Assembly: GCA_028823995.1 (NCBI GenBank)
Contig: JAPPFD010000031.1
Location: forward strand, 123,877 to 187,876
Direction of reading: 5' to 3'
Source of the DNA: a bacterium
GTDB lineage: Bacteria; Actinomycetota; Acidimicrobiia; Spongiisociales; ZC4RG35
DNA length: 64,000 bases
Shown: one piece after another, positions 1-64,000 of the stretch
How positions within the stretch are numbered: the first letter of the stretch is position 1
Layout: the number at the start of each line of letters is the position of its first letter
Notes under the pieces: generated by a model
Seen by the model: the letters and a program-made list of their open reading frames with translations, nothing else
Databases searched by the model: none
What the model was told of the DNA's origin: nothing
Program-made: the position numbers and the translations under genes

Positions 1-93
1 GACTCGAAACCCTCACTATCCAATCCACCTCCCACCGCTTCCGGCCCGCGGTACCCCAGAATGGGGAGAACGCCGGGCTTGATCTGGCCGTTC

Positions 94-1512
94 TCATCGC
101 TCCACCGGCAGGCTGAACCCGATTACCGCGCCGCCGTCGGGGTGATTACGAGCGAAGACGGTTCCCCCATGGGCGGCCACCAGATGCTCGACTATGGCCA
201 GCCCCAACCCTGAGCCGGGGGTGCCTCTCGCTTGGCGCGAGCGGTAGAAGCGACGAAAGATGTACGGAATGTCGCCTTCGGGTATGCCGGGCCCATCGTC
301 AATTACTACGACGGTCCCGCCCTCGACGCTGATCTCAACTCTGGCGGCAGACCATTTGACAGCGTTGTCCACCAGGTTGCCAAGGGCCCTCTCCAATTGT
401 GAGCGCCTTCCTCTCGGCACCGCGCCCTCTCCGGATACCACCACCGCTTTGTGATCAACCCCGCGGAAGCGTTGTGCCACGTCGGCCGCGAGTTCCCCCA
501 GATCTATCTCGGTGAGTTCCTCATCATGGTGGTGCACGTCGGTGGCGAGGTCCACCAGTTCGGTTGCAAGGGCTCCCAACTGGTCCGATTGGGTCAGGGC
601 GGCCTCAGCTATTGCGAGCCGTTGGGAACCGGAGAGACTCCGGTCTTGGCGGAGGAGAGTCTCGAGGTTGGTCTTCAGGGCCGTGATGGGTGTGCGGAAT
701 TCATGTCCGGCATCGGATACCAACCGCTGCTGTTCCTGCCGGGACGCGGACAGTGAGGACAGCATCGAAGCGAATGCGGCGGCCAAGCGCCCTATCTCCC
801 CGGGGGCGGAGCGGTCGAGTTCGACTCCTGCTTCCAATCTCTCGGTGGCGGCAATCTGTTCGGCGGCATCGGTTAGATCGGTGATCGGCCGCACTGCGCG
901 GGAAGCCAGCACCCAGCCGGTCAGGCCTACCAAAAGGATGCCGACAATCCCGATCGGGAGCATCCGCCGGGTGAACCCTGCCACATTGGCATTGACCCGG
1001 GACATGTCCCTGGCAATCTGGAACCCGGCCGCGGACGGGATCTCCGGTGGCGGGTCCCTGAGTCGGCCTGTGAGCATCCGGTAGGGCACATCGTCAACCC
1101 GCACATCCCTTATCGCCGATCCGCCACGGTCGGCAACCGCCAGGTCCGCGGGCTCGACCGGGAAAGTTACGTCTTCGGGACCGGTCCGCAGAACTATTGC
1201 CCCGTCCCGGTCGAAGACCTGCAGGAAAGTATCAGGAGCCACGAGCATTGACTCCCAATCACCATGTGGTCCCCAGTCGTCATGTGCTCCCGTGTCATCC
1301 CCCGCGCTACCGGACACATCGGCGAATTCTCCAGCCTCTTCGTGCAGGTGAGCGGCCTCTTCGTGCAGATGGGCGGCCTCCTCCCGCAGATCGGCGTTAA
1401 CCGCTCCCCGCAGTTGCTGCGCCGCTGAAAGGGTGGCTGCCCAAGTGGTGAGACCGACAGCCACCGCAGCCACCAGGCCGAGGCTCAGAGCCCATCTCCA
1501 GCGGATGCTCAT
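94..1512 (-). CDS. Two-component sensor histidine kinase (HAMP + HisKA + HATPase_c), MprB/BaeS-like
   Basis: N-terminal TM helix, HisKA phospho-acceptor box '[10 protein letters not shown]', ATPase G-boxes '[10 protein letters not shown]' and 'GSGLGLAIV'. The stop overlaps the response-regulator start (ATGA). Confidence 0.85.
1334..1396. repeat. 21-bp tandem repeat x3 inside the sensor kinase gene, encoding [15 protein letters not shown]...
   Basis: Units gcctcttcgtgcagRtgRgcg at 1334-1354, 1355-1375 and 1376-1396 (third copy degenerate). The repeat is in frame and lies in the N-terminal extracytoplasmic segment. Confidence 0.6.
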
Positions 1513-2192
1513 GAGTCCCTCGCCACATACCCCACTCCCCGTACAGTGTGTATCAGCCGCGACTCCCCTCCGGATTCCAACTTCCGCCGCAGGTATCCGA
1601 CATAGACCTCCAGGGGATTGGAGGTGGTTGGGAAGTCATAACCCCAGATCCGGTCCATGATCACATCCCGCGGCAGCACGATCCTGGCGTTGAAGACCAG
1701 CAACTCCAGAAGATCGAACTCCGTCTTGGTCAGGATGATCTCACGCTGTCCCCTGAATACCCGGCGGGCGGCTGGGTCGACGGACAGGTCGGCGATCCGC
1801 ATGGGTTGGCTCTGTCCGGAGACTCCTCCCCTGCGCAGCAAGGCCCGGATGCGGGCCAGCAGTTCCTCCAGTGCGAAGGGCTTTACCAGATAGTCGTCTG
1901 CGCCGGCGTCGAGTCCCGCCACCCTGTGGGTGACCTCGTGGCGGGCGGTGAGCATCAGGATCGGAGTGGTGTCCCCGTCCTTCCGCATCCTCCGGGCCAC
2001 GCCCAACCCGTCCACGTAAGGCATGATGACGTCCAGGATGACGGCGTCGGGAGAGTCAGAAGCGATCATCTCCAGCGCCGCCAGACCGTCCGTGGCGGTG
2101 GTTACGTCGAATCCCTCCAGATGGAGGGCGCGCTGCAACGACTCCCGGACCCGCTGGTCGTCCTCCACCACCAGCAGCCGGCCGCCACTCAT
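1509..2192 (-). CDS. OmpR-family response regulator (receiver + winged-helix), MprA-like
   Basis: '[14 protein letters not shown]...DVIMPYVDG...LMLTAR' receiver with the phospho-Asp, and a C-terminal 'trans_reg_C' winged helix '[13 protein letters not shown]...TVRGVGY'. Confidence 0.9.
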
Positions 2193-2213
2193 CGTTTCGA
2201 TCCCATTCGAAAG

Positions 2214-3374
2214 CTATTTCCGTTCTTCCAGGATCCAGGTGGTCGCGGAAGGACTGTCCTGGAGGGTCACGCCCAGCCTCTCCAGACCGGCGCGGATCCG
2301 GTCTGCTTCCTCCCAGCGTTTCTGGGCGCGGAGGCGGGACCGCGCATCAACCAGCAACTTCACGTAGCCCCCCACCCATTCGGCCGGCTCCACCAGGCCG
2401 GACACCGCCAAATCCGACATCTCCAAAAGAGCGGATCTTAAGGTCTCTCGAGCCTGAGAGGAACCCTCCGCGGCCATTGACTCCAGCCGGAGCAGTGTCT
2501 CGGCAATCATCTCGGCCGATCGGGCAGCCTTGGCCTCGCTGAGATCGGGCAGAGTCTGGAGGGGCTCGGGGGGAGGCGCCGGGGGGCTGGTTTCCAAGAG
2601 CTTGAACATCGTGCCCAGGGCTATCGCTTCTCCGTCGGCCACGAACAGGTCCTCCGCTCCGCTCAGGGTGACCCCTCCCGCCCCCAGGACACTCATCTCT
2701 CCGGTCCCGAGGTCAATGGTGGCGGCCGTGTGCTCATCCACCCCGATCACTCCCATTCCCTCGGGCAGCATGGCTCGAAGCCGCTGGAAGCGGCGCCGCC
2801 CCATGTAGCAGCGGCTGGTGTCGAATCCCTGGCCCTCGGTGTTGTTCCAATGGGGTATGACCACTGCCTCCAGACCCAGGTGAGCGGTGAGGTTCAGCCC
2901 TTCCAACCACTCCAGCCCGGCGCCGGCTTTGAATATTTCGTAGACCGGAAGGGTCTTGGCTCCGGCGGTGAGGGCCGCAGCCGAGGCCAGGGTGACGGTT
3001 GCGCCGTCCGAGAGGAGTTTCCGAAGCGCCGCCGCCAGTCCCGTGTCCTGCCAGGTCGCCAGGGCGTAGCCGGGCGAACCGGGCCCGGCGAAGACGTAAC
3101 GGGCGCGACGGATGGCGGCCAGCATCCTTTCACGGGCACCCTCTCCTTCCGAGGCGGAGCGATAGGAGGCAACCGCGGCGTCTATGGACAGGCTGGTCCG
3201 GAAGAACCTGGTGAGTCGTTCGGAGAGGAGAGGGGCGTTCTCCTGGAATCCGTAAGGAGTGTCCAAGACCACCGCCTCCCGGGCGCCGGCCCGCTCGACT
3301 CCCAGCCGGTGGGCGGCCACCAGGCGATTGGAGACCTCCCCCGACCCCATCAGGATGAGCCTTCCGGCACTCAT
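2214..3374 (-). CDS. Fusion protein: peptidase E/cyanophycinase (S51)-like N-domain plus a domain resembling the C-terminal anticodon-binding domain of cysteinyl-tRNA synthetase
   Basis: The N-terminal half shows the S51 signatures LILMGSGE, 'FAGPGSPG' (GGGNT-like), 'TLASAAAL' (Ser nucleophile region) and 'VIPHWNN' (His). The last ~60 aa, 'RAQKRWEEADRIRAGLERLGVTLQDSPSATTWILEERK', match the CysRS C-terminal motif (A-D-x-I-R-D-x-L-x-x-x-G-I-x-L-x-D-x-P-x-G-T-x-W). I place the start at the internal ATG 3374, which forms an ATGA overlap with the upstream hydrolase stop. The track's ORF extends to 3407. Confidence 0.6.
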   Translation of the reverse strand: MSAGRLILMGSGEVSNRLVAAHRLGVERAGAREAVVLDTPYGFQENAPLLSERLTRFFRTSLSIDAAVASYRSASEGEGARERMLAAIRRARYVFAGPGSPGYALATWQDTGLAAALRKLLSDGATVTLASAAALTAGAKTLPVYEIFKAGAGLEWLEGLNLTAHLGLEAVVIPHWNNTEGQGFDTSRCYMGRRRFQRLRAMLPEGMGVIGVDEHTAATIDLGTGEMSVLGAGGVTLSGAEDLFVADGEAIALGTMFKLLETSPPAPPPEPLQTLPDLSEAKAARSAEMIAETLLRLESMAAEGSSQARETLRSALLEMSDLAVSGLVEPAEWVGGYVKLLVDARSRLRAQKRWEEADRIRAGLERLGVTLQDSPSATTWILEERK

Positions 3375-4279
3375 GGGGACACCTCCCGCGCCAGTTCCTC
3401 GAGCCATCCGGCGGTCAGGCGAGGGTATTGAGCATGCAGATCATGGTGCGCATCCAGCCATATCACCCGGCCCCTGGGAAGAAGGTTGGCGAAACGGGAC
3501 ACGCTCTTTACCTTGGAGGCTCTTCCGGCCGCCGTCTGCGCGGTGGCGATCACCAGGACCGGTTGTTGAATGGAGGGAGCGATCTCGCCCGGCTGGTGCT
3601 TCCACATCTCCGCCAGCAGCCGGAAGTGGTAGTCCCTTTTCAGGTGAGGCCGCGCCGTCCCGTCCGGTGCCACCTGGAAGTTGGCCAACTGGCCCAGGAT
3701 GCCGCTCTCCGGCCAGTCGGAATAGCGCTTCCGGAGCCTCATCTCTAATTCGGTGTAGAGGACCTTGTCGAAGGACGGAGGGGCTAGTTCCCGGGCCGCC
3801 GTCTCCCAATCGGGGAAGGCTCGGCTCAACGTGATGAACCCCCCGTCGATACAGGCCACGGCGGCGATTCGGCTCGGGTGGCGGCTGGCCAACTCCAGAA
3901 CCACATTGCCTCCCAGGGACTGTCCCGCCGCCACGACCGCCGTTTCGGGAGGAAAGAACCTGTCGGTCACCGATAACAGATCGTCTGCCAGGGTGGCGAA
4001 GTCGAAGGGGCCGTCCACCTTGTCGGACTGTCCGTGAGAGCGCTGGTCCACCGCCACGGACCGATAGCCTCTCGATGCCAAGTGGTCGGCGACGCCGTCC
4101 CAGAGGCGGGCATTGGAGGCCAGCCCATGCACGAGCAGGAAGGCGACGGGCCGGAACCCGGCCCGGCTCACCGCGCTGATCCCCACCCCCTGGTCGGTGA
4201 TGATTCGAAGCCGTTGCTGTTCTCTCACTGCCCTCTTCCGAATTGCTCCGTGGCGATTGCCCCGACAAGCATGGACCAC
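3371..4279 (-). CDS. alpha/beta-fold hydrolase
   Basis: 'LLVHGLASNARLW' (HG oxyanion region), nucleophile elbow 'GQSLGG', a C-terminal His region, and the typical ~280-aa length. The true start is probably an internal GTG near 4171-4186. Confidence 0.75.
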   Translation of the reverse strand: MVHACRGNRHGAIRKRAVREQQRLRIITDQGVGISAVSRAGFRPVAFLLVHGLASNARLWDGVADHLASRGYRSVAVDQRSHGQSDKVDGPFDFATLADDLLSVTDRFFPPETAVVAAGQSLGGNVVLELASRHPSRIAAVACIDGGFITLSRAFPDWETAARELAPPSFDKVLYTELEMRLRKRYSDWPESGILGQLANFQVAPDGTARPHLKRDYHFRLLAEMWKHQPGEIAPSIQQPVLVIATAQTAAGRASKVKSVSRFANLLPRGRVIWLDAHHDLHAQYPRLTAGWLEELAREVSP

Positions 4280-4337
4280 GAATATGAGAGGAACATGAGA
4301 TTTAACTTAACCCGCCAGTGGGCTAACATGCAGTGCT

Positions 4338-5609
4338 GTGACAGCCACCATCGTGTTGGGCGCACAGTGGGGCGACGAGGGCAAGGGCCGGGTCACCGAT
4401 TTCTTCGCGGAGTCCGCCGACTTCGTCGTCCGCTACCAGGGAGGGAACAACGCCGGGCACACCATCACCATTGGCGAACGAGTCTTTGCCCTCTCTGTCG
4501 TCCCGTCGGGGGTGATGTACGAGGAGTGCGTACCGGTGATCGCCTCGGGTTGTGTCCTGGATCCGGCGGTGCTCCTCGAAGAGATCGAGATGCTCACCCG
4601 GGAGGGATTCAGCCCCGAACGCCTTCGGATCTCCTCCAACGCCCACCTGATCATGCCCTATCACCGGGTGCTGGACGGGGTGATGGAACTGTATCTGGGC
4701 CGCAACCGGATCGGGACCACCAAGCGGGGGATCGGTCCTGCCTACACCGACAAGTACCAGCGGGTGGGCATCAGGGTCCAAGACCTGTTCGACCCCCGCA
4801 TCTTCCGGGAGAAGGTGGAGGCGGCCCTGGAAGACAAGAACAAGATAATCACCAGGGTCTACAACCGCCTCCCCATGGATCCCGAGGAGGTGACTTCTTC
4901 GTACCTGGAGATGGCGGATCGTCTCCTTCCCTATGTGACCGACACCTCTCTTCTGTTATGGAACGCAATAACCGATGGCCGCTCGGTGCTGTTTGAAGGC
5001 GCTCAGGGAACGCTCCTCGACATCGATCACGGCACGTATCCCTTCGTCACCTCCTCCAATCCCACCGCGGGCGGCGCGTTGATCGGGGCGGGGTTGGGGC
5101 CCACCGCCATCGACTCGGTGGTCGGAGTTGCCAAGGCCTACATCTCCCGGGTGGGCAGCGGTCCCTTCCCCACGGAGTTGTTCGACGAGGTCGGCGATTG
5201 GATGGTGGATAAGGGCCGGGAGTTCGGCACCGTGACGGGTCGACGGCGGCGCTGCGGGTGGCTCGACCTGGTGGCTCTTCGCTACGCGGCGAGAGTCAAC
5301 GGTTTGACGCACCTGTTCATCACCAAGTTGGACATCCTCTCGGGGCTCGACACCCTACGGGTGGCGGTTGGCTACGACGCCGCCGGAGACAGCTACCGGG
5401 AATTCCCCCGTCAGCAGCGGGTGCTGTACAAGTGCACTCCGGTCTACGAAGACCTGGAGGGATGGTCCGAGGACATCACGGAGGCAAGGAGGTTCGAGGA
5501 TCTCCCGGCGGCGGCCCGTCGGTACATACGGTTCATCGAGGAGGCGGTGGGAGTACCGGTGGGCTGGGTCTCGGTCGGTCCCGAGCGGAGCCAACTGGTG
5601 GTGAGATAG
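4338..5609 (+). CDS. purA: Adenylosuccinate synthetase
   Basis: P-loop 'GAQWGDEGKG', 'GGNNAGHT', 'GTTKRGIGPAY', length 423 aa, GTG start. Confidence 0.95.
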   Translation: MTATIVLGAQWGDEGKGRVTDFFAESADFVVRYQGGNNAGHTITIGERVFALSVVPSGVMYEECVPVIASGCVLDPAVLLEEIEMLTREGFSPERLRISSNAHLIMPYHRVLDGVMELYLGRNRIGTTKRGIGPAYTDKYQRVGIRVQDLFDPRIFREKVEAALEDKNKIITRVYNRLPMDPEEVTSSYLEMADRLLPYVTDTSLLLWNAITDGRSVLFEGAQGTLLDIDHGTYPFVTSSNPTAGGALIGAGLGPTAIDSVVGVAKAYISRVGSGPFPTELFDEVGDWMVDKGREFGTVTGRRRRCGWLDLVALRYAARVNGLTHLFITKLDILSGLDTLRVAVGYDAAGDSYREFPRQQRVLYKCTPVYEDLEGWSEDITEARRFEDLPAAARRYIRFIEEAVGVPVGWVSVGPERSQLVVR

Positions 5610-5624
5610 CTCCCCGCCGAAGGA

Positions 5625-6812
5625 TCAAAGCGACTTGGCGAGGGGGGCGGCAAGATCGCCGTTGGGCGACACCGACACTTCCCGGGCGCCCAACCACCCG
5701 ACCATGTCCACGAGTTCTGCGGCAAGCTCCCGGCAGACCCTCTCGGTGGCGATGTCGGGCTCGGCGTAGCTGCCCAGCACCAGCAGGCGTTTGGCGCGCC
5801 GGTCCAGCTTGAGGTCCACGCGGGCGACCATCTTATCCCCGAGCAGGAAGGGCAGCACGTAGTAACCGTGGATCCGTTTGGGGCGGGGAATGTAGATCTC
5901 TATCCGGTAACGGAAGTCGAAGAGCCGCTCCAGGCGCGGTCGGTGCCAGACCAGGGGATCGAAGGGCGATAGGAGCGCCCGTCCGCCAACATGGCGGGGA
6001 AGGGCGGCATCGGGATCCAGGTAGGCCGGCTCCGACCAGCCTTCTACCTCGACTTCCCGGATTTCGCCCGACTCCACCAGGTGCGACAGTGCCTTGCGGG
6101 CCGGCCAGATACCCATGCGGTAGTAGTCGGCGAGATCGGCCGCGGTCCCCACGCCGCAGCGCGCCACCGCCAGGCGGAGCAGGCGTCGTAGGGCTTCCGG
6201 GCCCTCGACGGGCGGTTCGTCCAGCGCCCAGGCGGGATGAACCCGCTCGGGGACGTCGAACCATCGGATGAAGTTCGGCCGGTCGGCCACGGTGACCGTC
6301 CCTTTCCAGAACAGCCACTCCAAGGCGCGTTTTCCCATGTTGTGCCCCCACCAGGATCCGCCGGACTTCCCCGGCTCGCTCAGGTCAGAAACCCGAAGGG
6401 GTCCCTCTTCAGCCACCTCCTGGCACACCTGTTGTACGTATTCGGGGTTGTCGTAGTTGACGGACTCGATCCATCCCCGAGGCGTCTCACGCATCCGGTG
6501 GACGAGGAGGGGTCGGTGGCCGATCGGCATCAGGGATCGCTCGTGCCCCCAGTACTCGAAGAGTTCCTGAGACGTCCACAGCCACTGGTCCAGGAGATCG
6601 CGGGGATAGGCGCCCAGCCGGGAGAAGAAGGGGAGATAGTGCGCTCTGGCGAGCACGTTGACAGAGTCGAGTTGTACGACGCCCATCGTGTCGAGGGTCT
6701 CTCGGAAGCCGTCGGCGTCCACCGGCTCCGTGGGGCGGGCCCGCCCAAGCCCGGTGGCGATTATCGCCATCCGGCGGGCCTGGTCCAGGGTCAGTCGCTT
6801 CACATCCGCCAT
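5625..6812 (-). CDS. Winged-helix DNA glycosylase of the YcaQ/AlkZ family (DUF1006)
   Basis: About 395 aa, 'DQARRMAIIATGL' N-terminus and the overall YcaQ-like composition. Start taken at internal ATG 6812 (MADVKRL). Confidence 0.65.
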   Translation of the reverse strand: MADVKRLTLDQARRMAIIATGLGRARPTEPVDADGFRETLDTMGVVQLDSVNVLARAHYLPFFSRLGAYPRDLLDQWLWTSQELFEYWGHERSLMPIGHRPLLVHRMRETPRGWIESVNYDNPEYVQQVCQEVAEEGPLRVSDLSEPGKSGGSWWGHNMGKRALEWLFWKGTVTVADRPNFIRWFDVPERVHPAWALDEPPVEGPEALRRLLRLAVARCGVGTAADLADYYRMGIWPARKALSHLVESGEIREVEVEGWSEPAYLDPDAALPRHVGGRALLSPFDPLVWHRPRLERLFDFRYRIEIYIPRPKRIHGYYVLPFLLGDKMVARVDLKLDRRAKRLLVLGSYAEPDIATERVCRELAAELVDMVGWLGAREVSVSPNGDLAAPLAKSL

Positions 6813-6952
6813 GGGAGGGATCCCGGGGGTGCGGCGGCGTTGGTGGCAGGGCACATCGGATAGGAGCCTATGTTCGTCTCAGCCGCCCTCAGCCTATTTG
6901 TGGCTGGGCGGCGGGACATCGGCAGGTAATCTCACATAAGCGGTGGGACCAA

Positions 6953-8281
6953 ATGAGTCCCCCGGCCGATGAGATGATAGATCGCTACACGCTTCCGGAG
7001 ATGGCCGAGTTGTGGTCGGCTGAGCGGCGCTTAGGCACCTGGAAGAAAGTGGAGGAATTGGCGCTGGAGGCTTGGGCCGAGGCCGGAGTGGCGCCCGCTG
7101 AAGCCGCGACGGCAATCCGGAGGGCGCCGGTTCCCACCCCGAAGCAGGTTGCGGAGCGGGAGGCGATCATCAATCATGACCTCGCAGCCTTTGTCGACGT
7201 CCTGGCGGCGGGCATGGAAGAGGGAGGGGAGTGGGTCCACTACGGGCTTACCTCCTCTGATGTGGTCGACACGGCTGCCGGCGTGATCATGGACGAGGCG
7301 GCCCGCCTGTTGATCGGTGAGGTCGAGCGTCTTTTCACGGTGCTCAGGGAGGCGGCGCTGGAGCATCAGGAGACGGTGATGCTGGGTCGCACCCACGGCA
7401 TGTGGGCTGAGCCCACCTCGTGGGGTCTCAAACTGGCGAACTGGGCCTTCCAGGTGGCCAGGGACCATGAACGGCTCGGCGCCGCCCGCCAAGCGGTGGC
7501 GGTCGGCAAGGTGAGCGGCGCGGTAGGCACCTATGCGCAATGCCCCCCGGCGGTGGAGGAATACGTATGCGCGAGGCTCGGGATCGGATCGGAACCGGCT
7601 TCCACCCAGGTGACGGCCCGGGATCGACACGCCCAGTTGCTGGGCGCCATCGCCTTAGCCGGGGCTTCCCTGGAGCGTTTCGCCACCGAGATCCGTCTGC
7701 TGCAGCGCAACGAGGTGGGAGAAGCGGCGGAGGGATTCCGGCCCGGCCAGAAGGGATCTTCGGCCATGCCCCACAAGAGGAACCCGATCACCTCGGAGAG
7801 AATGGCCGGCATGGCCCGGTTGCTCCGGGGCTACTCGGCGGCGGCGCTCGAGAATGTGGCGCTGTGGCATGAGCGGGACATCAGCCATTCCTCGGCCGAG
7901 CGGGTGATCATCCCGGACGCCTGTACCGTCCTCCACTACATGCTGGTGACCTTCACCGGGTTGATGGAGCGCCTGGAGGTGAACGCGGAGCGGATGAGGG
8001 CCAACCTCGATTCAACCGGAGGCCTGGTGGTCAGCGGGGCGCTTCTCTCGGAGTTGATCCAGCAATCCGGCCTCAGCCGTGACGACGCCTACCGGATAGT
8101 GCAGCGAAACGCTGCGGCGGTGCTTGACGGCGGCAGGGTCCTGTGGGAGGAACTGGCCTCCGATCCCGACGTGACTGTCCCGGCCGACCGGCTGCAAGAG
8201 GTTTCCGACCCGATGAGGTTCCTGGCGGAGACCCCGGTGGTCTTCGATCGACTCCGGGCTCTCAACCTGCCGCCCCACTGA
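6953..8281 (+). CDS. purB: Adenylosuccinate lyase
   Basis: 'MIDRYTLPEMAELWS' PurB N-terminus, fumarate-lyase signature 'GSSAMPHKRNP'. The start could instead be ATG 6974. Confidence 0.95.
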   Translation: MSPPADEMIDRYTLPEMAELWSAERRLGTWKKVEELALEAWAEAGVAPAEAATAIRRAPVPTPKQVAEREAIINHDLAAFVDVLAAGMEEGGEWVHYGLTSSDVVDTAAGVIMDEAARLLIGEVERLFTVLREAALEHQETVMLGRTHGMWAEPTSWGLKLANWAFQVARDHERLGAARQAVAVGKVSGAVGTYAQCPPAVEEYVCARLGIGSEPASTQVTARDRHAQLLGAIALAGASLERFATEIRLLQRNEVGEAAEGFRPGQKGSSAMPHKRNPITSERMAGMARLLRGYSAAALENVALWHERDISHSSAERVIIPDACTVLHYMLVTFTGLMERLEVNAERMRANLDSTGGLVVSGALLSELIQQSGLSRDDAYRIVQRNAAAVLDGGRVLWEELASDPDVTVPADRLQEVSDPMRFLAETPVVFDRLRALNLPPH

Positions 8282-8325
8282 TTGACTGCCGGTTGACGGG
8301 CTATCCCAGCCGGGCTCCTTAAAGG

Positions 8326-8359
8326 GTTTCGGCTGGCGGGCGGACCCACCAGCCGAAAC
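8326..8359. terminator. Bidirectional hairpin between convergent purB and proX-like genes
   Basis: Perfect 11-bp inverted repeat GTTTCGGCTGG (8326-8336) / CCAGCCGAAAC (8349-8359) with a 12-nt loop, followed by an AT-rich tract. Confidence 0.45.
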
Positions 8360-8386
8360 GGTCGATTAATTATGGATTGGGATCAG

Positions 8387-9325
8387 CTACCCGCGGGCGA
8401 TCTCCAGCCAACTGTCGACCCGGTCGCGGTTGGAGGCGATCCAGGCCTCGGCGTCAGCTTGGACATCGGCGTCGGAGTACTCATCGGCCGCAGCCATCTT
8501 GGCGTTCTGAGCGGCGATGTCGCTCAACGGAATCGCCACCACCTCGAGGAGACGGCGGATATCCGGGTTGTCATCCAAGAAGTCGGTGTTGGCCACTGCC
8601 CGGATGTCGTTGACGCCGTGTTCGTACACCCAGACCGCATTGTCCCCGGCAACCAGGGAGTTGGCGGTCCAGTTGGGGGTGTAGGCGTAGAACAGCACCG
8701 ACTCACCGGCATTCACCCGGTCGATGACGCCTCGGACCAGGTCGTCGTAGTTACCGACGATCTGCTCCACGCTGGCGCCCCAACTCTCATCGGCGATCAG
8801 GTCGTTGATCCAGGTGTTGCATCCCCAACCGGCGTTGCATCCGATCAGGTCGGCCTTGCCGTTTCCGTTGGAGTCGAAGACGCCGGCATTGGCGGCTACG
8901 TCAGCCATGGAAGAGATTCCCAACCGGTCGGCCGTGGCCTTGTCGACCATCCAACCCTCGACGCCTCCCTTGGCTACTTCATAGCCGACGGGTTCGATGG
9001 GGAGATCCACCGCTTGTCCGGTGACGTTCTCCCCCTCCAGGAAGATGTCGTGGTTCGGGAACCATCCGTTGGCCCACAGGTCGTACTGCCCGGCGGCTAG
9101 GGCCGGATAGAAGGAGAAGGGCTGCAACTCTGCCAAGGCGGGATCGGTGACCTCGTGTCCGAGTTCTTCGATCAACTGAGCGTAGATGGCGGCCTGCATG
9201 TGACCGGAGGACCAATCGGCCCGGGCCATCGTCACCGGCCGGTCCTGGCCGTCGGTGGCGCAGGCGGAGAGCACCAGCACGAACGCCGCGAGAGCGGCGA
9301 TCAATACATTCGATCTCTTGGTCAT
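8387..9325 (-). CDS. Glycine betaine/choline-type substrate-binding lipoprotein (OpuAC/ProX family)
   Basis: Lipoprotein signal with lipobox 'LSAC', aromatic-cage region 'WANGWFPNHDIF', 'YAYTPNW'. Translationally coupled (ATGA) to the upstream BCCT gene. Confidence 0.85.
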   Translation of the reverse strand: MTKRSNVLIAALAAFVLVLSACATDGQDRPVTMARADWSSGHMQAAIYAQLIEELGHEVTDPALAELQPFSFYPALAAGQYDLWANGWFPNHDIFLEGENVTGQAVDLPIEPVGYEVAKGGVEGWMVDKATADRLGISSMADVAANAGVFDSNGNGKADLIGCNAGWGCNTWINDLIADESWGASVEQIVGNYDDLVRGVIDRVNAGESVLFYAYTPNWTANSLVAGDNAVWVYEHGVNDIRAVANTDFLDDNPDIRRLLEVVAIPLSDIAAQNAKMAAADEYSDADVQADAEAWIASNRDRVDSWLEIARG

Positions 9326-11091
9326 GACGGGTCGCCTCCTCTTCCCAGCCTCTCAAGCAAGCCGCTGTGCTGGGCCTTGAAGATGGCTTCGTCGTAGTGA
9401 CTCTCCAAGAGGTCGAGTTCTTCGTCGAAGGCCTTCTTGAGGCTCCACAGCATGATGAGAAGCACGAACAGGAATGGCAGGCCGGTGGCCACGGCGGCCG
9501 TTTGGAGCGCCGATAGGCCACCTCCCAACAGCAACACGCACGCAACCAGGCCCTCCATGCACGCCCAGAAAACCCGCTGAGGCTTGGGCGAGTCGAGCTT
9601 CCCTCCGGAGGTGAGGTGATCCACGACCAGAGAACCCGAGTCCGACGACGTAACGAAGAACGACACCAACAGCAGGATGCCGACTATCGAGACGAAGAAG
9701 GTCCATGGGAAGGCTTCCAACATCACGAACAGGGCGGTGGCCACGTTTTCGTTCACCGCGGTGGCGACGTCCAGTTCACCGGTCATCTGCAGATTCATGG
9801 CCGCTCCGCCGAACACCGCGAACCACAGGAAGCACAGGAGGCAGGGGAGCACGATCACACCGATGATCATTTCCCGCACCGAGCGCCCCTTGGAGATTCG
9901 GGCGATAAACATTCCGACGAAGGGAGACCAGGAAATCCACCATCCCCAGTAGAAGATGGTCCACCACTGCTGCCATTGGGTCTCGATCAATGCTGCGTTC
10001 CAGAACGAGAACTCCGGCAATATCTGGATGTAGACGCCGATGCTCTCAACGTACAGCGACAGGACCAACAGAGTCGGTCCCACCAACATCACGAACAGCA
10101 GGAACGCCGCGGCCAGATAAACGTTGAGCTGGCTCAGTCTCTTGACCCCTGCGTCCAGACCCGCAACCACCGAGATGGTCGCCAGCCCGGTGATGAAGGC
10201 GATCAGGATGATCTGGAAGCCGGTGCCCGATGGCAGGCCGAAGAGCTTGTTCAACCCTGCGGCAGCCTGACCGGCGCCGAATCCCAGCGAAGTGGCAAGA
10301 CCGAAGAGGGTCGCCACCACCGTCAGGATGTCGATGGCGTTGCCCCATCCACCGTAGATCCTCGGACCGAGAATCGGATAGAAGACCGAGCGGAAGGTCA
10401 GCGGCAGGCCCCGGTTGTAGGCGAAGAATCCCAGGGCCAGGGCTACCAGGCCATAAAGCGCCCATCCATGAATCCCCCAGTGGAGATAGGACGTTGCCAG
10501 CGCTCCTCTTGCCGCGCCCGCTGAAAGGGGCTCGACGTCGAAGAGGGGAGGCGGCGCTGTCAGGTGGTAGATCGGCTCTGCTACGCCCCAGAACATCAAC
10601 CCGATGCCGAGACCGGCGGAGATCAACATTGCGTACCAGGCGCCGGTGGAAAACTCCGGAAGGGCTCCTGGACCGCCTAGTCGAATCTTGCCGTACCTGC
10701 CTAACGCAAAGTAGAGAGCGGCGCCGATGAAGATGTTGAACGCAATGATGTACAGCCAACCAACCTTCTCGTTGATAAAGGTGAGAATGGTGCCGAAAAC
10801 GTCCGCGGCCGATTCCGGGAACAACAGAGTCCAGGCGATGAACAGCAGCAGGAAACCTGCCGCGTAGAACGTCACCTGCGGGTGGATGTCGAATCCCCAC
10901 TTGACAATGTTCTTGTCACCAGGCTCCCGGTCGGCTACCTCGGGATAGAAATCAATATCTGGATCGACTTGGAGGCCCTCGAACTGGGGTCGGTTTTGAA
11001 TGGCCGCCGCACGGCGGCGTTCCTCTTCCTCTTCCCAGTCTTCGTAGGCCTCGGCGATCTGAGTGAGATCGAGATCTTCTTTGTCAGACAT
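9322..11091 (-). CDS. BCCT-family (betaine/carnitine/choline) transporter
   Basis: 12 TM helices, BCCT signature 'WTIFYWGWWISWSPFVGMFIARISKGRS', 589 aa. Confidence 0.9.
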   Translation of the reverse strand: MSDKEDLDLTQIAEAYEDWEEEEERRRAAAIQNRPQFEGLQVDPDIDFYPEVADREPGDKNIVKWGFDIHPQVTFYAAGFLLLFIAWTLLFPESAADVFGTILTFINEKVGWLYIIAFNIFIGAALYFALGRYGKIRLGGPGALPEFSTGAWYAMLISAGLGIGLMFWGVAEPIYHLTAPPPLFDVEPLSAGAARGALATSYLHWGIHGWALYGLVALALGFFAYNRGLPLTFRSVFYPILGPRIYGGWGNAIDILTVVATLFGLATSLGFGAGQAAAGLNKLFGLPSGTGFQIILIAFITGLATISVVAGLDAGVKRLSQLNVYLAAAFLLFVMLVGPTLLVLSLYVESIGVYIQILPEFSFWNAALIETQWQQWWTIFYWGWWISWSPFVGMFIARISKGRSVREMIIGVIVLPCLLCFLWFAVFGGAAMNLQMTGELDVATAVNENVATALFVMLEAFPWTFFVSIVGILLLVSFFVTSSDSGSLVVDHLTSGGKLDSPKPQRVFWACMEGLVACVLLLGGGLSALQTAAVATGLPFLFVLLIMLWSLKKAFDEELDLLESHYDEAIFKAQHSGLLERLGRGGDPS

Positions 11092-11376
11092 ACGAACTCC
11101 TTTCTACTCGTGGGTCGGCCATTTTCGCCTCCTTCTGTCGTCTTAGCTTCTTCTTTACCACCCGCGACGAATTATCTCCGGTAGACCCGTGCAGCGTCGG
11201 CAGGGGGCAAGCATTTTCCCAGCAACCCTACTTATGAACCGGCGGGCGCGTCGCAAAAAGCGGTGACTCTTTTTTTCTTGTTTCACCTGGTGGAATGACT
11301 TCCAATTTCAGGACGGAAAAGGGGCAATTGCACATCGCTTTGCTACCCTTCGGCCCAGCCCACCCGGACACCTTTC

Positions 11377-13461
11377 ATGCGCAGAATCTCCATTGTTGTC
11401 TTGGGAATACTGTCGATAATGCTTGTTTCTCCTCTGGCCGCGGGTATGGTCCAGGTCGAGTCGGGGGACGAAGGCGGTGAAAGACAACCGGTGCGGATGG
11501 CCCGGGCCACCTGGGACACCGGATGGTTCCAAGCCGAGGTTTATCGCCTTTTGATGCAGCGGCTCGGATATCAGGTTGAGGGACCTGTGACCATGGACAA
11601 CGACGAGTTCTACGAAGCCGTGGCGGTTGGCGAGGTGGACCTGTGGGCCAACGGATGGTTCCCGACACAGGACGTCTTTCTTCAGGAGGACCATGTGGAA
11701 TTGGTGGGAACCCAGGTGGACGATGGCGCGCTGCAGGGATACTTCGTGGACAAGGCCACCGCGGAAGCTCACGGGATCACCAACCTCGGGGACTTGGCCA
11801 GCCCCGAACTTGCCGCGCTGTTCGATGAGGACGGGGACGGGTTGGCCGACCTCACCGGGTGCGAGCCCTCGTGGGGTTGCGCGGCGATCATAGATCACCA
11901 CCTGGAGGCCTATGGGTTGAGGGACACGGTCGAACAGGTTCAGGGCGCCTACTCACCCTCGATAAGGGCGACCTTCGATCGGTATCGGTCCGGGCGACCG
12001 GTCCTCTACTACACGTGGACGCCCAACTGGACCGTTGGCGAGCTACAGCCTGGTCGGGACGTGGTCTGGCTCGAGACGCCCTTCCCCTCACTGCCTTTGG
12101 AGCAGGCTGCCTACCTGGACCGGACCACGATCGCCGGGATCCGGGGATGCGCCAACGATCCGTGCCAGGTCGGCTGGCCTCCCAATGACATACGAGTGGT
12201 GGCCAACAGCCGTTTCCTGGAAGCCAACCCATCCATCCGCAGGCTGCTGGAGCAGGTGGTGATCCCGCTGGGGGACATCTCTGCCCAGAACGCCTTGATG
12301 GTGGCCGACGAGGGGGATCCCGAGGACATCCGCCGCCATGCCGAAGAGTGGGTGGACGCCAATCAGGCCCTCGTGGAGGGCTGGATAGAGGCTGCGGACC
12401 CGGAGGCCGTGGGACTGGAAGAAACCGGCGGCGCCATCTCGGCGGCCGGGGGCAGGCTGGCGGTTGCCGTACGCATTCTCCCGCCATTCGTGGTTTATGA
12501 CGACCGCTCCTACAGCGGCTTCGAGGTGGAGTTGGCGCACCTTCTGGCCGCCCGCCTGGGGATGGAAGTCGACATCCACGCGGTGGACACGGTGGCGAAG
12601 CAGATCGATGACATCGACCGTGGCGTCGCCCGGTTGGCCCTGGGGGGAGTGGCAATCACCGAATCCAGGGAGCGGTTGGTCGATTTCTCCTTGCCGGTGC
12701 TCAACACCGGGCTGACCATCATGGCGCCCAGCGAAGCGGACCGGCACATCGGTGATCGCATCCTGATGTTCCTGAGAGCGATTTTCTCCTCGGACCTCCC
12801 CTGGTTGCTGGTGGTGTTCGGGGTGGCGGTTCTGATCTCCGCCCATGTGATCTGGTGGTTGGAACGGCATCACAACGCCGATTTCGCCGTGCCCTACCGC
12901 CAGGGAATCTGGGACTCGTTCTACTGGTCTGTGGTGACCATGAGCACCGTCGGTTATGGCGACAAGGTGGCCAGGGGCGACAAGGGGAGAGTGTTCGCTC
13001 TGATCTGGATAGCCCTGGGAACGCTTGTGTTCGCCAGTTTCACCGCTTCCATCGCCTCATCCCTGGCGGTCAGCGAATTGCGTGGCGAGATCGCCGGCCC
13101 CTCCGATCTACCCGGTCACCGGGTTGCCACGGTCTCCCAGACGTCGGGGGCAGCCTACCTGTCCTCCATAGGGGTGGGGCCGGTGCTGGTGCAGGACGTC
13201 GGGGATGCGTATTCGCTGCTTCAGGCAGGCGAGGTCGATGCGATTGTCTTCGACGCTCCCGTGCTTCATTTCCACGCCTCCCGGGAGGGAGCCGGCGAGT
13301 TGGTGACGGTCGGTCCCGACTTCGAACAGGTCCAGTACGGGTTCGTGCTGAGCCAGGATGACGCCGATTTCCGGGAGCAGGTCAATCTGGCCCTGCTGGA
13401 TCTCATCGAGAGCGGGGTCTATCGCCAACTCCACGACCGGTGGTTCGGTCCGTTGGGTTGA
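11377..13461 (+). CDS. Exported fusion: ProX-type betaine-binding domain plus a GluR0-like ligand-gated K+ channel (PBP3 S1 lobe, M1-pore-M2, S2 lobe)
   Basis: Signal peptide. Residues ~40-350 are paralogous to the ProX at 8387-9325 ('WANGWFPTQDVF', 'YYTWTPNW', 'IRVVANSRFLEANPSIRRLL'). Residues ~360-450 form a PBP3 S1 lobe ('ITESRERLVDFSLPV'), followed by a TM, a pore helix 'WDSFYWSVVTMSTVGYGD', a second TM, and an S2 lobe ('DAIVFDAPVLHF'). There is no third TM, which is the GluR0 topology. Confidence 0.8.
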   Translation: MRRISIVVLGILSIMLVSPLAAGMVQVESGDEGGERQPVRMARATWDTGWFQAEVYRLLMQRLGYQVEGPVTMDNDEFYEAVAVGEVDLWANGWFPTQDVFLQEDHVELVGTQVDDGALQGYFVDKATAEAHGITNLGDLASPELAALFDEDGDGLADLTGCEPSWGCAAIIDHHLEAYGLRDTVEQVQGAYSPSIRATFDRYRSGRPVLYYTWTPNWTVGELQPGRDVVWLETPFPSLPLEQAAYLDRTTIAGIRGCANDPCQVGWPPNDIRVVANSRFLEANPSIRRLLEQVVIPLGDISAQNALMVADEGDPEDIRRHAEEWVDANQALVEGWIEAADPEAVGLEETGGAISAAGGRLAVAVRILPPFVVYDDRSYSGFEVELAHLLAARLGMEVDIHAVDTVAKQIDDIDRGVARLALGGVAITESRERLVDFSLPVLNTGLTIMAPSEADRHIGDRILMFLRAIFSSDLPWLLVVFGVAVLISAHVIWWLERHHNADFAVPYRQGIWDSFYWSVVTMSTVGYGDKVARGDKGRVFALIWIALGTLVFASFTASIASSLAVSELRGEIAGPSDLPGHRVATVSQTSGAAYLSSIGVGPVLVQDVGDAYSLLQAGEVDAIVFDAPVLHFHASREGAGELVTVGPDFEQVQYGFVLSQDDADFREQVNLALLDLIESGVYRQLHDRWFGPLG

Positions 13462-13522
13462 GTGGGCGGTCCTCGGCGAATTCCGTTGCCCCTAGCCGCC
13501 GGTAACTGGTAGCCTCCGGGCT

Positions 13523-14185
13523 ATGTCATGGCGCAAGAAATCCAACACTCTGCCCGATAGGGAGAGGGCGCTCCCCGGCCGGGAGAATCCCCTTTCGGTG
13601 CCTGAATTCCACTTTGTCACCGGTGCTCGCATCACGCCCCCCTTCCCGGAGGGATCCGAGGTGATCTGGTTCGGCATGGGGTGCTTCTGGGGCGCAGAGC
13701 GGATGTTCTGGCAAACCGAGGGCGTGTACTCCACCGCGGTGGGGTACGGCGGCGGAATCACCCCCAACCCCACCTATGAAGAGGTGTGCTCGGGAATGAC
13801 CGGCCACACCGAACTGGTGCAGGTGGTGTACCAGCCGGGACAGATCGACCTCGACGCGCTCATGGCCGTCTTCTGGGAGGGTCACGATCCCACCCAGGGA
13901 ATGAGACAGGGGAACGATTACGGGACCCAGTATCGCTCCGCGGTGTACGTCTCCCGCCCGGAGCAATTGCCGGCCGTCCGGGCAAGCCTCGAGGCGTACC
14001 AGACGGAGTTGCACAGGAACGGATACGACCGGGTCACCACCGAGATCGGTGAGGGAAAGTCCTTCTACTACGCCGAGGACTACCACCAACAGTACCTGGC
14101 CAAGAACCCGTGGGGGTACTGTGGCATCGGGGGCACCGGGGTCTCGTACTGCACCCCTGCCCAGGCACAGCCCGCCACCCGATAG
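13523..14185 (+). CDS. msrA: Peptide methionine-S-sulfoxide reductase
   Basis: 'GMGCFWGAE' catalytic Cys motif, 220 aa. Confidence 0.9.
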
Positions 14186-14198
14186 GCCGCCGAGCGCG

Positions 14199-15344
14199 GT
14201 GAAGGAGTCTCTTCGCTCCCAGGTTCCTCCGTTCTACGTGATGGAGGTGATGAAAGCGGCCGCCCTGCGGGAGGCGGAGGGTGGGGACGTCCTTCACCTG
14301 GAGGTCGGCCAGCCCATGACTCCCGCTCCCTCCCGGGTGCTGGAGGCTGCCCGGAAAGGCCTGATCGAGGACCGGCTGGGTTACACCGCCGCAACCGGCC
14401 TGGGCGCCCTCCGGGAGAGAATCGGTCGCTTCTATCAGGACCGGTACGGCCTGGATGTGTCGCCGGATCGGGTGGTGATGACCATCGGGGCCTCCGCCGG
14501 GTTTGTCCTGGCCTGCCTGGCGCTCTTCGACCCCGGCGATCGGGTGGCGATGACGGTGCCCGGCTACTCGGCATACCGCAACGTGCTCTCTGCCCTGGGT
14601 CTCGAATTGGTGGAGGTGCGGGTGGACGCCGGGACCCGCTTCGTTCCTTCGACCGAGCGCCTGGAGATGGCAGGTCCGCTGGACGGGCTGGTGGTGGCGA
14701 GTCCCTCCAACCCGACCGGGGTCACCCTCACCCCCGAGGAGCTGAACTCGGTGGTCGAGTTCTGCGAGAACTCGGGGACCGTCCTGATCAGCGACGAGAT
14801 CTATCACGGCATCCACTATGGGAGGCGGGCCAGCAGCGCTCTCGAGTTCAGTGATGCGCCGGTGGTGGTGCAGAGTTTCTCCAAGTATTTCTCGATGACT
14901 GGATGGCGCCTGGGATGGTTGGTGGTTCCCCCCGAACTGTTCCGTCCTGTGGAACGTCTCTCTCAGAATCTGTTCATCGCGCCGCCCACCGTCTCCCAGT
15001 TGGGCGCCCTGGAGGCCTTCGACTGCACCGCGGAACTGGACGCGATCGTCACGGCCTACGCCGAGAGCAGGGACGTGCTGGTGGCCGGGTTGGCGGAAGC
15101 CGGCATAAGCCGGATCGCTCCTCCCGACGGGGCGTTCTACGTGTACGCCGACATCTCTCATCTGGGCCTGGATTCTCCCTCCCTGTGCGCCCGCTGGCTG
15201 AAGGAGATAGGAGTGGCGGTCACCCCCGGCATCGACTTCGACCCCGACCAGGGAGACCGCTGGGTCCGCTTCTCCTACTCCGAGTCCACCGACGACATCG
15301 CAGAGGCGGTCCGCCGGCTTAAGAAGTGGTCGGCGCTGCGCTAG
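14199..15344 (+). CDS. PLP-dependent aminotransferase, class I/II (aspartate/aromatic aminotransferase-like)
   Basis: 'SKYFSMTGWRLGW' (PLP Lys region), fold-type I length. The track ORF starts at 14049, but homology begins near 14199 (GTG) or 14241 (ATG), so the start is uncertain. Confidence 0.8.
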   Translation: MKESLRSQVPPFYVMEVMKAAALREAEGGDVLHLEVGQPMTPAPSRVLEAARKGLIEDRLGYTAATGLGALRERIGRFYQDRYGLDVSPDRVVMTIGASAGFVLACLALFDPGDRVAMTVPGYSAYRNVLSALGLELVEVRVDAGTRFVPSTERLEMAGPLDGLVVASPSNPTGVTLTPEELNSVVEFCENSGTVLISDEIYHGIHYGRRASSALEFSDAPVVVQSFSKYFSMTGWRLGWLVVPPELFRPVERLSQNLFIAPPTVSQLGALEAFDCTAELDAIVTAYAESRDVLVAGLAEAGISRIAPPDGAFYVYADISHLGLDSPSLCARWLKEIGVAVTPGIDFDPDQGDRWVRFSYSESTDDIAEAVRRLKKWSALR

Positions 15345-15369
15345 CCCGAGAACCGGTAGAGTTGCGGTC

Positions 15370-15780
15370 GTGACCGACCCTTCCGTGCTGAGCGTCGGCG
15401 GGGGCTTCGCCGAGATGGTGGGCATCGTTCTCGACGAGTCGTCCTCATCGAGGGTGCGCGGGCACGTGGAGGTGGGGGAGAAGCACCATCAGCCGTTCGG
15501 CATCGTGAACGCGGGACTTCACAGCACCATGGTGGAGACGCTGGCCTCGGTGGGAGCCTTCATGTGGGCACAGGAACACCGAATGGCGGCGGCGGTCGGC
15601 GTCCACAACGCCACCGACTTCTTCCGCTCCCACCGCCTGGGGCGCCTGGACGGGGAGGCCGTCCCTGTCCACCAGGGGCGCAGCCAACAAATCTGGCAGG
15701 TGACGATAACCCGCGCCTCGGACGGGAAGATGGTCGCCCAAGGTCGGTTGCGCCTCCAGAACCTGGATCAGGTTCGCTGA
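15370..15780 (+). CDS. PaaI/YbgC-type hotdog-fold thioesterase
   Basis: 136 aa, 'HGGA-like' core 'NAGLHSTMVETLASVG', 'QQIWQVTI', matching the PaaI pattern. Confidence 0.8.
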   Translation: MTDPSVLSVGGGFAEMVGIVLDESSSSRVRGHVEVGEKHHQPFGIVNAGLHSTMVETLASVGAFMWAQEHRMAAAVGVHNATDFFRSHRLGRLDGEAVPVHQGRSQQIWQVTITRASDGKMVAQGRLRLQNLDQVR

Positions 15781-15917
15781 GTCTCAAAGTCAGCCGCGCC
15801 ATCAAGAGGCTTTGAGCGGCCGATCGGGCCCCCATTTACCGAAATCTCCACCCATGGGCACAACGTGAGCCCGTCCCCTTGGTGAAGGGTTCCGGAAAAT
15901 TTTAACTCTCCGATTTC

Positions 15918-15947
15918 TTGACGCGCGCCGCCTGCGGTTACTAGCGT
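15918..15947 (+). promoter_or_regulatory. Candidate sigma-A-type promoter TTGACG-18-TAGCGT upstream of the LivK-family substrate-binding-protein gene, leaving a ~165-nt leader
   Basis: Hexamers read from the sequence in a 333-bp lower-GC intergenic region. There is no experimental support. Confidence 0.25.
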
Positions 15948-16113
15948 CCGTATATCGGATAGAGATTCCGGTAAACGGGCATTTCGATCGGGGTGTCCAC
16001 CCTGGCAGCGTCAGGTGGGGCATTCCTTTCGAGATTGACTGAGAACGAGAAGAGCAGCGTGACCCTATGTCCATCCTCTTGGTGGCATGGGTCCGGAAGG
16101 AGAAGGCAGGTAA

Positions 16114-17361
16114 ATGAGTAAACATAGATCTTGGGTACGAGTATTGGTAGTGCTGTCCGTCCTGGCTCTGGTCGCCACGGCTTGTGGTGACGGAGAAGAA
16201 GAAGCGGCGGAGACCACGGCAGCTCCCACCACCGCGGCCCCAACCACCACCGCCGCTCCCGAACCGGCAGAGCCCATCAAGCTGGGCACCATCTGGTTCA
16301 ACTCCGGGGTGGCAAGCGGCCTTGGCGACATCATGCGCAACGGGTTCGAGTTGGCCGTGATGCAGAAGAACGAAGCCGGAGGACTACTGGGAAGCCAGAT
16401 CGAAGTGATCCACTACGACGAGGGCTACTCGGCCGACGAGTCGGTTGCATCGGCGAGAAAGGCCATCGCAGACGGCGTGGCCGGAGTCGCCGGCGGCAAT
16501 GACGCCACCACCTGTGTGGCGATGAAGGACGTCACGGCCGAGGTCAGCATGCCATTGGTCGTGACCGCCTGCGGGTCCGAGTTGATCACCGAAGAGGGAT
16601 ACGAGGGAGCGGTGCACATCCGCGCCCCCGTGAAGCAGAGCCAATCCGACAGCAACGCCTTGTCGGTGCTGGCCCGCTGGATGATCTCCCAGGGTTACAA
16701 GCGGGTCCAGGGTGTGGGCGTCGACTCCGACTGGGTGCGTCTCACCCATGATGAGTTCACTCGCATCTTCGAGGAAGAGGCCGCGGCGGACTTCGAGTAC
16801 ACCGGCATGGTGTACTTCCCCTACGGCACCGCTGAAGCTCGGGTCGAAGTGACCAAGGGAGTCGGCAACGATCCGGACCTGCTGTATCTCGGTCTGTGGG
16901 GTAAGGACGTGGTCGTGAATGCCGTCCAAGCCGCCCGCGAGATCGGCTATGAGGGTGACATCATGGTCAACGAGGTCGTGTACACCCCGCCGGAAGTGGA
17001 AGCCCTGGGTGACCTCTCCGAAGGCATTTACAGTTCCACCGGGTGGATTCTGGACGAGTCGATTCCCGAGGCGGCCGCCTTCTCCGAGGCGTATGAAGCC
17101 GAGTTCGGCCATGCACCGGACTGGTGGTCCGAACTGGGCTACACGGCGGCCTTGCAGTTGATCGCGGCGATCGAGGCGGCAGGAACGACCGACCATTCGG
17201 CCGTTGCTCCCCTGATGAACGACGAGCATGGGTTCGTCACTCCTCGCGGTAAGCCTTTGCGCTTCAACGAGAAGGGACTCCGACTGGTTGACGACTGGAT
17301 CATCATCCAGTCAACCGGTGGTGAACTGCATCCCGTCGACGCCGTTCCGTTGGCCGGGTAG
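16114..17361 (+). CDS. LivK/AmiC-family (PBP type 1) ABC substrate-binding lipoprotein
   Basis: Signal with lipobox 'LVATAC', Ala/Thr/Pro-rich linker, periplasmic-binding-protein type 1 fold length (415 aa), strong RBS GGAAGGAGAAGG. Confidence 0.85.
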   Translation: MSKHRSWVRVLVVLSVLALVATACGDGEEEAAETTAAPTTAAPTTTAAPEPAEPIKLGTIWFNSGVASGLGDIMRNGFELAVMQKNEAGGLLGSQIEVIHYDEGYSADESVASARKAIADGVAGVAGGNDATTCVAMKDVTAEVSMPLVVTACGSELITEEGYEGAVHIRAPVKQSQSDSNALSVLARWMISQGYKRVQGVGVDSDWVRLTHDEFTRIFEEEAAADFEYTGMVYFPYGTAEARVEVTKGVGNDPDLLYLGLWGKDVVVNAVQAAREIGYEGDIMVNEVVYTPPEVEALGDLSEGIYSSTGWILDESIPEAAAFSEAYEAEFGHAPDWWSELGYTAALQLIAAIEAAGTTDHSAVAPLMNDEHGFVTPRGKPLRFNEKGLRLVDDWIIIQSTGGELHPVDAVPLAG

Positions 17362-17382
17362 ACGTAACTCTCCCATAACTCT

Positions 17383-17433
17383 GATGTATCGGCCTGCGCC
17401 CTTTATCCGGGGCCAGGCCGATACATCCTTATT
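17383..17433 (+). terminator. Strong intrinsic-terminator-like hairpin after the substrate-binding-protein gene
   Basis: Perfect 14-bp inverted repeat GATGTATCGGCCTG (17383-17396) / CAGGCCGATACATC (17414-17427) with a 17-nt loop, followed by CTTATT. Confidence 0.55.
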
Positions 17434-17459
17434 GACCGAGAAAGGAGGCGCCGAAGAGA

Positions 17460-17858
17460 GTGGAGAGAGTATTCGTACCGGTTGAGGAGGAACTCTTCCG
17501 GGCCATCGGGTCGAAGAGCCGCTGGAATGACGTGGTGCGGGCGGGGAACACCCTCTGGGTGACGGGCCAGTTGGGCTGGGACAAGACCACCGGGGTGCTG
17601 GGGGAAACCTTGGAGGAACAGGCGGAACTGGCCCTGGAGAACCTCAAGGTTGCCTTGGAGCGGGCCGGCGCCAAGATGAGCGATGTGGTTCTCACCCGGG
17701 TTTACCTGGTTGATCACGACCATTACCACCGGTACGAGCCGATTTATGCCCGGTACTTCCCCGACCGGCAGCCCGCCCGGGTGTCGGTGGTGGTGGCGGA
17801 GTTGATTCACCACGCCCTGATCGACATCGAGGCGGTGGCGGTGGTGGACGACGGATGA
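17460..17858 (+). CDS. RidA/YjgF family reactive-intermediate deaminase
   Basis: 132 aa, 'NTLWVTGQLG', 'VLTRVYLVD', matching the RidA pattern. Confidence 0.85.
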   Translation: MERVFVPVEEELFRAIGSKSRWNDVVRAGNTLWVTGQLGWDKTTGVLGETLEEQAELALENLKVALERAGAKMSDVVLTRVYLVDHDHYHRYEPIYARYFPDRQPARVSVVVAELIHHALIDIEAVAVVDDG

Positions 17859-17913
17859 CCCTTTTCCGGCGCCATCCGTCCGTTGATCCGCACCCCGGTA
17901 CAAGGAGTGGAAG

Positions 17914-18243
17914 ATGATCAAAACGGTGACCCTGCTGACCAGGAGACCCGACCTGACCAGCCAGCAATTCCATGAACATTGGAAGAATGTCCATGCACCT
18001 CTGGTCCTTGCCATGCCCATGGTGCGCCGGTACGTTCAATGCCGCCCCCTGGAGGTTCCCGGCCGCGTCGCGCCCTGCGACGGGGTGGCCGAGGTGTGGT
18101 ACGACACCGTGGAGGACTTCCTGGCCACGGCCGACTCTCCAGAGTACGCCACCCTCCTGGCCGACGAGAAGAACTTCATGGGCGCCAAGACCCAGGACTC
18201 GGTGTTCGTGATCGTCGAGGAGGACGAGTTCGGTGTCGGGTAG
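17914..18243 (+). CDS. EthD-family (dimeric alpha/beta-barrel) protein
   Basis: 109 aa, 'MIKTVTLLTRRPDLTSQQFHEHWKNVHAPLV' typical EthD N-terminus. Confidence 0.6.
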   Translation: MIKTVTLLTRRPDLTSQQFHEHWKNVHAPLVLAMPMVRRYVQCRPLEVPGRVAPCDGVAEVWYDTVEDFLATADSPEYATLLADEKNFMGAKTQDSVFVIVEEDEFGVG

Positions 18244-18258
18244 ATCTGCCGGCCTCAG

Positions 18259-19059
18259 ATGACTGCCGTTCCCAGCCATCCGCCAGGGTCTCTCTCGAAG
18301 GGTCTGCAGATACTGGCTGCCTTCGACGAGAAGTCTCCGGCTCTTTCGGTGGCCGACATCTCGCGCCGCACCCAGATCAGCCGGGCCAGCGTCTATCGAC
18401 TCACCGGTGTTCTGGAAGACATGGGGTACATACGGAGGACCGAGCGTCTCTACCGGCCTTCCAAGAAGGTCCTGAATCTGGGGGTGGCCGCGGTTGAATC
18501 TCGGGAATTCGTGGAGCACATCCGGCCCTACCTGGATGAGATCAGTGTGGCATTGCCGGAGGCGACAGCCGTCAACTACGGCGTCCTGGAGGGCGCCGAA
18601 GTCATCTACATGGCGAGGCGGCACCGCGACGACATCATCACAATCAATCTTCAGGTGGGCAGTCGCCTCCCTGCCCATCTGAGTTCTTTGGGCAAGGCCA
18701 TCCTGTCGGCCATGCCACCCCAGGAAGCTGAGGGGGTGTTGAGGGAGATGGACTTCCAGCGCCGGACCACAACCACCGTTACGGGCGCTGATGACTACCG
18801 GGCGCAATTGGAGGAGGCCCGGATCAAGGGGATCGCTCTGAACGACCAGGAACTGACGGTGGGTCTGCGGTCGGTGTCGGCGCCGGTGTTTCATGGCGCC
18901 GAGGTGATAGGAGCGGTGGGGGTGGCCACCCTGGCAACCCGAGCCGACATCGAGACCTTGGAAAACCACTACGGCCCGATTCTCAAGTCCTTCGCGGAAA
19001 CGATCACAGAGGAGATATCGGCCACACGATTCGACAACCGGGTCCCGATCTACGGCTAG
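18259..19059 (+). CDS. IclR-family transcriptional regulator
   Basis: N-terminal winged HTH 'LSKGLQILAAF...ADISRRTQISRASVYRLTGVLEDMGYI' plus a C-terminal IclR effector domain. Confidence 0.85.
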   Translation: MTAVPSHPPGSLSKGLQILAAFDEKSPALSVADISRRTQISRASVYRLTGVLEDMGYIRRTERLYRPSKKVLNLGVAAVESREFVEHIRPYLDEISVALPEATAVNYGVLEGAEVIYMARRHRDDIITINLQVGSRLPAHLSSLGKAILSAMPPQEAEGVLREMDFQRRTTTTVTGADDYRAQLEEARIKGIALNDQELTVGLRSVSAPVFHGAEVIGAVGVATLATRADIETLENHYGPILKSFAETITEEISATRFDNRVPIYG

Positions 19060-19114
19060 CCATGAATCGGTTGTCTCAACCCGGGTTGGTCGGTCACCAT
19101 GCGAGGTCCGGCGG

Positions 19115-19978
19115 ATGAGTTGGGACGTCATCGGCCAGCAACTCTGGAACGGTCTTCTCAACGGTTCGATCTACGTGATATTCGCGGCCGGGTTGAGCCT
19201 CGTGTTCGGAGTAATGAGGGTGATCAACATGGCGCATGGCGAGTTGACCATGTTGGGGGCCATGCTTTTGTTCACGGCCACCGATCTGGTGGGATTGGGC
19301 TATTTCACGGGTGCCGCGCTGGTGGTGGTGGTGATGGCCCTGGCCGGATTCCTGGTCAACCGGGTAACGGTCCGCCCGTTCCTGGGGCATTCGGAGTTGG
19401 TGGTGATCCTCTCGACCGTGGCGTTGAGCTTCATGTTGCTGAACGGCAGTCTTGTGGTATGGGGGTCGGGGCCCAAGGGAGTTGATAAGCCTTTCAATGA
19501 GATTGTCCAGGTGGGAGGGGTGTACGTGACCACCGCCAGCGTCCTCCTGGTTGGGGTGTGCTTTGCCGCGGTCCTGGGGTTGTACCTGATGCTGACTTTC
19601 ACCAAGCTGGGGAAGAAGACCCGGGCCACCGGCCAGAACCTGCTGGGTGCCCGTCTGATAGGGATCAATACCACCGCCGTCTATGACACCACCCTGATAG
19701 TGGCGTCCGGATTGGCGGCCCTGGCCGGAGTGTTGATCGTCCTGGTTTCGTCCGCATCTCCCAACCTGGGACAACCCCTGCTCATCACCGGCTTCGCGGT
19801 GGTGATTGTGGCCGGGATGGGAAATGTGGCGGGCGCGGTGGCGGTGGGGTTGTTCATGGGTGTGACCGAGGCGTTGTTCGGCCAGTTCGTCTCCACCTAT
19901 TACCGCCAGGGATACCTGTACGTGGTGATGATCATCGTCCTGCTGCTTCGCCCACAGGGCCTGTTCGGGAGGAAATGA
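19115..19978 (+). CDS. livH: Branched-chain amino acid-type ABC permease (LivH family)
   Basis: 8 TM helices, LivH-like 'INMAHGELTMLGA'. Confidence 0.85.
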   Translation: MSWDVIGQQLWNGLLNGSIYVIFAAGLSLVFGVMRVINMAHGELTMLGAMLLFTATDLVGLGYFTGAALVVVVMALAGFLVNRVTVRPFLGHSELVVILSTVALSFMLLNGSLVVWGSGPKGVDKPFNEIVQVGGVYVTTASVLLVGVCFAAVLGLYLMLTFTKLGKKTRATGQNLLGARLIGINTTAVYDTTLIVASGLAALAGVLIVLVSSASPNLGQPLLITGFAVVIVAGMGNVAGAVAVGLFMGVTEALFGQFVSTYYRQGYLYVVMIIVLLLRPQGLFGRK

Positions 19979-19979
19979 G

Positions 19980-21002
19980 GTGCGGTTGAGAATCCCTCCG
20001 GGGTGGTGGCTGGGCGGTCTGGTGCTCCTGGTGGTCGTGTTGGTACCGCTGTTCCTGTTCACCAACACCTACAACCGCGGGCTGTTGGTCCTGATCGTGA
20101 TATATGCGATCGCCGGGCTCAGTCTCGATTACATCATGGGCGAGATGGGGCAATTCTCCTTCGGACACGCCGCTTTCTGGGGGTTCGGCGCCTATGTCTC
20201 GGCCAAACTGGCACTCGATCTGGGTATTTCCCCGTGGATCGGTTTCCTGGCGGCGCCGGCGGCCGCCGGCCTGGTTGGCCTCCTGATCGGCTACATCGCC
20301 CTGCGCCGCACCCGGAACCTGGAACTGGCGATCGTCACCCTGGGCTTCGGGGTATTGGCCTGGACGGTCGCTCTGCGGTGGCGGCCGGTCACCGGCGGCC
20401 CGTCAGGACTGCGCCAGGTCCCCCCGCCCAGTCTGTTCGGCTGGGAGATACGCTCGGAGTTGGCCTACTTCTACTTCGCCCTGCTGCTCCTGCTGGGCAT
20501 TGTGTTCCTCCTGTCGAGGTTGCGGACCTCCCGCTTCGGCAGAGGCGTACGCAGCATTCATGAGAACGAGGACCTCGCCAAGTCCATAGGTGTGGCGGCC
20601 ACCAAGTACTACGTCCTGGCGTTCTCGTTCGCATGCGCGCTGGTGGGATTCTCCGGCGCCCTTTACGCCCACCACTTCCGGTTCGTAAACCCGAATCTGT
20701 TGGGTCTCGACTACATGTTCATCTTCTTGATAGTCGTCCTGGTGGGAGGGACGGGGACTCTGTGGGGACCGGTAATGGGCGCGGCGATCTTCGTCCTGGT
20801 GAGCGAGTGGCTCCGGGCTCTGCAGGAATATCGCTTCGTGATATTCGGCGTGGTGCTGCTGCTGGTGGTGCTGTTCATGCCGATTGGGGTCTTTCCCGCC
20901 CTGCAGAAGGTTGCGCGGCGCATCAGGGGACGCAGCGATGAGGACACGGACGGCGCCCCGGCGAGCGAAGATCGCGCTCTGGAAGCGGACAGGGCGAGAT
21001 AG
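19980..21002 (+). CDS. livM: ABC permease (LivM family)
   Basis: LivM-like TM profile, 340 aa. Confidence 0.85.
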
Positions 21003-21004
21003 GG

Positions 21005-21772
21005 ATGGCGATCCTTGAAACCACCGGCCTCACCAGGATGTTCGGCGGCCTGTCGGCGGTGGACGAGTTGGACCTCTCGGTTGAGGAGGGGGAGATCCGG
21101 GGTCTGATCGGGCCGAACGGCTCCGGCAAGACCACTGCCCTGAACCTGATAACCGGCTACATCAAGCCCACCCGGGGGATGGTCAGGTACCAGGGCTCGG
21201 ACGTTTCAGGCGAGCAACCTCACGAACTGGCGCGCTTGGGACTGGTCCGCACCTTTCAGATCACCACCCTGTTCGAGAACCTCACCGTTCGGGACAACGT
21301 CGTCCACGGAAGCCATCTCAACAACCACACATCGTTGATGGGGGCCCTGACCAGGTCCAAAAGGTACCGGCGGCAGACTGCGGAGATCGAGGACCGGGTT
21401 CGGGAGTTGCTGGCTTTCGTGGGCCTCGGCGAGCGGATCGACGCGGTGGCTCGTGACCTCTCGGCGGGAGAGCACCGGTACCTGGAGATCGCCATCGCCC
21501 TGGCTGCCAAGCCCAAGGTGCTGCTCCTGGACGAACCGGCCACCGGCCTCAACCCCGAGGAGGCGGCCTATCTGATGAACCTGATCAGGACGCTGCGCAG
21601 CCAGGGCGTCACGGTCCTCCTGGTGGAGCACAACATGCGCCTGATAACCAACATCTGCACACGGATCACCGTGCTCAACTTCGGTGCCAAGATCGCCGAG
21701 GGAACCCCCGAGGAGATAGTGGACAACCCCGATGTGATCACCGCCTACCTGGGGAAACGCCGCGGTGCTTGA
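21005..21772 (+). CDS. livG: ABC ATPase (LivG family)
   Basis: Walker A 'GPNGSGKTT', signature '[12 protein letters not shown]', Walker B 'LLLDEPATG'. Confidence 0.9.
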
Positions 21773-22469
21773 GATCAACGCTCTCAACGTGGCCTACGGG
21801 CGGGTGCAGGTGCTCTTCGATGTCTCGATCAGCGTGCCGGAGGGGGAGTTGGTGACGGTGATCGGAGCCAACGGCGCGGGAAAGACCACTCTGCTGCTCA
21901 CCGTCTCCGGAGTGCTCAGACCCCAGAGCGGCGAGATCTCCTTCGAGGGTGAGAGAATCGACAGCCTCAGACCTCACGAGATAGTCGGCATGGGCCTGGG
22001 CCACGTGCCGCAAGGCAAGGAACTCTTTCCCGCCATGACGGTTCTGGAGAACCTCGAGATGGGCGCTCACATGGTCAACGAGGAGGACGAGTACCGCCGA
22101 CGGCTGGAGCGGGCCTTCGAGTTTTTCCCGCGCCTCTCCGAACGGGCCCGCCAGCGCGCCGGGACCCTGAGCGGCGGGGAGCAGCAGATGCTTGCCATAG
22201 CCAGGGCTCTGATGGCCGAGCCTCGGCTCCTGCTGCTGGACGAGCCGTCGGCGGGTCTGGCCCCGATCATCGTGGACCATCTGGCCGAGATCATCCTCGA
22301 CCTCAACCGCCAGGGGTTGACTGTGCTGCTGGTGGAGCAGAACGCCTTCCTGGCTTTGGAGATCGCCCGGAGAGCTTATGTGATGGAGTCGGGTTTGGTG
22401 GTCGAGAGCGGCGAGACCCAGGATGTGCTCGAGAGCGATCTCGTGCGAAGGGCCTATCTGGGGATCTGA
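21765..22469 (+). CDS. livF: ABC ATPase (LivF family)
   Basis: Walker A 'GANGAGKTT', 'LSGGEQQMLAIA', 'LLLLDEPSAG'. The stop overlaps the next gene (TGATG). Confidence 0.9.
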   Translation: MLEINALNVAYGRVQVLFDVSISVPEGELVTVIGANGAGKTTLLLTVSGVLRPQSGEISFEGERIDSLRPHEIVGMGLGHVPQGKELFPAMTVLENLEMGAHMVNEEDEYRRRLERAFEFFPRLSERARQRAGTLSGGEQQMLAIARALMAEPRLLLLDEPSAGLAPIIVDHLAEIILDLNRQGLTVLLVEQNAFLALEIARRAYVMESGLVVESGETQDVLESDLVRRAYLGI

Positions 22470-24529
22470 TGGCTGAATTCAGAATCGGGGTCGACATCGG
22501 CGGGACCTTCACCGACTGGGTGATGGCCGATTCCGAGGGTGGGGTACAGGTCGTCAAGACCCCCACCACTCCCGATGGGTTCGGGGGAGTCTTCAATGCC
22601 ATGGATGAAGCGGAAGTGACCGGAGACCGGTTCCGCTCTTTCGCTCATGGGACCACCCTGGGCACCAACGCCTTGATAGAAAGACGCCTCCCGCGGGTGG
22701 CCATGGTGACCACCAGGGGAGTCACCGCCGTCCTGACCCAAGCCGCCCGCGGCTCGAAGGAGGACATATGGGACATCTATCACGAGTCCCCCCGTCCCTC
22801 GATCGTCAAGCCGCGAGACCGCTTGGAAGTCACTGAACGGACGCTCAGTTCCGGCGAGGTGCGTACCCCTCTCGACGAGAGGGAGGCCCGGGCGGTGGCT
22901 CGGATCCTGCGGGGTCGGGGCATCCGCACCATCGCCGTGTGCTTCCTGCATTCCTACACCAACGGCCGCAACGAACGGAGGATGAAGGAGATCATCCTGG
23001 AGGAGTTCCCGGAGGCGCTGGTCCGGACCTCCCATGAGACCATTCCTCGCATTCTCGAGTACGAGCGTTTCACCACCACCATCCTCAACGTGGCCCTGAT
23101 CCCGGTGATGATCGATTACCTGCAGGCACTGGAGCAGGGTCTGCGGAGTCGGGACTACCCCGGCGACGTGCTGATCGTGCAGTCGGCGGGAGGCCTGATG
23201 GGGGTGGAGGCCACCTCCAACATCCCGGTCCGTACCGCCAATTCGGGTCCCTCGGCGGGCGCGATCGCGGCCCGAGAGATAGGGGCCCTTGCCGGTTTCG
23301 AGAACATCATCGGCCTCGACATCGGCGGGACCAGCACCGACGTCTCGGTTACCCTCGAAGGCCAGTTGAGGACCACCGAGACCTGGGAGGTGGAGTGGGG
23401 ACATCCGATCATGTTCCCGGCGGTGGACATCATCACCGTCGGAGCAGGGGGAGGGTCGGTGGCGTGGTTCGACCCGGGAGGAAAGCTCCGTTCGGGACCT
23501 CACAGTATGAGGGCCGTGCCCGGACCGGCCTGTTACGGCAAGGGAGGGGACCAGCCCACCAACACCGACGCCCACGTGGTGATGGGGAACCTCCGGCCGG
23601 GCGCCATGTTGGGCGGGGCGATGGAGATCTCACCGGAGCTTGCCCACAAGGTGATCCATGACGGGATCGGTCGAAGGCTGGGCGGCGACACCGTCTCCGC
23701 CGCGGCGGCGGTGATCGCGGTGGCCGAGGCGAACATGGCCAACGCCATCAGGCTGGCCACCATGAGGCGGGGGCTGGACCCCCGCGACTTCGCCCTGGTG
23801 GCATTCGGCGGCGCCGGGCCGTTCCATGGGGCGCGGGTGGCGGCCGAGTTGTCAATACCCACCGTGCTGGTGCCTCCCCGGCCCGGACTCACTTCGGCTC
23901 TGGGTTGTCTCATGGCCGACATCCGCCATGACCTGGGCGCCAGCATGTTCTATGGGGAGGCGGCGGCGGTCGACATCGACGAGATGAACGAGCGTTTTGA
24001 CGAGTTCGACGCCCAGGTACGGGCGGCCCTGGACCGGGAGGGCATTGCGCCGGAGAGCCAGTTCGTGGAGAAGACCATCGACATGTGCTACGCGGGACAA
24101 TGGAGGGTGTTCGCCATCCCGGTCTCCGGAAAGATGACCAGGGAGAGTCTTTCGGAGAGCGTGGAACTCTTCAGGAAGTTGTACCTGCAGAGGTTCACCT
24201 TCGACCTGGGGGAGCGGGAAGTGGAGATCCACGGAATAAACGTCACCGGAACGGGGATCTCCGACAAGTACCGGCCGCAGGCGGCCGAGCAGGGTTCCGC
24301 CGCGGCCACCGCCTCTGCGTCACGTCAGGTCTACTGGCGAGAGGCGGGAGGTTGGGTGGATACGCCGGTGTGGTCCCGGCCTTCCCTGCCGGTTGGGTTC
24401 CGGACCGTGGGGCCGGCCGTGGTGGAGCAGATGGACTCCACCACCCTGGCGCCACCCGGAATGAGTCTTTTTGTGGACCGTCATCTCAACCTGGTGCTCG
24501 ACACCACCGGAGAGGGAGGTGGGGCATGA
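22469..24529 (+). CDS. Hydantoinase/oxoprolinase family, A (HyuA/OplB-like) subunit, copy 1
   Basis: 'VDIGGTFTD' N-terminus, 'GIDIGGTSTD', 686 aa, ATP-dependent hydantoinase A family. Confidence 0.85.
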   Translation: MAEFRIGVDIGGTFTDWVMADSEGGVQVVKTPTTPDGFGGVFNAMDEAEVTGDRFRSFAHGTTLGTNALIERRLPRVAMVTTRGVTAVLTQAARGSKEDIWDIYHESPRPSIVKPRDRLEVTERTLSSGEVRTPLDEREARAVARILRGRGIRTIAVCFLHSYTNGRNERRMKEIILEEFPEALVRTSHETIPRILEYERFTTTILNVALIPVMIDYLQALEQGLRSRDYPGDVLIVQSAGGLMGVEATSNIPVRTANSGPSAGAIAAREIGALAGFENIIGLDIGGTSTDVSVTLEGQLRTTETWEVEWGHPIMFPAVDIITVGAGGGSVAWFDPGGKLRSGPHSMRAVPGPACYGKGGDQPTNTDAHVVMGNLRPGAMLGGAMEISPELAHKVIHDGIGRRLGGDTVSAAAAVIAVAEANMANAIRLATMRRGLDPRDFALVAFGGAGPFHGARVAAELSIPTVLVPPRPGLTSALGCLMADIRHDLGASMFYGEAAAVDIDEMNERFDEFDAQVRAALDREGIAPESQFVEKTIDMCYAGQWRVFAIPVSGKMTRESLSESVELFRKLYLQRFTFDLGEREVEIHGINVTGTGISDKYRPQAAEQGSAAATASASRQVYWREAGGWVDTPVWSRPSLPVGFRTVGPAVVEQMDSTTLAPPGMSLFVDRHLNLVLDTTGEGGGA

Positions 24530-26373
24530 ACAGTGACCGCCGAGGGCCGGAGCTGACGCACGGGGTCGATCCGGTCACATTCTCGATTCTCTCCAGCGCC
24601 TTCGTCAGCCTGGTGGACGAGATGGTGGAGGCGCTGCGGGACGCCTGCCTGTCGTTCGTGATCTACTGCGGAGACGTCAGCGGAGGGATGCTCAACGCCA
24701 GGGGTGAACTGGTCGCCCAGGGCACCCGGGATGTGGCGGTCCATGTCGGGGCGCTCCAACCCAGCACGCAGTCGGTGATCGAGGACTTCGCCGAGGTGGA
24801 GGGAGGGATCGAGGAGGGGGACGTCTTTGCCTTCAACGAACCCTACCGGGGAGGGACGCACCTTCCCGACATGACCTTCATCAGCCCGATCTTCTGGGAG
24901 GGCCAACTCATCGCCTTCACCGCCACCAAGGGACACTGGTCGGATGTGGGCGGCCCCACTCCGGGCTCCATGAATGCGCTGGCTTTGGACATCTATGCCG
25001 AGGGGTTGGTTATTCCCCCGCTCAAGGTGGTTTCCCGGCGTGTGATCCGCCATGACGTGAAGAACCTGATAATGGCCAACATCCGCCTGCCGGTCAATTC
25101 GACCGGTGACCTGATCGCTCACATCGAGGCGGCCAGGGTGGGGGAGAACCGTCTCCACACCCTCATAGAGAAGTACGGGCTGGAGACTGTGGTGGGCTCC
25201 ATGGAGGGGACACTCGACCATTCCGAGCGCGAACTGGCAGCCGAGATCCTTCGGTGCCCCGAGGGCACCTGGGAGACCGATGACTTCATCGACTACGATC
25301 CGCAGGCGCCCGAGGACGGTCCGGTGAGGGTCTCCCTGAAGATGACCATCCAGCACGACCCCCCGCGGGTCATCTATGACATGACCGGGTCCGGACCGCC
25401 GGTGCAGTCGGGCATGAATGGCACCCGCGGTTCGACCACCGGGGCGCTGGTGGCCGGCACCAAGTACATCTTCCCCAAGCCTCTGATGAATGCAGGGTGG
25501 CTGCGCATCATCAAGGCGATATTTCCCGAGACAAGCGTGGTCAACGCGATCAGGCCCTACGCAGTGTGCGGGGAGGTGTCGGGCGCCTACGAGAAGACCA
25601 CCGCCTGCGTCCAGCGGGTGTGGGCGCAGGTGGCGCCCCAGCGCTCCTTCGCCGGGAATTTCAACCTCGAGTACGTGGTGGCCGGCGGGGTGGACGACCG
25701 TCCCGGCCGGCACAACAATTACTTCGTCTACTACCACTGGCACACCGGCGGCTGGGGGGGAAAGTTTGGAGCGGACGGACGCGACTGCGGCGCCGCCATC
25801 TTCGGACTTGGCATACTGAACCAGTCGAGCGAGGTGATCGAGAGGATGTGGCCGGTCACCTTCGACCGCCTGGCGCCGGTCACCGACTCCATGGGCGCCG
25901 GACAGTGGCGAGGAGGGGCGGGGCTGGAGTCGGTGCTCCGGGCCGAGAACGCCGGAGGCGTGCGGCTGTCATACATCGCCGACCGGGGAGAGGAAGGCCC
26001 CGGGGGACCCCGCGGGCTGTTCGGAGGGGAGGACGGGATCCCCATCCGGGTCGCCAAGCATGTGGGCACCGACCAGGAGGAAGACCTTCCCATATACTTC
26101 GCCGACGAGTTCGTGGGCCAGCACGGCAACTTCTATCACGTGTCGTCGGGAGGAGGAGGGTACGGCGATCCACTGGAAAGGGAGCCGGAAGCGGTGCTGG
26201 AGGACGTACTGGACAGGTACGTCTCGATCGAGTCGGCGCTCAGAGACTACGGAGTGGTGATCGAGGTACGGGACGCCGATCTTCTTGACTACCTGATAGA
26301 CGTCAAAGCAACCCAAGACTTGCGGGCCGAATTGCGCGCCGCCCGATTGAACACAGGAGAGAAACTGCCATGA
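24526..26373 (+). CDS. Hydantoinase/oxoprolinase family, B (HyuB/OplA-like) subunit, copy 1
   Basis: HyuB-family homology begins at ATG 24526 (ATGA overlap with hyuA, RBS GGAGAGGGAGGTGGGG). 'NEPYRGGTHLPD' motif. The track's 24085 start is an artefactual N-terminal extension. Confidence 0.85.
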   Translation: MNSDRRGPELTHGVDPVTFSILSSAFVSLVDEMVEALRDACLSFVIYCGDVSGGMLNARGELVAQGTRDVAVHVGALQPSTQSVIEDFAEVEGGIEEGDVFAFNEPYRGGTHLPDMTFISPIFWEGQLIAFTATKGHWSDVGGPTPGSMNALALDIYAEGLVIPPLKVVSRRVIRHDVKNLIMANIRLPVNSTGDLIAHIEAARVGENRLHTLIEKYGLETVVGSMEGTLDHSERELAAEILRCPEGTWETDDFIDYDPQAPEDGPVRVSLKMTIQHDPPRVIYDMTGSGPPVQSGMNGTRGSTTGALVAGTKYIFPKPLMNAGWLRIIKAIFPETSVVNAIRPYAVCGEVSGAYEKTTACVQRVWAQVAPQRSFAGNFNLEYVVAGGVDDRPGRHNNYFVYYHWHTGGWGGKFGADGRDCGAAIFGLGILNQSSEVIERMWPVTFDRLAPVTDSMGAGQWRGGAGLESVLRAENAGGVRLSYIADRGEEGPGGPRGLFGGEDGIPIRVAKHVGTDQEEDLPIYFADEFVGQHGNFYHVSSGGGGYGDPLEREPEAVLEDVLDRYVSIESALRDYGVVIEVRDADLLDYLIDVKATQDLRAELRAARLNTGEKLP

Positions 26374-27725
26374 CAGACGCCCGTTCAAAGTTCGTAGACC
26401 TGTACACGCAACGCACGCCCGGATCCCTGCGACTCTACGAGGAAGCCAGAAGACACCTGCCTGGCGGCGTCCCCGGAAACGCCGGATTCCGTCCCCCGTA
26501 TCCCCTGTATGTGGAGGAAGCGCGCGGCCCCTTTCTCTGGGATGTGGACGGGAACAAATACATCGACTCGTTGATCGGAGGAGGCCCTCACATCCTGGGA
26601 CACTCACCTCCCGCGGTGATGGATGCGGTGGCCAAGCAACTCTCGTCGGGCACCAGCACCATCGCGCCTTCTCCCAACAACCTGGTTCTGGCGGAGAAGA
26701 TTCGAAAGCACATGCCGCACATGGAGATGATCCGCTTCGTCCACACCGGCTCGGAGGCGGTGCACATGTCGATGCGGGTCGCCCGCGCTTTCACCGGCCG
26801 CCAGAAGATCGGCAAGTTCGAGGGCAACTTCCACGGCGGTTACGACAACCTGCTGGTGAGCGGGACCTCCTTCGCCGGACCCGAGGAGCGTCCGGTCTCC
26901 CTTCCCGAGGGGGCCGGGATACCCCAGAGCGTCCTGGACGACACCGTGGTCCTCCCGTACAACAACACCGACGCCGCGGTGGCCCTGATCGAGGAACACG
27001 CCTCGGAGTTGGCCGGAGTGGTGGTGGAAGCGGTGGGGGGGACCTGGATGGCGGGGATCGTGGCCGACCAGAGGTTCCTGGAGGCGCTTCGGGAGGTCAC
27101 CGCCCACCACGGCATCCTGCTGATCTTCGACGAGGTGATCACGGGGTTCAGGGTCGCCCTGGGGGGAAGCACCGCGGTCACCGGGGTCACCCCGGACCTG
27201 GTGGCGCTGGCCAAGACCATCGGAGGAGGACTTCCGATGGGCGCCTTCGGAGGACGCCGGGACGTCATGGACCAGGTCGTCACTCCTCCCCGGGACGCCG
27301 ACGACAGGCGGGTCACCATCTTCCAGTCGGGGACCTTCCAGACCAACCTGGCCTCGCTGGCGGCGGGGATTGCCATGCTGTCGGAACTGGAGAAACCCGG
27401 CGTCTACGAGAACCTCGAGGAGACCGGCGAGCAGGTGCGAAAGGGCATCGAGAAGATCGGCGCCAACCAGGGACTGCCGGTCCAGGCCACCGGCCAGGGC
27501 CCCATCTTCGGGGTTTACTTCGCTGAAGAACCGGTGCGCACCATCCGCGATGTGCTGGCCAGCGACCGGGAGATGGCGGGGACCTTCTACCTGGGGCTGG
27601 TGGCCCACGGGATATACATCACCCCCTATCACCTCGGCTTCACCAACGCTGCCCAGAGCCAGGCCGAGATCGATCAGGTGCTGGAAGTCTGCCAGCGGGT
27701 GATGGAGACCATCAAGGAGGACTGA
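26370..27725 (+). CDS. Class III (omega) PLP aminotransferase / glutamate-semialdehyde-aminomutase-like, copy 1
   Basis: 'LIFDEVITGFR', 'AKTIGGGLPMGAFGG' (PLP Lys), 451 aa. Confidence 0.85.
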   Translation: MTDARSKFVDLYTQRTPGSLRLYEEARRHLPGGVPGNAGFRPPYPLYVEEARGPFLWDVDGNKYIDSLIGGGPHILGHSPPAVMDAVAKQLSSGTSTIAPSPNNLVLAEKIRKHMPHMEMIRFVHTGSEAVHMSMRVARAFTGRQKIGKFEGNFHGGYDNLLVSGTSFAGPEERPVSLPEGAGIPQSVLDDTVVLPYNNTDAAVALIEEHASELAGVVVEAVGGTWMAGIVADQRFLEALREVTAHHGILLIFDEVITGFRVALGGSTAVTGVTPDLVALAKTIGGGLPMGAFGGRRDVMDQVVTPPRDADDRRVTIFQSGTFQTNLASLAAGIAMLSELEKPGVYENLEETGEQVRKGIEKIGANQGLPVQATGQGPIFGVYFAEEPVRTIRDVLASDREMAGTFYLGLVAHGIYITPYHLGFTNAAQSQAEIDQVLEVCQRVMETIKED

Positions 27726-27770
27726 CGGCTTGATCTGCACGCAGACGCGACCAAAAAGGCCGGGACCGGA

Positions 27771-29003
27771 ATGAAGGGAATGCTCTCGGGTGTGACAGTC
27801 CTGGAACTGGGCCAGGTGATCGCCGGCACCTACGGTGGGATGATTCTTGCCGATCTGGGCGCCGAGGTGATCAAGATCGAGCCTTTCTGGGGCGATGCGG
27901 CCCGGAACCCGAAGATCACCCCGGTGGGATCCGAGAGCGCCATTCACCTGCAGATGAACCGGGGCAAGAAAAGCATGGTGCTCGACCTCAAGAGCGAGGC
28001 GGGGCGAGAGATCTTCTGTGAACTCGTGGCCGCTTCGGACGTGGTGATCGACAACTTCCGTCCTGGGGTCATGGAACGGCTGCGGATCGATCCCGAGAGT
28101 CTCTCCCGACACAACCCCCGGATCATCACCGTCTCCATCACCGGCTTCGGCGCCACCGGGCCGGCCCGCGATCGGCCGGCCTTCGATCTGGTGGTGCAGG
28201 CTTACAGCGGCTTGCTGGACATGACCGGCCCGGGAGACGGACCCCCGGCGCGGGTCGGGATTCCCATAGCCGACATCTGCGGCGGGATCTTCACCGCCCT
28301 GGCGGTGCTGGGCGCCCTGGTGGGCCGGGAGCTTCATGGAGAGGGCCAGCACGCCGACATCTCGATGCTTGATACCTTGGTCTCGATGCTCTCCTATGAC
28401 GCCTTCGACCACCTGAACACCGGGGCGGTGATCCAGCGGCGGGGGACCGCCCATGCTCACATCGTGCCCTGGCAGGCCTTGGAGGTGAGGGATGGCTTCG
28501 TGGTGGTGGCGGCCCGGGGTGACAAGTTCTGGAGAAACCTGTGTGACGCCATTGGTCGTCCCGACCTCAAGGACGACCCCCGCACCAGGGACAACGCCGC
28601 CCGCTTGGAGCACCGTTCCTTCGTGGAGGAGATCCTGACCACCGAGTTTGCTCGCCGGACCAAGGCCGAATGGATGGAGATGACGGAGACATACGATCTC
28701 CCGGTGGCTCCGGTCAATGACATCGCCGAGGTGTTCACGGACCCACAGGTCCTGGCGAGGGACATGGTGCGGCATTACCGGCACCCCGTTCTGGGCGATC
28801 TCTCCTACCTGACCAGCCCCGTGAAGCTCAGCGGCTGGCGCCATCCGAACCAGTCCGCTCCCATGCTGGGGGAGCACACCGCCGAGGTGCTGATGAAAAA
28901 GATGAACTACTCGCCCGAAGCGATCGAGGACCTGATCGACCAGGGCGTGGTGAGCGCGGGCGGGGACCATGACGGGATAATGGCTGCAGGGCTGGGATCA
29001 TGA
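27771..29003 (+). CDS. Family III CoA-transferase (CaiB/BaiF/Frc-like)
   Basis: 'VTVLELGQVIAGTYGGMILADLGAEVIKIE' N-terminus, 410 aa. Confidence 0.85.
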   Translation: MKGMLSGVTVLELGQVIAGTYGGMILADLGAEVIKIEPFWGDAARNPKITPVGSESAIHLQMNRGKKSMVLDLKSEAGREIFCELVAASDVVIDNFRPGVMERLRIDPESLSRHNPRIITVSITGFGATGPARDRPAFDLVVQAYSGLLDMTGPGDGPPARVGIPIADICGGIFTALAVLGALVGRELHGEGQHADISMLDTLVSMLSYDAFDHLNTGAVIQRRGTAHAHIVPWQALEVRDGFVVVAARGDKFWRNLCDAIGRPDLKDDPRTRDNAARLEHRSFVEEILTTEFARRTKAEWMEMTETYDLPVAPVNDIAEVFTDPQVLARDMVRHYRHPVLGDLSYLTSPVKLSGWRHPNQSAPMLGEHTAEVLMKKMNYSPEAIEDLIDQGVVSAGGDHDGIMAAGLGS

Positions 29004-30043
29004 CCGAAGGCGCCGGCCTCATCTCCTCGGTCACCTCCCCTCCCCTCGGCGACCAGGATGGCGGCTCCCCCGAAAGGGGTGGCGATCTTGGCGGTTTGAG
29101 CGACGCCCAACTCCTCGATGTCTTCCGGACCATGTACACCATCCGCCGTTTCGAGGTGACCATGGAACGCGCCCATCTCGCCGGAGACCTGTATGGGCCC
29201 TTCCACTCCTCGATGGGACAGGAGGCGATCCCGGCCGGGGTGTGCGCCGCTCTCCGGGCCGATGACGTGGTTGCCTCCACTCACCGCGGGCACGGGCATG
29301 CGATAGCCAAGGGCGCCGAACTCGGGCCGGTCTGCGCCGAGTTGTGGGGCAGGGCCACGGGGTACTGCGGGGGAAAGGGCGGATCGATGCACATCGTCAG
29401 CACCCGCCACGGGTTCATCGGTCAGAGTCCCATCATCGGGGGAAGCGGCCTGCTCGCCACCGGAGCGGCCCTGAGCTTCGACCTGAAGGGGGATTCGAGA
29501 GTCGCCGTGGCCTTCCTGGGAGACGGGGCGGTCGGCCAGGGGGTCTTTCACGAGACGCTTAACCTGGCGGCCATCTGGCGTCTGCCGGCTGTGTTCGTGG
29601 TGGAGAACAACGGATACGCTCACTCCTTCCGGGCCGACCAGATGCAGCTGAACCCCGACATCGCGTCGCGGGCGGAGGGCTACGGGATGCCGGGGGTGGT
29701 GGTGGACGGGACCGATGTCTTCTCGGTGTATGGGGCGGCCGAGGCCGCGGTGGAACGCGCCCGGGCCGGGGACGGTCCCACCCTGATAGAGGCCAAGTGC
29801 TACCGGTGGCGAGGGCACAACCTGGGCGACGCCGAGCATCTCTACCGGGAGCGCCAGGAGGTGGAGGAGGCCCGCCGGAACGATCCTCTCCACCGCTTCC
29901 GCCAGGCCGTGTCCGGCCGGCTGGAGCCCGGCGCCCTCGCCGGCATCGAGGCCGCCGTGGACGAAGAGATCGATGATGCAGCCAGGTTCGCCGCCGAGTC
30001 CCCGTTCGCCGATCCGCAGACCGCGCTGGAGGGGAGCTACTGA
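29000..30043 (+). CDS. TPP-dependent 2-oxoacid (acetoin/branched-chain/pyruvate-type) dehydrogenase E1 alpha subunit
   Basis: TPP motif 'GDGAVGQGVFHETLNLAAIWRLPAVFVVENNGYA', 347 aa. Confidence 0.85.
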   Translation: MTEGAGLISSVTSPPLGDQDGGSPERGGDLGGLSDAQLLDVFRTMYTIRRFEVTMERAHLAGDLYGPFHSSMGQEAIPAGVCAALRADDVVASTHRGHGHAIAKGAELGPVCAELWGRATGYCGGKGGSMHIVSTRHGFIGQSPIIGGSGLLATGAALSFDLKGDSRVAVAFLGDGAVGQGVFHETLNLAAIWRLPAVFVVENNGYAHSFRADQMQLNPDIASRAEGYGMPGVVVDGTDVFSVYGAAEAAVERARAGDGPTLIEAKCYRWRGHNLGDAEHLYRERQEVEEARRNDPLHRFRQAVSGRLEPGALAGIEAAVDEEIDDAARFAAESPFADPQTALEGSY

Positions 30044-31035
30044 TGCGGGAGATCACCTTCATCGAGGCCGTGCGGGAGGCCCAGGCCGAGGCGCTGATCG
30101 CAGACGACCGGGTGTTCATCATGGGACAGGAGATCGGATCGTACGGAGGGGTGTTCCGCGCCACCCAGGACTTCGTTCGCCGGTTCGGCGAGCACCGGGT
30201 TCGCGACATGCCGATCGCCGAGCAGTCGATGCTGGGCGCCGGGGTGGGCGCGGCGGTGATGGGGATGCGGCCCATCGTCGAGGTGATGTTCATGGACTTC
30301 GTCGCCTGCGGCATGGACGCCATCGTGAATCACGCCGCCAAGATGCGCTACATGTCGGGCGACCAACTGCGGGCGCCGATGGTCATACGGACCCAGGGGG
30401 GCTCCGGCACCCACCACGGCTCCCAGCACTCCCAGACCCTGGAGAGTTGGTTCCTGCACGTTCCCGGACTGGCGGTGGTGGTGCCGTCGGTGCCCCAGGA
30501 CGTCAAGGGCCTCTTCAAGACTTCGGTGGAACTGGAGCACCCGGTGCTGTTCGTCGAGCACCGGGCCCTGTACAGGACCACGGGAACGGTCACCGACCCG
30601 GTGGCGCCCATCCCGCTCGGACAGGGAGTGGTCAGGCGTCGGGGGGATGACGTCACGGTGGCGGCGGTGGGCAAATCCGTCCATCAGGCCCTGGCGGCGG
30701 CCCTCGAGATGGAGGAGGAGGGCGTCTCGGTGGAGGTGATCGACCTTCGGACCCTGGTGCCCATGGACGTCGAGTTGGTCCTGGAGTCTCTCTCCCACAC
30801 CCATCGGTTGGTGGTCGCCCACGAAGCCGTGGAGAGAGGAGGCTGGGCGGGGGAGTTGGTTGCCAGGGTGGTTGCCGAGGGGTTCGACGAGTTGGACGCC
30901 CCGCCCCTCCGGGCCGGCAGCAAGGCGACGCCCATTCCCTTCGCCCGGGAACTAGAAGCGGCAATGATCTCGGACGAGCGCCTGATCGCCAGGCGGATCC
31001 GGGAGAGTCTCGACCTGGCGGAGTACTCGGCATGA
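30043..31035 (+). CDS. 2-oxoacid dehydrogenase E1 beta subunit (transketolase-like)
   Basis: 'VFIMGQEIGSYGGVFRAT', 'PIAEQSMLGAGVGAA', 330 aa. Confidence 0.85.
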   Translation: MREITFIEAVREAQAEALIADDRVFIMGQEIGSYGGVFRATQDFVRRFGEHRVRDMPIAEQSMLGAGVGAAVMGMRPIVEVMFMDFVACGMDAIVNHAAKMRYMSGDQLRAPMVIRTQGGSGTHHGSQHSQTLESWFLHVPGLAVVVPSVPQDVKGLFKTSVELEHPVLFVEHRALYRTTGTVTDPVAPIPLGQGVVRRRGDDVTVAAVGKSVHQALAAALEMEEEGVSVEVIDLRTLVPMDVELVLESLSHTHRLVVAHEAVERGGWAGELVARVVAEGFDELDAPPLRAGSKATPIPFARELEAAMISDERLIARRIRESLDLAEYSA

Positions 31036-33062
31036 CCAGGGCGGCGGTCGACATCGGGGGGACCTTCACCGACGTGGTCACCATCGACGAGTCCACCGGC
31101 GAACTGGTCCAGGCGAAGGCGTTGACCACCTATCCCGATCCGACTCCGGGGTTTCTTGCCGCCCTCGCCAAGGCCACCGACCGCGACCGTTTGGAGACCG
31201 TCGGGTACGGCACCACCTTGGCCACCAATGCGGTTCTCACCCGCTCCGGCGCCAGGACTGCCCTTCTGACCACCCAGGGTTTCCGCGACGTGCTGGAGAT
31301 ACGCCGAACCCACCGCTCCAGTCTCTTCGACATCTACGAAGAGATCCCCGCTCCGGTTGTGCCCCGGCCCCTCCGGTTCGAGATCCCCGAGAGGACCGCA
31401 GCAGATGGAAGCGAGGTGACGCCCCTCGACGAGCAGGCGGTCCGGGCCGTGGCCGGGAAGATTCGTCAAGCCGGGGTGGAGTCGATCGCGGTCTCCTACC
31501 TCTTCTCTTTCATGAACCCGGCCCATGAGCTGCGCACCCGCCAAATCCTGGCCGAGGAACTGCCGGAACTCTCCGCCGATATAACCATCTCCTCTGAGGC
31601 GCTTCCCCTCCATCGCGAGTACGAGCGCACCAGCACCACCGTGATGAACGCTTACCTGACTCCCCTGGTGAGGAGCTATTTCAGCCGGCTCCGCGCCGAG
31701 TTGGCGGAGAGCAAGCTGTATGTGTGGTTGCAGATGATGCAGTCCAACGGCGGTTTGGTGCGCCCCGACCGGGCTGCTTCTTTTCCCATCCTGACCCTTC
31801 TGTCGGGACCGGCCGGGGGAGTGATGGCCTCCGCCTATCTTGGACGGTTGCTGGGGGAGACCCATCTGCTCACCCTCGACATGGGTGGGACGAGTTGTGA
31901 CGTGGCCGGGATCACCGACGGCGAGCCCGACACCCGACTCGACTTCGAGATCGGCGGCTACTCGGTGTCGTATCCCACTCTGGACATCCACACAGTAGGC
32001 GCCGGCGGGGGGAGCATCGCCAAGGTGGATGGCTTCGGGAGGGTGTCGGTGGGCCCGGATTCGGCGGGTTCGGATCCGGGGCCGGCCTGCTACGGCCGGG
32101 GAGGGGAGTTGCCCACCGTCACCGACGCCAACCTGGTGCTGGGCGTCTACGACCCCGACTTCCAGATGGGAGGAGAGATATACCCCGACATCGACCTGGC
32201 CGCCCGGGCCATCGAAGAGCATGTGGGAAAGCCCCTGGGGATCTCGGTCGTCGACGCGGCGGTGGGGATCATCCGGCTGGTCAATGCCAACATGATGCAC
32301 GCCCTGCGCACCGTATCCATCGAGCGGGGCCGGGACCCCCGAGATTTCGCGCTGGTGCCCTTCGGCGGCGCGGGACCCACCCACGGGGTGCACATCGCCG
32401 AGGAACTTGCCCTGCGCCGGGTGGTGATTCCTCCCATCCCGGGCTGCAACTCGGCGCTCGGCATCCTCGCTTCCGACGTCCGGCATGACCTGGTGGCCAC
32501 CCTTCGAGCCCGTGTGGCCCGTCTGGATCCATCGGATCTGGGAGAGACGCTCTCGGCCTTGGCGGAGGAGGCGCGCCGTGAACTGGATGAGGACAGCATC
32601 CCGCCGGAGAATCGGACCCTCAGGGCCAGCCTCGACATGCGCTACGCCGGCCAGGCCTACGAACTCAACGTCCCCCTCGCCTCGCTCCGCCCCGACGCTT
32701 CCACACTGGAACAGGCGATCGCCGACTTTCATCTCTCCCACCGCACCCGATACGGGCACTCGCTCGGCGATGACCGCGTTGACCTGGTGAATGTGAGGCT
32801 CACCGGGCTGGGCGCCACCCCGAAGCCGCTCCTGGGAGGAGGGTCGGGCGCGTCGGGCCAAGCGGAGCCGAGGTCGTATCGCCGGGTGGTCTCCGTGCAG
32901 GGCGAGGCGTCGAGCGTGCCTATCTATCACCGCGAAGACCTGGAGCCGGGACAGACCGTCATGACGCCGTCGGTGATCCAGCAGTTGGATTCCACCACCT
33001 ACCTGCCGTTCGGGGAGGTCCGGGTGCATGACACCGGCGCGATCGTGGTAGACCTGCCATGA
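31032..33062 (+). CDS. Hydantoinase/oxoprolinase family, A subunit, copy 2
   Basis: 'VDIGGTFTD', 'LDMGGTSCD', 676 aa, paralogous to 22469-24529. Confidence 0.85.
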   Translation: MTRAAVDIGGTFTDVVTIDESTGELVQAKALTTYPDPTPGFLAALAKATDRDRLETVGYGTTLATNAVLTRSGARTALLTTQGFRDVLEIRRTHRSSLFDIYEEIPAPVVPRPLRFEIPERTAADGSEVTPLDEQAVRAVAGKIRQAGVESIAVSYLFSFMNPAHELRTRQILAEELPELSADITISSEALPLHREYERTSTTVMNAYLTPLVRSYFSRLRAELAESKLYVWLQMMQSNGGLVRPDRAASFPILTLLSGPAGGVMASAYLGRLLGETHLLTLDMGGTSCDVAGITDGEPDTRLDFEIGGYSVSYPTLDIHTVGAGGGSIAKVDGFGRVSVGPDSAGSDPGPACYGRGGELPTVTDANLVLGVYDPDFQMGGEIYPDIDLAARAIEEHVGKPLGISVVDAAVGIIRLVNANMMHALRTVSIERGRDPRDFALVPFGGAGPTHGVHIAEELALRRVVIPPIPGCNSALGILASDVRHDLVATLRARVARLDPSDLGETLSALAEEARRELDEDSIPPENRTLRASLDMRYAGQAYELNVPLASLRPDASTLEQAIADFHLSHRTRYGHSLGDDRVDLVNVRLTGLGATPKPLLGGGSGASGQAEPRSYRRVVSVQGEASSVPIYHREDLEPGQTVMTPSVIQQLDSTTYLPFGEVRVHDTGAIVVDLP

Positions 33063-34828
33063 GCCGCTTCCAGGTTGATCCGGTAACGGTCGAGGTGGTG
33101 ACCAGCGGTCTGGCCGCCGGGGCCAGGGAGATGGGCATCACCATGCGTCAAACGTCGAGTTCCACGATCTTCAACGAGGGGAACGACTACTCATGCGGGA
33201 TGTTCAACGCCGAGACCGAGTTGGTGAGTCACGGGGAGTTCCTGCCCATCCATCTGGGCTCCCTTCCCTATTCGGTGAATTACTCCATCGATGAGGTGGG
33301 CGCCGACCAGTTCCGCCCGGGAGACTCCATCATTCTCAACGACCCGTTCCGCGGTGGGTCTCACCTGCCGGACGTGACGATGGTGACGCCGATCTTCTAT
33401 GAGGGAAAGCTGATCGGATGGGGGGCGAATCGGGCCCACCATCTGGATGTGGGAGGAACGGTGCCGGGCAGTTTCTACGCCCAGGCCCGGGAGAACTACC
33501 AGGAGGGTCTGCGGATCCCGCCGGTGAGGCTCATAAAGGAGGGGGAGATCGACGAAGAGATCATGCAGATGATCCTGGCCAATGTGCGACTCCCCGAGAA
33601 CATGCGATCGGATCTCCTGAGCCAAGTGTCGGCCAATCTCACCGCCCGCCGCCGCCTGATCGAGTTGGTGGAGCGGTACGGATTGGAGACCGTGGAGCAG
33701 TGCATGGCGATCGAGATGGACAACTCCGAGCGCCGGATCCGCGCGGCGATCGCCGGATGGCCGGACGGCGACTACTACGCCGAGGACTCCATGGACAACG
33801 ACGGGATAACCGATGTCCCCCGCACGGTCCGGGTGACGGTGAAGGTGCGGGGTGACGGGGTGGTGGTGGACTTCAACGGCACCGACCCGCAGGTGGAGGG
33901 GCCTCTGAACAGCGTCTTGGGCTACACCGCATCGGGTGTCTACATGACCATTCAAGCCGCCACCGATCCCACCATCCCGCCCAATGGGGGGTGTTACCGC
34001 CCGGTGGAGATCATCGCTCCCAAAGGGACGATCGTCAACCCCAGATTCCCGGCCGCCTGCACCGGTGGCAACGAGATCGTCTCGGTGATCCACAACGCTG
34101 TTTACCGGGCGCTGGCGGAGATCCCCCGCGACATCCCCAATCCGGTCCGGTTGATGGCCGCCGATCAGGGTTCGTCCAACAACCTGTTCCTGAGCGGCTT
34201 CGGCGAAGACGGGGAGCGGTTCGTTCTCTACGAGTACCCCGAGGGCGGATGGGGCGGCGCCGAGGGCCGGGACGGCCAGAGCGCCATCTACTCGATCGTG
34301 GGCAACACCTGGAACCTCCCGGTTGAGGCGATCGAGATGAGGTACCCGCTCCGCATCGACCGGTACGAGCTTCGCCAAGACTCGGGAGGTCCCGGAGAGT
34401 GGAGGGGCGGGTTATCGGTCAGACGTGATTACAGGTTGCTTGCCCCCACCGGGGAGTTGTCGGTGCTGGGCAACCGGGTGAGAGTCCCCCCTTACGGTCT
34501 GTTCGGCGGCCACCACGGCGCCCCTGCCCGGTACCGGATCGATGCCGGCACGCCTGATGAACGGCTGGCGGCACCCGAGTTCGGCGCCAAGAAGTCGATG
34601 GTTCCCTTAGAGCGCGACCAGGTGGTTAACCAGGAGACAGCAGGTGGCGGCGGATACGGCGATCCGTTGGACCGGGACCCGGTGGCGGTGGCCCGCGATG
34701 TCGCGTACGAATACATCTCCCGGAGGAGCGCCTTCGAGGACTACGGGGTGGTGCTGGACGATGAAGGTGCACTTGACCGGAAGGGAACTGCATCCCGCCG
34801 GGAAACTCTCAGGGAAAACCGAAGGTGA
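33059..34828 (+). CDS. Hydantoinase/oxoprolinase family, B subunit, copy 2
   Basis: 'NDPFRGGSHLPD', 589 aa, paralogous to 24526-26373. Confidence 0.85.
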   Translation: MSRFQVDPVTVEVVTSGLAAGAREMGITMRQTSSSTIFNEGNDYSCGMFNAETELVSHGEFLPIHLGSLPYSVNYSIDEVGADQFRPGDSIILNDPFRGGSHLPDVTMVTPIFYEGKLIGWGANRAHHLDVGGTVPGSFYAQARENYQEGLRIPPVRLIKEGEIDEEIMQMILANVRLPENMRSDLLSQVSANLTARRRLIELVERYGLETVEQCMAIEMDNSERRIRAAIAGWPDGDYYAEDSMDNDGITDVPRTVRVTVKVRGDGVVVDFNGTDPQVEGPLNSVLGYTASGVYMTIQAATDPTIPPNGGCYRPVEIIAPKGTIVNPRFPAACTGGNEIVSVIHNAVYRALAEIPRDIPNPVRLMAADQGSSNNLFLSGFGEDGERFVLYEYPEGGWGGAEGRDGQSAIYSIVGNTWNLPVEAIEMRYPLRIDRYELRQDSGGPGEWRGGLSVRRDYRLLAPTGELSVLGNRVRVPPYGLFGGHHGAPARYRIDAGTPDERLAAPEFGAKKSMVPLERDQVVNQETAGGGGYGDPLDRDPVAVARDVAYEYISRRSAFEDYGVVLDDEGALDRKGTASRRETLRENRR

Positions 34829-36180
34829 AAGACACCGGACGCCTGGCTCGGAAGGTCGAAGCCCTATATCGAGACCGCACTCCCGGATCCCGGGCCCTGT
34901 GGGAGGAGAGCAGGGGGATCCTGCCCATGGGTGTCTCGGGGGCCGCCAAGTTCTACGAGCCGTACCCGGTGGCGCTGGCCTCCGGGTCAGGGGGGCATGT
35001 GACGGATGTGGACGGAAACGACTATGTCGATCTCCTGATGGGCGCCGGTTCCTCCCTGTTGGGCCACTCCCATCCCTCCGTGGTGGCGGCGGTACGTGAC
35101 CAGATCGGGCGGATGGCCACCGTCCTGGCGCCCGCTCCGCTCGAGCGGGAGTTTGCCGAGCGAATCCGGGGGCTGATGCCGTACCTGGAGCGTCTCCGGT
35201 TTGCAAACACGGGTTCCGAGGCGGTACGCACCGCTCTGCGCGCCGCCCGGGCGGCCACCGGCCGGATGCGCTATGCCAAGTTCGAAGGCAACTACCACGG
35301 TTCCGATGACTACTTTCTCCTGTCCTCGGTCTCGCGGGAGGTGGCGGGACCTCCCCACCGCCCCAAGCCGGTCCCCGACTCGGCCGGGATTCCCGACCGC
35401 ATCCGAGAGGAGACCCTGCTGCTCCCCTACAACGATGTGGAGAACGCGGTGTCTCTAATCTCCGACAACGCCCCCGACCTGGCCGCGGTGGTGATGGAAC
35501 CGGTGGCCTTCTCCAGCGGCGGCGCGGTGGCCGCCGATCGGCACTTTGCCCAAGCGGTCCGGGACGTCACCGCCCAAAAGGGAATCGTGCTGATCTTCGA
35601 CGAGGTGGTGACCGGCCTGCGGCTGGGGACCGCCGGCGCTCCCGGATACCTGGGAGTGACGCCTGATCTGTCCTGCATCGGGAAGGCCATCGGAGGGGGT
35701 CTGCCCCTGTCGGCGGTGGGTGGGCGAGCCGACATCATGGAAACCGTGCTGGGCGCCTCGGCCCACGCCCGGGGCACCCACATCTTCCACTCCGGGACCT
35801 TCACGGGGAACCCGGTCTCGCTGGCAGCCGGGATGGCCGTCCTCGACGTCCTGGAACGGGAGCCGGTGCTCGAACACGTCGACTGGCTGGGCGACAGGTT
35901 GCGCGCCACTCTCCAGGAGGTCCTCGACTCCCACGGGCGGGGTCACATGACCGGATTCGGCTCGATCTTCCAGTTGCATTTCACCGAAGCCCCTCCCCGC
36001 AACCGGCGGGAGATCCTGGCCGGGGACCTCGTCATGCTGGCCTCGGTGCTGCTCGGCATGTGCGCACACGGGATCCTGTGGCCGCCCGTCCACCCGGGGG
36101 TGGTGGCCTTCGCACACACCGAGTCGGACATCGACCGGATCGCCTCGTGCCTGGAGACGGTGCTGGAGATGGCGTCATGA
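34825..36180 (+). CDS. Class III PLP aminotransferase, copy 2
   Basis: 'LIFDEVVTGLR', 'GKAIGGGLPLSAVGG', 451 aa. Confidence 0.85.
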   Translation: MKDTGRLARKVEALYRDRTPGSRALWEESRGILPMGVSGAAKFYEPYPVALASGSGGHVTDVDGNDYVDLLMGAGSSLLGHSHPSVVAAVRDQIGRMATVLAPAPLEREFAERIRGLMPYLERLRFANTGSEAVRTALRAARAATGRMRYAKFEGNYHGSDDYFLLSSVSREVAGPPHRPKPVPDSAGIPDRIREETLLLPYNDVENAVSLISDNAPDLAAVVMEPVAFSSGGAVAADRHFAQAVRDVTAQKGIVLIFDEVVTGLRLGTAGAPGYLGVTPDLSCIGKAIGGGLPLSAVGGRADIMETVLGASAHARGTHIFHSGTFTGNPVSLAAGMAVLDVLEREPVLEHVDWLGDRLRATLQEVLDSHGRGHMTGFGSIFQLHFTEAPPRNRREILAGDLVMLASVLLGMCAHGILWPPVHPGVVAFAHTESDIDRIASCLETVLEMAS

Positions 36181-36929
36181 CCCGAGCCGACCATTCGGAG
36201 CAGCGCAAGGCCGCCATCCTCACCGGTGCAGGTAGGGGCATCGGCAAGGGGATCGCCACCACCCTGGCCGAGCGGGGATACGACCTGGTCATCACCTCCC
36301 GCACCCGCGAGGACCTGGAAGTGACAGGACAACTGGTGGAACAGGTGGGCGGCTCGGCGGCAATCGTGGTTGCGGACCTGAAGGATCCGGACACCCCATC
36401 GGTGCTGCTCGAGACGGCCATCGATCGATACGGTCGCCTGGACGGGCTGGTCAACAACGCGGCCGTCAATGTGTTCGCTCACTTCTGGACCCAGTCCGAG
36501 AGCACCCTCGATGAGACCATCGCCACCAATCTCACCGCTCCCTTCTACCTGTGCCAGGCCGCAGCGAACTACTGGGTCGACAACGGTCGGGGAGGGGCGA
36601 TCGTCAACATCAGTTCGGCGGAGGACACCATCGCCTATCCCGAGCAGGTTCCCTACGCCTGCTCGAAGGGTGGGCTCCTCTCTCTGACCAAGGTGCTGGC
36701 TCTGGAGTGGGGGCCCTTGGGGATCAGGGTCAACGCGGTCAGTCCCGGTTCGGTCGACACCGAGATGACCCCCGACGTCTACCGGCAGGAAGCCCCGAAA
36801 CTGATGCCGATCGGTCGCCTGGGGAGACCCGAGGACATCGGCGCCTGCGTCTTCTTCCTGTTGAGCGACGACGCGGCGTTCGTCACCGGCACGGCGCTTT
36901 ATGCCGACGGGGGGTACATGCTGCAATGA
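36177..36929 (+). CDS. Short-chain dehydrogenase/reductase (SDR)
   Basis: 'TGAGRGIGKG' Rossmann motif, 'NNAA', catalytic 'YACSKGG'. Start at ATG 36177 (ATGA overlap), and the track's 36060 start is an extension. Confidence 0.85.
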   Translation: MTRADHSEQRKAAILTGAGRGIGKGIATTLAERGYDLVITSRTREDLEVTGQLVEQVGGSAAIVVADLKDPDTPSVLLETAIDRYGRLDGLVNNAAVNVFAHFWTQSESTLDETIATNLTAPFYLCQAAANYWVDNGRGGAIVNISSAEDTIAYPEQVPYACSKGGLLSLTKVLALEWGPLGIRVNAVSPGSVDTEMTPDVYRQEAPKLMPIGRLGRPEDIGACVFFLLSDDAAFVTGTALYADGGYMLQ

Positions 36930-37678
36930 GCGGGAAGTTGTCGGGGAAGAACGCCATCGTCACCGGGGTCGCCTCTGGGATCGGGAAGGCCACCGCCGTC
37001 AGGCTGGCGGCCGACGGCGCCAACCTCTTCTGCGTGGATCGGGATGAGGCAGGTCTGGCGCAATTGGTCGGCACACTGGGCGAAGGCCATGTCGGATTCC
37101 CCGCCGATCTGAGCCGGGCCTCATCGTGCCAGGAAGTAGTAGCCGCGGCCCTCGAGCACTGGGACAACCGGATTCACATCCTGGTCAACGCCGCGGCGAT
37201 CCTGATCCGCGAGCCCACCTTGTCCCATTCCAGGGAGGCCTGGGACCTGACCTTCGACGTAAACCTGAGAGCGCCGTTCATCCTCTCCAGGGATGTGGCG
37301 GCGTCCATGATGGAGGCGAGAATCCAGGGAGCCATAGTCAACGTGGCCTCCATCGAGGCGGTGCTTCCCGGTCGCGGGCATGTCGCCTACACCGCCTCCA
37401 AGGGAGCGATAACCATGCTGACCCGCTCCTCGGCTTTCGAGATGGCCCCTTATGGGATCCGCGTCAACGCTGTCTCCCCGGGGGTGATCGCCACCGGCAT
37501 GAACGCCGACCTGCGGGAGGACCCGGAGAGCTGGTCGGAGATGCTGTCCGGCACGCCCATGGGTCGCCACGGCCAGCCCGTTGAGATAGCCGCAGTGATA
37601 GCCTTCCTGGCCTCCGACGACCCGAGCTTTGTCACCGGTGCGATAGTCACCGCCGACGGCGGCTGGACCCTGCATTGA
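36926..37678 (+). CDS. Short-chain dehydrogenase/reductase (SDR), second paralogue
   Basis: 'TGVASGIGKA', 'YTASKGA'. Start at ATG 36926 (ATGA overlap), and the track's 36551 start is an extension. Confidence 0.85.
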   Translation: MSGKLSGKNAIVTGVASGIGKATAVRLAADGANLFCVDRDEAGLAQLVGTLGEGHVGFPADLSRASSCQEVVAAALEHWDNRIHILVNAAAILIREPTLSHSREAWDLTFDVNLRAPFILSRDVAASMMEARIQGAIVNVASIEAVLPGRGHVAYTASKGAITMLTRSSAFEMAPYGIRVNAVSPGVIATGMNADLREDPESWSEMLSGTPMGRHGQPVEIAAVIAFLASDDPSFVTGAIVTADGGWTLH

Positions 37679-37711
37679 ACGCGGCGGCATGGAAGTGAGA
37701 AAAGGCGGGAC

Positions 37712-38857
37712 ATGCGACTGGTGAAGATGCCCCGACTGGGACAGGACATGGAAGAGGGGACTCTCGTGGAGTGGGCCAAGTCGGTGGGTGACGAGGTCTC
37801 CGAGGGTGAGGTCCTGGCGGTGATCGAGACCGACAAGGCAGAGGTGGCATTCGAGTCGCCCGCCGGCGGGTACTTGGTGGCGGTCCTGGCGGATGCGGGC
37901 TCGACGCTGGCCATTGGAGAGCCGATCGCATGGATCGCTGATGATCCCGGTGCGAAGCCTCCCTCCCCGGAGTCGGTCCCCGCCTCGAGTGAGGAGGCGC
38001 CGCAACCCAAGGAGACTCTCACTCCAGAGGCCGCCATCCAAAGAACCCGGCCCCGGCCGGGACGACGGAAGCCGGTCTCGCCCCTGGCCCGCCGCCGGGC
38101 AAGGGAACTGGGAGTCGATCTGGCCGGCGTCGAAGGTACGGGTCCGGGGGGAAGGGTCACCGAGGATGACGTGGTGAATGCCCACCAGGCGGTGCAGGCT
38201 TCCGCCGGGGACTCCGATGATCTGTCTCGAATGCGGCTGGCGATCGCCGCCCGTATGTCCAAGTCGGCAGCGGTTCCCCAGTTTCAACTGGTACGAGAGA
38301 TCGTCCTCGAGAAGCCCGAGGGTCAGGGAGACGGGCCGAGAGTGACCTATACGGACCTGTTGCTTTGGGCCACGGCCGGGGCGCTGGCGGAGAGGCCGGC
38401 GGTCAACTCCAGTTGGGTCGAAGGCAATCCCCCCACGGTCCGATCCCATCCGAGCGTCAATCTCGGGTTCGCGGTGGCTGTTGACGACGGTTTGATCGTA
38501 CCGGTTATCCGAGATGCCGCGTCCCTGTCGCCGGCGCAGATCTCCGTCCAGCGACGCCGGCTGGAGGGGGCGGCTCGCGGCGGGCGCCTGCGTCCCGAGG
38601 ACCTGTCCGGCGGGACCTTCACCGTCTCGAATCTCGGCGGGGCCGGGGTGGACGAGTTCATCGCTCTGTTGAACCCACCGGAAGCGGGCATACTGGCGGT
38701 AGGCGCGGTGAAGCCCAGGCCGGTGGTGGTGGACGGCGCCCTGGTGGCGGCCCCCACCGTGCGGCTTACCCTTACCGGGGACCACCGGGTCTTCGACGGC
38801 ATGGAGGGAGCGAGATTCCTCCAGGCCATCGCCGACCGACTGCAACCCCGGACCTGA
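37712..38857 (+). CDS. Dihydrolipoamide acyltransferase (E2) with one lipoyl domain
   Basis: Lipoyl-Lys motif 'IETDKAEV', Pro/Ala linker, E3-binding-like 'SPLARRRARELGVDL', catalytic 'DHRVFDG'. Confidence 0.85.
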   Translation: MRLVKMPRLGQDMEEGTLVEWAKSVGDEVSEGEVLAVIETDKAEVAFESPAGGYLVAVLADAGSTLAIGEPIAWIADDPGAKPPSPESVPASSEEAPQPKETLTPEAAIQRTRPRPGRRKPVSPLARRRARELGVDLAGVEGTGPGGRVTEDDVVNAHQAVQASAGDSDDLSRMRLAIAARMSKSAAVPQFQLVREIVLEKPEGQGDGPRVTYTDLLLWATAGALAERPAVNSSWVEGNPPTVRSHPSVNLGFAVAVDDGLIVPVIRDAASLSPAQISVQRRRLEGAARGGRLRPEDLSGGTFTVSNLGGAGVDEFIALLNPPEAGILAVGAVKPRPVVVDGALVAAPTVRLTLTGDHRVFDGMEGARFLQAIADRLQPRT

Positions 38858-38894
38858 ACATGACACCTCTAGCATCTGCGACGAAGGGAGCACG

Positions 38895-40166
38895 ATGAGC
38901 CTTTACGAGCCGACATACATGGAGGGCACCCTGGGCACCATGGCCGTGGACTGGGAGGAGCGGATCAACATGGCCCGGATGCGCGACGAGCGCAAGGCCC
39001 GGGCCCAGCACCAGATCGCCGAGGCCGGGCTGGGGTCGGTGCTCTTGCTGGACGATCCCAACATCCGCTACGTCACCGGGCTGGCCATGCTGGGCGGCTC
39101 GGGCGCGGATCACTACAGCTTCCTGACCGCCGGAGGAGACGTGGTGCATTGGGACACCGCCGATCACGCCAGCAACGAGCGCGCCAACTGCCCCTGGCTC
39201 CCCGACATCCGCTACGCGGCCCCCGGACTGGGGAACGTGCCCCGCGCCAGCGGGTCCCCGTCGGCCCGGGAGTTCCTCCTCGACACCATGGCGGACCTGA
39301 TCGTGGGGGCCGCCCACGACTACGACGTTCACCGAGACCCGGTCGGCATCGACTCCACCCAGCCGGCCCTGGCCCGGAAGCTCTCGGAGCGGGGGCTGGA
39401 TGTCCGGGAGGGCGCCGCCGACGCTTTGCACACCGCCCGGCAGACCAAGACCAAGGACGAGATCGAGTGCTTCCGGGTCCTCTCGGCGATCTGTGAGGCC
39501 GGGTTCATGGCCATCAAGAAAGCCGCCGAGCCGGGCATGCTCGAACAGGAGGTCTGGGGAGCGGCGGTGGAGGCCGTCCTGCGCAGGGGAGGGACGGTTG
39601 AGGGAGGGTATCTCACCAGCGGCCCGAACACCTGGCCCAAGCACCAGGCCAACACCACCGACCGGATGCTGCGCCCCGGCGACATAATGTACGCCGACTT
39701 CTACAGCGCCACCTTCCAGGGTTACCGGTCATGTGTCTACCGGACCTTTTCGATAGGAAAGCCCGAGCAGCGCTCCGTTGACGCCTACAAGCGCGCCCGG
39801 GACTGGATGTACGACGTGATCGAGGCCATCCGGCCCGGTGTCACCACCGGCGAGGTGGCGATGCACTTTCCCGACCGGGAGGGCGAGCGCATGGACTGGT
39901 ACGGCGCCAAGGACTACTGGGAGATGACCACCAACCAATGGGCCCACGGACTGGGGCTCCAGCTATATGAGCGCCCGTTGATCTGGCGGGGAATCTCCGT
40001 CGACCACCCGATCGAGATCCAGGAGGGCATGGTCATGGCGGTCGAGACCCAAGAGCCAGACGGAAGCTCCGGCATGCGGGTTGAAGAGATGATCGTGGTC
40101 CGCGAGAACGGCGCCGAGGTCCTAACCCGCTGGCCGGTGGATGAGATAACGGTTATCGATTTCTAG
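38895..40166 (+). CDS. M24-family metallohydrolase (creatinase/prolidase/ectoine-hydrolase-like), copy 1
   Basis: Creatinase_N-like N-terminus. All five M24 metal ligands are present (D..D in 'DIMYADFYSATFQGYRSCVYRTF', His in 'HGLGLQLYE', Glu in 'AVETQE' and 'RVEEM'). Confidence 0.8.
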   Translation: MSLYEPTYMEGTLGTMAVDWEERINMARMRDERKARAQHQIAEAGLGSVLLLDDPNIRYVTGLAMLGGSGADHYSFLTAGGDVVHWDTADHASNERANCPWLPDIRYAAPGLGNVPRASGSPSAREFLLDTMADLIVGAAHDYDVHRDPVGIDSTQPALARKLSERGLDVREGAADALHTARQTKTKDEIECFRVLSAICEAGFMAIKKAAEPGMLEQEVWGAAVEAVLRRGGTVEGGYLTSGPNTWPKHQANTTDRMLRPGDIMYADFYSATFQGYRSCVYRTFSIGKPEQRSVDAYKRARDWMYDVIEAIRPGVTTGEVAMHFPDREGERMDWYGAKDYWEMTTNQWAHGLGLQLYERPLIWRGISVDHPIEIQEGMVMAVETQEPDGSSGMRVEEMIVVRENGAEVLTRWPVDEITVIDF

Positions 40167-40171
40167 CTCCG

Positions 40172-40193
40172 TTGACGCGAAACTGGCTATAAT
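40172..40193 (+). promoter_or_regulatory. AT-rich promoter-like element with a consensus TATAAT upstream of the toxin-antitoxin pair
   Basis: TTGACG at 40172-40177 and TATAAT at 40188-40193. The spacing is non-canonical at 10 bp, so the -35 assignment is doubtful. Confidence 0.3.
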
Positions 40194-40225
40194 ATTCTGT
40201 ACATTACGCCCCGGGTGTTCCAATC

Positions 40226-40498
40226 ATGAACAGAACCATTCCCATAACTCAGTTTCGAAATCAATGCTTGAGGCTCATGGATGAGGTGAAGGCCACCGGT
40301 GACACCCTCATCGTCACAAAGCACGGGCGACCGCTGGCAGCGGTGATTCCTGTTGTGGACGAGCGGTCAAGAAGCATTATCGGATGGAGCAGCGAAATCC
40401 GATTGGGAGATGATTTGACCAATCCGGCCATTCCTCCGGACGATTGGGAGATCGTCTCTCAGCCTGATCGAATTGCGACCAGCCTCCGAGGCGAGTAG
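40226..40498 (+). CDS. Phd/YefM-family antitoxin
   Basis: 'IPITQFRNQCLRLMDEVKATGDTLIVTKHGRPLAAVIP' typical Phd/YefM N-terminus. Low GC (about 50 %). Confidence 0.8.
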   Translation: MNRTIPITQFRNQCLRLMDEVKATGDTLIVTKHGRPLAAVIPVVDERSRSIIGWSSEIRLGDDLTNPAIPPDDWEIVSQPDRIATSLRGE

Positions 40499-40507
40499 AA
40501 GTCACGC

Positions 40508-40930
40508 GTGGCAGTCATCTTGGACACTGTTGCGTTGCTATGGATGTCTCAAGGTAGCCCGAGACTGGGCACCCGAAGCTCACTCGAAATCGAACAGGCG
40601 GCCCGTGATGGTTCCTTGAGGTTCTCGACGATTTCAATGCTGGAGGTCTCCCGCCTCCATTGGGACGAGAACATCGATCTGCGAGTGTCCCCGGAGGTAT
40701 GGTTGCGGGGTCTTCTCGACGGAGGCGTCCACGAGATTCCCGTAACCGGGGAGATCGCCGGATTGGCCGGGTCTTTGAAGGTCCGCCATGGTTTCCATTC
40801 TGACCCTGCGGATCAACTGATCACCGCCACCGCGATCGTGACTAGGAGCAGCCTGATCACCTCCGACCGCAGAATTCTGAGTTGGGCGAGGCACAGAGAT
40901 GACATCCAGTGTCTCGACGCCCGTACTTGA
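40508..40930 (+). CDS. PIN-domain toxin (VapC-like)
   Basis: 140 aa, GTG start 10 nt after the antitoxin stop, acidic PIN residues (D6, E..., D near the C-terminus 'ITSDRRI'). Low GC. Confidence 0.7.
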   Translation: MAVILDTVALLWMSQGSPRLGTRSSLEIEQAARDGSLRFSTISMLEVSRLHWDENIDLRVSPEVWLRGLLDGGVHEIPVTGEIAGLAGSLKVRHGFHSDPADQLITATAIVTRSSLITSDRRILSWARHRDDIQCLDART

Positions 40931-40963
40931 GGTTCATTTGTGGTGTTCGCCGAAGCGCGGGCT

Positions 40964-41836
40964 CTAGCCACGTCGCGCGGCACCCGCCCGGGCTAACACT
41001 GACCTAGCGGTTCGGGCCACTGCGTAGTCGATCATCTGGCCGTCGGCGCCGATCGAAGCCGTGCCCTCCGTTTCGGCCTTCTCGAACAGGTCCAGGATGG
41101 CTTGGTGGTGAGCCACTTCCTCGGGAGTGGGGGTGAAGACTTCGTTGATGACGCTCACCTGGGCGGGGTGGATGGCGAGTTTGGCGACGTATCCCATGCG
41201 GCGACCCATCCTGGCTTCGGTGCGGAGCGCCTCGGAGTCTCGGTAGTTCATGAACACGCCGTCGATGGGATTCGCTATGCCTGCTGCCCGGGCTGCCAGG
41301 AGAACCCGGGAACGGGAGTAATTCAACCCGGTGCCCGTGGGTTCCCACTCAACGCCGAGGTCGGCCACCAGGTCCCCCTGCTCGGCGCTCCCGAACATGA
41401 CGGCCTGCACCCTCGGGAGTCGATCGAGTATCTCGAAGGAGTTCTCCACTGCCACCGCGCTCTCGATCATCGGGACGAGAGTGATGGAACCGGCCGATTG
41501 TCCCGTCGCCGTCTCCAGGGCGCTCAGGGCCCCGCACACCTCCAGCATCACCTCTCGCTGTTCGGCCTTGGGGAGGATCACCCCGGCCGCTCCGGCATGG
41601 GCAGCCGCCACCAGGTCTTCCCACATGAATCCGGTCTCGAACCCGTTGAGACGGATGTAATAGGGGATGGGACTCTCGGGAAGGGAAGCGAGATTGGCCC
41701 GCGCCTCCTCCTTCACGTTGGTGGCCACCGCGTCTTCGAGGTCCACGATCACGGCGTCCGCGGCCGACCGGACCGCTTTGGCGATCAGGTCGGGACGGTG
41801 GCCCGGCGTGAAGAGCATCGAGCGAACGGCATCCAT
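40964..41836 (-). CDS. HpcH/HpaI aldolase / citrate-lyase beta (CitE)-like acyl-CoA lyase
   Basis: 'RSMLFTPGHRPDLIAKAVRSAADAVIVDLEDAVA' CitE N-terminal signature, 290 aa. Confidence 0.8.
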   Translation of the reverse strand: MDAVRSMLFTPGHRPDLIAKAVRSAADAVIVDLEDAVATNVKEEARANLASLPESPIPYYIRLNGFETGFMWEDLVAAAHAGAAGVILPKAEQREVMLEVCGALSALETATGQSAGSITLVPMIESAVAVENSFEILDRLPRVQAVMFGSAEQGDLVADLGVEWEPTGTGLNYSRSRVLLAARAAGIANPIDGVFMNYRDSEALRTEARMGRRMGYVAKLAIHPAQVSVINEVFTPTPEEVAHHQAILDLFEKAETEGTASIGADGQMIDYAVARTARSVLARAGAARRG

Positions 41837-41889
41837 CGAAGGTTCCCTTCTCTTGTTCTCTGAGTCAACCAGCTAGGGATATAGTACCC

Positions 41890-42813
41890 GTGATGGGCTT
41901 CATCACGACGGTGACCGGTGATGTGCCGACCGAAGAAATCGGCGCAGTCCTGATGCATGAGCACATCTTTTGCGACTTCCACAGGATCACCAATGACCTG
42001 AACCAGATACTGGATGACCCAGACCTGGTCACCGCCGAACTGGGCCACCTGGAAGCCACGCCGGTGCGAACGGTGGTGGAGATGACCAGCGTCGGTTTGG
42101 GCCGGGACCTGAAGGGCCTGCGGGAGATCGCCATGCGGACGGGCCTCAACATAGTGGCCGGCTGTGGCTGGTACCGCGAGCCGTTTCTCCCACGGGAGGT
42201 CTTCGAGACAACCTCGGACGGCCTGGCGGAGATCCTGGTCTCAGAGATCAATGAGGGGGCTCAGGACGGGAGAGTACGGCCGGGGATCATAGGAGAGATC
42301 GGCGCCAAGCGGGTTCCGATGACTCCAGCCGAAGAGCGGGTGCTGCGCGCCGGTGGGTTCGCGCAACTTGAGACGGGAGTCTCGATCTATACGCATGCCT
42401 CCCGGAGCACGGTCGGGATCGAGCAGGCCAGGATCCTGATCGGCATCGGCGTCCCGCCCGGGAGGATCGTGATCGGACATGCCGACACCGTGCCCCGGAA
42501 TCGGAGGGAGTACTGGGCGGAGTTGTTGGACATGGGCGTCACCCTCGGCTTCGACACGCTCAAGCCGGACCCCCCGTATGAGGTGGGAGTCCGCATAACC
42601 GGTCTGAGGTGGCTGGCCGAACGGGGATCGCTTGATCAGGTGGTGGTATCCAACGACATCTGCTACCGGTCACAGCTTCGGTCATTCGGCGGCGGCGGCT
42701 ACCCGTACTGCGTCACCGGCTTCATCGATTTGCTGCGAGAGGCCGGGTTCGGCGACCGGGAGGTCCGGACGATCTTCTGGGACACGCCGACGAGGATTCT
42801 CCAGAGACCCTAG
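41890..42813 (+). CDS. Phosphotriesterase-family (Php-like) amidohydrolase, paralogue 1
   Basis: 'HEH' at res ~22-24, 'YTHA', 'IGHAD', 'SND' metal ligands. 'PGIIGEIGA' carries Glu in place of the carboxylated Lys, as in E. coli Php. TATAGT lies 5-10 nt upstream of the GTG/ATG, suggesting a leaderless transcript. Confidence 0.85.
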   Translation: MMGFITTVTGDVPTEEIGAVLMHEHIFCDFHRITNDLNQILDDPDLVTAELGHLEATPVRTVVEMTSVGLGRDLKGLREIAMRTGLNIVAGCGWYREPFLPREVFETTSDGLAEILVSEINEGAQDGRVRPGIIGEIGAKRVPMTPAEERVLRAGGFAQLETGVSIYTHASRSTVGIEQARILIGIGVPPGRIVIGHADTVPRNRREYWAELLDMGVTLGFDTLKPDPPYEVGVRITGLRWLAERGSLDQVVVSNDICYRSQLRSFGGGGYPYCVTGFIDLLREAGFGDREVRTIFWDTPTRILQRP

Positions 42814-42879
42814 AGGCCGCACCGCGCTCTCAGCCCTGGTTGGCGTGTGGATGTCGCGAATCAAGATGCCGTGTATCGC

Positions 42880-42908
42880 TTGACATGCGGCTCTCCCAGG
42901 GTTATGGT
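42880..42908 (+). promoter_or_regulatory. Consensus-like promoter TTGACA-17-TATGGT upstream of the Dpp-like substrate-binding-protein gene
   Basis: TTGACA at 42880-42885, a 17-nt spacer, and TATGGT at 42903-42908. Confidence 0.4.
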
Positions 42909-42916
42909 CAGTGATC

Positions 42917-42926
42917 TGTGATCACA
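42917..42926. promoter_or_regulatory. Perfect palindrome TGTGATCACA (GntR-type operator consensus NyGT-N-ACrN) immediately downstream of the -10
   Basis: Read directly from the sequence. A GntR/FadR-family regulator is encoded in the same island (50249-50950). A half-site-like ATGTGATCAT also occurs at ~55207-55216, in the Ldh_2/PTE3 divergent region. Confidence 0.35.
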
Positions 42927-42966
42927 CATCACAACACAAGATTCGGACCGATTAAAAGGAGTTGGT

Positions 42967-44586
42967 ATGAGGAGAGTTTTGAAACCTCGTAGCCGCGGAG
43001 CCCCAGGCGGGTGGCGGCTAGGTCTGCAGGTTGCGATCGTATTCTGTTTGGCAGCATCTCTGCTTGCCGGGTGCGCCGAAGATGAGCCGGAGGCCCCGGC
43101 TACGACAGCCGCGCCGGCTACCACAGCCGCGCCGGCCCCGGTCGACCCTGATGCAGAGAAGAGAGGCGGGACACTACAACTGGGTACGCCTCAGCCGATA
43201 CAAACACTTGACCCGCATCAGTTCGGCATTTACAACAACCGCAACGCTTGGCCGGGTCTATTCAGCGGGCTGACGCGTTACACCGAAGAACTCGAACCGG
43301 TCCCCGATCTGGCCGTGTCATGGGACGTGGACGATGCCGGGACGGCATGGACGTTCAACCTGCGAGAGGGTGTGCAGTTCCACAATGGTGAACCATTCAC
43401 GGCTGCGGACGTCAAATACTCCCTTGACAGATTGCTCCACCCCGACACGAACGCGGGCGTCTACGCCGAAGCGATATCTACGATCGAAGAAGTCGAAGTG
43501 GTTGACGATCAAACCGTGATCTTGCACCTCTCTGCGCCTTCCGCGATCCTGCTGGCAGGGTTGGCGAGAGCCATGATCATTCCCGAGGGTTCGGGAGATA
43601 CCATCGCTCAGGAAGGCATCGGAACCGGGCCCTTCGTAATGGTCGACTATGTCGCCGACGAGCGTCTGATCATGACCCGGAACGAGAACTACTGGGAAGA
43701 GGGATTGCCCTACCTTGACGGAGTCGAGGTGACCGTGCAGCCCGACACGACCACGCTGTTCACGGCCCTGAGCGCCGGCGACGTTGACATCTATTGGCAG
43801 CTCGAGCCGCGTTTCGTCCAGCAGATCGCCAAGGAAGGCGAGTTGCGGACACTCTTCGCCCCCAGTTCCTCGGTTGTCACGTATATGAGCATTTACAACG
43901 GCGCTCCGCCGTTTGACGATGTGCGTGCCCGCCAGGCGCTGCTTCACGCCTTGGATCTCGAGACCATCAACACCCTTGCGTTCTTCGACACGGGAATAGC
44001 GGTGCCGACTAACAACCTGCTTCCTCCGGGCCACTGGGCCGAGGCCCCCGGCCTTACCGAGTACCCGTATGATCTTGACCGCGCCAAGGCGCTGTTCGAA
44101 GAAGTAGGTGTTACCGAACTCAGCTATGTCGGACTCAACATCGTGCCGTGGACCCGGATCATCGGAGAGGTGATGGAACAGTCCTTCGGAAAGATCGGGA
44201 TCAAGTTGAACGTCTCGATGCCGGAACTCGGTGGGTGGGCTGAAGCCTTCACGCCGCACCCGGCGCCCGGCAGCATCGTGGCCAATGCCGCGCTTCCTGA
44301 CTACGATCCGGCCTTCCTGTGGAATCTCTCCCACCCCGACGTCAACCCGTGGGGGTTCGGGGACGAGTCCTACGCTCAGCTTCTTGCGGATGCTGCGGCC
44401 GAGTTGGATCTGGACAAGCGCATAGCAGCCTACGGCGAGGTGCAGAAGGTCTGGAACGCGGAAGTTCCAACTCCGATCCTGTACTTTGACCGCTGGTTCC
44501 ATGGTGTGCGAGACCGGGTCCAGGACTTGAAGCACCTCAACAGTGGTGACCTCGATTACAGGGAGACATGGCTCACCGATAAGTAA
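42967..44586 (+). CDS. Family-5 (DppA/OppA-type) ABC substrate-binding lipoprotein
   Basis: Lipobox 'LAGCAEDEP', Ala/Thr/Pro linker, 539 aa SBP_bac_5 profile. Confidence 0.85.
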   Translation: MRRVLKPRSRGAPGGWRLGLQVAIVFCLAASLLAGCAEDEPEAPATTAAPATTAAPAPVDPDAEKRGGTLQLGTPQPIQTLDPHQFGIYNNRNAWPGLFSGLTRYTEELEPVPDLAVSWDVDDAGTAWTFNLREGVQFHNGEPFTAADVKYSLDRLLHPDTNAGVYAEAISTIEEVEVVDDQTVILHLSAPSAILLAGLARAMIIPEGSGDTIAQEGIGTGPFVMVDYVADERLIMTRNENYWEEGLPYLDGVEVTVQPDTTTLFTALSAGDVDIYWQLEPRFVQQIAKEGELRTLFAPSSSVVTYMSIYNGAPPFDDVRARQALLHALDLETINTLAFFDTGIAVPTNNLLPPGHWAEAPGLTEYPYDLDRAKALFEEVGVTELSYVGLNIVPWTRIIGEVMEQSFGKIGIKLNVSMPELGGWAEAFTPHPAPGSIVANAALPDYDPAFLWNLSHPDVNPWGFGDESYAQLLADAAAELDLDKRIAAYGEVQKVWNAEVPTPILYFDRWFHGVRDRVQDLKHLNSGDLDYRETWLTDK

Positions 44587-44605
44587 GCGGTAGTCTGTCC
44601 AATCC

Positions 44606-46309
44606 GTGGAATCGTTCACGACCCCGCTTCCGATGGAAGACGGTATCCGGCTAGCAACCGATATCTTCCTTCCATCCGGAAGCGGGGGTCCCCACCCCGC
44701 GTTGCTGATGCGGACACCCTACGACAAGGCTCGGGTGGAGGATGGACGGATGATCTATACCGAGATCGTTGGAGAGGCGGTCAAGGCCGGCTATGCCGTG
44801 GCCATTCAGGATCTCCGTGGGCGTTTTGAATCCGAGGGGGAATTCGTGCCGTTTCACGAAAACCCCGTCAGCGACGCAAGGGACGGTGCAGCCACCGTGT
44901 CTTGGATCAGAGCTCAGGACTGGTGCGACGGCTCCGTTGCGATGTGGGGTGACTCCTACGGGGCTTGGACACAGTGGAAGGTAGCTATTGACGGGGACGT
45001 CAAACCCGACGCCATCTTTCCCTCCGGCCTTCCGATGAGCGCCCTCGATTCGCCCGTCCTGAGGCCTGCCAGGCGAATCCTCTGGTATGTCGGCCGCATG
45101 GGGCCCGACTCACGCCGGCGCTCGGACCGGAGCGAACACTCCCTCGACGCGGAGTCCGCTTACCGTAACTGGCGAACGGTGGAGAGAAGCCGTTGGCTGT
45201 GGTTTCTCCCCTGGAACGAAATGCCCGATTATCTGCTTGGCGGCCTCTCACCCCACTACCAAAGCCTGCTTCGAAGCAGGCCAAGCGACTATCTGTCGTG
45301 GATCAGACGTTGTGAGGAGTTTGAGGGACCTGTGTTGCTTCTGACCGGTTGGTTCGACATAGATGTGGGCAGCGTGATCGAACTCCATGGAAGGCTGAGC
45401 AACCGACCGGGCGAGTCCGGCCCTGCGTATCTGATCATCGGCCCTTGGAAGCACATGGACCCCAAATACGATCTGAGCCGACACCGGGGTGAGATCGACT
45501 TCGGCGAAGCTGCCCAATGGTCCTATCCGGATGTCTTGGTCCAATGGTCCGATTTTGTTCTGAAAGGCAAGCCCGGACCTCTGTTTCCCGGACCGCCGAT
45601 CCGGTATTTCGCGATGGGGGATGGGTCCAACCAGTGGCAGGAGGCCGACCGCTGGTCTGAGATCGTCGCACCTTCCCAGCGCCTCTATCTCACATCCACT
45701 GCCGCGTCGGGTGAGAGTGGCGGCGCCCTCTCGGAATCTCCTTCCACGGAGACCGCGACTTGGCGCTATGTGTACGATCCGCGAGACCCGGTTCCTTCGG
45801 CCGTGGACGAGGACGCGTACTATGGCCCCTTCGACATCGGCTACATGGACATGCGACCGGATGTCCTGTCCTTTGCCACCGCGCCGATTGACCAACCGCT
45901 CGACATCCGCGGATCGGTGGATGTTGACCTCGTGGTGGCCAGCAGCGCCGTCGACACCGACTTCTGTGCCTGGGTCGCCGAAGAACGCCCGGACGGCGCG
46001 TCGATTCTTATTGCCAGCGGGTTTGTCCGAGCCAGGTACCGGAACGGGATCGATCAGGAGACATTCTTAGAACCGGGAAGGCCCGAGACGATCCGGATCC
46101 GGTGTCGCCCGACCGTCTACCGCCTGGCCGCAGGGTCTCGCCTGGTGGTGAAGATTTCCAGCAGTGACTTCCCGGACTATGACCGGAGTCACAATCTCGG
46201 GACCGATCCCTACTCGGATGCCCGACTCGTATCGGCAGTGCAGACATTGACAAGTGGACCGGAGGAGCCGTGCAGCGTCTACCTGCCGGTATCGGGGCCT
46301 GTGAAATGA
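44606..46309 (+). CDS. CocE/NonD-family alpha/beta hydrolase (Xaa-Pro dipeptidyl-peptidase / alpha-amino-acid-ester hydrolase-like)
   Basis: 'DGIRLATDIFLPSG...PALLMRTPYDK' N-terminus, nucleophile 'GDSYGA', C-terminal jelly-roll domain, 567 aa. Confidence 0.85.
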   Translation: MESFTTPLPMEDGIRLATDIFLPSGSGGPHPALLMRTPYDKARVEDGRMIYTEIVGEAVKAGYAVAIQDLRGRFESEGEFVPFHENPVSDARDGAATVSWIRAQDWCDGSVAMWGDSYGAWTQWKVAIDGDVKPDAIFPSGLPMSALDSPVLRPARRILWYVGRMGPDSRRRSDRSEHSLDAESAYRNWRTVERSRWLWFLPWNEMPDYLLGGLSPHYQSLLRSRPSDYLSWIRRCEEFEGPVLLLTGWFDIDVGSVIELHGRLSNRPGESGPAYLIIGPWKHMDPKYDLSRHRGEIDFGEAAQWSYPDVLVQWSDFVLKGKPGPLFPGPPIRYFAMGDGSNQWQEADRWSEIVAPSQRLYLTSTAASGESGGALSESPSTETATWRYVYDPRDPVPSAVDEDAYYGPFDIGYMDMRPDVLSFATAPIDQPLDIRGSVDVDLVVASSAVDTDFCAWVAEERPDGASILIASGFVRARYRNGIDQETFLEPGRPETIRIRCRPTVYRLAAGSRLVVKISSSDFPDYDRSHNLGTDPYSDARLVSAVQTLTSGPEEPCSVYLPVSGPVK

Positions 46310-47379
46310 TGTCTTCCGGGCAGTCAAAGGGACGATCCGACCGGTTTATCGACTTGCGTAGCGACACCTACAACCTACCCACGCAGGCGATGTTGACGCG
46401 TCTTGGATCCGCCGTCGAAGGTCCACGTATTGGAGGGGCGGAACAGTACACCCGGGAACTGGAGCGGGCAGTATCCGCCCTGACCTCCAAGGAAGCCGCT
46501 GTGTTCCTTCCCACCTGCAGCGCCGCCAATCTCCTGGCGCTGATGGCGCTGGCCAACCCGGCCGAGAACGTTGTTGTTGACGCCGACTCGCACATACGGT
46601 GGCTGGAGGCGAACAGCGCCTCGGTCACAGGAGGGGTCCAGTTGGTCCCCGTGCCAAGAGCCGGCAGCGTCGTCGACCCGGTCGCCTTGGTCGATTTCGC
46701 GGAACGATCGTCCCACTTCGGGCTTCCGCCCCTGGGTTTGATCTGTGTTGAGAACTCTCACAACAACGCCGGGGGAACGGTGGCGACCCGGTCGGACATG
46801 AAACGGGTCTCCAGCATGGCGCGCAAATACGGCGCCCGCGTTCATATCGATGGGGCCCGCATCTTCAACGCTGCCGCTCGCCTCGACGCTGAGGTCAGCG
46901 AACTGTGTGCCCCGGCCACCACGGTGGCGTTGAGCCTCAACAAGAGTCTGGGAGCACCGTACGGCGCCGTTCTGGCGGGTCCTGGAGACGTCATTGCCAA
47001 AGCTAGGAACCTCCGGGGTCAACTGGGCATCGCGTCCATACACCAGGAGGGCCTATTCGCAACGATGGCGCTGGAGGCTCTTGAAACCAACATGGAGGAT
47101 CCACGCCTCGACAACCACGAGGCGGAAAAGTTGGCGCGATCTCTCACCCGGCACTTCGCGTCCGAGTTGGCGGTGCAAACTCCCCAGACCAACATCATTC
47201 TCTTTGACGTTTTGGCGGACCTGACCGCCGCCGAGTTCTGCAGGGAACTGGAGACCAGGGGAGTACTGGCAAAACCGCGGTCTGCCACCCGGTCGGTTCG
47301 TCTCGTCGTGAATCGTGGGTCGCGACAACACGATCTGGGACGTGTGACAGAAGCCTTCGCCAGTGTGCTAGGTCATTAA
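46306..47379 (+). CDS. Low-specificity threonine-aldolase-like PLP enzyme (fold type I)
   Basis: 'DLRSDTYNLPTQAM' N-terminus, PLP-Lys region 'SLNKSLGAPYG'. Start at ATG 46306 (ATGA overlap with CocE). Confidence 0.75.
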   Translation: MMSSGQSKGRSDRFIDLRSDTYNLPTQAMLTRLGSAVEGPRIGGAEQYTRELERAVSALTSKEAAVFLPTCSAANLLALMALANPAENVVVDADSHIRWLEANSASVTGGVQLVPVPRAGSVVDPVALVDFAERSSHFGLPPLGLICVENSHNNAGGTVATRSDMKRVSSMARKYGARVHIDGARIFNAAARLDAEVSELCAPATTVALSLNKSLGAPYGAVLAGPGDVIAKARNLRGQLGIASIHQEGLFATMALEALETNMEDPRLDNHEAEKLARSLTRHFASELAVQTPQTNIILFDVLADLTAAEFCRELETRGVLAKPRSATRSVRLVVNRGSRQHDLGRVTEAFASVLGH

Positions 47380-47390
47380 CAGGGAGGCTT

Positions 47391-48305
47391 ATGGGTTCCA
47401 TTGTGACAGTGACAGGTGAGGTGCCCAGCACGGACATCGGCGCAGTACTGATGCACGAGCACATCATGTGTGATCTCTACCGGATCTCTGGTTTCCCGGA
47501 CCATCAACTCAACGATGTCGATCTAGCTGTCAGTGAGCTTGGTCACCTGGATAAGACTCCGGTGCGGACGGTGGTCGATGTGACGAGTGTCGGACTGGGC
47601 AGAGATCTCCAGACTCTGCGACAAATCGCTATGGCCACGGGACTGAACATCGTTGCCGGATGTGGTTGGTACCGCGATCCTTACCTGCCACAGGACGTCT
47701 TCGATAAGACTTCCGACGAACTGGCCGACATCCTGGTCTCGGAGATAAACGGAGGGTCTGGCGACGGGTGGATTCGACCGGGGATCATTGGAGAAATAGG
47801 GGCGTACACGGATCCGATGTCTCCTGCGGAGGAGCGAGTCCTACGTGCAGGCGCGTTTGCACAAGTGGAGACGGGGGTCGCCTTGTATACGCACGCGGCC
47901 CGCAGCGCGGTTGGGATCGAGCAGGCCAGCATCCTGCTCGGAATGGGCGTTCCGCCCGAGCGGATAGTCATCGGCCACTCTGACACGTTCCCGCGGAAGG
48001 AGTACTGGTCGGAGTTGCTCGGCATGGGTGTCACCCTCGGATTCGACACTGTGAGGCCTCACTTTCCCTATGATGTCGAGGTCCGCATCGCCGGTCTGAT
48101 GTGGCTGGCGGAGCGAGGCTCCCTGGATCGTGTCGTGGTCTCCAACGACGTGTGCATTCGCTCACATCTCCGCGCGTACAACGGCGGGGGTTACCCGTAC
48201 TGCGCCACGGATTTCTTCGACTCTCTGCGAAGGGTCGGGTTCGGTGACCAGGAATTCCGCACGATCTTCCATGAGAACCCGGCCCGGCTTCTCGCTGTTC
48301 TGTAA
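47391..48305 (+). CDS. Phosphotriesterase-family (Php-like) amidohydrolase, paralogue 2
   Basis: About 70 % identical to paralogues 1 and 3, with the same ligand set HEH/YTHA/IGHSD/SND and Glu in place of Lys. Confidence 0.85.
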   Translation: MGSIVTVTGEVPSTDIGAVLMHEHIMCDLYRISGFPDHQLNDVDLAVSELGHLDKTPVRTVVDVTSVGLGRDLQTLRQIAMATGLNIVAGCGWYRDPYLPQDVFDKTSDELADILVSEINGGSGDGWIRPGIIGEIGAYTDPMSPAEERVLRAGAFAQVETGVALYTHAARSAVGIEQASILLGMGVPPERIVIGHSDTFPRKEYWSELLGMGVTLGFDTVRPHFPYDVEVRIAGLMWLAERGSLDRVVVSNDVCIRSHLRAYNGGGYPYCATDFFDSLRRVGFGDQEFRTIFHENPARLLAVL

Positions 48306-48308
48306 GCC

Positions 48309-50252
48309 ATGACCGGGGCAGAGCAAGGATCCCAAGACGGCGGCCGCCCGCCGACGCTGGAGATCAGCGATTTGACTTTGTCTCTCGAGGGAGTCGGCGC
48401 CGATCCCGTGGACTTGGTCAAGGGCGTCAGCCTGGAAATCTCCCAGGGCCAGTGCCTCGGGTTGGTCGGAGAGTCCGGGGCGGGGAAGAGCCTGACAGCC
48501 AAGGCCATTGTGGGACTCCTGCCCAGGGGGATCAGCGTCTCGCGCGGTTCGATCAGGGTCGGCGGGCAGCCTCTGACGTCCTCGCAAGTCAACTGGCGGG
48601 AAATCCGGGGCGTACTGGTCGGGACCATTTTCCAGGACCCCATGTCCAGCCTCAACCCGGTCATGAGAATACGGACCCAGGTGGAGGAGGTGATCAAGGC
48701 ACATTTGACCCTCAACAGGCATGAACGGGACCAACGAGTGGTCGAGTTGATGGAAGCCGTGGACCTTCCCGGTCACAAGGGCTTCCTGTCCCGCTACCCG
48801 CATGAGCTGTCGGGCGGCCAGCAGCAGAGGGTGGCGATCGCCATGGCCATTGCCTGCGATCCGTTGCTATTGATCGCCGATGAAGCGACAACCGCCCTGG
48901 ATGTCCGCACCCAGGCCCAAATCCTGAGGCTGCTCAGGTCCCTCGTGGATGACTTGGGACTAAGCATGCTGCTGGTTACTCACGACATGGGGGTCATCGC
49001 CGGCGTTTCGGATCGACTGGCGGTGCTCTACTCAGGACGTGTCGTCGAAAGGGGCAGGACTCCCGACGTCCTGTCCAATCCTCACCATCCCTACACGAGT
49101 GGCCTCATCGAAAGTTGCCCTCTCGATCTCAAGGGCGGGTTCCGGACCGAGGTCCGGCCCATCATGGGGACGGCGCCGATCGACGCGGAGTCGATCTGGG
49201 ACAAATGCGTCTATGCGCCCCGCTGCTCCCGAGCCGAGAGCAAGTGTCGAAGTCACTCTCCGCCAATGGAGGATTACGGAGAGTTGCATGGCGCCGCATG
49301 CTTCTATCCGTTGGGGGATGTACCAGGAGACGAATCACCCGCGACATCGGGTGAGGTGGATACAGGCCCCCTGACGTCATCCGGACCGGCCCTTCTCACC
49401 ACGGCGGCACGCGGACCGGGGTCGCCGCCGCAGAATGGAAAAGGAGCAGAAGGCACCAACGATGTAATCGTGCAAGCGACCGGACTAACCGTCTCCTACA
49501 GGGAAGGGCGCACATTCTCCTACAGCCGGAAGGCTGTCCCGGCCGTTCAGGAGTTCGACCTTGAATTGAGGAAGGCTGAGACCGTGGCGGTGGTGGGAGA
49601 GTCGGGAAGCGGTAAATCAACCGTCGCCCGCGCCCTGATACGGCTGGAGCCAAACAACGCGGTGGTGGAGGGGCGACGCCAAATCCTCGGCGCCGACCTG
49701 GATGAACTGGGTAGGGGCGCCCTGCGGGGCATGCGCCGGAGGGCACAGATAATCTTTCAGGATCCCTACGGAAGCCTCAACCCGCGGCGCAGGGTTGTCG
49801 ACCTCCTGATGGAAGGCCCTCGCGCGCACGACCTTGAGTCCTCCGATCCGCCCTTGGATCGAGCCGGACAGTTACTGGAACGCGTCGGTTTGGATCCGTC
49901 CTTCGCCGACCGGTATCCACACCAGATGTCGGGCGGTCAACGCCAGAGGGTGGCGATCGCCCGGGCGCTTTCCCTGGAGCCCCAGGTCCTGATTTGCGAC
50001 GAACCGGTTTCGGCGCTGGATGTCAGCATCCAGGCCCAGATACTGGAACTCCTGGCGTCACTGGCCCGCCAGGAGGGACTGGCGTTCGTTTTCATAACTC
50101 ATGACTTGGGAGTGATGAACATGCTCGCCGACAGGGTCATCGTGATGAAAGAAGGAAAAACCGTCGAGACCGGCATGGTCGAGGAGGTACTCGCTCGGCC
50201 GAACACCCGATACACCAGAGAACTCATCCAAGCCAGTCTGGTTGCGATATGA
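48309..50252 (+). CDS. Fused tandem ABC ATPase (DppD-DppF-like), two nucleotide-binding domains
   Basis: Two Walker A motifs ('GESGAGKS', 'GESGSGKS'), two signatures ('LSGGQQQRV', 'MSGGQRQRV'), 647 aa. Confidence 0.9.
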   Translation: MTGAEQGSQDGGRPPTLEISDLTLSLEGVGADPVDLVKGVSLEISQGQCLGLVGESGAGKSLTAKAIVGLLPRGISVSRGSIRVGGQPLTSSQVNWREIRGVLVGTIFQDPMSSLNPVMRIRTQVEEVIKAHLTLNRHERDQRVVELMEAVDLPGHKGFLSRYPHELSGGQQQRVAIAMAIACDPLLLIADEATTALDVRTQAQILRLLRSLVDDLGLSMLLVTHDMGVIAGVSDRLAVLYSGRVVERGRTPDVLSNPHHPYTSGLIESCPLDLKGGFRTEVRPIMGTAPIDAESIWDKCVYAPRCSRAESKCRSHSPPMEDYGELHGAACFYPLGDVPGDESPATSGEVDTGPLTSSGPALLTTAARGPGSPPQNGKGAEGTNDVIVQATGLTVSYREGRTFSYSRKAVPAVQEFDLELRKAETVAVVGESGSGKSTVARALIRLEPNNAVVEGRRQILGADLDELGRGALRGMRRRAQIIFQDPYGSLNPRRRVVDLLMEGPRAHDLESSDPPLDRAGQLLERVGLDPSFADRYPHQMSGGQRQRVAIARALSLEPQVLICDEPVSALDVSIQAQILELLASLARQEGLAFVFITHDLGVMNMLADRVIVMKEGKTVETGMVEEVLARPNTRYTRELIQASLVAI

Positions 50253-50950
50253 ATCGTCCTTCGACACAGCTTCCCCAATCCAACGATCCCATGTACCGGA
50301 CGCTGGAAGACTTTGCATACAACACCATCCGTGAAGCGATCCTGCATGGGGAACTGAAACCCGGGGAGAGGATTCTGCTCAAGGACCTGGAGGCCACGTA
50401 CCGAATCAGCCGCACCCCGATCCGCCAAGCTCTGAGGCGACTGTCCGAGCGTGGATACGTCACTCTGCAACCGCATTCCTCCATGCGGGTGCGGCCCCTG
50501 AGCCCGGAGGAACTGAACGAGCTTTACGCCCTACGCCGGGCGATCGAACCGATAGCAATCGCGGAGGGTATCAAGAGAGCTGACGACTCCGTCATGGCCT
50601 TCCTGGATTCCCTCCTCGGGGAAATGCATGCTGCCACGGAAAGGGAGGACCGCGTGAGTCTCATCGGGCTCAACAGCAAGTTCCACAGGTCGATGTATGA
50701 GCCCTCCGGAATGCCTCACCTGCTTTCCATGTATGACAGGCTGGTGGGCATCTGCGAGCGTTATCAGTGGACCCAAGCGAACGCGCCCGTCACCGAACTC
50801 AGAGGCGACCGCCGGCATCACGAAGAGATCATGGACGCCTATCGCCGCAGGGACGAGGGTCGGGCCATCGACCTGATTCAAATCCACCTGGAGCAGGCCC
50901 GCGAGGCCATCCTGAGACATCTGAGTTCCCGGGGAGCCCTGGCGCCATGA
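50249..50950 (+). CDS. GntR-family (FadR/FCD subfamily) transcriptional regulator
   Basis: Winged HTH 'ILLKDLEATYRISRTPIRQALRRLSERGYV' plus an FCD effector domain. Confidence 0.85.
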   Translation: MNRPSTQLPQSNDPMYRTLEDFAYNTIREAILHGELKPGERILLKDLEATYRISRTPIRQALRRLSERGYVTLQPHSSMRVRPLSPEELNELYALRRAIEPIAIAEGIKRADDSVMAFLDSLLGEMHAATEREDRVSLIGLNSKFHRSMYEPSGMPHLLSMYDRLVGICERYQWTQANAPVTELRGDRRHHEEIMDAYRRRDEGRAIDLIQIHLEQAREAILRHLSSRGALAP

Positions 50951-52344
50951 CGGAGAGGAGCTGTCGGGAGTTCGACGCCGCCAATCGCCACCTGAACGCC
51001 TTCGTAGCGGTGCGTCACACCTCCGAAGGCCGCCAGGACTCGACAGGCCCCGCCCCGGCCGGCGATTCGGAGATCCGCCGCTCGTGGGGAGACGATCGAG
51101 GGAGGACGCTGGCTGTGAAGGACAACATAGCCGTGGAGGGATTCCCGTTGGCCGCGGGTCTCGGCGTTCCGGTGCTTTCCCAGGACGAAACGGTCTCCGC
51201 CGCGTGGGTCGAGTGGCTGGTTGGCCGGGGGTTTGTGATCTTGGGCAAGGCCAATATGTATGAACTCGGTTACGGCGCCCCAGGCTGCGGGTTGCCTCCG
51301 GCGGTGAATCCGTGGGACCACTCCCTGATTCCCGGTGGAAGCTCGAGCGGCTCAGCCGTGGCCGTGGCGGCGGCGCTGTGCGCGGCGGCTCTGGGCACGG
51401 ATGCAGCCGGATCCGTCCGGATCCCAGCGGAGTATTGCGGGGTTCTCTCCTACAAGCCGTCCGGGAAACAGGCTTGGCACAAAGACGGCATCTGGCCCGG
51501 ACCTTCCACTCTCGATGCCATCGGAATAATGACGCGAGACCTGGACCTTCTGGCCCAGGCCATCCCGTCCCAAAGCGGCCGCGGCGAAGGAGACGACAGC
51601 CACGGTACCCGTGCACCTTCGGACTCCGGGCGGGACACCCTTTGCATCGGGATCCTGGATCTCGACGGTGAAGATGTGGACGACGATCATGCTCTGATAC
51701 TGGAGGAGGTACGAGCCTGGGCGGAAGATCGCGGCTTTGCCACATTGAGCGTGCAACTGCCAGGTCTGGGGAGCCGCGTCCGGGATGCGATCTGGAAGAT
51801 ATTTGCCTACGAGTACTCCCGCGCTCTCGAGTTGCATCTCACCGAAGAGGCCAGGGCGGTGCTGTCCGCCCCTTCCCGCCAGTTGCTTGCCGACGGTCCC
51901 AGGACCACCGCCGAGGAGTATTCGGGAGCGTTGGACGCCCGGCTCCGGCTGCAGCGCCGATACGCCGAGGAACTGAGCGACTGTCATGCGGTCGTGACCC
52001 CCGTCACTCCGGTACGGCCCTATTCCCTGACCTGGTCTCGCGCCTTTGCTCAATGCGAGGAGGACGAGGTCTCCGGGAGTCCGATCGATCTGTCAAACGT
52101 CGAAGCCTTACTGACCAGGAAGACCCGGTACACCGCGCCGATCAACCTGGTCGAGTACCCGACGCTGACCCTTCCCATGCGCCTTCATAGGGATGGCCTA
52201 CCGGTGGGAATCCAGATTGCCTCGGTTCCTGAACACGAGCCTGAGATGTGGGGCATCGCCCAAAGGATGTGGCAGGACCTCGGTCCGCAAGCACAACGCA
52301 AGGATGGGCGAGCCAGGTTGTACGGCAGCTTTGCGGATATGTAG
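50947..52344 (+). CDS. Amidase-signature (AS) family amidase
   Basis: 'GGSSSGSAVAVAA' AS motif with the catalytic Ser, Lys in 'LAVKDNI'. Start at ATG 50947 (ATGA overlap with the GntR gene), and the track's 50767 start is an extension. Confidence 0.85.
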   Translation: MTERSCREFDAANRHLNAFVAVRHTSEGRQDSTGPAPAGDSEIRRSWGDDRGRTLAVKDNIAVEGFPLAAGLGVPVLSQDETVSAAWVEWLVGRGFVILGKANMYELGYGAPGCGLPPAVNPWDHSLIPGGSSSGSAVAVAAALCAAALGTDAAGSVRIPAEYCGVLSYKPSGKQAWHKDGIWPGPSTLDAIGIMTRDLDLLAQAIPSQSGRGEGDDSHGTRAPSDSGRDTLCIGILDLDGEDVDDDHALILEEVRAWAEDRGFATLSVQLPGLGSRVRDAIWKIFAYEYSRALELHLTEEARAVLSAPSRQLLADGPRTTAEEYSGALDARLRLQRRYAEELSDCHAVVTPVTPVRPYSLTWSRAFAQCEEDEVSGSPIDLSNVEALLTRKTRYTAPINLVEYPTLTLPMRLHRDGLPVGIQIASVPEHEPEMWGIAQRMWQDLGPQAQRKDGRARLYGSFADM

Positions 52345-53303
52345 AAAGGCGGCATCAAATACTCAAGGCATCCGGTCAAAGGTTCCTGCAGGCGATCCCT
52401 GTTCTGCTGATAGCGTCGGCGGTTCTCTTCTTCGCCATGAGATTGGCCCCGGGTGATCCGGTGCTGGCGATGTACGGTGGCCAAATTGGGGTGTCACTTG
52501 AAGAGTTGGACGCGGCGCGAGAGAGACTCGGTTACAACGATCCGATGCTGGTGCAATACGGACGGTGGCTCTCTGACATAGTCAGGGGCGAATTGGGCAA
52601 CTCGGTGGTGAATGGACTTCCTGTCGAACAGGTCATCGCCGAGAAGATCTGGCCGTCGGCGCAATTGGCGATCGTAGCCCTGATCCTGTCGGTCTTCATC
52701 GCGGTTCCCGGCGGGGTATTGGCGGCGCTTCGGCGTGGAAGCCTGATTGACCGGTTCCTCACCGGCTTTGTCAGCGCGGGGATAGCGATACCGCAGTTCT
52801 GGCTGGGAATCATGCTGATTCTGGTTCTGGCGATCCAGTTTCAGATCTTCCCGGCCTCCGGCTACGTCTCGCCTGCCGAGGGCCTCGGAGAGTGGGCCAT
52901 GCACATCGCATTGCCTTCGCTGACGCTGGCCATAACCCTGGCTGCGCCCACGGCGAGGTTCGTGAGGTCAAGCATGCTCGACGTCCTTTCGGAACAGTTC
53001 GTGGACGTGGCGAAGGCCAAGGGGCTGTCCGGTCGCCGCGTCATCTGGGTACATGCCTTGCGAAATGCGCTACTGCCGGCTTTGACGATCGTCGGCTTGC
53101 AGGCAGGCACGCTGATGGGTGGCGCCGTCCTGATCGAATGGGTTTTCGGGTTTCCGGGCTTGGGGTGGCTCCTGGTCAACGCCGTTACAGCAAGGGACTA
53201 TCCGGTCTTGCAGGCATCCCTTCTCCTCTTTGTAACGGCTTTTCTGCTTGTCAATTTCCTGGTTGATCTCTTCTACCGGGTTCTTGATCCGAGGTTGAGA
53301 TGA
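52248..53303 (+). CDS. ABC permease (DppB-like)
   Basis: 'LAPGDP' N-terminal motif, 6 TM helices, EAA-like loop. Start is uncertain: only GTG 52248 or 52269 are in frame, and both overlap the amidase 3' end by ~75-95 nt. Confidence 0.75.
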   Translation: MGHRPKDVAGPRSASTTQGWASQVVRQLCGYVERRHQILKASGQRFLQAIPVLLIASAVLFFAMRLAPGDPVLAMYGGQIGVSLEELDAARERLGYNDPMLVQYGRWLSDIVRGELGNSVVNGLPVEQVIAEKIWPSAQLAIVALILSVFIAVPGGVLAALRRGSLIDRFLTGFVSAGIAIPQFWLGIMLILVLAIQFQIFPASGYVSPAEGLGEWAMHIALPSLTLAITLAAPTARFVRSSMLDVLSEQFVDVAKAKGLSGRRVIWVHALRNALLPALTIVGLQAGTLMGGAVLIEWVFGFPGLGWLLVNAVTARDYPVLQASLLLFVTAFLLVNFLVDLFYRVLDPRLR

Positions 53304-54151
53304 ACTTCTGGAAAACCATGGTCACCCGGGACCGCGTGGCGCTGGTGGCGGCTGTCATCCTCGGTCTCATCGCGGTGTTCGCGCTGATTTGGCCGTTTGT
53401 CAGCCCCTACGGCCCTCGAGAGATCCATGCCGACGCCGCCTTGAGCGGCCCGTCGGCCCGGTTTTGGCTGGGCACTGATGACACCGGGCGCGACATGGTG
53501 ACCCTGCTCGCCCATGGGGCCCGAATCTCCCTGGGGATTGCCGTGGCGGCCGAGATACTGGCTGTGATTTCCGGCGTCCCGCTGGCCATGATGGCGGGGT
53601 TGCTGGGAGGCATCGTCGACAGCATCATCATGCGCACCACGGACGCCCTTCTGGGTTTTCCTGGCATCCTGATCGGGTTGATGGTGGTGACGCTGTTCGG
53701 AGCATCGCTGGCCACCTTGATGATTGCCATTGCGCTGATGACCGTGCCCTATCTGATCAGAGTCGTCAGGAACGCGGTTGTCGTCGAGAAGCAGAGGCTG
53801 TACGTGGTCTCATCGACTGCCCTTGGCGTCAAACCGGGGACCTTGCTGCGCAGGACGATCCTGCCCAACATCGTTTCGCCGCTGATAGTACAGGTGTCAT
53901 TCGGTCTGGCGGTAGCCATCCTGACCGAGGCTTCATTGGGCTTTCTGGGCCTCAGCGTGCAGCCACCGGCCGCCTCATGGGGGACGCTTCTCCAGGTGGG
54001 TTACAGCTACATCCGCATCACACCGTGGCTGGTGTTATTTCCCGGCATTCTGATTTTCGTCAGCGTTTGGGCTTTGAACACCCTCGGCGACGCGGGGCGC
54101 GATGTGTTGGACCCCCGCCTGCGAGACACTGTTGAGCAGGGCGCCCGGTAG
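53300..54151 (+). CDS. ABC permease (DppC-like)
   Basis: 6 TM helices, 'ASLGFLGLSVQPP' DppC-type EAA loop. Confidence 0.85.
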   Translation: MNFWKTMVTRDRVALVAAVILGLIAVFALIWPFVSPYGPREIHADAALSGPSARFWLGTDDTGRDMVTLLAHGARISLGIAVAAEILAVISGVPLAMMAGLLGGIVDSIIMRTTDALLGFPGILIGLMVVTLFGASLATLMIAIALMTVPYLIRVVRNAVVVEKQRLYVVSSTALGVKPGTLLRRTILPNIVSPLIVQVSFGLAVAILTEASLGFLGLSVQPPAASWGTLLQVGYSYIRITPWLVLFPGILIFVSVWALNTLGDAGRDVLDPRLRDTVEQGAR

Positions 54152-54188
54152 ACCGGAGGCTCACACCCCGGTCATGGGTGACAAAGGG

Positions 54189-55214
54189 TCAAACTGCAGC
54201 CGCCATCTCCTGCAGGGTCCTGTGGAAGGCGCTCGGCACCAGGATCCCGTTGCTGATGGATTCCCGGCGGGCCGCGTAGCGCCGTTCGGAAGGTAAGCGG
54301 GTTCCTTCCTGGGCGAGCACCCGGCCAAAGAGCTTCTCAGAGTGGCTGAGCGGACTCTGTGTATCCGCGTGGAAGTGTGTCGGGTCGATCGCAATGATCA
54401 GCTCTCCTCCCAATGGCGGCATGTCTTCGCGGGGATCGGTCTCTGTTGCCTCGAAGCTGAATGGGGCGCCGATCAACGCCCCGGCAAGCAGTTCGACCAT
54501 CAGGGCGAGGGCAGCGCCCTTGTAGCCGCCGAACGGCAACTGAGAGCCCTTCAGGCCTTCCTCAGGGTCGGAAGTCGGGTTGCCGTCCGCGTCGATGGCC
54601 CATCCCGGGGGTATGGGTTTCCCGTCTCGGTGATGGAGCAGGAGGTCTCCCCGGGAACTCGCGCTGGAAGCCTGATCGAATACCAAGGGTGGAGCGCCGT
54701 CGCGGGGCCAACCGAAGGCCATCGGGTTGGTGCCGTACACCCGCTGGGTTCCTCCGGCCGGAGCCACGAAGGCCATGTACTGGGTGAAGGCGAATGAGAC
54801 AAGGCCTTGCTCTGCCAACCACTCCACCTCGGGCCAGAGCGCTGCTACGTGATAACAATTCACAATGGAGACCGCAGCGATCCCATTTGCCTTTGCCTTT
54901 TGGACAAGCCGTTCGATGCCTACCTGGATCGCCAGGGGGGCATAACCCCGGTTGGCGTCGACTCTCGCCAAACCCGGAGAGATGTCTCGAGTCTTGGGAA
55001 CCGCCGTTCCATTCACTTTGCCGTCTTCGAGACCCTTCACATAGAAGGGCACCCGGAACAGACCATGAGCTTTACAATCGTCGCGCTCCGCCGCGGTGAT
55101 GGTTCGAGCCACGGCGTCGGCGTTCTCCGCAGATGCTCCATTCACCACCAGAGCAGCTCTTGCGAGTTGATGGACTTCTTCGAGAGATACTCTTACTAGG
55201 TCATTCTCAGGCAT
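54189..55214 (-). CDS. Ldh_2-family (malate/L-lactate dehydrogenase type 2) NAD(P)H oxidoreductase
   Basis: 341 aa, 'ITAAERDDCKAHGLFRVPFYV' catalytic His region typical of COG2055 (pyrroline/piperideine-2-carboxylate reductase, sulfolactate dehydrogenase). Confidence 0.8.
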   Translation of the reverse strand: MPENDLVRVSLEEVHQLARAALVVNGASAENADAVARTITAAERDDCKAHGLFRVPFYVKGLEDGKVNGTAVPKTRDISPGLARVDANRGYAPLAIQVGIERLVQKAKANGIAAVSIVNCYHVAALWPEVEWLAEQGLVSFAFTQYMAFVAPAGGTQRVYGTNPMAFGWPRDGAPPLVFDQASSASSRGDLLLHHRDGKPIPPGWAIDADGNPTSDPEEGLKGSQLPFGGYKGAALALMVELLAGALIGAPFSFEATETDPREDMPPLGGELIIAIDPTHFHADTQSPLSHSEKLFGRVLAQEGTRLPSERRYAARRESISNGILVPSAFHRTLQEMAAAV

Positions 55215-55404
55215 GTGATCATCCCTCCTCGGAAAGCCTTCCGTTAGAGCCTACCCGTACGGTCGAGTCGTTGCCGGGTCCCGCTCCTGTTATTGCCGAC
55301 ACCCAAGCTCAACGGGTTGATTCACGCCTGTCCCGAAGCCGGGAAGGTCGTGTCGGAGGCCACCAGGCCGATGCGGCCCCGGCTGCGAGCTTATAGTTCC
55401 GGCC

Positions 55405-56319
55405 ATGGGTTCCATCATGACCGTGACCGGTGAAGTGCCGGCTGCCGAAGTCGGCGCCGTCCTCATGCATGAGCACATCATGTGTGATCTGTACCGCGTG
55501 AGCCTCAACTCGGATCACCTGCTCGATGACGTCGACCTTGCCACCAGAGAGATTCGCCATCTGCAGGCCACTCCGGTGCGAACAGTGGTTGACGTGACCA
55601 GCGTGGGTCTGGGGAGGGATCTTGAAACGCTGCGGAACATCGCTTTGCAGACCAATATCAACATTGTCGGTGGATCAGGGTGGTACCGCGACCCCTTCTT
55701 CCCGCAGGAGGTCCTTGACAAGACCTCGGACGGGCTGGCGGAGGTGCTGATCTCCGAGATTGAAGACGGGCTCCAGGGCAGTGGAATACGACCGGGGATC
55801 ATCGGGGAGATCGGAGCTCTCCGGAGGCCGATGTCTCCGGCGGAAGAACGGGTGCTGCGCGCCGGGGGATTCGCCCAACTAGAAACGGGAGTCTCGATAT
55901 ACACGCATGCCGCCCGGAGCACGGTCGGGATAGACCAGGCCAGGATCCTGGTCAGGATGGGTGTTCCGGCCGACCGGATAGTCATCGGCCACTCCGATAC
56001 GGTGCCCCGGAAGGAGTATTGGGCGGAACTGCTGGACATGGGTGTCACGCTCGGGTTCGACACCGTGAGACCGCACTTCCCTTATGACCTGGAGGTTCGC
56101 GTGGCGGCCTTGGAGTGGCTGGCTGAACGCGGTGCCTTGGACCGGGTCGTCATCTCCAACGACGTGTGCTTCCGATCCCATCTGCGCGCCTTCGACGGCG
56201 GTGGTTACCCATTCTGCGCCACCGACTTCTTCGACTCCCTGCGACAAGTCGGGTTCGGAGACCAGGAGTTTCAGACGATATTCTGTGACAACCCGGTCCG
56301 GCTTTTGGAGCGGTCCTAA
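55405..56319 (+). CDS. Phosphotriesterase-family (Php-like) amidohydrolase, paralogue 3
   Basis: Same signatures as paralogues 1 and 2. Confidence 0.85.
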   Translation: MGSIMTVTGEVPAAEVGAVLMHEHIMCDLYRVSLNSDHLLDDVDLATREIRHLQATPVRTVVDVTSVGLGRDLETLRNIALQTNINIVGGSGWYRDPFFPQEVLDKTSDGLAEVLISEIEDGLQGSGIRPGIIGEIGALRRPMSPAEERVLRAGGFAQLETGVSIYTHAARSTVGIDQARILVRMGVPADRIVIGHSDTVPRKEYWAELLDMGVTLGFDTVRPHFPYDLEVRVAALEWLAERGALDRVVISNDVCFRSHLRAFDGGGYPFCATDFFDSLRQVGFGDQEFQTIFCDNPVRLLERS

Positions 56320-56492
56320 ATGGTGGCCGCAGCTCCCCGGCCGCCAACATCCCGGGGGGTAATCAGGAATTTTGGCTTTACCCGATTTGGTGGATTCTGG
56401 TACGGTTGGGGCTAAGGGGGACTGGCCAGTTCCTACGCGCGCGCGAAGTGGTTATGGGGCCGCTTGAGGGGTTGTCTATCCCGGGGTCACGA

Positions 56493-58184
56493 TCACAGCG
56501 GCGGAAGCATCATGAGAGCACCGCCGTGGCCGTCGACAGCCGCTATCAGTTCCTTTTCCCCCTCTGATCGGTGGCGGCCCGAGGAGATCCTTTGGCCGAT
56601 ATCGACTCCGCAAAGAGCCGGAACGCCGAGCCATCCGGCCACTTCGAAGAGGTGCGCGGCGGGGCTTCCTTCCTCGGTGACGAGGCCGGCCGCATTCCAG
56701 AGCAGCGGAGCAATGTTGCCGACAGGGTGGGATGCGACGATGACTTCCCGAGGACAGAATCGGGCGGCATCCTCCGCGTTGCGAATGTACCGGAGCCGCC
56801 CGACGCCCCAGCCCCCGGCAGCGGGGATCCCGGCGAAGGTTTCACCCTGGGAAGTGATCACTCCATACGTCCACGCATCCCAGTTCGTGGTTCCCACCCG
56901 GCGAATGGGACCTTGTTGGCCGGAGGGTGCCGGGTCCAAGTTGTCCGGGTCAAGATACCAGATCCAGCCGGGGCGGGGGATCACACCGGAAGCGGTGAGG
57001 GCTCGCCCCAACTCCTCAAGGTTGCGCAGTTGTCCGTGAGCGAGAGACCTGTCAACCTCCGGATGCCGGGAGATAAGGTCCAACAGCGGAGACGACTCAC
57101 CGTTGCGCAACGCCGCCAGGGCTCGATCGATGTCGGTGGGAGTAACAGGTTCTCCCCAACGTTGTGACATCAACACTGCTGACCCTTTCTGAAGATCCTC
57201 GATGAGGGTCGCCACCGGCCTGGGGGCCTGTTCTATCGCAGCGGGGGAGAGGTCTTCGAGACCGATGGCCCACGGCCAGACATGTCGCTCGCCCACAGGA
57301 CCCGGGTACCGAATCATCATGCGAACCACACCTCTCATCCATGGTTCCCGGTTTTGGGCCGGGTCAGGCGCCCGGGTTTCGGTCCTTTGCAATCGCCAAT
57401 CCAGCTTCGGTTGAGCTTGCACCAGATGGAGCTTTCCATTCTGGTCGGCCATCCACTCGATGTGATTGCACTCGATCTTCTCAGCGGTGGCTCTGCTCAG
57501 AACGGCGATCCGGCGGAGTAGGCGGGAACCTAGGGGTGAAGAATCCGCCTGGACTTCGTCGTCCCGGGTGACGACGGCAATGTGGCCTCTTTCCCAGCCC
57601 CCCACCAACCCGGCGGGATGTCCCGGCGTGCCAATCACCTTTACAGCCCCGTTCTCTTCTACGGTGGCAACTCCACCGTAGGTTGGTCGGATCTCGGGTT
57701 GGACGAGCACAGCCATGCCCACCTCTTGTGGAGATGTCCCCGTCACTACTCCTCTCTTCAGAGTGTTCGGGTTGAAGACCGAGGCCCAGCAGCCGATCAC
57801 GCACTGGGTGAGTTCTTCGGGCTTCATCCCCAGATAAGAGGAGAAGGCTCCGGCCCAGATGCTCTCTCCTTCCGCCCTACTCGATGAACGCACCACCAAG
57901 GAATCTCCAAGATTCCGTGCTTCCTCTGCGAGGTCCTGGAGTAGAGCGGGAGGCGGGTGATTGTAGACGGCCGTCCTGGCTGCGCCCGAGTTATCGGTTG
58001 ATCGGAGCGTGGCTTCTCCGGCTCCGATGACCGGATCGGAGACACCCACCGAGACTACGAACCCGTCGAGAACCGGCAGACCCCGGGCTCTGGCTCTTGC
58101 CAGCCGGCTGGCTTTTGCTCCCACCAGGGCGGGATTCTGTGCGTCGGCCTGGTCGAGCCAGACCAGACGGGCCCCTCCGGCCAT
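56493..58184 (-). CDS. PEP-synthase/PPDK-like phosphotransferase: N-terminal PPDK_N ATP-grasp domain plus C-terminal phospho-histidine swivel domain, no PEP-binding TIM barrel
   Basis: 'LVGAKASRLARARARGLPVLDGFVV' (PPDK_N). C-terminal 'GLVTEEGSPAAHLFEVAGWLGVPALCG' aligns with the mobile-domain consensus 'GGxTSHAAIVARELGIPAVVG' and conserves the His. Confidence 0.75.
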   Translation of the reverse strand: MAGGARLVWLDQADAQNPALVGAKASRLARARARGLPVLDGFVVSVGVSDPVIGAGEATLRSTDNSGAARTAVYNHPPPALLQDLAEEARNLGDSLVVRSSSRAEGESIWAGAFSSYLGMKPEELTQCVIGCWASVFNPNTLKRGVVTGTSPQEVGMAVLVQPEIRPTYGGVATVEENGAVKVIGTPGHPAGLVGGWERGHIAVVTRDDEVQADSSPLGSRLLRRIAVLSRATAEKIECNHIEWMADQNGKLHLVQAQPKLDWRLQRTETRAPDPAQNREPWMRGVVRMMIRYPGPVGERHVWPWAIGLEDLSPAAIEQAPRPVATLIEDLQKGSAVLMSQRWGEPVTPTDIDRALAALRNGESSPLLDLISRHPEVDRSLAHGQLRNLEELGRALTASGVIPRPGWIWYLDPDNLDPAPSGQQGPIRRVGTTNWDAWTYGVITSQGETFAGIPAAGGWGVGRLRYIRNAEDAARFCPREVIVASHPVGNIAPLLWNAAGLVTEEGSPAAHLFEVAGWLGVPALCGVDIGQRISSGRHRSEGEKELIAAVDGHGGALMMLPPL

Positions 58185-58185
58185 G

Positions 58186-59454
58186 TCAGTCCACGACGAT
58201 TATCTCGTGAGACTTGTAGGACGAGACCATCTCGATCCCGGTGTCGGTGACATACAGCATCTCCTCGAGACGCACCCCGAAGCGGTGGAGTTTTCCGTGC
58301 TGGGTCTCCAGGGCGAAGGTCATCCCGGGCTCGATCTCCACGGGGTGGTCCAGGGACCAGATGCGCGAGATCACCGGCGGGTCGTACTGGGCCAGGCCCA
58401 GGCCGTGACCCCAGAGGTTGGCCGCCGCCTGGTCCTCCTCGGCGTATCCCCACACCTCCTGGGCGCTCGGCCACTTGGAGGCGACGTCGGCGGTGGTGAC
58501 TCCCGGCCGGGTGGCCTCGATGGAGTCCCAGAGCCAGGTGTGAGCCTCGTCGTAGACGCTCTGCATCTCGTCGGTGGGCTTCCCGCCCACGCAGTAGGTG
58601 CGGTACACGCAACTCTTGAACCCGTTCCAGGTGAGGGCGGCCAGGTCGACGATCACCAACTCCCCGGGGCGGATCATCCGGTCGGAGAAGTTGCGCCAGT
58701 TGGGCCAGGCGTTGGGACCCGATGACACGATCACGTCCTCGACGTCCTCCATGCCGGGAATCGAATAGAGTTTCTCGAACCCGAAGGCCGCCACCTGGTT
58801 CTCGGTCATCCCCGGCTTGATGAAGTTGGTGATCTCGTAGTGGACGTAGTCGCAAATCGACCCCACCATCGAGAAGGCCTTGACCTCGTCGGGGCTCTTG
58901 ATGGCCCGGGCCTCCATCATGGGAGTCATGCCGTCGGTCCACTCGATCCCGTGCTGCTGGAATGCGCCGATCAGGTTGATGTCGATGAAGTCGACGCCCA
59001 GCGGTTTGTCCTTCACTCCGGCTGCCTCCAGGTCGCTGATCAGGGCCTTGGTGAACTTGTTCACCTGCTGCGTGGAGGCCGGACCCACCGCTCCCTTTAT
59101 CCAGGCGTACGAGTACCGGATGTTCTCCTTGGGGATCCACGGGTTGTGGACTTTCAGGTGGAACCCCAGGTCGCCCTGCTCATAGACGATCGGCGGCTGG
59201 TCCTCGATCAGCACCACGTAGCGGAGCCCGGGCTTGAGACGGTTCCAACCCGGGGTCATGGTGGAGGAGACGTACCGCATGTTCTCGTCGTAGAAGAGCA
59301 ACAGGGCGCCCAGACCGTAGCGTTTCATCGCCTCGTGGGCTCTCTTCAACCGCCACTTCCGGACAGCGTCCCAGTTGATTCCCTCTTTCCAGTCCGTGCT
59401 CAAGACCCCGAATGCTTCCCTCATGTTCTTCCTTGCTCGATTGGGGGAAATCAT
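58186..59454 (-). CDS. M24-family metallohydrolase (creatinase/prolidase-like), copy 2
   Basis: Paralogue of 38895-40166, with the same metal ligand set ('HGLGLAQYD', 'ALETQHG', 'RLEEM'). Confidence 0.8.
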   Translation of the reverse strand: MISPNRARKNMREAFGVLSTDWKEGINWDAVRKWRLKRAHEAMKRYGLGALLLFYDENMRYVSSTMTPGWNRLKPGLRYVVLIEDQPPIVYEQGDLGFHLKVHNPWIPKENIRYSYAWIKGAVGPASTQQVNKFTKALISDLEAAGVKDKPLGVDFIDINLIGAFQQHGIEWTDGMTPMMEARAIKSPDEVKAFSMVGSICDYVHYEITNFIKPGMTENQVAAFGFEKLYSIPGMEDVEDVIVSSGPNAWPNWRNFSDRMIRPGELVIVDLAALTWNGFKSCVYRTYCVGGKPTDEMQSVYDEAHTWLWDSIEATRPGVTTADVASKWPSAQEVWGYAEEDQAAANLWGHGLGLAQYDPPVISRIWSLDHPVEIEPGMTFALETQHGKLHRFGVRLEEMLYVTDTGIEMVSSYKSHEIIVVD

Positions 59455-59492
59455 ACCGCCGCGCCCTCCCGGGAGAGTTGAGGAGGGCTTGC

Positions 59493-60548
59493 TCAGGGAG
59501 TCAGAAGGACCTTGAGGTGGTCGCCGCTCCTGGCGGCGGCGAAGGCCGCGCCCGCCTCCTCCAAGGGGTAGCGACCGGTGACCAGGGGCGCCAGGCGGAT
59601 CCGGCCCTCGGCGGCAAGACGGATACCTTCGTCATAGTCCCGAGGCAGAGCGGCTCTCGGGTTGTGAAGGGTGAGTTCTTTGAAGTAAAGCTGGTAGTAG
59701 GGCATTTCGGTTCCCCCGCCGGTCACGGTGCCGTAGATGATCACGTCGCCTCCCGGCATTGCGAGGTCGATCGATTGGACGACCGTCTCCTCTTTCCCCA
59801 CCGACTCGATCACCAGGTCGGCGCCCCGCCCGGATGAGGCTCGGGCGACCACGTCGGATGCTTCGTCGGGGGTGGCGACCAGGTCGGCGCCCAGGCCCTT
59901 CGCCAACTCCAGCTTCCACGGGGAACGGCTGACGCCTATCACGAGGCCCGCGCCACGATCGGAAAGCAATTGGGTATGGAGCATGCCGGAGACGCCCAAG
60001 CCGATCACCACGGCCACCGTGTCGGAGGAAACCGGCACCGGCTGCTGGGAGTGGACCACGGTTCCCAGGACCTGCAGGAGCCCGGCCTCGTCCGGCGGGA
60101 TCTGATCGGGGACCGGATGCAGGTAGCGATCCTCCAGCCCGATGGCCTCGGCGAACACCCCGTCGAAGTCCCGCCCCAGAAGGCCCCCGCGCCCGCAAAG
60201 ATGGGGCCTGTCCCTACCGCACAGATAACAGTCGCCGCAGTTGATCCCCGGATTGACGAGCACCCTCGTTCCGTGAGAAACCTTGGCCTCCGGCGGGGCC
60301 TGCGCCACGGTGCCCACCAATTCGTGGCCGAGCACCCGTGGGTAACTGACCGGTGTGGAGCCGTCCAGAATCTTGAGGTCCGTGCCGCATATCCCGGCCC
60401 GCTCCAGACGGACCAGGACCCCCCTGTCCACCCGGGGAAGCGGCCTGTCCACCATCTCGAGCCAACCCGGTCCCGTGGTCGCAGCAGCTCTCACGCCTTG
60501 TCCTGCCACTTGAACTTCGAAATAGGACCTCCAAGGGTCACACGGCAT
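59493..60548 (-). CDS. Zn-dependent medium-chain alcohol/polyol dehydrogenase (threonine/sorbitol dehydrogenase-like)
   Basis: 'GICGTDLKILDG' catalytic Zn, structural-Zn Cys cluster 'CGDCYLCGRDRPHLC', Rossmann 'GLGVSG'. Confidence 0.85.
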   Translation of the reverse strand: MPCDPWRSYFEVQVAGQGVRAAATTGPGWLEMVDRPLPRVDRGVLVRLERAGICGTDLKILDGSTPVSYPRVLGHELVGTVAQAPPEAKVSHGTRVLVNPGINCGDCYLCGRDRPHLCGRGGLLGRDFDGVFAEAIGLEDRYLHPVPDQIPPDEAGLLQVLGTVVHSQQPVPVSSDTVAVVIGLGVSGMLHTQLLSDRGAGLVIGVSRSPWKLELAKGLGADLVATPDEASDVVARASSGRGADLVIESVGKEETVVQSIDLAMPGGDVIIYGTVTGGGTEMPYYQLYFKELTLHNPRAALPRDYDEGIRLAAEGRIRLAPLVTGRYPLEEAGAAFAAARSGDHLKVLLTP

Positions 60549-60816
60549 TCTCTACGTCGCACTTCGGCACTCGGTTCCTAACGAGGGGGAATCGTGCAAA
60601 CACCTCTCACCAGCGAGGGCCCAAAACTCAAGTGTTGGGTCTAGGCGTCCCGACTCGAGGAGGTATTTCTGGTGGAGGGCGGCTGGAGCCTATCCCACGC
60701 CCCACGCTTCTCTGTGATGCTCGGGTCGGGCAGTGACGGTCTGGGCAGATCCTTGGGGTTAGGCACCGGAGGAGGTGAGGGGTTGTCTTGTTTTGGGGTT
60801 GTTTCTGTTCTTTTAC

Positions 60817-61317
60817 TCAAAGGAAAAGATCTCCCAATAGAAGGAACATACCGGTCACTTCAATCATAAGGGCTGCAAGGCCCCAAGAGAAGGTCATTAG
60901 CTTTCTCTTGAGAACCTTCCGGTTGGTGTCCGCCTGGTCACCCATCCAGATTGCAAGCTCGCGATGCACTTCTGAGATGCTTCTCGGCGGAGTCCCCTCA
61001 ATGTAATAGCCGATTATGACGCGCGGATCATGCACAAGGCGTAGGCTGGCCGGTTCCCAGATGAACAGGGTGGTAAAGACCACGCCGAGGAACCCCACGA
61101 TTGCCAGGCCCCCTCCGACAAATCCGAGCCCATCGATGTTGCTGATCTCGTCACGGTAGTTCTGAAGGGCGACAAGAAAGAGGCTTGCTGCAAATGTAGC
61201 CGCCGTCAGGAGCTTCCCGGCTCGATCGCGAGTGTCCTGTATCGTGGCCATCTGCTGGTCTAGCGTTCGCAGCCCGGTCTCGTAGGAGAGGGCATAAGCG
61301 GCAGGGTCCCCGTCCAC
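60817..61317 (-). CDS. Hypothetical 166-aa membrane protein (soluble N-terminal helix plus 3 predicted TM helices) in a low-GC patch
   Basis: ORF with TM-like hydrophobic stretches, GC ~52-55 % against ~68 % in the flanks. I do not recognise the family. Confidence 0.4.
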   Translation of the reverse strand: MDGDPAAYALSYETGLRTLDQQMATIQDTRDRAGKLLTAATFAASLFLVALQNYRDEISNIDGLGFVGGGLAIVGFLGVVFTTLFIWEPASLRLVHDPRVIIGYYIEGTPPRSISEVHRELAIWMGDQADTNRKVLKRKLMTFSWGLAALMIEVTGMFLLLGDLFL

Positions 61318-61419
61318 CCGCCCAGATCATATCGCCGCTACGAACTTATCGCATCTCACCAGCACCCGACATGGCGCTGAGACCGATGGCGGGGCGTATA
61401 TCTTTGACCAGATGAGAGC

Positions 61420-62358
61420 TTGCCGGTGACCGATCCGCCCACTTCTCCACCGGCGTCTCGGGTCCTTCCTTACTTCTTCCTGGGCGCGATCGTGCTGGGC
61501 CTCGGCTTCAACTGGCCGCTGATCGCAATAGGTGTGGACAGCATGCCGCCATTGTGGCTCATGACGTTCCGCATGCTGGGAGGGGCCCTGGTGGGCTTCG
61601 GGATGAACGCGGTGGCGGGCCAGCGGGCCTCCGTTCACCCTCGGGACCGGAAGATCGTCACCGTCCTGGGGATCTTCCGCCTGTTCGCCATCTTCATCTT
61701 TGTCTTCTACGCCCTCCAGATTCTCCCGCCCGGCCGGTCCGCAATCCTGGTGTGGACCAGCACGCTGTGGGCCGTTCCCCTGGCGGCCATCTTTCTCGGA
61801 GAACGGATGTCCCGCTTGCAGACCGCCGGTCTGGTGGTCGGGATCCTGGGAATAGGAGTGGTTGTCGAGCCCTGGGCGCTGAGCTTCTCCGAGCCCAGGG
61901 TGATCTGGGGGTACCTGCTGCTGATGGGCGCAGCCCTTTCGGCGGCGTGGACCTCTGTGTATATCCGGAGACACTCCTGGACGGCCAGTCCCCTGGCCTC
62001 CACGCCGTGGCAGATGCTGTCCGGAGGCGTTCCGGCTCTGGCTGCGGCCCTGGCTGTGGACGGGATTCCCGACATCCAATGGACCTGGCTGGTGTGGGGT
62101 GTGGTGTTATACCAATCCACGTTTGCCGGTCCGTTCGTGGTCTGGGCGCACCTGTCGGTCCTCCGACACATCCCGGTGGTCCCGGTCAATCTGACTCTGA
62201 TGGTCACTCCGGTGGTGGGACTTCTGGCGTCGTGGTGGTGGGTTGACGACGTGATCACCCTTACGCTGGTGGCCGGGCTGGCGATGATCACCCTGGGAGC
62301 GACAGCCAACATCTTCGGAGACGAGCACCTGCGGCCACATCGATCCGGTATGACGTGA
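61420..62358 (+). CDS. EamA/DMT-superfamily transporter (two EamA repeats)
   Basis: 10 TM helices, 312 aa, duplicated EamA pattern. Confidence 0.8.
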   Translation: MPVTDPPTSPPASRVLPYFFLGAIVLGLGFNWPLIAIGVDSMPPLWLMTFRMLGGALVGFGMNAVAGQRASVHPRDRKIVTVLGIFRLFAIFIFVFYALQILPPGRSAILVWTSTLWAVPLAAIFLGERMSRLQTAGLVVGILGIGVVVEPWALSFSEPRVIWGYLLLMGAALSAAWTSVYIRRHSWTASPLASTPWQMLSGGVPALAAALAVDGIPDIQWTWLVWGVVLYQSTFAGPFVVWAHLSVLRHIPVVPVNLTLMVTPVVGLLASWWWVDDVITLTLVAGLAMITLGATANIFGDEHLRPHRSGMT

Positions 62359-63548
62359 GCCCGAGATCCCGCCGGGAGCAGCTGGCTCTCCTGATGACCG
62401 TCTGCTGTCTGGGCATGACCCACCTCTCCCTGGTTTCCCCTGTCCTTCCCGAGTTGGCCAAGGCTCTGGGAGTCTCGATCTCGGTGGTGGGGTGGGTGCA
62501 GGGTTCGGCGGCGTTCCCCGGGATATTCCTGGCGATTTTCGTCGGTTATCTGGCCGACCGCTTCGGTGGGCGCCGGGTGATCCTGACCTGTGTGACAATC
62601 TTCACCATCTTCGGGTCGGCGTGCTTTCTGGCCACATCCTTTCCGATGCTGCTCGGGTTGCGGATGTTGCAGGGGATCGGCACCTCGGGGATCGTGGGCG
62701 TGGCCGTCACCCTGATCGGCGAGTTGTTCGAGGACGACCAGAAGCGGCTGAGAGTGCTGGGCACCAACCTCGCCCTGATGTACCTGACCCAGTTGGTGGT
62801 TCCCGTGTTATCGGGGATCGTGGCGGCGGGAGGGGCCTTCCGGCCCTTCCTGCTATATCTGGTCGGGGCGCCGATCGCCATCTGGGCCTACCGCCTGGCG
62901 GTCGGTCAGCCGGGAGAGGCGGCTTCTTCCCCTATTCGGCATGTCCGGGCCGCCCACCAGGACCTGCGCCGCCGGAAGACGGGTGTGGATTTCCTGGGCC
63001 TGATCCTGGTTACGGCCATAGGGGTGATGGTCTTTCAGGGGGCGACCCTGACTGCCGTTCCGTTGATGCTTGACGAGGTGTTCGGGACCGCCAGCACCGG
63101 ACGGGGTCTGGTGGTGTCCGCGTTTCTCCTGGGAGCGATGGTTTCCGTACTGGGAGTGGTCCGGGTCATCTCGGGGAGGATTTCGGGCCGGGTGCTGAGC
63201 ACCGGGATATGGCTGATGTCCATCGGGCTGTTCACGGTGCTGGTGGCGGGCTTTCCGCTGATGGTCTCTGCGGGCCTGGCGATTGCCGGGGCCGGGTTCG
63301 GGCTGGTAATCACGCTGGCGCAGCGGGACGCAATCACTTCCTGTTCCCCGGCCTATCGGGGGGTAGTGATGCTCACTTGGGTGGCGGGAGTGCGGGTGGC
63401 CCAGGTGATAGCGCCGCCGTTCGCTTCATTCGTCACCGGTGTGGTGGGTCCCCGGTCCATGTTCCTGCTGACCACGGTCATGACCGCCTTCGCAGCTTTG
63501 GCTTGGCGTCCTCTGAGACGCCGACTCAGGGGGACCTTTTATTCCTAG
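62355..63548 (+). CDS. MFS transporter
   Basis: 12 TM helices, 'GYLADRFGGRRV' MFS motif A-like loop. Start overlaps the EamA stop. Confidence 0.8.
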   Translation: MSPRSRREQLALLMTVCCLGMTHLSLVSPVLPELAKALGVSISVVGWVQGSAAFPGIFLAIFVGYLADRFGGRRVILTCVTIFTIFGSACFLATSFPMLLGLRMLQGIGTSGIVGVAVTLIGELFEDDQKRLRVLGTNLALMYLTQLVVPVLSGIVAAGGAFRPFLLYLVGAPIAIWAYRLAVGQPGEAASSPIRHVRAAHQDLRRRKTGVDFLGLILVTAIGVMVFQGATLTAVPLMLDEVFGTASTGRGLVVSAFLLGAMVSVLGVVRVISGRISGRVLSTGIWLMSIGLFTVLVAGFPLMVSAGLAIAGAGFGLVITLAQRDAITSCSPAYRGVVMLTWVAGVRVAQVIAPPFASFVTGVVGPRSMFLLTTVMTAFAALAWRPLRRRLRGTFYS

Positions 63549-63590
63549 GTGATCGGAGATTCCTGGGGGGATGGCGGTAGGGTTACACCC

Positions 63591-64000
63591 ATGACAAGAC
63601 TTCCTGAATTAAGTTCGGCCGCGGCGGTTTCTGACGGTGAGGGGCCCGTCTTGGTGGTGCCGATGGGCGTCGACCGGGAGCCCGGGCCGGGTGCCGAGTA
63701 CGTGTTGGATCAGCTGGGTTCGTGGGTGGGTGATCACCTGGAGGGAGTGGGTTTCTCGGGTAAACCGGGGGAGGTGGCGGTGATCCCGACCGGGGGTGGA
63801 TTCCGGTACAACTGGGTGGTGATGGCCGGTGTGGGTGGCGATCCCGACCATGAGACGGTGCGCAGAGCTTCGGCTGTTGCCTACCGGGCCGCTCCCCGGA
63901 CCGAGAGCCTGGTCACCACCCTCCACCAGGTATCCACTCCCGGCGCCCTGGCCGCCACCGTGGAGGGGGCGCTCCTGGCCGGGTATCGATACGAGAACTA
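63591..64000 (+). CDS. pepA: Leucyl aminopeptidase (M17) N-terminal domain, truncated by the window end
   Basis: The frame is open from ATG 63591 to the window end. 'FSGKPGEVAVIPT' and 'EGALLAGYRYE' match the PepA N-domain pattern. Confidence 0.6.
   Translation, partial: MTRLPELSSAAAVSDGEGPVLVVPMGVDREPGPGAEYVLDQLGSWVGDHLEGVGFSGKPGEVAVIPTGGGFRYNWVVMAGVGGDPDHETVRRASAVAYRAAPRTESLVTTLHQVSTPGALAATVEGALLAGYRYEN

Follow-up and report, generated by a model that had tools for sequence, protein, structure and literature searches.

The gene considered here occupies positions 2214 to 3374 of the minus strand in the 64-kb stretch of DNA that was analysed (the window). Its product joins a hydrolase-like domain of the peptidase S51 type, through a variable spacer, to a module of the type that binds the anticodon in cysteinyl-tRNA synthetase (CysRS), and is referred to in what follows as the fusion protein. 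The features of the locus, with codon positions checked for the fusion gene, are:

94-1512, minus strand: histidine kinase, downstream of the fusion gene and beyond the response regulator (Pfam domains)
1509-2192, minus strand: response regulator, downstream of the fusion gene (Pfam domains)
2214..3374, minus strand: fusion gene, S51-like hydrolase plus CysRS-type anticodon-binding domain, 386 aa
2214-2216, minus strand: stop codon of the fusion gene, TAG
2226..2372, minus strand: CysRS-type anticodon-binding module, aa 335-383 (long helix, short helix, beta-hairpin)
2292..2330, minus strand: codons of Arg349, Trp354, Asp358 and Arg361, equivalent to E. coli CysRS Arg427, Trp432, Asp436 and Arg439 in a HMMER alignment to 1li5/1u0b
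2373..2588, minus strand: variable spacer, aa 263-334 (low-confidence Pro-rich linker, then helices)
2589..3374, minus strand: N-terminal catalytic domain, aa 1-262, predicted S51 / class I glutamine-amidotransferase-like fold (AF2, Foldseek, conservation)
2733..2735, minus strand: codon of Glu214, candidate third member of the triad (GVDEHT)
2850..2852, minus strand: codon of His175, candidate general base (PHW)
2982..2984, minus strand: codon of Ser131, candidate nucleophile (ASAA)
3371..4279, minus strand: partner hydrolase of the alpha/beta fold, ORF of 302 aa, nucleophile elbow GQSLG (Pfam Abhydrolase_1, E = 4.9e-20)

In the ORF listing the longest frame from the first ATG is 2214..3407 on the minus strand (397 aa). 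The shorter gene proposed in the first-pass annotation is nevertheless real, and its start at 3374 is preferable to the one at 3407 because it yields 386 residues, the length of the closest homologues. GGGAGG precedes this ATG, and the alpha/beta hydrolase gene upstream ends in a TGA that overlaps it (CC-ATGA-GT), so that the two genes share 4 nt at 3371-3374. The fusion itself, also part of that annotation, is borne out by the profile searches and predicted structures described below. Overall the protein is acidic throughout (median net charge −8 for the S51 domain, −5 for the spacer and −2 for the anticodon-binding domain), which is unlike the expectation for an extended tRNA-binding surface.

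Conservation of the two domains and of the spacer

The last 45-50 residues of the fusion protein are, on the joint grounds of profile searches and predicted structure, a bona fide homologue of the domain with which CysRS, a class I aminoacyl-tRNA synthetase (aaRS), binds the anticodon; the module of residues 335-383 is homologous to residues 413-459, approximately, of the E. coli enzyme. The Pfam model of this domain (CysS_C, PF23493) matches residues 352-391 of the 397-aa form with E = 1.1e-4 and 22.7 bits, where the gathering score is 23. Many homologues exceed this threshold with 24-34 bits, and precomputed PF23493 annotations are also found among them. TIGR00435 (cysS) aligns residues 294-392 with positions 380-464 of its 466 (E = 1.4e-5), phmmer matches the protein to the CysRS structure 8qhp in the PDB (E = 1.1e-5), and a profile of 32 family sequences matches four solved CysRSs with E = 8.9e-12, 1.5e-9, 7.6e-9 and 3.7e-8. 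When the C-terminal 104 residues are modelled alone (pLDDT 92), CysRSs are the only structural matches in the PDB; the model is paired with 1u0b_B at a probability of 1.00 and superposes on 3sp1_B with an rmsd of 1.5 A over 47 columns. In some members of the family this module reaches 58% identity to E. coli CysRS. The C-terminal similarity to CysRS, whose lack of significance would have told against the first-pass annotation, is thus significant by profile and exclusive by structure. The claim had covered the last ~100 residues, and it holds solidly for the final 45-50 (helix and beta-hairpin); the helices that precede them are variable and superpose poorly on CysRS (rmsd 14.9 A over 107 columns). 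We have counted the non-CysRS-like arrangement of these helices against the action on tRNA-Cys considered in the last section.

Beyond the module the resemblance to CysRS ends. The Pfam models tRNA-synt_1e and DALR_2, which had been suggested as a check, give no match to the fusion protein at E ≤ 1, while the control, E. coli CysS, matches them with E = 2e-152 and 3.6e-23, respectively. Unlike CysRS, the protein has no Rossmann catalytic domain, no HIGH/KMSKS and no DALR_2, and therefore it cannot aminoacylate. Neither a second CysRS-like domain nor a CysRS gene was found within the window. Some homologues carry the NCBI name 'CysS/YqeB C-terminal domain'; the YqeB of E. coli (b2875) has no CysS_C by either Pfam or NCBIfam.

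The C-terminal module keeps, as judged from the alignments, the residues that in CysRS read G34-C35-A36 of tRNA-Cys. Among representatives that share merely ~40% identity, the arginine at position 349 is retained in 131 of 132, an aromatic residue (W/F/Y) at 354 in 131 of 132, the aspartate at 358 in 130 of 131 and the arginine at 361 in 131 of 131; the same pattern is present in all four solved CysRSs aligned to the family profile. More broadly, the equivalents of E. coli CysRS R423, R427, W432, D436, R439, D451 and W458 are conserved in the family. In 1U0B the residues R427, W432, D436 and R439 touch the GCA anticodon, R427 by a hydrogen bond to O6 of G34, and both the D436S replacement and a quadruple replacement shift the anticodon preference of CysRS with retention of activity (PMC4536326, PMC13449415). 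Since CysRS is active after these replacements, the four residues are dispensable for its folding.

By its predicted structure the N-terminal domain belongs, in divergent form, to the S51 fold of peptidases, which has a flavodoxin-like or class I GATase-like core with C-terminal beta-hairpins. The S51 pattern that had been noticed in the first ~250 residues is weak by sequence and clear by fold. The Pfam Peptidase_S51 model (PF03575), also proposed at the outset as a check, gives E = 0.046 for the domain, and its 13.8 bits remain below the gathering score of 23.9; other members of the family score 13-19.7 bits, and a few homologues (for example P0289) have a precomputed PF03575 match. Likewise, the cyanophycinase equivalog TIGR02069 is matched with E = 7.6e-7 and 28.8 bits (36.8 bits for the homologue P0151) against a cut-off of 126.6, and the family profile reaches 6nqc with E = 3e-4, the one S51 structure within range of the sequence profiles. 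In the AF2 model of the protein (pLDDT 86), by comparison, the best Foldseek match is 6nqc, with E = 1.9e-12 and a TM score of 0.80 on the target, and those ranked next are PepE, pseudo-CphB and cyanophycinase (6a4r, 7uqv and 3en0 are among the structures); the top 20 matches are S51 enzymes without exception, with E values from 1.9e-12 to 8e-7 and TM scores on the target of 0.66-0.80.

The fold and the order of the motifs are thus the same as in the known S51 enzymes (the aspartyl dipeptidase PepE, CphB, the acI-B1 'cyanophycinase-like exopeptidase' 6NQC and the pseudo-CphB 7UQV), while the sequence similarity stays below the Pfam and TIGRFAM cut-offs. The motifs named in the first-pass annotation are found as RLILMGSGE, FAGPGSPGY, LASAAALTAG, IPHWNN and GVDEHTA. 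The conserved segments are MGSGE (residues 9-13), GFQEN (42-46), GPGSP (97-101), ASAA (130-133), PVYEIxK (143-149), PHWNN (174-178), DTSRC (185-189) and GVDEHT (211-216); GSGE, GFQEN, GPGSPxY, PVYEIxK and DTxxC distinguish the family from the other S51 proteins as its own invariants. A further set of polar residues of the catalytic domain is also invariant: E13, H22, Q44, N46, Y145, K149, D185, C189, R195, D213 and H215. A second difference is one of architecture: only the fusion protein has, compared with the matched solved S51 enzymes (194-266 aa), a C-terminal extension of ~120 residues that ends in the CysRS anticodon-binding domain.

Absence of the catalytic Ser or His would have spoken against an S51 enzyme; both are present in 136 of 136 representatives, and the Glu is near-invariant (132/135). 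The candidate nucleophile Ser131 pairs in the alignments with the serine of the 6nqc motif CSAG, within the SA(G/A) turn, and Glu214 with the Glu of GIDEVTA, within the G-x-D-E-x-T strand. His175 we infer to be the equivalent of the S51 catalytic His from its position and invariance, and not from a residue-level structural alignment. The set resembles the triad of PepE, Ser120-His157-Glu192 (PMC9239234). A near-invariant Ser/His/Glu set in a confidently predicted S51 fold leads us to predict that the fusion protein is an active hydrolase rather than a pseudoenzyme.

Between these domains the spacer is, on alignment evidence, free to vary in both sequence and length. [quoted passage not shown] In the AF2 model the pLDDT drops at residues 261-280.

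Distribution and genomic neighbourhood of the family

The fusion is an uncharacterised but widespread bacterial protein family. It extends over Actinomycetota and Chloroflexota/Dormibacterota, with at least 587 species genomes and at least 367 clusters at 50% identity, and one cultured carrier is Angustibacter peucedani. Its members appear in databases as 'hypothetical', 'cyanophycinase-like exopeptidase' or 'Type 1 glutamine amidotransferase-like domain-containing protein'. When the presence of each domain was scored with local HMMs of the three regions, the anticodon-binding domain was recognized in 135 of 147 representatives, and the 12 without it appear truncated or frameshifted; on this count the domain is obligatory in the family. 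Full-text literature searches on the architecture and on tRNA-Cys trans-editing found no published account of the fusion.

The translational coupling to an alpha/beta hydrolase that had been noted from the ATGA overlap reflects a partnership conserved in the family: the hydrolase gene lies directly upstream on the same strand in 43 of 80 related loci, the 4-nt overlap is frequent, and the start/stop overlap recurs across phyla; the partner is also present at loci L081 and L085-L087. We could not assign it a specific function, as its closest solved relatives are merely generic esterases and perhydrolases, with lactonases among its relatives too. On the other side of the gene, the two-component system (94..2192) begins after a gap of 21 nt without a terminator. 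It does adjoin the gene, as first reported, but the adjacency is not conserved and appears incidental, and we rejected it as a functional partner: by tblastn against the fetched flanks, the response regulator of the window is found in 7 of 80 loci and its histidine kinase in 4 of 80, at varying distances. Also rejected as partners were purA, purB and AlkZ, which are seen in the two closest relatives only.

The pair clpS-DUF2017 lies upstream of the fusion gene in 14 of 80 loci. DUF2017 is AosR, which in M. tuberculosis regulates the synthesis of cysteine under oxidative stress (PMC8280819). The genes beside these copies include malic enzyme, purM, purF, a methyltransferase, an MFS transporter and DegV; no cysteine-biosynthesis genes were found there. 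No cyanophycin synthetase was found among the Pfam-labelled neighbours within the ±6-8 kb examined. There are no tRNA genes in the window, and in 60 scanned loci the tRNA genes are those for Glu, Asp and Phe, plus one for Arg, one unassigned and one tmRNA. No tRNA-Cys gene was found near the fusion gene in either set, an observation that we have counted against the tRNA-Cys model.

A possible action on tRNA-Cys and its alternatives

The fusion protein is best explained as a two-domain enzyme in a conserved two-gene module with the alpha/beta hydrolase. As to its substrate, we lean, with a confidence that falls a little short of even, toward a tRNA-Cys-directed hydrolase or acyl-transferase, a reading suggested by residue conservation, predicted structure and analogy. 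The C-terminal module would dock the protein onto the GCA anticodon of tRNA-Cys and thereby bring the 3' acceptor end to the S51 active site, possibly across a dimer. Ser131 would then attack the ester that joins an amino-acyl or N-acyl-aminoacyl group to A76, and form an acyl-enzyme. If water resolved it, the outcome would be deacylation or trans-editing of tRNA-Cys that bears a wrong or damaging acyl group; if an acceptor amine did, the outcome would be cysteinyl transfer. The coupled alpha/beta hydrolase would probably be a stoichiometric partner that shares this substrate or acts on the product once it is released.

A nucleotide leaving group can be accepted by S51 enzymes: MccG (S51 clade V) cleaves aspartamidyl-adenylate and -cytidylate (PMC9239234). 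MccG has the S51 fold in common with our protein, and its target is an amino-acyl group joined to a nucleotide; the S51 family can thus fit a nucleotide on the leaving-group side; unlike the fusion protein, it has a Ser-His-Asp triad (Asp196) and no tRNA-binding module, and it cleaves an amide to a phosphoramidate in a context of antibiotic immunity. For the architecture there is a precedent in the archaeal free-standing ThrRS editing protein, which consists of a hydrolytic domain plus the cognate anticodon-binding domain (PMC8762117). The proposed logic is like that of this ThrRS-ED protein and of YbaK, ProXp-ala and AlaX (PMC8762117; see also PMC10164551): a hydrolytic domain without synthetase activity is targeted to a single tRNA species by a module of the cognate synthetase. 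The difference is that here the hydrolytic domain is of the S51 fold and not a homologue of an aaRS editing domain (the fusion protein has no Pfam or NCBIfam match to INS/YbaK, AlaX, ThrRS-ED or DTD), and that an alpha/beta hydrolase partner is added.

Several points count against the tRNA-Cys model. With a spacer of 35-180 residues, a fixed distance of ~70 A from anticodon to active site is not obviously maintained. The known substrates of S51 enzymes are amide bonds after N-terminal Asp or beta-Asp, not esters. Moreover, no need for editing is known for CysRS, which is usually held to be accurate enough without it.

The same conservation of the anticodon-reading residues would be expected if tRNA-Cys were a regulatory ligand and not the substrate, an alternative that we consider unlikely. 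The S51 domain would in that case be a peptidase or amidase on a small peptide or conjugate containing Asp or Cys, switched or localised by charged or uncharged tRNA-Cys, with the breakdown of peptides or thiol conjugates coupled to cysteine supply. S51 enzymes are typically small-peptide hydrolases, and this alternative, which needs no acceptor end at the active site, tolerates both the variable spacer and the acidic catalytic domain. The clpS-DUF2017 adjacency also speaks for it, although limited to part of the family and perhaps inherited synteny; cysteine-metabolism genes are absent from the neighbourhoods examined, and we know of no case in which the anticodon-binding domain of an aaRS serves a peptidase as an allosteric sensor.

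A similarly small probability attaches to an ordinary S51 exopeptidase (an Asp-X dipeptidase, or cyanophycinase-like) in which the CysRS-derived tail has been reused for oligomerisation, for docking of a partner or other protein, or for another nucleic acid. The database names of the homologues, the weak TIGR02069 match, the peptidases at the top of the structural neighbours and the overall acidic charge are all consistent with it, and the tight coupling with the partner protein could require a docking domain. The near-invariant residues of the tail are, however, the anticodon readers of CysRS, which there can be mutated without loss of fold or catalysis; one would expect these positions to drift in a reused scaffold, and their near-invariance counts against reuse. 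The family also falls below the model cut-offs for both cyanophycinase and S51, and its many extra invariant polar residues in the catalytic domain suggest a specific, different substrate.

A narrower form of action on tRNA-Cys appears improbable to us, more so than either alternative above: a new class of tRNA quality control on a peptidase fold, that is, a tRNA-Cys-specific deacylase that would recognise its tRNA by way of the CysRS-type reader and remove a damaged or wrong acyl group. Given the preference of S51 enzymes for N-terminal Asp, a plausible substrate would be tRNA-Cys esterified with oxidised cysteine, in the form of cysteine sulfinate, which mimics aspartate, or with some other acidic residue, with the alpha/beta hydrolase performing a second step; if this were true, the recurrent clpS-aosR adjacency would become meaningful.

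Least probable is an MccG-like detoxifying enzyme whose substrate would be an aminoacyl-nucleotide, such as a CysRS inhibitor that mimics cysteinyl-adenylate, with the tail as a decoy or targeting element: S51 MccG enzymes do hydrolyse aspartamidyl-nucleotides and confer microcin C resistance, many from stand-alone genes (PMC9239234), but the MccG clade has Asp where the fusion family has Glu, no mcc-like genes occur in the neighbourhoods examined, PADLOC gives no match to a defence system, and the anticodon-binding domain makes no contact with the adenylate site in CysRS and so would be of no use in binding a compound of this kind.

Returning to the tRNA-Cys-directed hydrolase or transferase that we tentatively favour, the conserved residues and the predicted fold suggest that the fusion protein may be an unrecognised enzyme acting on tRNA-Cys; no trans-acting hydrolase or transferase that is specific for tRNA-Cys is known. 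In hundreds of species of Actinomycetota and Chloroflexota a predicted serine-hydrolase site and the GCA-reading residues are retained together under strong selection. This joint retention implies that tRNA-Cys takes part in a process so far unrecognised, which may be proofreading, the removal of cysteine that is oxidised or otherwise damaged, the transfer of cysteinyl groups, or a sensing of how far tRNA-Cys is charged. Each of these, if true, would be a new type of enzyme in aminoacyl-tRNA metabolism, and would show that a peptidase fold can acquire the anticodon-binding domain of an aaRS. Should the tail bind no tRNA, the family would still be a large and distinctive group within S51, uncharacterised and accompanied by a conserved partner enzyme.

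The fusion gene and its two domains

The open reading frame of the fusion gene (window 2214..3407, minus strand) has 397 codons from its first ATG. The start at 3374 proposed in the first-pass annotation, which yields 386 aa, is better, because the closest homologues are 384-396 aa long with alignments beginning at residue 1, a GGGAGG lies ~10 nt upstream of that ATG, and this ATG and the TGA ending the upstream alpha/beta hydrolase gene overlap (...CCATGAGT...); this overlap also agrees with the translational coupling of the two genes that had been suggested. The gene ends at:

2214-2216, minus strand: stop codon TAG of the fusion gene

A response-regulator gene begins 21 nt past this stop, with no terminator-like site between the two genes. 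G+C is even across the composition scan (about 64-67%), so there is no sign of foreign DNA. Within the histidine-kinase gene, 2.8 copies of a 21-bp tandem repeat (window 1334-1396) code for a reiterated LHEEAAH segment in the N-terminal (sensor) region.

The C-terminal domain of the protein is an anticodon-binding domain of the cysteinyl-tRNA synthetase (CysRS) type. Pfam CysS_C matches it with E = 1.1e-4 (22.7 bits, narrowly missing the gathering score of 23), and TIGR00435 (cysS) with E = 1.4e-5, aa 294-392 of the 397-aa form corresponding to model positions 380-464 of 466. A phmmer search of the PDB returned only CysRS chains (8qhp, 1.1e-5; 3tqo, 6.7e-5; E. coli 1li5/1u0b, 9e-3), and a profile built from 32 family members matched four CysRS structures with E = 8.9e-12, 1.5e-9, 7.6e-9 and 3.7e-8; some family members are up to 58% identical to the C-terminal 43 residues of E. 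coli CysRS. The last 104 residues are modelled by AlphaFold (pLDDT 92) as four helices followed by a beta-hairpin, and in a structure search of the PDB with this tail CysRS was the only match (probability 1.00 for the CysRS-tRNA-Cys complex 1u0b_B; 47 columns at 1.5 A rmsd for Borrelia CysRS 3sp1_B). As modelled, the structural equivalence is limited to the terminal helix-plus-hairpin module, the preceding helices being differently arranged, and aligning the tail with 1u0b over a longer stretch gives 14.9 A rmsd. The CysRS-like C-terminal domain noticed on the first reading is thus borne out by both profile searches and structure match.

The N-terminal domain is, judging from its modelled fold, a divergent S51 hydrolase, weakly recognizable by sequence alone. 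Pfam Peptidase_S51 gives E = 0.046 and the cyanophycinase model TIGR02069 gives E = 7.6e-7, well under the model cut-off, so that the curated thresholds for S51 and cyanophycinase are both missed; a family profile search reached only 6nqc, an acI-B1 actinobacterial S51-like peptidase (E = 3e-4). The Foldseek matches of the full-length model (pLDDT 86.3, pTM 0.76) are S51 enzymes throughout, over ~230-300 columns at 15-21% identity, with 6nqc the best (E = 1.9e-12, TM 0.80 on target), the others being PepE (6a4r, 1fy2), pseudo-CphB (7uqv) and cyanophycinase (3en0, 7uqw). In the alignment, Ser131 (ASAA) falls on the CSAG motif of 6nqc and Glu214 (GVDEHT) on its GIDEVT motif; the triad of PepE is Ser120-His157-Glu192 (PMC9239234). 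The S51 Ser/His pair expected on the first reading has its candidates in Ser131 and His175, each invariant in 136/136 representatives, and Glu214 is kept in 132/135. This Ser-His-Glu hydrolase domain is conserved and probably active. Many polar residues are invariant in this family specifically (E13, H22, Q44, N46, Y145, K149, D185, C189 in 128/136, R195, D213 and H215), which points to a specific substrate unlike those of PepE and cyanophycinase. Overall, the two-domain observation of the first-pass annotation, S51-type plus CysRS-type, is confirmed and its interpretation supported.

The anticodon-reading residues

The HMMER alignment equates R345, R349, W354, D358, R361, D373 and W380 of the fusion protein with R423, R427, W432, D436, R439, D451 and W458 of E. 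coli CysRS. Positions 427, 432, 436 and 439 of CysRS contact the anticodon, and they have been engineered from the 1U0B structure: R427 hydrogen-bonds with O6 of G34, D436S raises the charging of amber-anticodon tRNA-Cys five-fold and lowers that of wild-type tRNA-Cys 16-fold, and the quadruple mutant R427T/W432H/D436R/R439S is functional with altered preference (PMC4536326, PMC13449415). Since such mutants function with altered preference, these four positions serve specificity and are dispensable for folding. In an alignment of 136 representatives of 50%-identity clusters from an exhaustive search, R349 is kept in 131/132, an aromatic residue at 354 in 131/132, D358 in 130/131 and R361 in 131/131, with similar conservation of R345, D373 and W380. 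The case that the module would still read GCA rests mainly on such retention of specificity positions among sequences whose overall identity is only about 40%.

Family and genomic context

Over 6,000 clusters at 90% identity came up in a word-indexed search; many of them have a precomputed PF23493 match and go by the names "hypothetical protein" or "cyanophycinase-like exopeptidase". In the exhaustive search, 1,324 clusters at 50% identity reached E <= 1e-3, and 367 of these E <= 1e-30. With one genome per GTDB species, the carriers amount to at least 587 species, and include, among the matches listed, Acidimicrobiia, Actinomycetes (Mycobacteriales, Micromonosporaceae, Pseudonocardiaceae, Nanopelagicales, Kineosporiaceae), Chloroflexota and Dormibacterota; Angustibacter peucedani is one of the cultured carriers. 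Some homologues (P0151, P0275, P0360) bear the NCBI name "CysS/YqeB C-terminal domain-containing protein"; by Pfam and NCBIfam the CysS_C domain is absent from E. coli YqeB (b2875). We found no publication on the S51 plus CysRS anticodon-binding architecture: the family is present in databases, yet unnamed and unstudied. Local HMMs found the anticodon-binding domain in 135/147 representatives, the tails of the other 12 being truncated or rich in Arg, as is typical after a frameshift. Between the domains lies a spacer of 35-180 residues (median 105), and mean pairwise identity is 46% in the S51 core, 24% in the spacer and 40-42% in the anticodon-binding domain.

The sole widely conserved neighbour in 80 loci is the alpha/beta hydrolase, which directly precedes the fusion gene, with the same orientation, in 43 of them (many of the rest are short contigs), often with the 4-nt start/stop overlap seen in the window; the same holds for four further gene-called loci (L081, L085, L086, L087). 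This hydrolase has a GxSxG elbow, and its relatives are merely generic esterases, lactonases and perhydrolases. The two-component system noted beside the gene is indeed adjacent in the window, but is not a conserved neighbour across the 80 loci, and the same comparison ruled out purA, purB and AlkZ. The AlkZ-like DNA glycosylase gene (window 5625-6854, minus strand; PF06224, E = 3.7e-61) lies between purA (4338-5609) and purB (6953-8281). Further along, within window 8387-13461, a stretch of strongly positive AT skew and lower G+C (9000-11000) corresponds to a multi-pass membrane transporter gene (9322-11091, minus strand; BCCT betaine/choline family-like by eye only). A glycine-betaine-binding-like lipoprotein gene lies on either side of it, the second one (11377-13461) being fused to a solute-binding and an ion-channel-like domain. 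The codon bias usual for membrane proteins seems to account for the skew.

Of the 80 loci, 14 (L020, L024, L025, L028, L047, L048, L053, L054, L058, L059, L063, L077, L078, L079; Acidimicrobiales, Ilumatobacteraceae and some Actinomycetes) carry clpS and a DUF2017 gene on the same strand upstream of the fusion gene, an arrangement absent from the window. They directly adjoin the fusion gene in six loci, with the alpha/beta hydrolase in between in several others, and in L028 (5296-6004) the DUF2017 stop overlaps the fusion gene start. DUF2017 is the domain of AosR (Rv1332), a protein that under oxidative stress activates the cysteine-synthesis genes mec-cysO-cysM of M. tuberculosis (PMC8280819). 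This adjacency hints at a link to cysteine/redox homeostasis; inherited synteny could explain it just as well, and a look for cysteine-synthesis genes in these 14 loci came up empty. A tRNA-Glu(UUC) gene, usually followed by tRNA-Asp(GUC) and tRNA-Phe(GAA), sits just downstream on the same strand in roughly twelve loci, most of them among these 14 (for example L028, 7349-7589). Among the 11 named (L024, L025, L028, L032, L048, L053, L058, L059, L077, L078, L079), tRNA-Glu is ~10-110 bp from the fusion gene stop in ten and ~800 bp away in L078, past an opposite-strand methyltransferase gene. In two Kineosporiaceae-type loci, a TrpRS-sized 338-aa class I aaRS (Pfam tRNA-synt_1b; L086, 1526-2542; L087, 5070-6086) and a LigT-like 2'-5' RNA ligase (928-1479 and 4474-5025) lie on the upstream side, divergent from the alpha/beta hydrolase and fusion gene pair.

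Possible roles of the fusion protein

As the tentative leading explanation, tRNA-Cys could be the substrate carrier for the enzyme. The C-terminal module would dock onto the GCA anticodon, and the S51 site would act on the acyl group at the 3' end, the outcome being either hydrolysis (trans-editing or repair) or transfer. Action across a dimer would be possible by comparison with some S51 enzymes, whose active sites are reportedly located at dimer interfaces. This mechanism is chemically and architecturally reasonable, because MccG enzymes of the S51 family hydrolyse aspartamidyl-adenylate and -cytidylate (PMC9239234) and, in archaea, a free-standing ThrRS editing domain is fused to a ThrRS anticodon-binding domain (PMC8762117). 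Against tRNA-Cys as substrate stand the acidic character of the protein in all regions, the lack of any tRNA-Cys gene near a fusion gene copy in the window and loci scanned for tRNAs, and the variable spacer, owing to which the anticodon-acceptor distance (about 70 A in the CysRS case) is not obviously preserved. Furthermore, the substrates known for S51 enzymes are amide bonds following Asp, and to our knowledge CysRS has no editing need. We consider it unlikely that tRNA-Cys is instead a regulatory ligand of a peptidase, and just as doubtful that the CysRS-like tail, with its conserved specificity positions, has been re-used for a purpose other than tRNA. That the protein is a quality-control deacylase specific for tRNA-Cys and directed at damaged or acidic acyl groups is quite improbable, and an MccG-like detoxifying role highly so.

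The fusion protein is predicted to fold like the S51 peptidases and is likened to them in working, as a putative hydrolase; it is homologous to no known trans-editing domain, and it is not a CysRS, because the catalytic and DALR domains are absent. A translationally coupled alpha/beta hydrolase and a variable tether between the domains are features of this module. The most fitting description is a distinct branch of S51 whose defining features are an obligatory anticodon reader of the CysRS type and an alpha/beta hydrolase partner. To tRNA/aaRS specialists, a peptidase with a tRNA-Cys reader that is so widespread and so strongly conserved would come as a surprise, and the idea is readily testable.

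Follow-up and report, generated by a model that had tools for sequence, protein, structure and literature searches.

The DNA analysed here, a stretch of 64 kb that is referred to as the window throughout, contains a gene in which a ProX-type binding domain and a GluR0-type channel are encoded as a single protein, next to genes for a BCCT-family transporter and a free ProX-type lipoprotein. The features of the locus are listed with their coordinates in the window and, for the parts of the fusion protein, with residue numbers:

8387..9325, minus strand: free ProX-type lipoprotein, 312 aa (Pfam OpuAC, E 2.7e-35; lipobox-like 'LSAC')
9322..11091, minus strand: BCCT-family transporter, 589 aa (Pfam BCCT, E 2.9e-185; TIGR00842 above cut-off)
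11092..11376, no strand: divergent intergenic region, BCCT to channel (no Rfam match, sigma-70-like site or conservation)
11377..13461, plus strand: ProX-GluR0 fusion subunit, whole gene including the stop codon (intact ORF of 694 aa)
11377..11448, plus strand: signal peptide or membrane anchor, aa 1 to about 24 (hydrophobic at 4-23; AlphaFold2 helix 2-17, then a low-confidence stretch)
11488..12396, plus strand: ProX/OpuAC-type binding domain, aa 38-340 (Pfam, NCBIfam, phmmer, Foldseek)
12397..12456, plus strand: linker between the layers, aa 341-360 (pLDDT <50 at 345-357; lowest conservation)
12457..12741, plus strand: S1 half of the clamshell, aa 361-455, with R431 (SBP_bac_3 and Lig_chan-Glu_bd matches; alignments to 2pyy and GluN2B)
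12748..12864, plus strand: pre-M1 helix and M1 transmembrane helix, aa 458-496 (AlphaFold2 helices 458-471 and 474-496; hydrophobicity peak; Lig_chan, Ion_trans_2)
12895..12963, plus strand: pore helix, aa 507-523, and K+ selectivity filter TVGYGD, aa 524-529 (AlphaFold2 helix 507-523; motif; Ion_trans_2, E 2.8e-15)
12979..13074, plus strand: M2 transmembrane helix, aa 535-566, equivalent to M3 of iGluRs (AlphaFold2 helix 535-570; hydrophobicity peak)
13075..13458, plus strand: S2 half of the clamshell, aa 567-694, with D626 (aligned to residues 101-223 of 2pyy and to S2 of GluN2B)

The reading frame of the fusion starts with ATG and runs without an internal stop, and a protein identical to the 694-aa product is annotated on a 331-kb metagenome scaffold. 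From the N-terminus, the protein consists of a signal peptide, a complete ProX/OpuAC domain, a linker of about 20 residues, S1, pre-M1/M1, the pore helix, TVGYGD, M2 and S2, an architecture on which Pfam, NCBIfam, a PDB sequence search, the AlphaFold2 model (pLDDT 82, pTM 0.49) and Foldseek agree; architecture, topology and fold are thereby shown. Besides the N-terminal one, hydrophobic segments lie at about 469-491 (M1) and about 540-565 (M2). There is no M4 after S2, as no hydrophobic segment occurs beyond residue 566 in a protein that ends at residue 694. Residue counts given for the window's Acidimicrobiia clade refer to 30 sequences and those for distant members to 10. The signal-peptide segment is weakly conserved in the clade (44%), as is expected for signal peptides. 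As a signal peptide or anchor, it places the ProX domain outside the cell, and an orientation in which ProX domain and clamshell face outward and the re-entrant loop faces the cytoplasm would fit both the placement of the four cysteines, all of which reside in the ProX domain where they form two pairs, and the pore-flanking loops rich in K, R and H.

Clusters that retain the full architecture number more than 120 at 90% identity, derived from many assemblies with Mb-scale contigs among them, and about 12 at 50% identity, and homologues of the fusion reach down to 33-35% identity in lineages with 38-63% GC. The possibility that a proX gene and a gluR0-like gene were merged by a frameshift or in a chimeric contig is thus all but excluded. 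No support for it was found, even though the database name 'ProX' alone could have masked a mis-call; the ORF of the 690-aa class recurs in independent clusters and many assemblies at the identities just given, and the reading frame is continuous across the linker. A sequence-only reading of this DNA had claimed a single 694-aa polypeptide with a signal peptide, a complete OpuAC/ProX domain, a split PBP clamshell with an Arg in S1 and an Asp in S2, and M1, a pore helix, TVGYGD and M2, and all of these claims held at the coordinates it gave, with the reservation that the N-terminal segment may be an anchor. It would have been refuted by an N-terminal fold other than OpuAC/ProX, by the lack of a P-loop between two transmembrane helices or by a frameshift merging two genes. 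When checked, the fold proved to be that of ProX, the P-loop was present and the fusion was found to be conserved.

The N-terminal domain is a complete class II PBP fold of the OpuAC family with an intact Trp box; that it binds betaine is inferred. Pfam OpuAC (PF04069) matches residues 38-327 (E 2.7e-45), the NCBIfam ProX equivalog NF008334 covers residues 25-341 with 345 bits, well above its cut-off of 215, phmmer relates the domain to Escherichia coli ProX (1r9l) with E 1.3e-64 and 36% identity, and Foldseek matches the N-terminal half to the same structure, which is that of ProX with glycine betaine, with a TM of 0.90. Our view of the pocket geometry is based solely on the sequence alignment to 1r9l. 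In this alignment, W94, W166 and W214 correspond to W65, W140 and W188 of ProX, the aromatic box that receives the trimethylammonium head group, C136 and C142 of ProX are aligned to identical residues, and G167 and C168 match the backbone donors of ProX and are conserved. At position 98, the equivalent of ProX H69, the window's protein has Gln, whereas 25 of 30 relatives have His. The Trp box and both cysteine pairs (C162/C168 and C258/C263) are present in 30 of the 30 proteins of the clade. The pair C258/C263 was ruled out as a signature of the fusions since it is common in free ProX proteins, the closest representatives of which are 52-57% identical to the ProX domain of the fusion.

The remainder of the protein is a channel module. 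Pfam SBP_bac_3 matches residues 364-691 (E 5.9e-25) and is split by the membrane part, on which Ion_trans_2 (residues 483-563) and Lig_chan (residues 476-581, E 2e-11) were found, while Lig_chan-Glu_bd (residues 370-451) stays slightly below its cut-off with 28.0 versus 30 bits. Foldseek matches the C-terminal half to LBD-TMD chains of AMPA receptors with E of about 1e-20. R431 in 'AITESR' and D626 in 'VFDAP' align with the ligand-binding Arg ('EER') and Asp ('YDA') motifs of GluN2B. The former is invariant in all fusions aligned (alignments A1 and A2), the latter in 30/30 proteins of the clade, and the filter TVGYGD is present in 30/30 clade members and nine of the ten distant ones; with 89% identity the pore is the best-conserved part of the fusion. 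Both residues by which an agonist is held, Arg at the alpha-carboxylate and Asp at the alpha-amino group, are thus kept in the clamshell, from which we infer, without binding or current data, an amino-acid agonist. Five residues before the S1 Arg, the fusion has Ala where GlnBP has Thr and the Nostoc GluR0 has Ser, and it is therefore possible that the agonist is not glutamate.

The closest known channels are GluR0 from Synechocystis PCC 6803 and Nostoc punctiforme, which have in common with the fusion the topology S1-M1-P-loop-M2-S2, the filter TVGYGD, the absence of M4, both termini outside and a clamshell with a carboxylate-binding Arg and an amino-binding Asp. Among solved structures, residues 361-451 and 569-692 are matched best by the LBD of Nostoc GluR0 (2pyy), and plain GluR0-type representatives are about 35-40% identical to the channel module. 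However, GluR0 comprises only about 350-400 aa with one clamshell, to which the fusion adds a ProX domain of about 300 aa and the linker at the N-terminus. Topology, filter and agonist-contact residues fit membership in GluR0 but the OpuAC domain of 300 aa ahead of S1 violates its minimal architecture, and we therefore classify the fusion as a GluR0 variant rather than a canonical member. In eukaryotic iGluRs (AMPA, kainate, NMDA and plant GLR), the pore-gating LBD is likewise topped by a distal PBP-like domain on a linker, and GluN2A, GluN2B and GLR3.4 align to residues 416-690, over LBD and TMD. Their distal domain is of class I (LIVBP/ANF_receptor), whereas that of the fusion is of class II (OpuAC/ProX), and a Pfam search of the fusion for PF01094 and Peripla_BP_6 yielded no match at E below 0.1. 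Moreover, eukaryotic iGluRs have M4 and a non-selective cation pore, in contrast to the fusion, which lacks M4 and is K+-selective judging by its filter. Because of these differences in fold class, M4 and pore, the distal layer was likely acquired independently of the eukaryotic ATD. ProX/OpuAC proteins of ABC importers (ProU, OpuA), for which E. coli ProX is the example, share the Trp box, C136-C142 and the backbone donors with the fusion, yet are free or lipid-anchored partners of an ABC permease, while the ProX domain of the fusion is covalently joined to a channel. Two bilobed binding modules in series also occur in the periplasmic domain of BvgS and in SBD1-SBD2 of GlnPQ, and Foldseek returns 4q0c and 6h30, but these proteins are a sensor kinase (BvgS) and an ABC importer (GlnPQ).

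The BCCT gene is transcribed divergently from the channel gene, and the gene for the free ProX is translationally coupled to it by an overlap of 4 nt. Among equivalogs, the best-scoring one for the BCCT protein is the glycine betaine BCCT model, yet the score stays under that model's cut-off. With only 37% identity to the ProX domain of the fusion, the free ProX is a distant paralogue and not a recent duplicate. As is shown by comparison of loci, the BCCT gene adjoins the channel gene in nine of the nine Acidimicrobiia-type loci examined, the free ProX is likewise a conserved neighbour, and the adjacency of channel, BCCT and ProX persists in three arrangements (divergent, co-linear and convergent) and in differing outer contexts. 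As a family-wide trait, the BCCT linkage was rejected, since it is absent from fusions outside the Acidimicrobiia. For the intergenic region, neither the Rfam search (no match even at E up to 1) nor the search for a sigma-70-like site (none found) nor comparison with five relatives (no conservation) left room for a riboswitch or conserved operator, which we consider ruled out; a hairpin with a T-run at 11249-11265 is not conserved. A tblastn search of the 64-kb window with a ProW-containing probe found no ProW-type permease, and a ProVW-type ABC permease as the true partner of either ProX is thus not available within the window. Because the domain is joined to an ion channel and neither ProW nor ProV is encoded in the window, the name 'ABC transporter substrate-binding protein ProX', under which databases list the fusion, is misleading.

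These data bear on the idea that the ProX domain, as a substrate-binding domain tethered to the membrane, captures betaine for the neighbouring BCCT or for an ABC importer encoded elsewhere, with the channel part serving mainly as an anchor. Fusions of such domains to membrane proteins exist (e.g., OpuA, GlnPQ and the BPD_transp_1-OpuAC fusion P0192), and the constant proximity of the BCCT in the clade speaks in its favour. Nevertheless, it appears very unlikely: the operon already provides a free ProX lipoprotein, no BCCT carrier is known to rely on a binding protein, a ProW-type permease is missing from the window, no BCCT lies beside the fusions outside the Acidimicrobiia, and a pore that is the best-conserved part of the protein with an invariant filter is not what a mere anchor would exhibit.

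Residue conservation, which is shown by the alignments, puts the ProX domain under a constraint at least equal to that on the clamshell. Within the clade, which has diverged to 70% identity, the ProX domain is 80% identical as compared to 72-76% for the clamshell, and among distant members the values are 46% versus 38-39%. The linker is the least-conserved segment (53% in the clade, 13% in distant members). In the distant fusions P0124, P0126, P0131 and P0133 one tryptophan of the box is lost, and in P0126, P0127, P0131, P0133 and P0122 the S2 Asp is lost or replaced while the ProX domain is kept; ligand use is therefore not uniform across the family. Tandem paralogue pairs of fusions exist (P0122 with P0133, P0131 with P0126). 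Neighbor-joining trees calculated for the origin of the fusion are star-like and without support values, and a few plain or free sequences, which may be fragments, nest among the fusions; a single origin is possible, with the trees being no more than suggestive.

It remains possible that the ProX domain merely adds a structural layer to a K+ channel gated by an amino acid, for assembly, stability or envelope anchoring like the ATD of AMPA receptors, and that osmolyte binding, should it occur, leaves gating unaffected. In favour of this alternative, the linker is flexible, poorly conserved and of low confidence, packing between the domains is not predicted, positions of the Trp box are lost in some distant members, and the tandem pairs suggest that the N-terminal layer could steer subunit assembly. 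On the other hand, a purely structural layer would not be expected to retain every ligand-contact residue of ProX in 30/30 proteins at a divergence to 70% identity or to score above an equivalog cut-off, and this alternative does not explain why a betaine-type carrier and a second ProX are conserved neighbours.

The reading that we prefer, with a rough probability of 0.55, is that the protein forms a tetrameric K+ channel gated by ligand, in which the distal ProX layer acts as a sensor for a betaine-type osmolyte and thereby modulates gating; ligands, tetramer, coupling, gating and conduction are inferred. The protein would be a subunit of a K+-selective channel of the GluR0/iGluR family, probably tetrameric, with an extracellular part in two layers. 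The membrane-proximal layer would be the S1/S2 clamshell, connected to M1 and M2 in the manner of glutamate receptors, and the membrane-distal layer would be the ProX domain, held by its flexible linker at the position of the amino-terminal domain in eukaryotic glutamate receptors. In the mechanism proposed as most likely, opening of the pore is brought about by the clamshell. A quaternary-amine osmolyte from outside the cell, such as glycine betaine, proline betaine or a relative of these, would bind to the ProX layer and thereby shift the equilibrium of gating allosterically, much as the allosteric modulators bound by the ATDs of NMDA receptors do. In Acidimicrobiia, the channel, the adjacent BCCT carrier and the free ProX may together match K+ flux to the availability and uptake of compatible solutes, either through an influx of K+ by which a K+-dependent BCCT carrier is activated or through K+ release after betaine has replaced K+-glutamate. 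Ligand identities, layer coupling and the direction and sign of the effect are likewise inferences. Several precedents exist: GluR0 of Synechocystis has a role in K+ flux and cell-volume control (PMC13099474), the OpuAC-type protein CosB signals via the chemoreceptor CosT (PMC8050422), and full activation of the BCCT carrier BetP requires raised internal K+ (bioRxiv 10.1101/2022.06.02.493408). In the EhuB-GluR0 chimera, an ectoine-binding SBP engineered onto the GluR0 pore can gate that pore, but this construct is artificial and its SBP, that of a compatible solute, replaces the clamshell, whereas in the fusion a second layer is added (bioRxiv 10.1101/2021.01.27.428399).

Against modulation, the linker is long, poorly conserved and predicted with low confidence, and as the pTM is also low, the model defines no interface between ProX and clamshell. 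AMPA-receptor ATDs on similar linkers affect gating little. It also counts against our reading that the BCCT linkage is missing outside the Acidimicrobiia, that some distant fusions have lost Trp or Asp positions and that the sequence does not reveal which way K+ would flow. The sequence-only reading had suggested an osmolyte-gated or osmolyte-modulated K+ channel without described precedent, encoded near a paralogous ProX and a divergent BCCT-ProX operon. The operon claim held, the paralogue claim held in the refined form of a distant paralogue, and the lack of precedent is consistent with the literature searched. The functional suggestion is strengthened, because the Trp box is invariant in the clade, the ProX domain is conserved like the clamshell and the BCCT/ProX linkage outlasts rearrangement, but it is unproven, and given the flexible linker 'modulated' is more likely than 'directly gated'.

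A stronger version makes the ProX domain the primary gate: in its betaine-loaded, closed form it would dock on the clamshell as a tethered co-ligand, with the clamshell acting as a relay that needs no amino acid. Docking of an SBP on a receptor is an established mode of signalling (PMC8050422), a compatible-solute SBP drives the GluR0 gate once engineered in, and some distant members retain the ProX domain although their S2 Asp is replaced. We nonetheless regard this version as unlikely, as a docking interface is not predicted and the invariance of S1 Arg and S2 Asp in the window's clade argues that the clamshell still binds an alpha-amino acid.

Relatives include proteins with a non-K+ pore (GREGWG), proteins with a doubled ProX layer and adjacent pairs of paralogues. 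A bolder proposal, toward which we lean less than away from it, is that bacteria independently invented the two-layer design of glutamate receptors with a ProX osmolyte sensor on top, such that an extracellular betaine-type solute, alone or with an amino acid, is converted into K+ flux. Were this true, the K+ phase of osmoadaptation would be coupled to the compatible-solute phase that follows it, feed-forward onto a K+-activated BCCT carrier next door would be possible, and the relatives with GREGWG pores, doubled ProX layers or paired genes would be heteromeric, NMDA-receptor-like bacterial channels.

In the literature searched, no prior description of a ProX-GluR0 fusion channel was found. 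If the ProX layer controls the pore, the fusion would become the first known example of a natural channel that a compatible solute gates or tunes, and a molecular candidate for linking betaine uptake with K+ movement in osmoadaptation. It also offers a small bacterial model, tractable for expression and structure determination, of how a distal layer communicates with a ligand-binding layer, and a ready-made scaffold for betaine or choline biosensors. Its database name hides the family from channel surveys; fusions of this type are common in marine and sponge-associated Acidimicrobiia and are present in cyanobacteria.

The gene at 11377-13461 encodes a member of the ionotropic glutamate receptor (iGluR) family that is widespread and mis-annotated. 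Its architecture, a GluR0-type pore and clamshell joined to a ProX domain, is shown, whereas its work as a K+ channel with an osmolyte-binding top layer is inferred. The profile evidence is as follows.

11377-13461, + strand: channel ORF, ATG start, no interruption, 694 aa
Residues 38-327: OpuAC (Pfam, E 2.7e-45)
Residues 364-691: SBP_bac_3, split by Ion_trans_2 and Lig_chan (Pfam, E 5.9e-25)
Residues 483-563: Ion_trans_2 (Pfam, E 2.8e-15)
Residues 476-581: Lig_chan (Pfam, E 2e-11)
Residues 370-451: Lig_chan-Glu_bd (Pfam, slightly under its cut-off)

Among the NCBIfam models, the ProX equivalog NF008334 scored 345 bits (cut-off 215) over residues 25-341, and the remainder of the protein gave partial matches to GlnH-type amino-acid-binding proteins and K+ channel models. 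Hydropathy analysis revealed three strongly hydrophobic segments and no more (4-23, ~469-491 and ~540-565); TVGYGD (residues 524-529) lies between the second and the third, and as the protein ends after S2, there is no M4. Upstream of the start codon at 11377 there is no obvious Shine-Dalgarno sequence.

An AlphaFold2 model built from a 40-sequence alignment had a mean pLDDT of 82 (ProX domain ~90 or above, clamshell 84-92, membrane part 70-83) and predicted helices for pre-M1 (458-471), M1 (474-496), the pore helix (507-523) and M2 (535-570). Confidence was low at 16-35, past the signal sequence, in the inter-layer linker (345-357) and at 455-458, 566-568 and 526-528, the last being filter residues for which this is expected in a monomer model; with a pTM of 0.49, the relative position of the two layers is undefined. 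The best Foldseek match in the PDB was ProX with glycine betaine (1r9l; E 3.8e-29, TM 0.90 normalised to ProX, 36% identity), followed by many AMPA-receptor LBD-TMD chains (E ~1e-20, TM up to 0.59, ~370 columns); tandem-PBP proteins, namely GlnPQ SBD1-SBD2 (6h30) and the BvgS periplasmic domain (4q0c), were also matched. The ProX domain is complete, its pocket is intact and it sits on a flexible tether. Its placement outside the cell is inferred from the N-terminal hydrophobic segment; all four cysteines fall within the ProX domain as two pairs, which would fit extracytoplasmic disulfides. The pore loop is flanked by segments rich in basic residues ('ERHHNADFAVPYRQ' and 'GDKVARGDKGR'), as expected for a P-loop that enters from the cytoplasmic side, an orientation inverted relative to KcsA that has been shown experimentally for Synechocystis GluR0 (PMC13099474).

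That the fusion is an artefact can be all but excluded. Among 5.8 billion clustered proteins searched, 707 matched, and the best 120, on which the architecture was read, are all 70-100% identical, nearly all 650-750 aa long and all equipped with OpuAC, SBP_bac_3, Lig_chan and Ion_trans_2. Those that bear a name in their source carry the ProX name quoted below and come from MAGs of Acidimicrobiia or Acidimicrobiaceae and from 'Candidatus Poriferiso…'. Exhaustive HMMER searching of 1.84 billion 50%-identity representatives added ~12 full-length clusters at 35-49% identity, with the architecture verified by Pfam in every cluster tested. In one-genome-per-species contigs, at least five Acidimicrobiia-type genomes, Ca. 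Aldehydirespiratoraceae among them, carry the fusion, as does one cyanobacterial MAG (48% identity); these counts are lower bounds, as a ProX-domain pattern was used. Contigs with distant members have a GC content of 38-49%, against 63% in the window. The sequence-only reading had proposed a fusion of ProX with a GluR0 module at 11377-13461; ORF, Pfam, NCBIfam and fold confirm it, and its anatomical interpretation is likewise supported. An OpuAC/ProX fold is present, TVGYGD sits between two hydrophobic segments, and the uninterrupted ORF and the recurrence in the best 120 matches rule out merged genes.

In neighbour-joining trees without support values, the channel modules and the ProX domains of the fusions mostly group together, with a small number of plain or free sequences, which may be fragments, nested among them; a single old fusion lineage is a possible explanation that is not proven. 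The channel and seven homologues (P0010, P0013, P0014, P0017, P0075, P0110 and P0118) are publicly named 'glycine betaine/L-proline ABC transporter substrate-binding protein ProX', since the N-terminal half of these 690-aa channels triggers the ProX equivalog model; this systematic mis-annotation conceals the channel. One IMG entry among the homologues bears a composite automated name.

Residues 42-340 align to E. coli ProX (1r9l/1r9q; phmmer against PDB sequences, E 1.3e-64). Counted along this alignment, W94, W166 and W214 correspond to ProX W65, W140 and W188, which form the cation-pi box around the trimethylammonium group, and C162-C168 corresponds to the C136-C142 pair, with the G141/C142 backbone positions retained. 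Where ProX has H69, the window carries Q98 and 25 of 30 close relatives have H. The ligand-binding core of Nostoc punctiforme GluR0 (2pyy, E 2e-37) matches residues 361-451 and 569-692, and residues 416-690 align to GluN2A, GluN2B and plant GLR3.4 through S1, membrane domain and S2. By alignment, R431 ('AITESR') falls on the Arg in the 'INEER' motif of GluN2 and D626 ('VFDAP') on the Asp in 'IYDAA'; from established structural knowledge of iGluRs, we take them to hold the alpha-carboxylate and the alpha-amino group of the agonist, respectively. We leave the agonist unnamed because five residues ahead of R431 there is Ala, where GlnBP has Thr and Nostoc GluR0 Ser. W94, W166, W214, C162, C168, C258, C263, R431, D626 and TVGYGD are each present in 30/30 clade members (70-100% identical).

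Mean identity to the window protein by segment: clade (n=30); distant members
ProX domain: 0.80; 0.46
S1: 0.76; 0.38
S2: 0.72; 0.39
Membrane domain: 0.89; 0.42
Linker: 0.53; 0.13

The ProX layer is therefore constrained at least as much as the clamshell. This constraint and the fully kept pocket argue for a working binding site, an inference made without binding data. It remains possible that ProX is only a structural layer, although conservation of its pocket weakens this view; that ProX is the primary gate and the clamshell a relay is unlikely in view of the invariant Arg and Asp. Distant lineages show a looser pattern: one Trp of the box has given way to another residue in P0124, P0126, P0131 and P0133, and the S2 Asp to S, H or Q in P0126, P0127, P0131, P0133 and P0122.

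Two genes adjoin the channel gene.

9322-11091, - strand: BCCT transporter, 589 aa
8387-9325, - strand: free ProX-type protein, 312 aa, lipobox-like 'LSAC'

The start of the free ProX gene and the BCCT stop share 4 nt (9322-9325), so that a lipoprotein is translationally coupled to a secondary carrier. To our knowledge, no BCCT carrier uses a binding protein, which makes this conserved operon odd in its own right. A spacer of 285 nt separates the pair from the divergently transcribed channel gene; within it, ~110 nt ahead of the channel start, lies a terminator-like hairpin with a T-run behind it (11249-11275, + strand), which has no Rfam match and is not kept in relatives. In each of the nine Acidimicrobiia-type loci that were examined, BCCT and free ProX genes adjoin the channel gene. 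These loci are the window (which is also L001), the near-duplicates L002/L003, and L004, L005, L006, L007, L009 and L037; the arrangement is divergent in most, co-linear as BCCT -> ProX -> channel in L006 and convergent in L007. At 72% identity, the three-gene unit is intact though its outer flanks have changed (UvrA/UvrC replace PurB/MsrA). Linkage of the channel gene to a betaine-type carrier is thus shown for the Acidimicrobiia clade, and because it outlasts rearrangement, a shared function is well supported. It is clade-specific: neither the cyanobacterial locus nor any of three low-GC loci has BCCT beside the fusion. In one low-GC locus lacking BCCT (L087, from a 39%-GC lineage; fusion P0125, 41% identical), the fusion is flanked upstream by a divergent Na+/H+ exchanger-Usp fusion gene (6031-7737) and downstream by a 519-aa NMT1_3-type binding protein (10350-11909), another ion-homeostasis context replacing BCCT and ProX.

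Identity of the channel's ProX domain is only 37% to the adjacent free ProX, against 52-57% to the closest free representatives elsewhere; judging by these values, the paralogy proposed earlier to the ProX of the divergent BCCT-ProX operon holds, and the paralogues are old. No ProV/ProW ABC components, including any ProW-type permease, occur in the 64-kb window. That the ProX part is a tethered binding domain serving a transporter is very unlikely, since a free ProX already exists, a permease is missing and the pore is highly conserved.

We favour, at a probability of roughly 0.55, a K+ channel modulated by osmolyte binding to the ProX layer; ligand and gating are inferred, and the osmolyte-gated or -modulated function first suggested has become more plausible without ceasing to be inference. 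By homology to K+ channels and iGluRs, the channel would be a tetramer in which an alpha-amino acid closes the clamshell and opens the pore. The ProX layer would bind glycine betaine, proline betaine or a like quaternary amine, and its occupancy may shift gating allosterically, by analogy with ATD ligands in NMDA receptors. Modulation is favoured over direct gating because only the clamshell is wired to M1/M2 and the linker is long and variable. During osmoadaptation, K+ (with glutamate) is accumulated first and later swapped for compatible solutes (summarised in PMC13099474), and BetP, a BCCT carrier, is fully activated only at raised internal K+ (bioRxiv 10.1101/2022.06.02.493408). A betaine-sensing channel may let K+ in, switching on the BCCT carrier, or alternatively let K+ out while betaine builds up; sign and direction cannot be read from the sequence. 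OpuAC-type CosB signals through the CosT transducer (PMC8050422), and a GluR0 pore has been gated by an ectoine-binding protein engineered in the clamshell's place (bioRxiv 10.1101/2021.01.27.428399).

The fusion belongs to the GluR0/iGluR superfamily and is inferred to work alike, but its extra domain departs from the 'minimal architecture' of GluR0, and it lacks the LIVBP-type ATD and the M4 of eukaryote-type iGluRs. Its N-terminal half is a genuine ProX by profile, fold and pocket, yet not an ABC-transporter partner. OpuAC/ProX is not among the architectures of a 2010 survey of prokaryotic iGluRs (PMC2950845), and a review of SBP signalling contains no occurrence of ion channel, Lig_chan or glutamate receptor. 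The claim that no case had been described holds within the open-access literature searched, though an undetected description is not excluded. The fusion should interest, and surprise, specialists in glutamate receptors and osmoregulation, and its function is directly testable.

Variant fusions occur in pairs. On a Logan contig (SRR14610174, 38% GC; L085), two fusion genes lie back to back (8001-13097): P0122, a 1008-aa subunit with two tandem ProX domains ahead of clamshell and pore, and directly after it P0133 (689 aa). In both, 'GREGWG' replaces TVGYGD and Ion_trans_2 finds no match, which suggests a heteromeric, non-K+-selective channel. A 606-aa cNMP_binding protein (6194-8014) overlaps the start of the double-ProX gene by 14 nt, and the contig also carries GCV_T, GMC oxidoreductase (choline-dehydrogenase family) and MetH-like genes, a conceivable link to betaine and one-carbon metabolism. 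A second adjoining pair from the same sample (L086, 5981-10073), P0131 (675 aa) and P0126 (690 aa), has genes overlapping by 8 nt, TVGYGD in both proteins and, instead of the middle box tryptophan, N or A at the position of W166; heteromers are again a tentative inference from the pairing. Closely related ProX/OpuAC domains sit on quite different partners in P0137, P0141, P0149, P0151 and P0204 (WD40 propellers, SBP_bac_11 with VWA, caspase with PEGA, Peripla_BP_6 and pore-less SBP_bac_3), and the module appears to be in wide reuse as an extracellular sensor or adaptor.

Follow-up and report, generated by a model that had tools for sequence, protein, structure and literature searches.

The enzymes nearest to the paired HyuA/HyuB proteins examined here are ATP-dependent lactam and hydantoin hydrolases. 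One of these, caprolactamase, requires bicarbonate, and the gating residue is Asp in the hydrolases and in Apc but Glu in acetone carboxylase (PMC8453981). The same work supplied our criteria for the ATP motifs and for the CapB-type Asp-His-Asp-His metal site. In the window (the whole 64-kb stretch of DNA analysed), which belongs to a sponge- and coral-associated clade of Acidimicrobiia, two such pairs lie within a block of 17 plus-strand genes at 19115-40166 (Table 1).

Organisation of the locus

Pfam assignments bear out both the 17 consecutive genes, with the families named for them in the sequence-only reading that preceded this analysis, and the IclR, EthD, RidA and LivK genes placed directly upstream on the same strand. 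The gene order given there holds overall, but not at the 3' end, where it is SDR1-SDR2-E2-M24. The spacing is as tight as had been claimed: about ten of the 16 junctions overlap and the others measure 1-45 nt. Promoter-like or terminator-like sites internal to the block were in no excess over shuffled sequence in the scanned interval 15300-35000. From the spacing we infer co-transcription of the 17 genes, and gene content and coupling together support the proposal of a single, densely packed operon of catabolic appearance. Independent gene calls on contigs of the same species, which stop within the CoA-transferase gene, gave identical models from the upstream genes to AT1; the hyuB1 start is an ATG preceded by GGAGG. 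A palindrome at 19045-19070, weak as evidence, spans the IclR stop codon.

Table 1. Genes of the block and its flanks. The last column gives the distance in nt to the next gene of the block (negative values, overlap).
Feature	Position	Strand	Pfam	Assignment	Distance
Class I/II aminotransferase	14241-15344	+	Aminotran_1_2	possibly an island member; start per independent gene calls on L100	
Hotdog-fold (4HBT) thioesterase	15370-15780	+	4HBT	possibly an island member; NCBIfam hotdog thioesterase domain	
LivK-type protein	16114-17361	+	Peripla_BP_6	periplasmic substrate-binding protein of importer; no specific match in NCBIfam search	
RidA	17460-17858	+	Ribonuc_L-PSP	enamine/imine deaminase family; NCBIfam Rid family, under cut-off	
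EthD	17914-18243	+	EthD	EthD-family protein	
IclR	18259-19059	+	HTH_IclR + IclR_C	IclR-family regulator, 55 nt upstream of livH	
livH	19115-19978	+	BPD_transp_2	permease, branched-chain-amino-acid-type ABC importer	1
livM	19980-21002	+	BPD_transp_2	permease, same importer type	2
livG	21005-21772	+	ABC_tran	ATPase, same importer type	-8
livF	21765-22469	+	ABC_tran	ATPase, same importer type	-1
hyuA1	22469-24529	+		hydantoinase/oxoprolinase family, ATP-dependent amidohydrolase pair 1	-4
hyuB1	24526-26373	+		hydantoinase/oxoprolinase family, ATP-dependent amidohydrolase pair 1	-4
AT1	26370-27725	+	Aminotran_3	class III PLP enzyme, GSA-aminomutase-like branch	45
CoA-transferase	27771-29003	+	CoA_transf_3	family III, dicarboxylate (SUGCT/mesaconate/glutarate) type	-4
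E1alpha	29000-30043	+	E1_dh	thiamine-diphosphate-dependent dehydrogenase subunit, PDH/acetoin-DH-like	-1
E1beta	30043-31035	+	Transket_pyr + Transketolase_C	thiamine-diphosphate-dependent dehydrogenase subunit, PDH/acetoin-DH-like	-4
hyuA2	31032-33062	+		second, divergent ATP-dependent amidohydrolase pair	-4
hyuB2	33059-34828	+		second, divergent ATP-dependent amidohydrolase pair	-4
AT2	34825-36180	+		second GSA-aminomutase-like class III PLP enzyme	-4
SDR1	36177-36929	+	adh_short	classical short-chain dehydrogenase	-4
SDR2	36926-37678	+	adh_short	classical short-chain dehydrogenase	33
E2	37712-38857	+		dihydrolipoyl acyltransferase: lipoyl, E3-binding and catalytic domains	37
M24	38895-40166	+	Peptidase_M24	Cys-variant "pita-bread" enzyme	
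CitE/RipC-like lyase	40964-41836	-	HpcH_HpaI + C-C_Bond_Lyase	acyl-CoA lyase, convergent with the operon	

Our best reading of these genes is that they break down a cyclic amide or a small zwitterion. We give a probability of about 0.5 to a catabolic operon under IclR control that takes up and degrades a small nitrogen-containing ring compound, or a few such compounds, available in the host.

Conservation and modular composition

The block had been regarded as a one-off. Instead, it is specific to the clade of sponge and coral Acidimicrobiia, with modules recurring elsewhere. All 17 genes stand in the same order in 16 of the 19 related species-level loci, the remaining three ending at contig edges, so the 17-gene arrangement is not due to chance; across the 16 species the order is invariant and the proteins are 70-99% identical. 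Outside the clade, the nearest HyuA2 is 45% identical.

M24 is more strongly conserved than any other protein of the operon (92-99% identity within the clade, 62-67% to haloarchaeal proteins); in it the second metal-binding Asp is replaced by Cys280, a residue invariant in the alignments. Such Cys-M24 proteins form an unstudied enzyme subfamily, recurrent in marine bacteria and salt-loving archaea. On megaplasmids of haloarchaea and on plasmids of Roseobacter and Streptomyces, their genes adjoin those of dehydrogenases and of thiamine-dependent enzymes that cleave C-C bonds, with EthD and IclR genes also found nearby (Haloarcula, Halorubrum, Haloferax, Halogeometricum, Tritonibacter/Phaeobacter and Streptomyces). 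In Halogeometricum the neighbour is E1alpha-beta, and in Tritonibacter/Phaeobacter the order is SDR-M24-E1alpha-E1beta-lipoyl protein-ALDH-E2, to which Phaeobacter alone adds Lpd. Genes like those on our 5' flank occur there too: EthD flanks the Cys-M24 gene in every haloarchaeal context seen except the contig-edge L084, 4HBT/PaaI-like genes accompany it in haloarchaea, and a class I/II aminotransferase lies close to it in Haloarcula and Halogeometricum. The E1 proteins of the operon and those linked to M24 in Roseobacter share 39-43% identity, no closer than would be expected, short of a direct comparison, of a generic PDH E1, and because of this the two modules are analogous and not demonstrably orthologous.

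Since the Cys-M24 type keeps such company on these replicons, the operon is modular: an importer is joined to a pair of old HyuAB-aminotransferase modules, to a module of Cys-M24, SDR and E1-E2, and to a CoA-transferase that has the conserved CitE-like lyase beside it. The trio of HyuAB, an amine-removing enzyme and a thiamine enzyme also recurs independently. In a sponge Gemmatimonadetes locus the order is LLM-amine dehydrogenase (DAP_DH_C)-HyuA-HyuB-E1alpha-E1beta; in Sulfitobacter it is HyuAB-ABC transporter-class III aminotransferase-split transketolase; and a HyuB1 relative (61% identical) lies next to an amidase and to a class III aminotransferase. An additional set of HyuAB, CN-hydrolase and RidA lies near the block in the related locus L078.

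Modularity raises the alternative that two or three independent pathways are merely under one promoter, with HyuAB and the aminotransferases serving a lactam or amino acid, Cys-M24/SDR/E1-E2 a different small molecule, and the CoA-transferase and CitE-like lyase a dicarboxylate. We consider this unlikely, although Roseobacter, Streptomyces and most haloarchaea do have a Cys-M24, thiamine-enzyme and dehydrogenase module that lacks HyuAB, the paralogues are old, and the non-overlapping junctions of 45, 33 and 37 nt are module borders. Moreover, two relatives carry an insertion at the SDR2|E2 border, L078 an LLM gene and L011 a Schlafen-like gene on the opposite strand, and since these are tolerated the 3' module may function independently. 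However, the modules are interleaved and not simply juxtaposed, since the HyuAB2-AT2-SDR block splits E1alpha-beta from E2, and this order is the one that is invariant in 16 species at 70-99% identity. HyuBA also adjoins the Cys-M24 gene in Haloferax volcanii, and HyuAB adjoins E1alpha-beta again in L027.

The Cys-M24 enzyme

Among fold neighbours of the M24 protein, DMSP lyase DddP is closest, followed by ectoine hydrolase; creatinase is also among them, but its relationship to M24 is distant (E=1e-8). These nearest-fold enzymes act on small zwitterions, namely DMSP, ectoine and creatine. The description of M24 as creatinase-like thus fails in detail, given these neighbours and the Cys that invariably takes the place of a metal ligand. 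Besides this Cys the protein retains four metal ligands, and creatinase is not known to have a metal site of this kind.

This bears on a second alternative, a route for a cyclic ureide or guanidine (of hydantoin, creatinine or dihydropyrimidine type). Ring opening by HyuAB would give an N-carbamoyl amino acid, M24 would take off the carbamoyl or amidino group, and the aminotransferases and E1/E2 would turn the amino acid into an acyl-CoA, the two HyuAB/aminotransferase sets serving two substrates or two enantiomers. The remoteness of creatinase and the retained metal site make such a route improbable, as do the absence of carbamoylase, sarcosine oxidase and creatinine deaminase from the block and the CoA-transferase and lyase that it leaves unexplained. 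It would nevertheless accommodate N-methylhydantoinase as the enzyme of solved structure to which both HyuAB pairs come closest, the membership of creatinase in the M24 family, D-phenylglycine aminotransferase in the aminotransferase neighbourhood, and the extra L078 set.

HyuAB pairs and aminotransferases

HyuA1/B1 carry DIGGTFTD and DIGGT as ATP phosphate motifs and the metal tetrad D50/H112/D115/H137, and HyuA2/B2 carry DIGGTFTD, DMGGT and GSDPGP with the tetrad D43/H102/D105/H127. The best PDB matches of HyuAB1 are N-methylhydantoinase 7HK5 and caprolactamase 6YRA_B; HyuAB2 matches 7HK5 at 4e-129 and 6YRA_A at 1e-119, versus 1e-83 or weaker for carboxylases. In agreement with the sequence-only reading, the nearest enzymes are ATP-dependent lactam/hydantoin hydrolases, with acetone and acetophenone carboxylases matching much more weakly, which places both pairs on the hydrolase, not the carboxylase, side of the family. 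Caprolactamase itself was rejected as an identity, HyuA1 and HyuB1 being under the NCBIfam CapA/CapB cut-offs.

That the pairs are ATP-dependent carboxylases (acetone/acetophenone carboxylase type), re-capturing ketones from the decarboxylation of beta-keto acids that beta-transaminase-like enzymes make from beta-amino acids, is very improbable: their homology to carboxylases, the bicarbonate requirement of caprolactamase and an aminotransferase branch that includes beta-phenylalanine and beta-amino-acid transaminases would fit, but they score much worse against carboxylases than against hydrolases, an Asp occupies the gating position (the state of hydrolases and Apc, where acetone carboxylase has Glu; PMC8453981), and the block holds neither a thiolase nor, since all 17 ORFs are assigned, a gamma/epsilon subunit gene.

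Two HyuAB-aminotransferase sets are indeed present, but their duplication is not recent, because the paralogues share only 35-44% identity (HyuA1/A2 38%, HyuB1/B2 35%, AT1/AT2 44%). AT1 scores 396 against the HemL subfamily cut-off of 398 and 372 against the HemL equivalog cut-off of 527, and its PDB matches include GSAM (1e-89) and beta-Phe aminotransferase (5e-63). NCBIfam and PDB put AT1 and AT2 in the GSA-aminomutase/beta-transaminase/D-phenylglycine-aminotransferase branch and not, as had been suggested, with the 6-aminohexanoate/GABA omega-transaminases; therefore the analogy to the caprolactam pathway holds only at fold-class level. The suggested lactam racemases found no support, alpha-amino-epsilon-caprolactam racemase being absent from the 30 PDB matches at E<=1e-30. 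AT1 and AT2 could be mutases instead of transaminases.

Remaining enzymes and proposed route

No catalytic protein of the operon reached a named-enzyme (equivalog) cut-off in NCBIfam. E1alpha, whose best PDB match is human PDH E1alpha, scored 316 against 394 for the PDH E1alpha equivalog; E1beta scored 321.2 against 321 for a subfamily model; E2 was under every E2 equivalog cut-off; and SDR1 and SDR2 matched only generic models (glucose 1-dehydrogenase subfamily, meso-2,3-butanediol dehydrogenase), at or below cut-off. As had been anticipated, the gene combination is unlike known pathways, in that we found no matching curated enzyme model or published pathway. Among the predicted genes scanned in the window (all but about 44.6-47.4 kb) there was no E3. 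The block contains no aldehyde dehydrogenase or thiolase, and several links proposed below are incomplete for this reason.

Judging from enzyme families, degradation of the cyclic amide or zwitterion would begin with uptake through the LivK/HMGF ABC system. The two HyuAB amidohydrolases would then use ATP to hydrolyse stable amide bonds within rings of the lactam, hydantoin or diketopiperazine type, which exposes a carboxylate together with an amino group. The GSA-aminomutase-like PLP enzymes AT1 and AT2 would convert the freed amines to carbonyl groups, with RidA quenching imine/enamine by-products, and SDR1 and SDR2 would adjust hydroxyl and oxo groups. A resulting 2-oxo acid or alpha-hydroxyketone could be cleaved to an acyl-CoA by the PDH/acetoin-DH-like E1alpha-beta/E2, and the DddP-like Cys-M24 may act on a small zwitterion, either the substrate or an intermediate, by cleaving a C-N (or other carbon-heteroatom) bond. 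The SUGCT-like CoA-transferase and the CitE-like lyase would convert a hydroxy-dicarboxylate (malate/citramalate type) to acetyl-CoA plus glyoxylate or pyruvate. The best PDB match of the CoA-transferase is SUGCT 9BR7 and its best NCBIfam matches are succinyl-CoA:mesaconate and succinate-glutarate CoA-transferases, both under cut-off; the lyase, its probable partner, best matches the itaconate-degradation lyase RipC and CitE, again under cut-off, and is retained downstream of M24 in 15 of 17 related loci.

Organization and conservation of the operon

The sequence-only reading described 17 consecutive plus-strand genes of named families, and Pfam searches bear this out across the whole block, in the order livHMGF, hyuA1-hyuB1-AT1, the CoA-transferase gene, E1alpha-E1beta, hyuA2-hyuB2-AT2, SDR1, SDR2, E2 and M24. 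The genes for LivK, RidA, EthD and IclR that it placed immediately 5' do lie there on the same strand, as do, further upstream, genes for a hotdog thioesterase and a class I/II aminotransferase. The 16 junctions measure, in order, 1, 2, -8, -1, -4, -4, 45, -4, -1, -4, -4, -4, -4, -4, 33 and 37 nt. Three open reading frames (ORFs) had ambiguous starts (hyuB1, SDR1 and SDR2), and for each we chose the start that overlaps the preceding stop codon. Gene calls made independently on same-species contigs match our models from the upstream genes through AT1, the genes that those loci cover. The 3' end runs SDR1-SDR2-E2-M24, and the second HyuAB-AT2-SDR block stands between the E1 genes and E2.

Coordinates of the features discussed; positions are those of the window unless a compared locus is named
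Feature	Position	Strand	Remarks	Source
Adenylosuccinate synthetase	4338-5609
AlkZ-like DNA glycosylase	5625-6854	-
Adenylosuccinate lyase	6953-8281
OpuAC protein	8387-9325
BCCT transporter	9322-11091		divergent
694-aa fusion	11377-13461	+	OpuAC (glycine-betaine-binding), SBP_bac_3 and ion-channel pore (Lig_chan/Ion_trans_2)
LivK	16114-17361	+
Imperfect palindrome, 26 nt, CCGATCTACGGCTAGCCATGAATCGG	19045-19070		overlaps IclR stop codon, 45 nt upstream of livH	inverted-repeat scan
17-gene block	19115-40166	+	livH to M24	Pfam
hyuB1, resolved start	24526	+	ATG after GGAGG
SDR1, resolved start	36177	+
SDR2, resolved start	36926	+
M24	38895-40166	+	Cys280 at metal position
Phd/YefM antitoxin	40226-40498	+		Pfam
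PIN-domain toxin	40508-40930	+		Pfam
CitE/RipC-like acyl-CoA lyase	40964-41836	-
Phosphotriesterase-family (PTE/PhP-like) genes	41890-42813, 47391-48305, 55405-56319	+
Second Cys-type M24 paralogue	58186-59454	-	Cys in motif FKSCVYRTY
Zinc alcohol dehydrogenase	59493-60548	-
L011, Schlafen/AlbA_2 + HATPase_c_4 gene	17093-18388	-	at SDR2/E2 junction
L078, luciferase-like oxidoreductase	7838-8818	+	between SDR2 and E2
L087, Cys-M24 gene set	8766-19116		Haloferax volcanii pHV4

When HyuA2 was searched against prokaryotic genomes, one per species, 19 loci matched at 84-96% identity, and the next best match stood at 45%. All 19 come from metagenome-assembled genomes (MAGs) labelled Acidimicrobiia, 'bacterium' or Candidatus Spongiisocius, whose record titles and isolate names suggest sponge and coral hosts. 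The stretch from livG to M24 is complete and in the same order in 16 of the 19 loci, and the other three end at contig edges. The most conserved protein across the clade is M24 (92-99% identity), while E2 and E1alpha fall to 67-75%. The interleaving of the E1 and E2 genes with other modules and the order fixed in 16 species argue that the block works as a single unit and that its modules are not neighbours by chance. The constancy of the 17-gene operon in at least 16 species of a sponge- and coral-specific clade of Acidimicrobiia implies, moreover, that the nutrient it serves is important to that lifestyle.

In a more distant metagenomic relative (L078; M24 83% and HyuA2 76% identical), the order is kept from E1alpha onward, and a gene for an F420/FMN luciferase-like monooxygenase (LLM) is inserted between SDR2 and E2. 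The same junction, 33 nt long in the window, has received an opposite-strand Schlafen-type gene in one species of the clade (L011). The 45-, 33- and 37-nt junctions, together with these insertions, show where modules were joined. Downstream, the CitE/RipC-like lyase gene is convergent with the operon in 15 of 17 loci. A Phd/YefM antitoxin and PIN-domain toxin pair lies between M24 and the lyase gene, and is found in only some of the related genomes (loci L001, L005, L006, L008, L011 and L014).

A megablast search of plasmids with the entire block as query recovered no syntenic block, the sole match being the M24 gene, at 71% DNA identity on a Halorussus plasmid. We rejected the haloarchaeal origin that this match might suggest for the window, as the 16 syntenic loci belong to Acidimicrobiia or to unclassified MAGs of the same clade. 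The closest plasmid-borne homologues of AT2 (Aureimonas, Natrialba) lie in unrelated gene contexts, and a metagenome scan with the IclR protein returned four loci only, all of them uninformative.

Promoter- and terminator-like motifs were not commoner in the block than in shuffled sequence (15300-35000 scanned), and the palindromes that an inverted-repeat search detected in the regulatory gaps were all short and weak. The palindrome upstream of livH may be an operator, although a weak candidate. The window gave no Rfam match, to riboswitches or to any other RNA family, and contains no tRNAs.

The two HyuAB pairs

Both pairs carry the domains of the two-subunit ATP-dependent amidohydrolase family (Hydant_A_N, Hydantoinase_A and Hydant_A_C in the A subunits, Hydantoinase_B in the B subunits; E 1e-9 to 1e-182, above Pfam cut-offs), and no enzyme of the operon attains an NCBIfam equivalog cut-off. 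As motif criteria we used the ASKHA ATP motifs DxGGTxxD, DxGGT and GxxPGP in A and the Asp-His-Asp-His metal tetrad in B, a site that mutagenesis has shown to be essential in caprolactamase (PMC8453981). HyuA2 has all three ATP motifs (DIGGTFTD, DMGGT, GSDPGP), and HyuA1 has the first two (DIGGTFTD, DIGGT) with a near match to the third (RAVPGP); the tetrads are D50/H112/D115/H137 in HyuB1 and D43/H102/D105/H127 in HyuB2. The pairs are old paralogues, with 38% identity between HyuA1 and HyuA2 and 35% between HyuB1 and HyuB2. Among solved structures, N-methylhydantoinase 7HK5 is the best match of all four subunits and caprolactamase 6YRA is also among the top ones; hydrolases score 210-435 bits, versus about 85-280 bits for carboxylases. 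Given these best relatives, the lack of a gamma gene, an Asp as gating residue, caprolactamase scores below the cut-off and the lack of a Cys-Cys platform, we place both pairs as putative members of the hydrolase branch, and assign them no specificity.

The closest characterized analogue is the caprolactamase CapAB of Pseudomonas jessenii with its 6-aminohexanoate aminotransferase. Like the valerolactamase OplBA of P. putida, CapAB is a two-subunit member of the HyuA/HyuB family with the ATP motifs and metal site kept, and a class III PLP enzyme directly follows the pairs here too (PMC8453981, PMC6061476). The analogy with caprolactam and 6-aminohexanoate degradation, drawn from the sequence, stands at the family level only; two defining features of caprolactamase are missing and the PLP enzymes belong to a different branch. 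First, the NCBIfam scores are 453/534 bits for CapA and 248/319 bits for CapB, against a cut-off of 1000. Second, neither HyuB1 nor HyuB2 has a CC dipeptide, whereas a vicinal Cys-Cys disulfide platform is kept in CapB and in the B subunit of the P. putida lactamase (PMC8453981). The gene arrangement differs as well, since here two divergent HyuAB sets are interleaved with E1/E2, CoA-transferase, SDR and M24 genes. The caprolactam cluster is not known to carry genes of these latter kinds.

The ATP-hydrolysing N-methylhydantoinase or 5-oxoprolinase of the 7HK5 type shares the Pfam domain set; however, that enzyme is a fused chain of 1288 aa whereas the subunits are separate here, the sequence match is distant, and partner genes from creatinine metabolism or the glutathione cycle are absent. 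An acetone or acetophenone carboxylase was rejected, as there is no gamma or epsilon subunit gene (all 17 ORFs are assigned elsewhere), the Apc models give scores of 131-321 where 1250-1500 would be required, and the gating residue is Asp rather than the Glu of acetone carboxylase.

PLP enzymes, CoA-transferase and E1/E2

AT1 and AT2 (44% identical) fall in the branch of glutamate-1-semialdehyde aminomutase (GSAM), beta-amino-acid and beta-phenylalanine transaminases and D-phenylglycine aminotransferase, outside that of the GABA and 6-aminohexanoate omega-transaminases, and GSAM, beta-transaminases and D-phenylglycine aminotransferase are their top PDB matches. HemL identity was rejected for both (TIGR00713, AT1 372 and AT2 320 versus 527 bits; PRK00062.1, AT1 396 versus 398, AT2 339). 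Likewise, the suggestion that these proteins could be lactam racemases finds no backing, since alpha-amino-epsilon-caprolactam racemase is absent from the 30 PDB matches of AT1 (E<=1e-30) and the 27 of AT2 (E<=1e-40).

The CoA-transferase belongs to family III (CoA_transf_3, E=2.5e-126, positions 1-366 of 366; Pfam) and scores below the NCBIfam cut-offs for the mesaconate, glutarate, oxalate, formyl-CoA and carnitine equivalogs. It is nearest to dicarboxylate enzymes, namely SUGCT (the best PDB match) and the succinyl-CoA:mesaconate and succinate-glutarate transferases. The combination of a family III CoA-transferase of dicarboxylate type and a CitE/RipC-like lyase conserved beside it resembles the SUGCT/CLYBL- or SmtAB/Mcl-type pairs, but here both proteins are below equivalog cut-offs, there is no hydratase, and the lyase gene is on the opposite strand.

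The heterotetramer-type E1alpha/E1beta and lipoyl-bearing E2 are of the kind found in acetoin and pyruvate dehydrogenases, with SDRs alongside as in acetoin/butanediol clusters. However, six other genes split E1 from E2 here, and the set has enzymes of amide hydrolysis and amine removal as its neighbours. The predicted genes scanned in the window include no E3. A housekeeping pyruvate dehydrogenase (PDH) was rejected on the scores of E1alpha (316 versus 394) and E2 (252 versus 445), E1beta passing only a subfamily model (321.2 versus 321).

The M24 protein defines a Cys-variant subfamily

The most informative single gene of the operon is M24. Its product aligns full-length to DddP by sequence, and its predicted fold (pLDDT 77, pTM 0.81) matches DddP best (TM 0.75), followed by the ectoine hydrolase EutD, prolidases and creatinase. 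Of the five canonical metal ligands it retains D268, H351, E384 and E398, and has Cys280 in place of the second Asp. We define a Cys-variant M24 subfamily by this Cys at the second metal-binding Asp, in the motif GY(R/K)(S/T)C.YRT. All 121 close homologues have this Cys, which occurs also in Roseobacter proteins of 36-37% identity. An alignment of the window protein with 89 full-length representatives of 50%-identity clusters shows the Cys in 67 of the 90 sequences, and at least 66 clusters at 50% identity retain it; these proteins form a sizeable uncharacterised subfamily. Conservation across domains is striking, the window protein being 62-67% identical to proteins of haloarchaeal megaplasmids. 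The window holds a second Cys-type M24 paralogue with 32% identity to that of the operon, adjoined by a zinc alcohol dehydrogenase gene.

DddP, EutD/DoeA and creatinase share with M24 a creatinase_N domain and the two-domain pita-bread fold, and all of them act on small zwitterions, but they are only 18-22% identical to it. The genomic partners of Cys-M24 differ too, being thiamine enzymes and dehydrogenases rather than acu/ddd or doe genes. The DMSP lyase DddP itself was rejected, as NF043017 scores 104.5 versus 600 bits and the second metal Asp of DddP is Cys280 here, in spite of the shared fold. Ectoine degradation was rejected as well, since the protein scores 33-47 bits on the DoeA models, versus cut-offs of 575-613, and the block lacks genes of the DoeB or DoeC type. 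The label creatinase-like given from the sequence did not hold up, with a match to 7YTO at only E=1.4e-8 and a fold shared at 18-19% identity.

Recurring gene neighbourhoods

In Haloarcula, Halorubrum and two metagenomic haloarchaeal contigs, Cys-M24 lies among genes for IclR, EthD, an acetolactate-synthase-like thiamine enzyme and an extended SDR, often with VOC, luciferase-like oxidoreductase, SSADH-like aldehyde dehydrogenase, hotdog thioesterase, CoA ligase, Liv-type transporter and class I/II aminotransferase genes. On Haloferax volcanii pHV4 (L087), the order is IclR-EthD-thiamine enzyme-oxidoreductase-cupin-HD-EthD-Cys-M24, the last of these encoding WP_013035071.1. A convergent HyuB-HyuA-Nramp set, whose HyuB and HyuA are 41-43% identical to those of the second pair of the window, adjoins it, and phenylacetate genes (paaK, thioesterase, 3-hydroxyacyl-CoA dehydrogenase and enoyl-CoA hydratase) are adjacent. 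Cys-M24 adjoins E1beta/E1alpha and an LLM in Halogeometricum. Plasmids of Tritonibacter and Phaeobacter carry the series substrate-binding protein-SDR-M24-E1alpha-E1beta-lipoyl protein-ALDH-E2, followed by Lpd in Phaeobacter, and a Streptomyces plasmid carries oxidoreductase-M24-ALDH-VOC-fused E1alpha-beta-E2-flavin reductase-LLM. No thiamine enzyme was seen near Cys-M24 within the stretch examined in Halorussus, Paenarthrobacter and Rhodococcus.

The HyuAB genes also have recurrent partners. A locus of sponge Gemmatimonadetes has the order LLM-amine dehydrogenase-HyuA-HyuB-E1alpha-E1beta, and Sulfitobacter has HyuAB-ABC-class III aminotransferase-split transketolase. The trio of HyuAB, an amine-removing enzyme and a thiamine enzyme thus occurs independently in these two contexts. 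A relative of HyuB1 (61% identity) is encoded beside an amidase and a class III aminotransferase.

A proposed catabolic pathway

From family membership and gene context, on which every step depends, a modular operon for catabolism is the best reading of the block. The importer would take up the substrate, the HyuAB pairs would drive the opening of stable cyclic amides with ATP, the PLP enzymes would remove the liberated amino groups ahead of redox adjustment, and E1/E2 would perform a thiamine-dependent cleavage to an acyl-CoA; the dicarboxylate CoA-transferase and the lyase would add a branch, and the DddP-like Cys-M24 would act on a small zwitterion. Diketopiperazines, substituted pyroglutamates or oxopipecolates, hydantoins and hydroxy-pyrrolidones are each compatible with parts of the gene set, and none with all of it. 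Proline-containing diketopiperazines are abundant in sponges. A bolder reading, tentative at a probability of roughly 0.3, is that of an undescribed pathway for a host-derived N-heterocycle, with proline-containing diketopiperazines as one class of candidates, in which HyuAB would open the ring, a step whose enzymes are otherwise obscure, and that Cys-M24 with a thiamine-dependent C-C-cleaving enzyme would make up a widespread unrecognised module for a common small zwitterion of marine or hypersaline habitats, shared by sponge Acidimicrobiia, marine Roseobacters, Streptomyces and haloarchaea.

The sequence-only reading could match the gene combination to no pathway that it named, and we reach the same result: for creatinine/N-methylhydantoin, ectoine, acetoin, acetone carboxylase, PDH, HemL and DddP, either cut-offs are missed or partner genes are lacking. 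We came across no account of either the cluster or the Cys-M24 module in the literature on sponge Acidimicrobiia, caprolactamase clusters, hydantoinase/lactam operons, diketopiperazines, Haloferax and Roseobacter, and a 2013 study describes diketopiperazine-cleaving enzymes as then largely unknown (PMC3852281). We class the block as an uncharacterised, clade-specific catabolic operon built from known enzyme families; what it adds is a lead to an unstudied M24 subfamily and to a recurrent module testable in cultured organisms. Since Haloferax volcanii, which is amenable to genetics, and Phaeobacter inhibens, which is in culture, both carry Cys-M24 with consistent gene partners, its function is directly accessible to experiment. 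What sponge symbionts feed on is a central open question in holobiont biology. Few substrates are known for ATP-dependent lactam and hydantoin hydrolases, a list that two divergent pairs with dedicated downstream enzymes would lengthen, and the pairs could give biocatalysts for stable lactams.

Other genes in the window

Three phosphotriesterase-family genes lie within 15 kb, at least two of them beside components of SBP_bac_5/Opp-type ABC transporters and with a GntR regulator nearby, which suggests repeated units for the uptake and hydrolysis of lactones or esters. The 694-aa fusion looks, from its domains, like a betaine-gated iGluR-like channel, and its gene adjoins those for a divergent BCCT transporter and an OpuAC protein. 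Finally, an AlkZ-like DNA glycosylase gene is located between the genes for adenylosuccinate synthetase and adenylosuccinate lyase.
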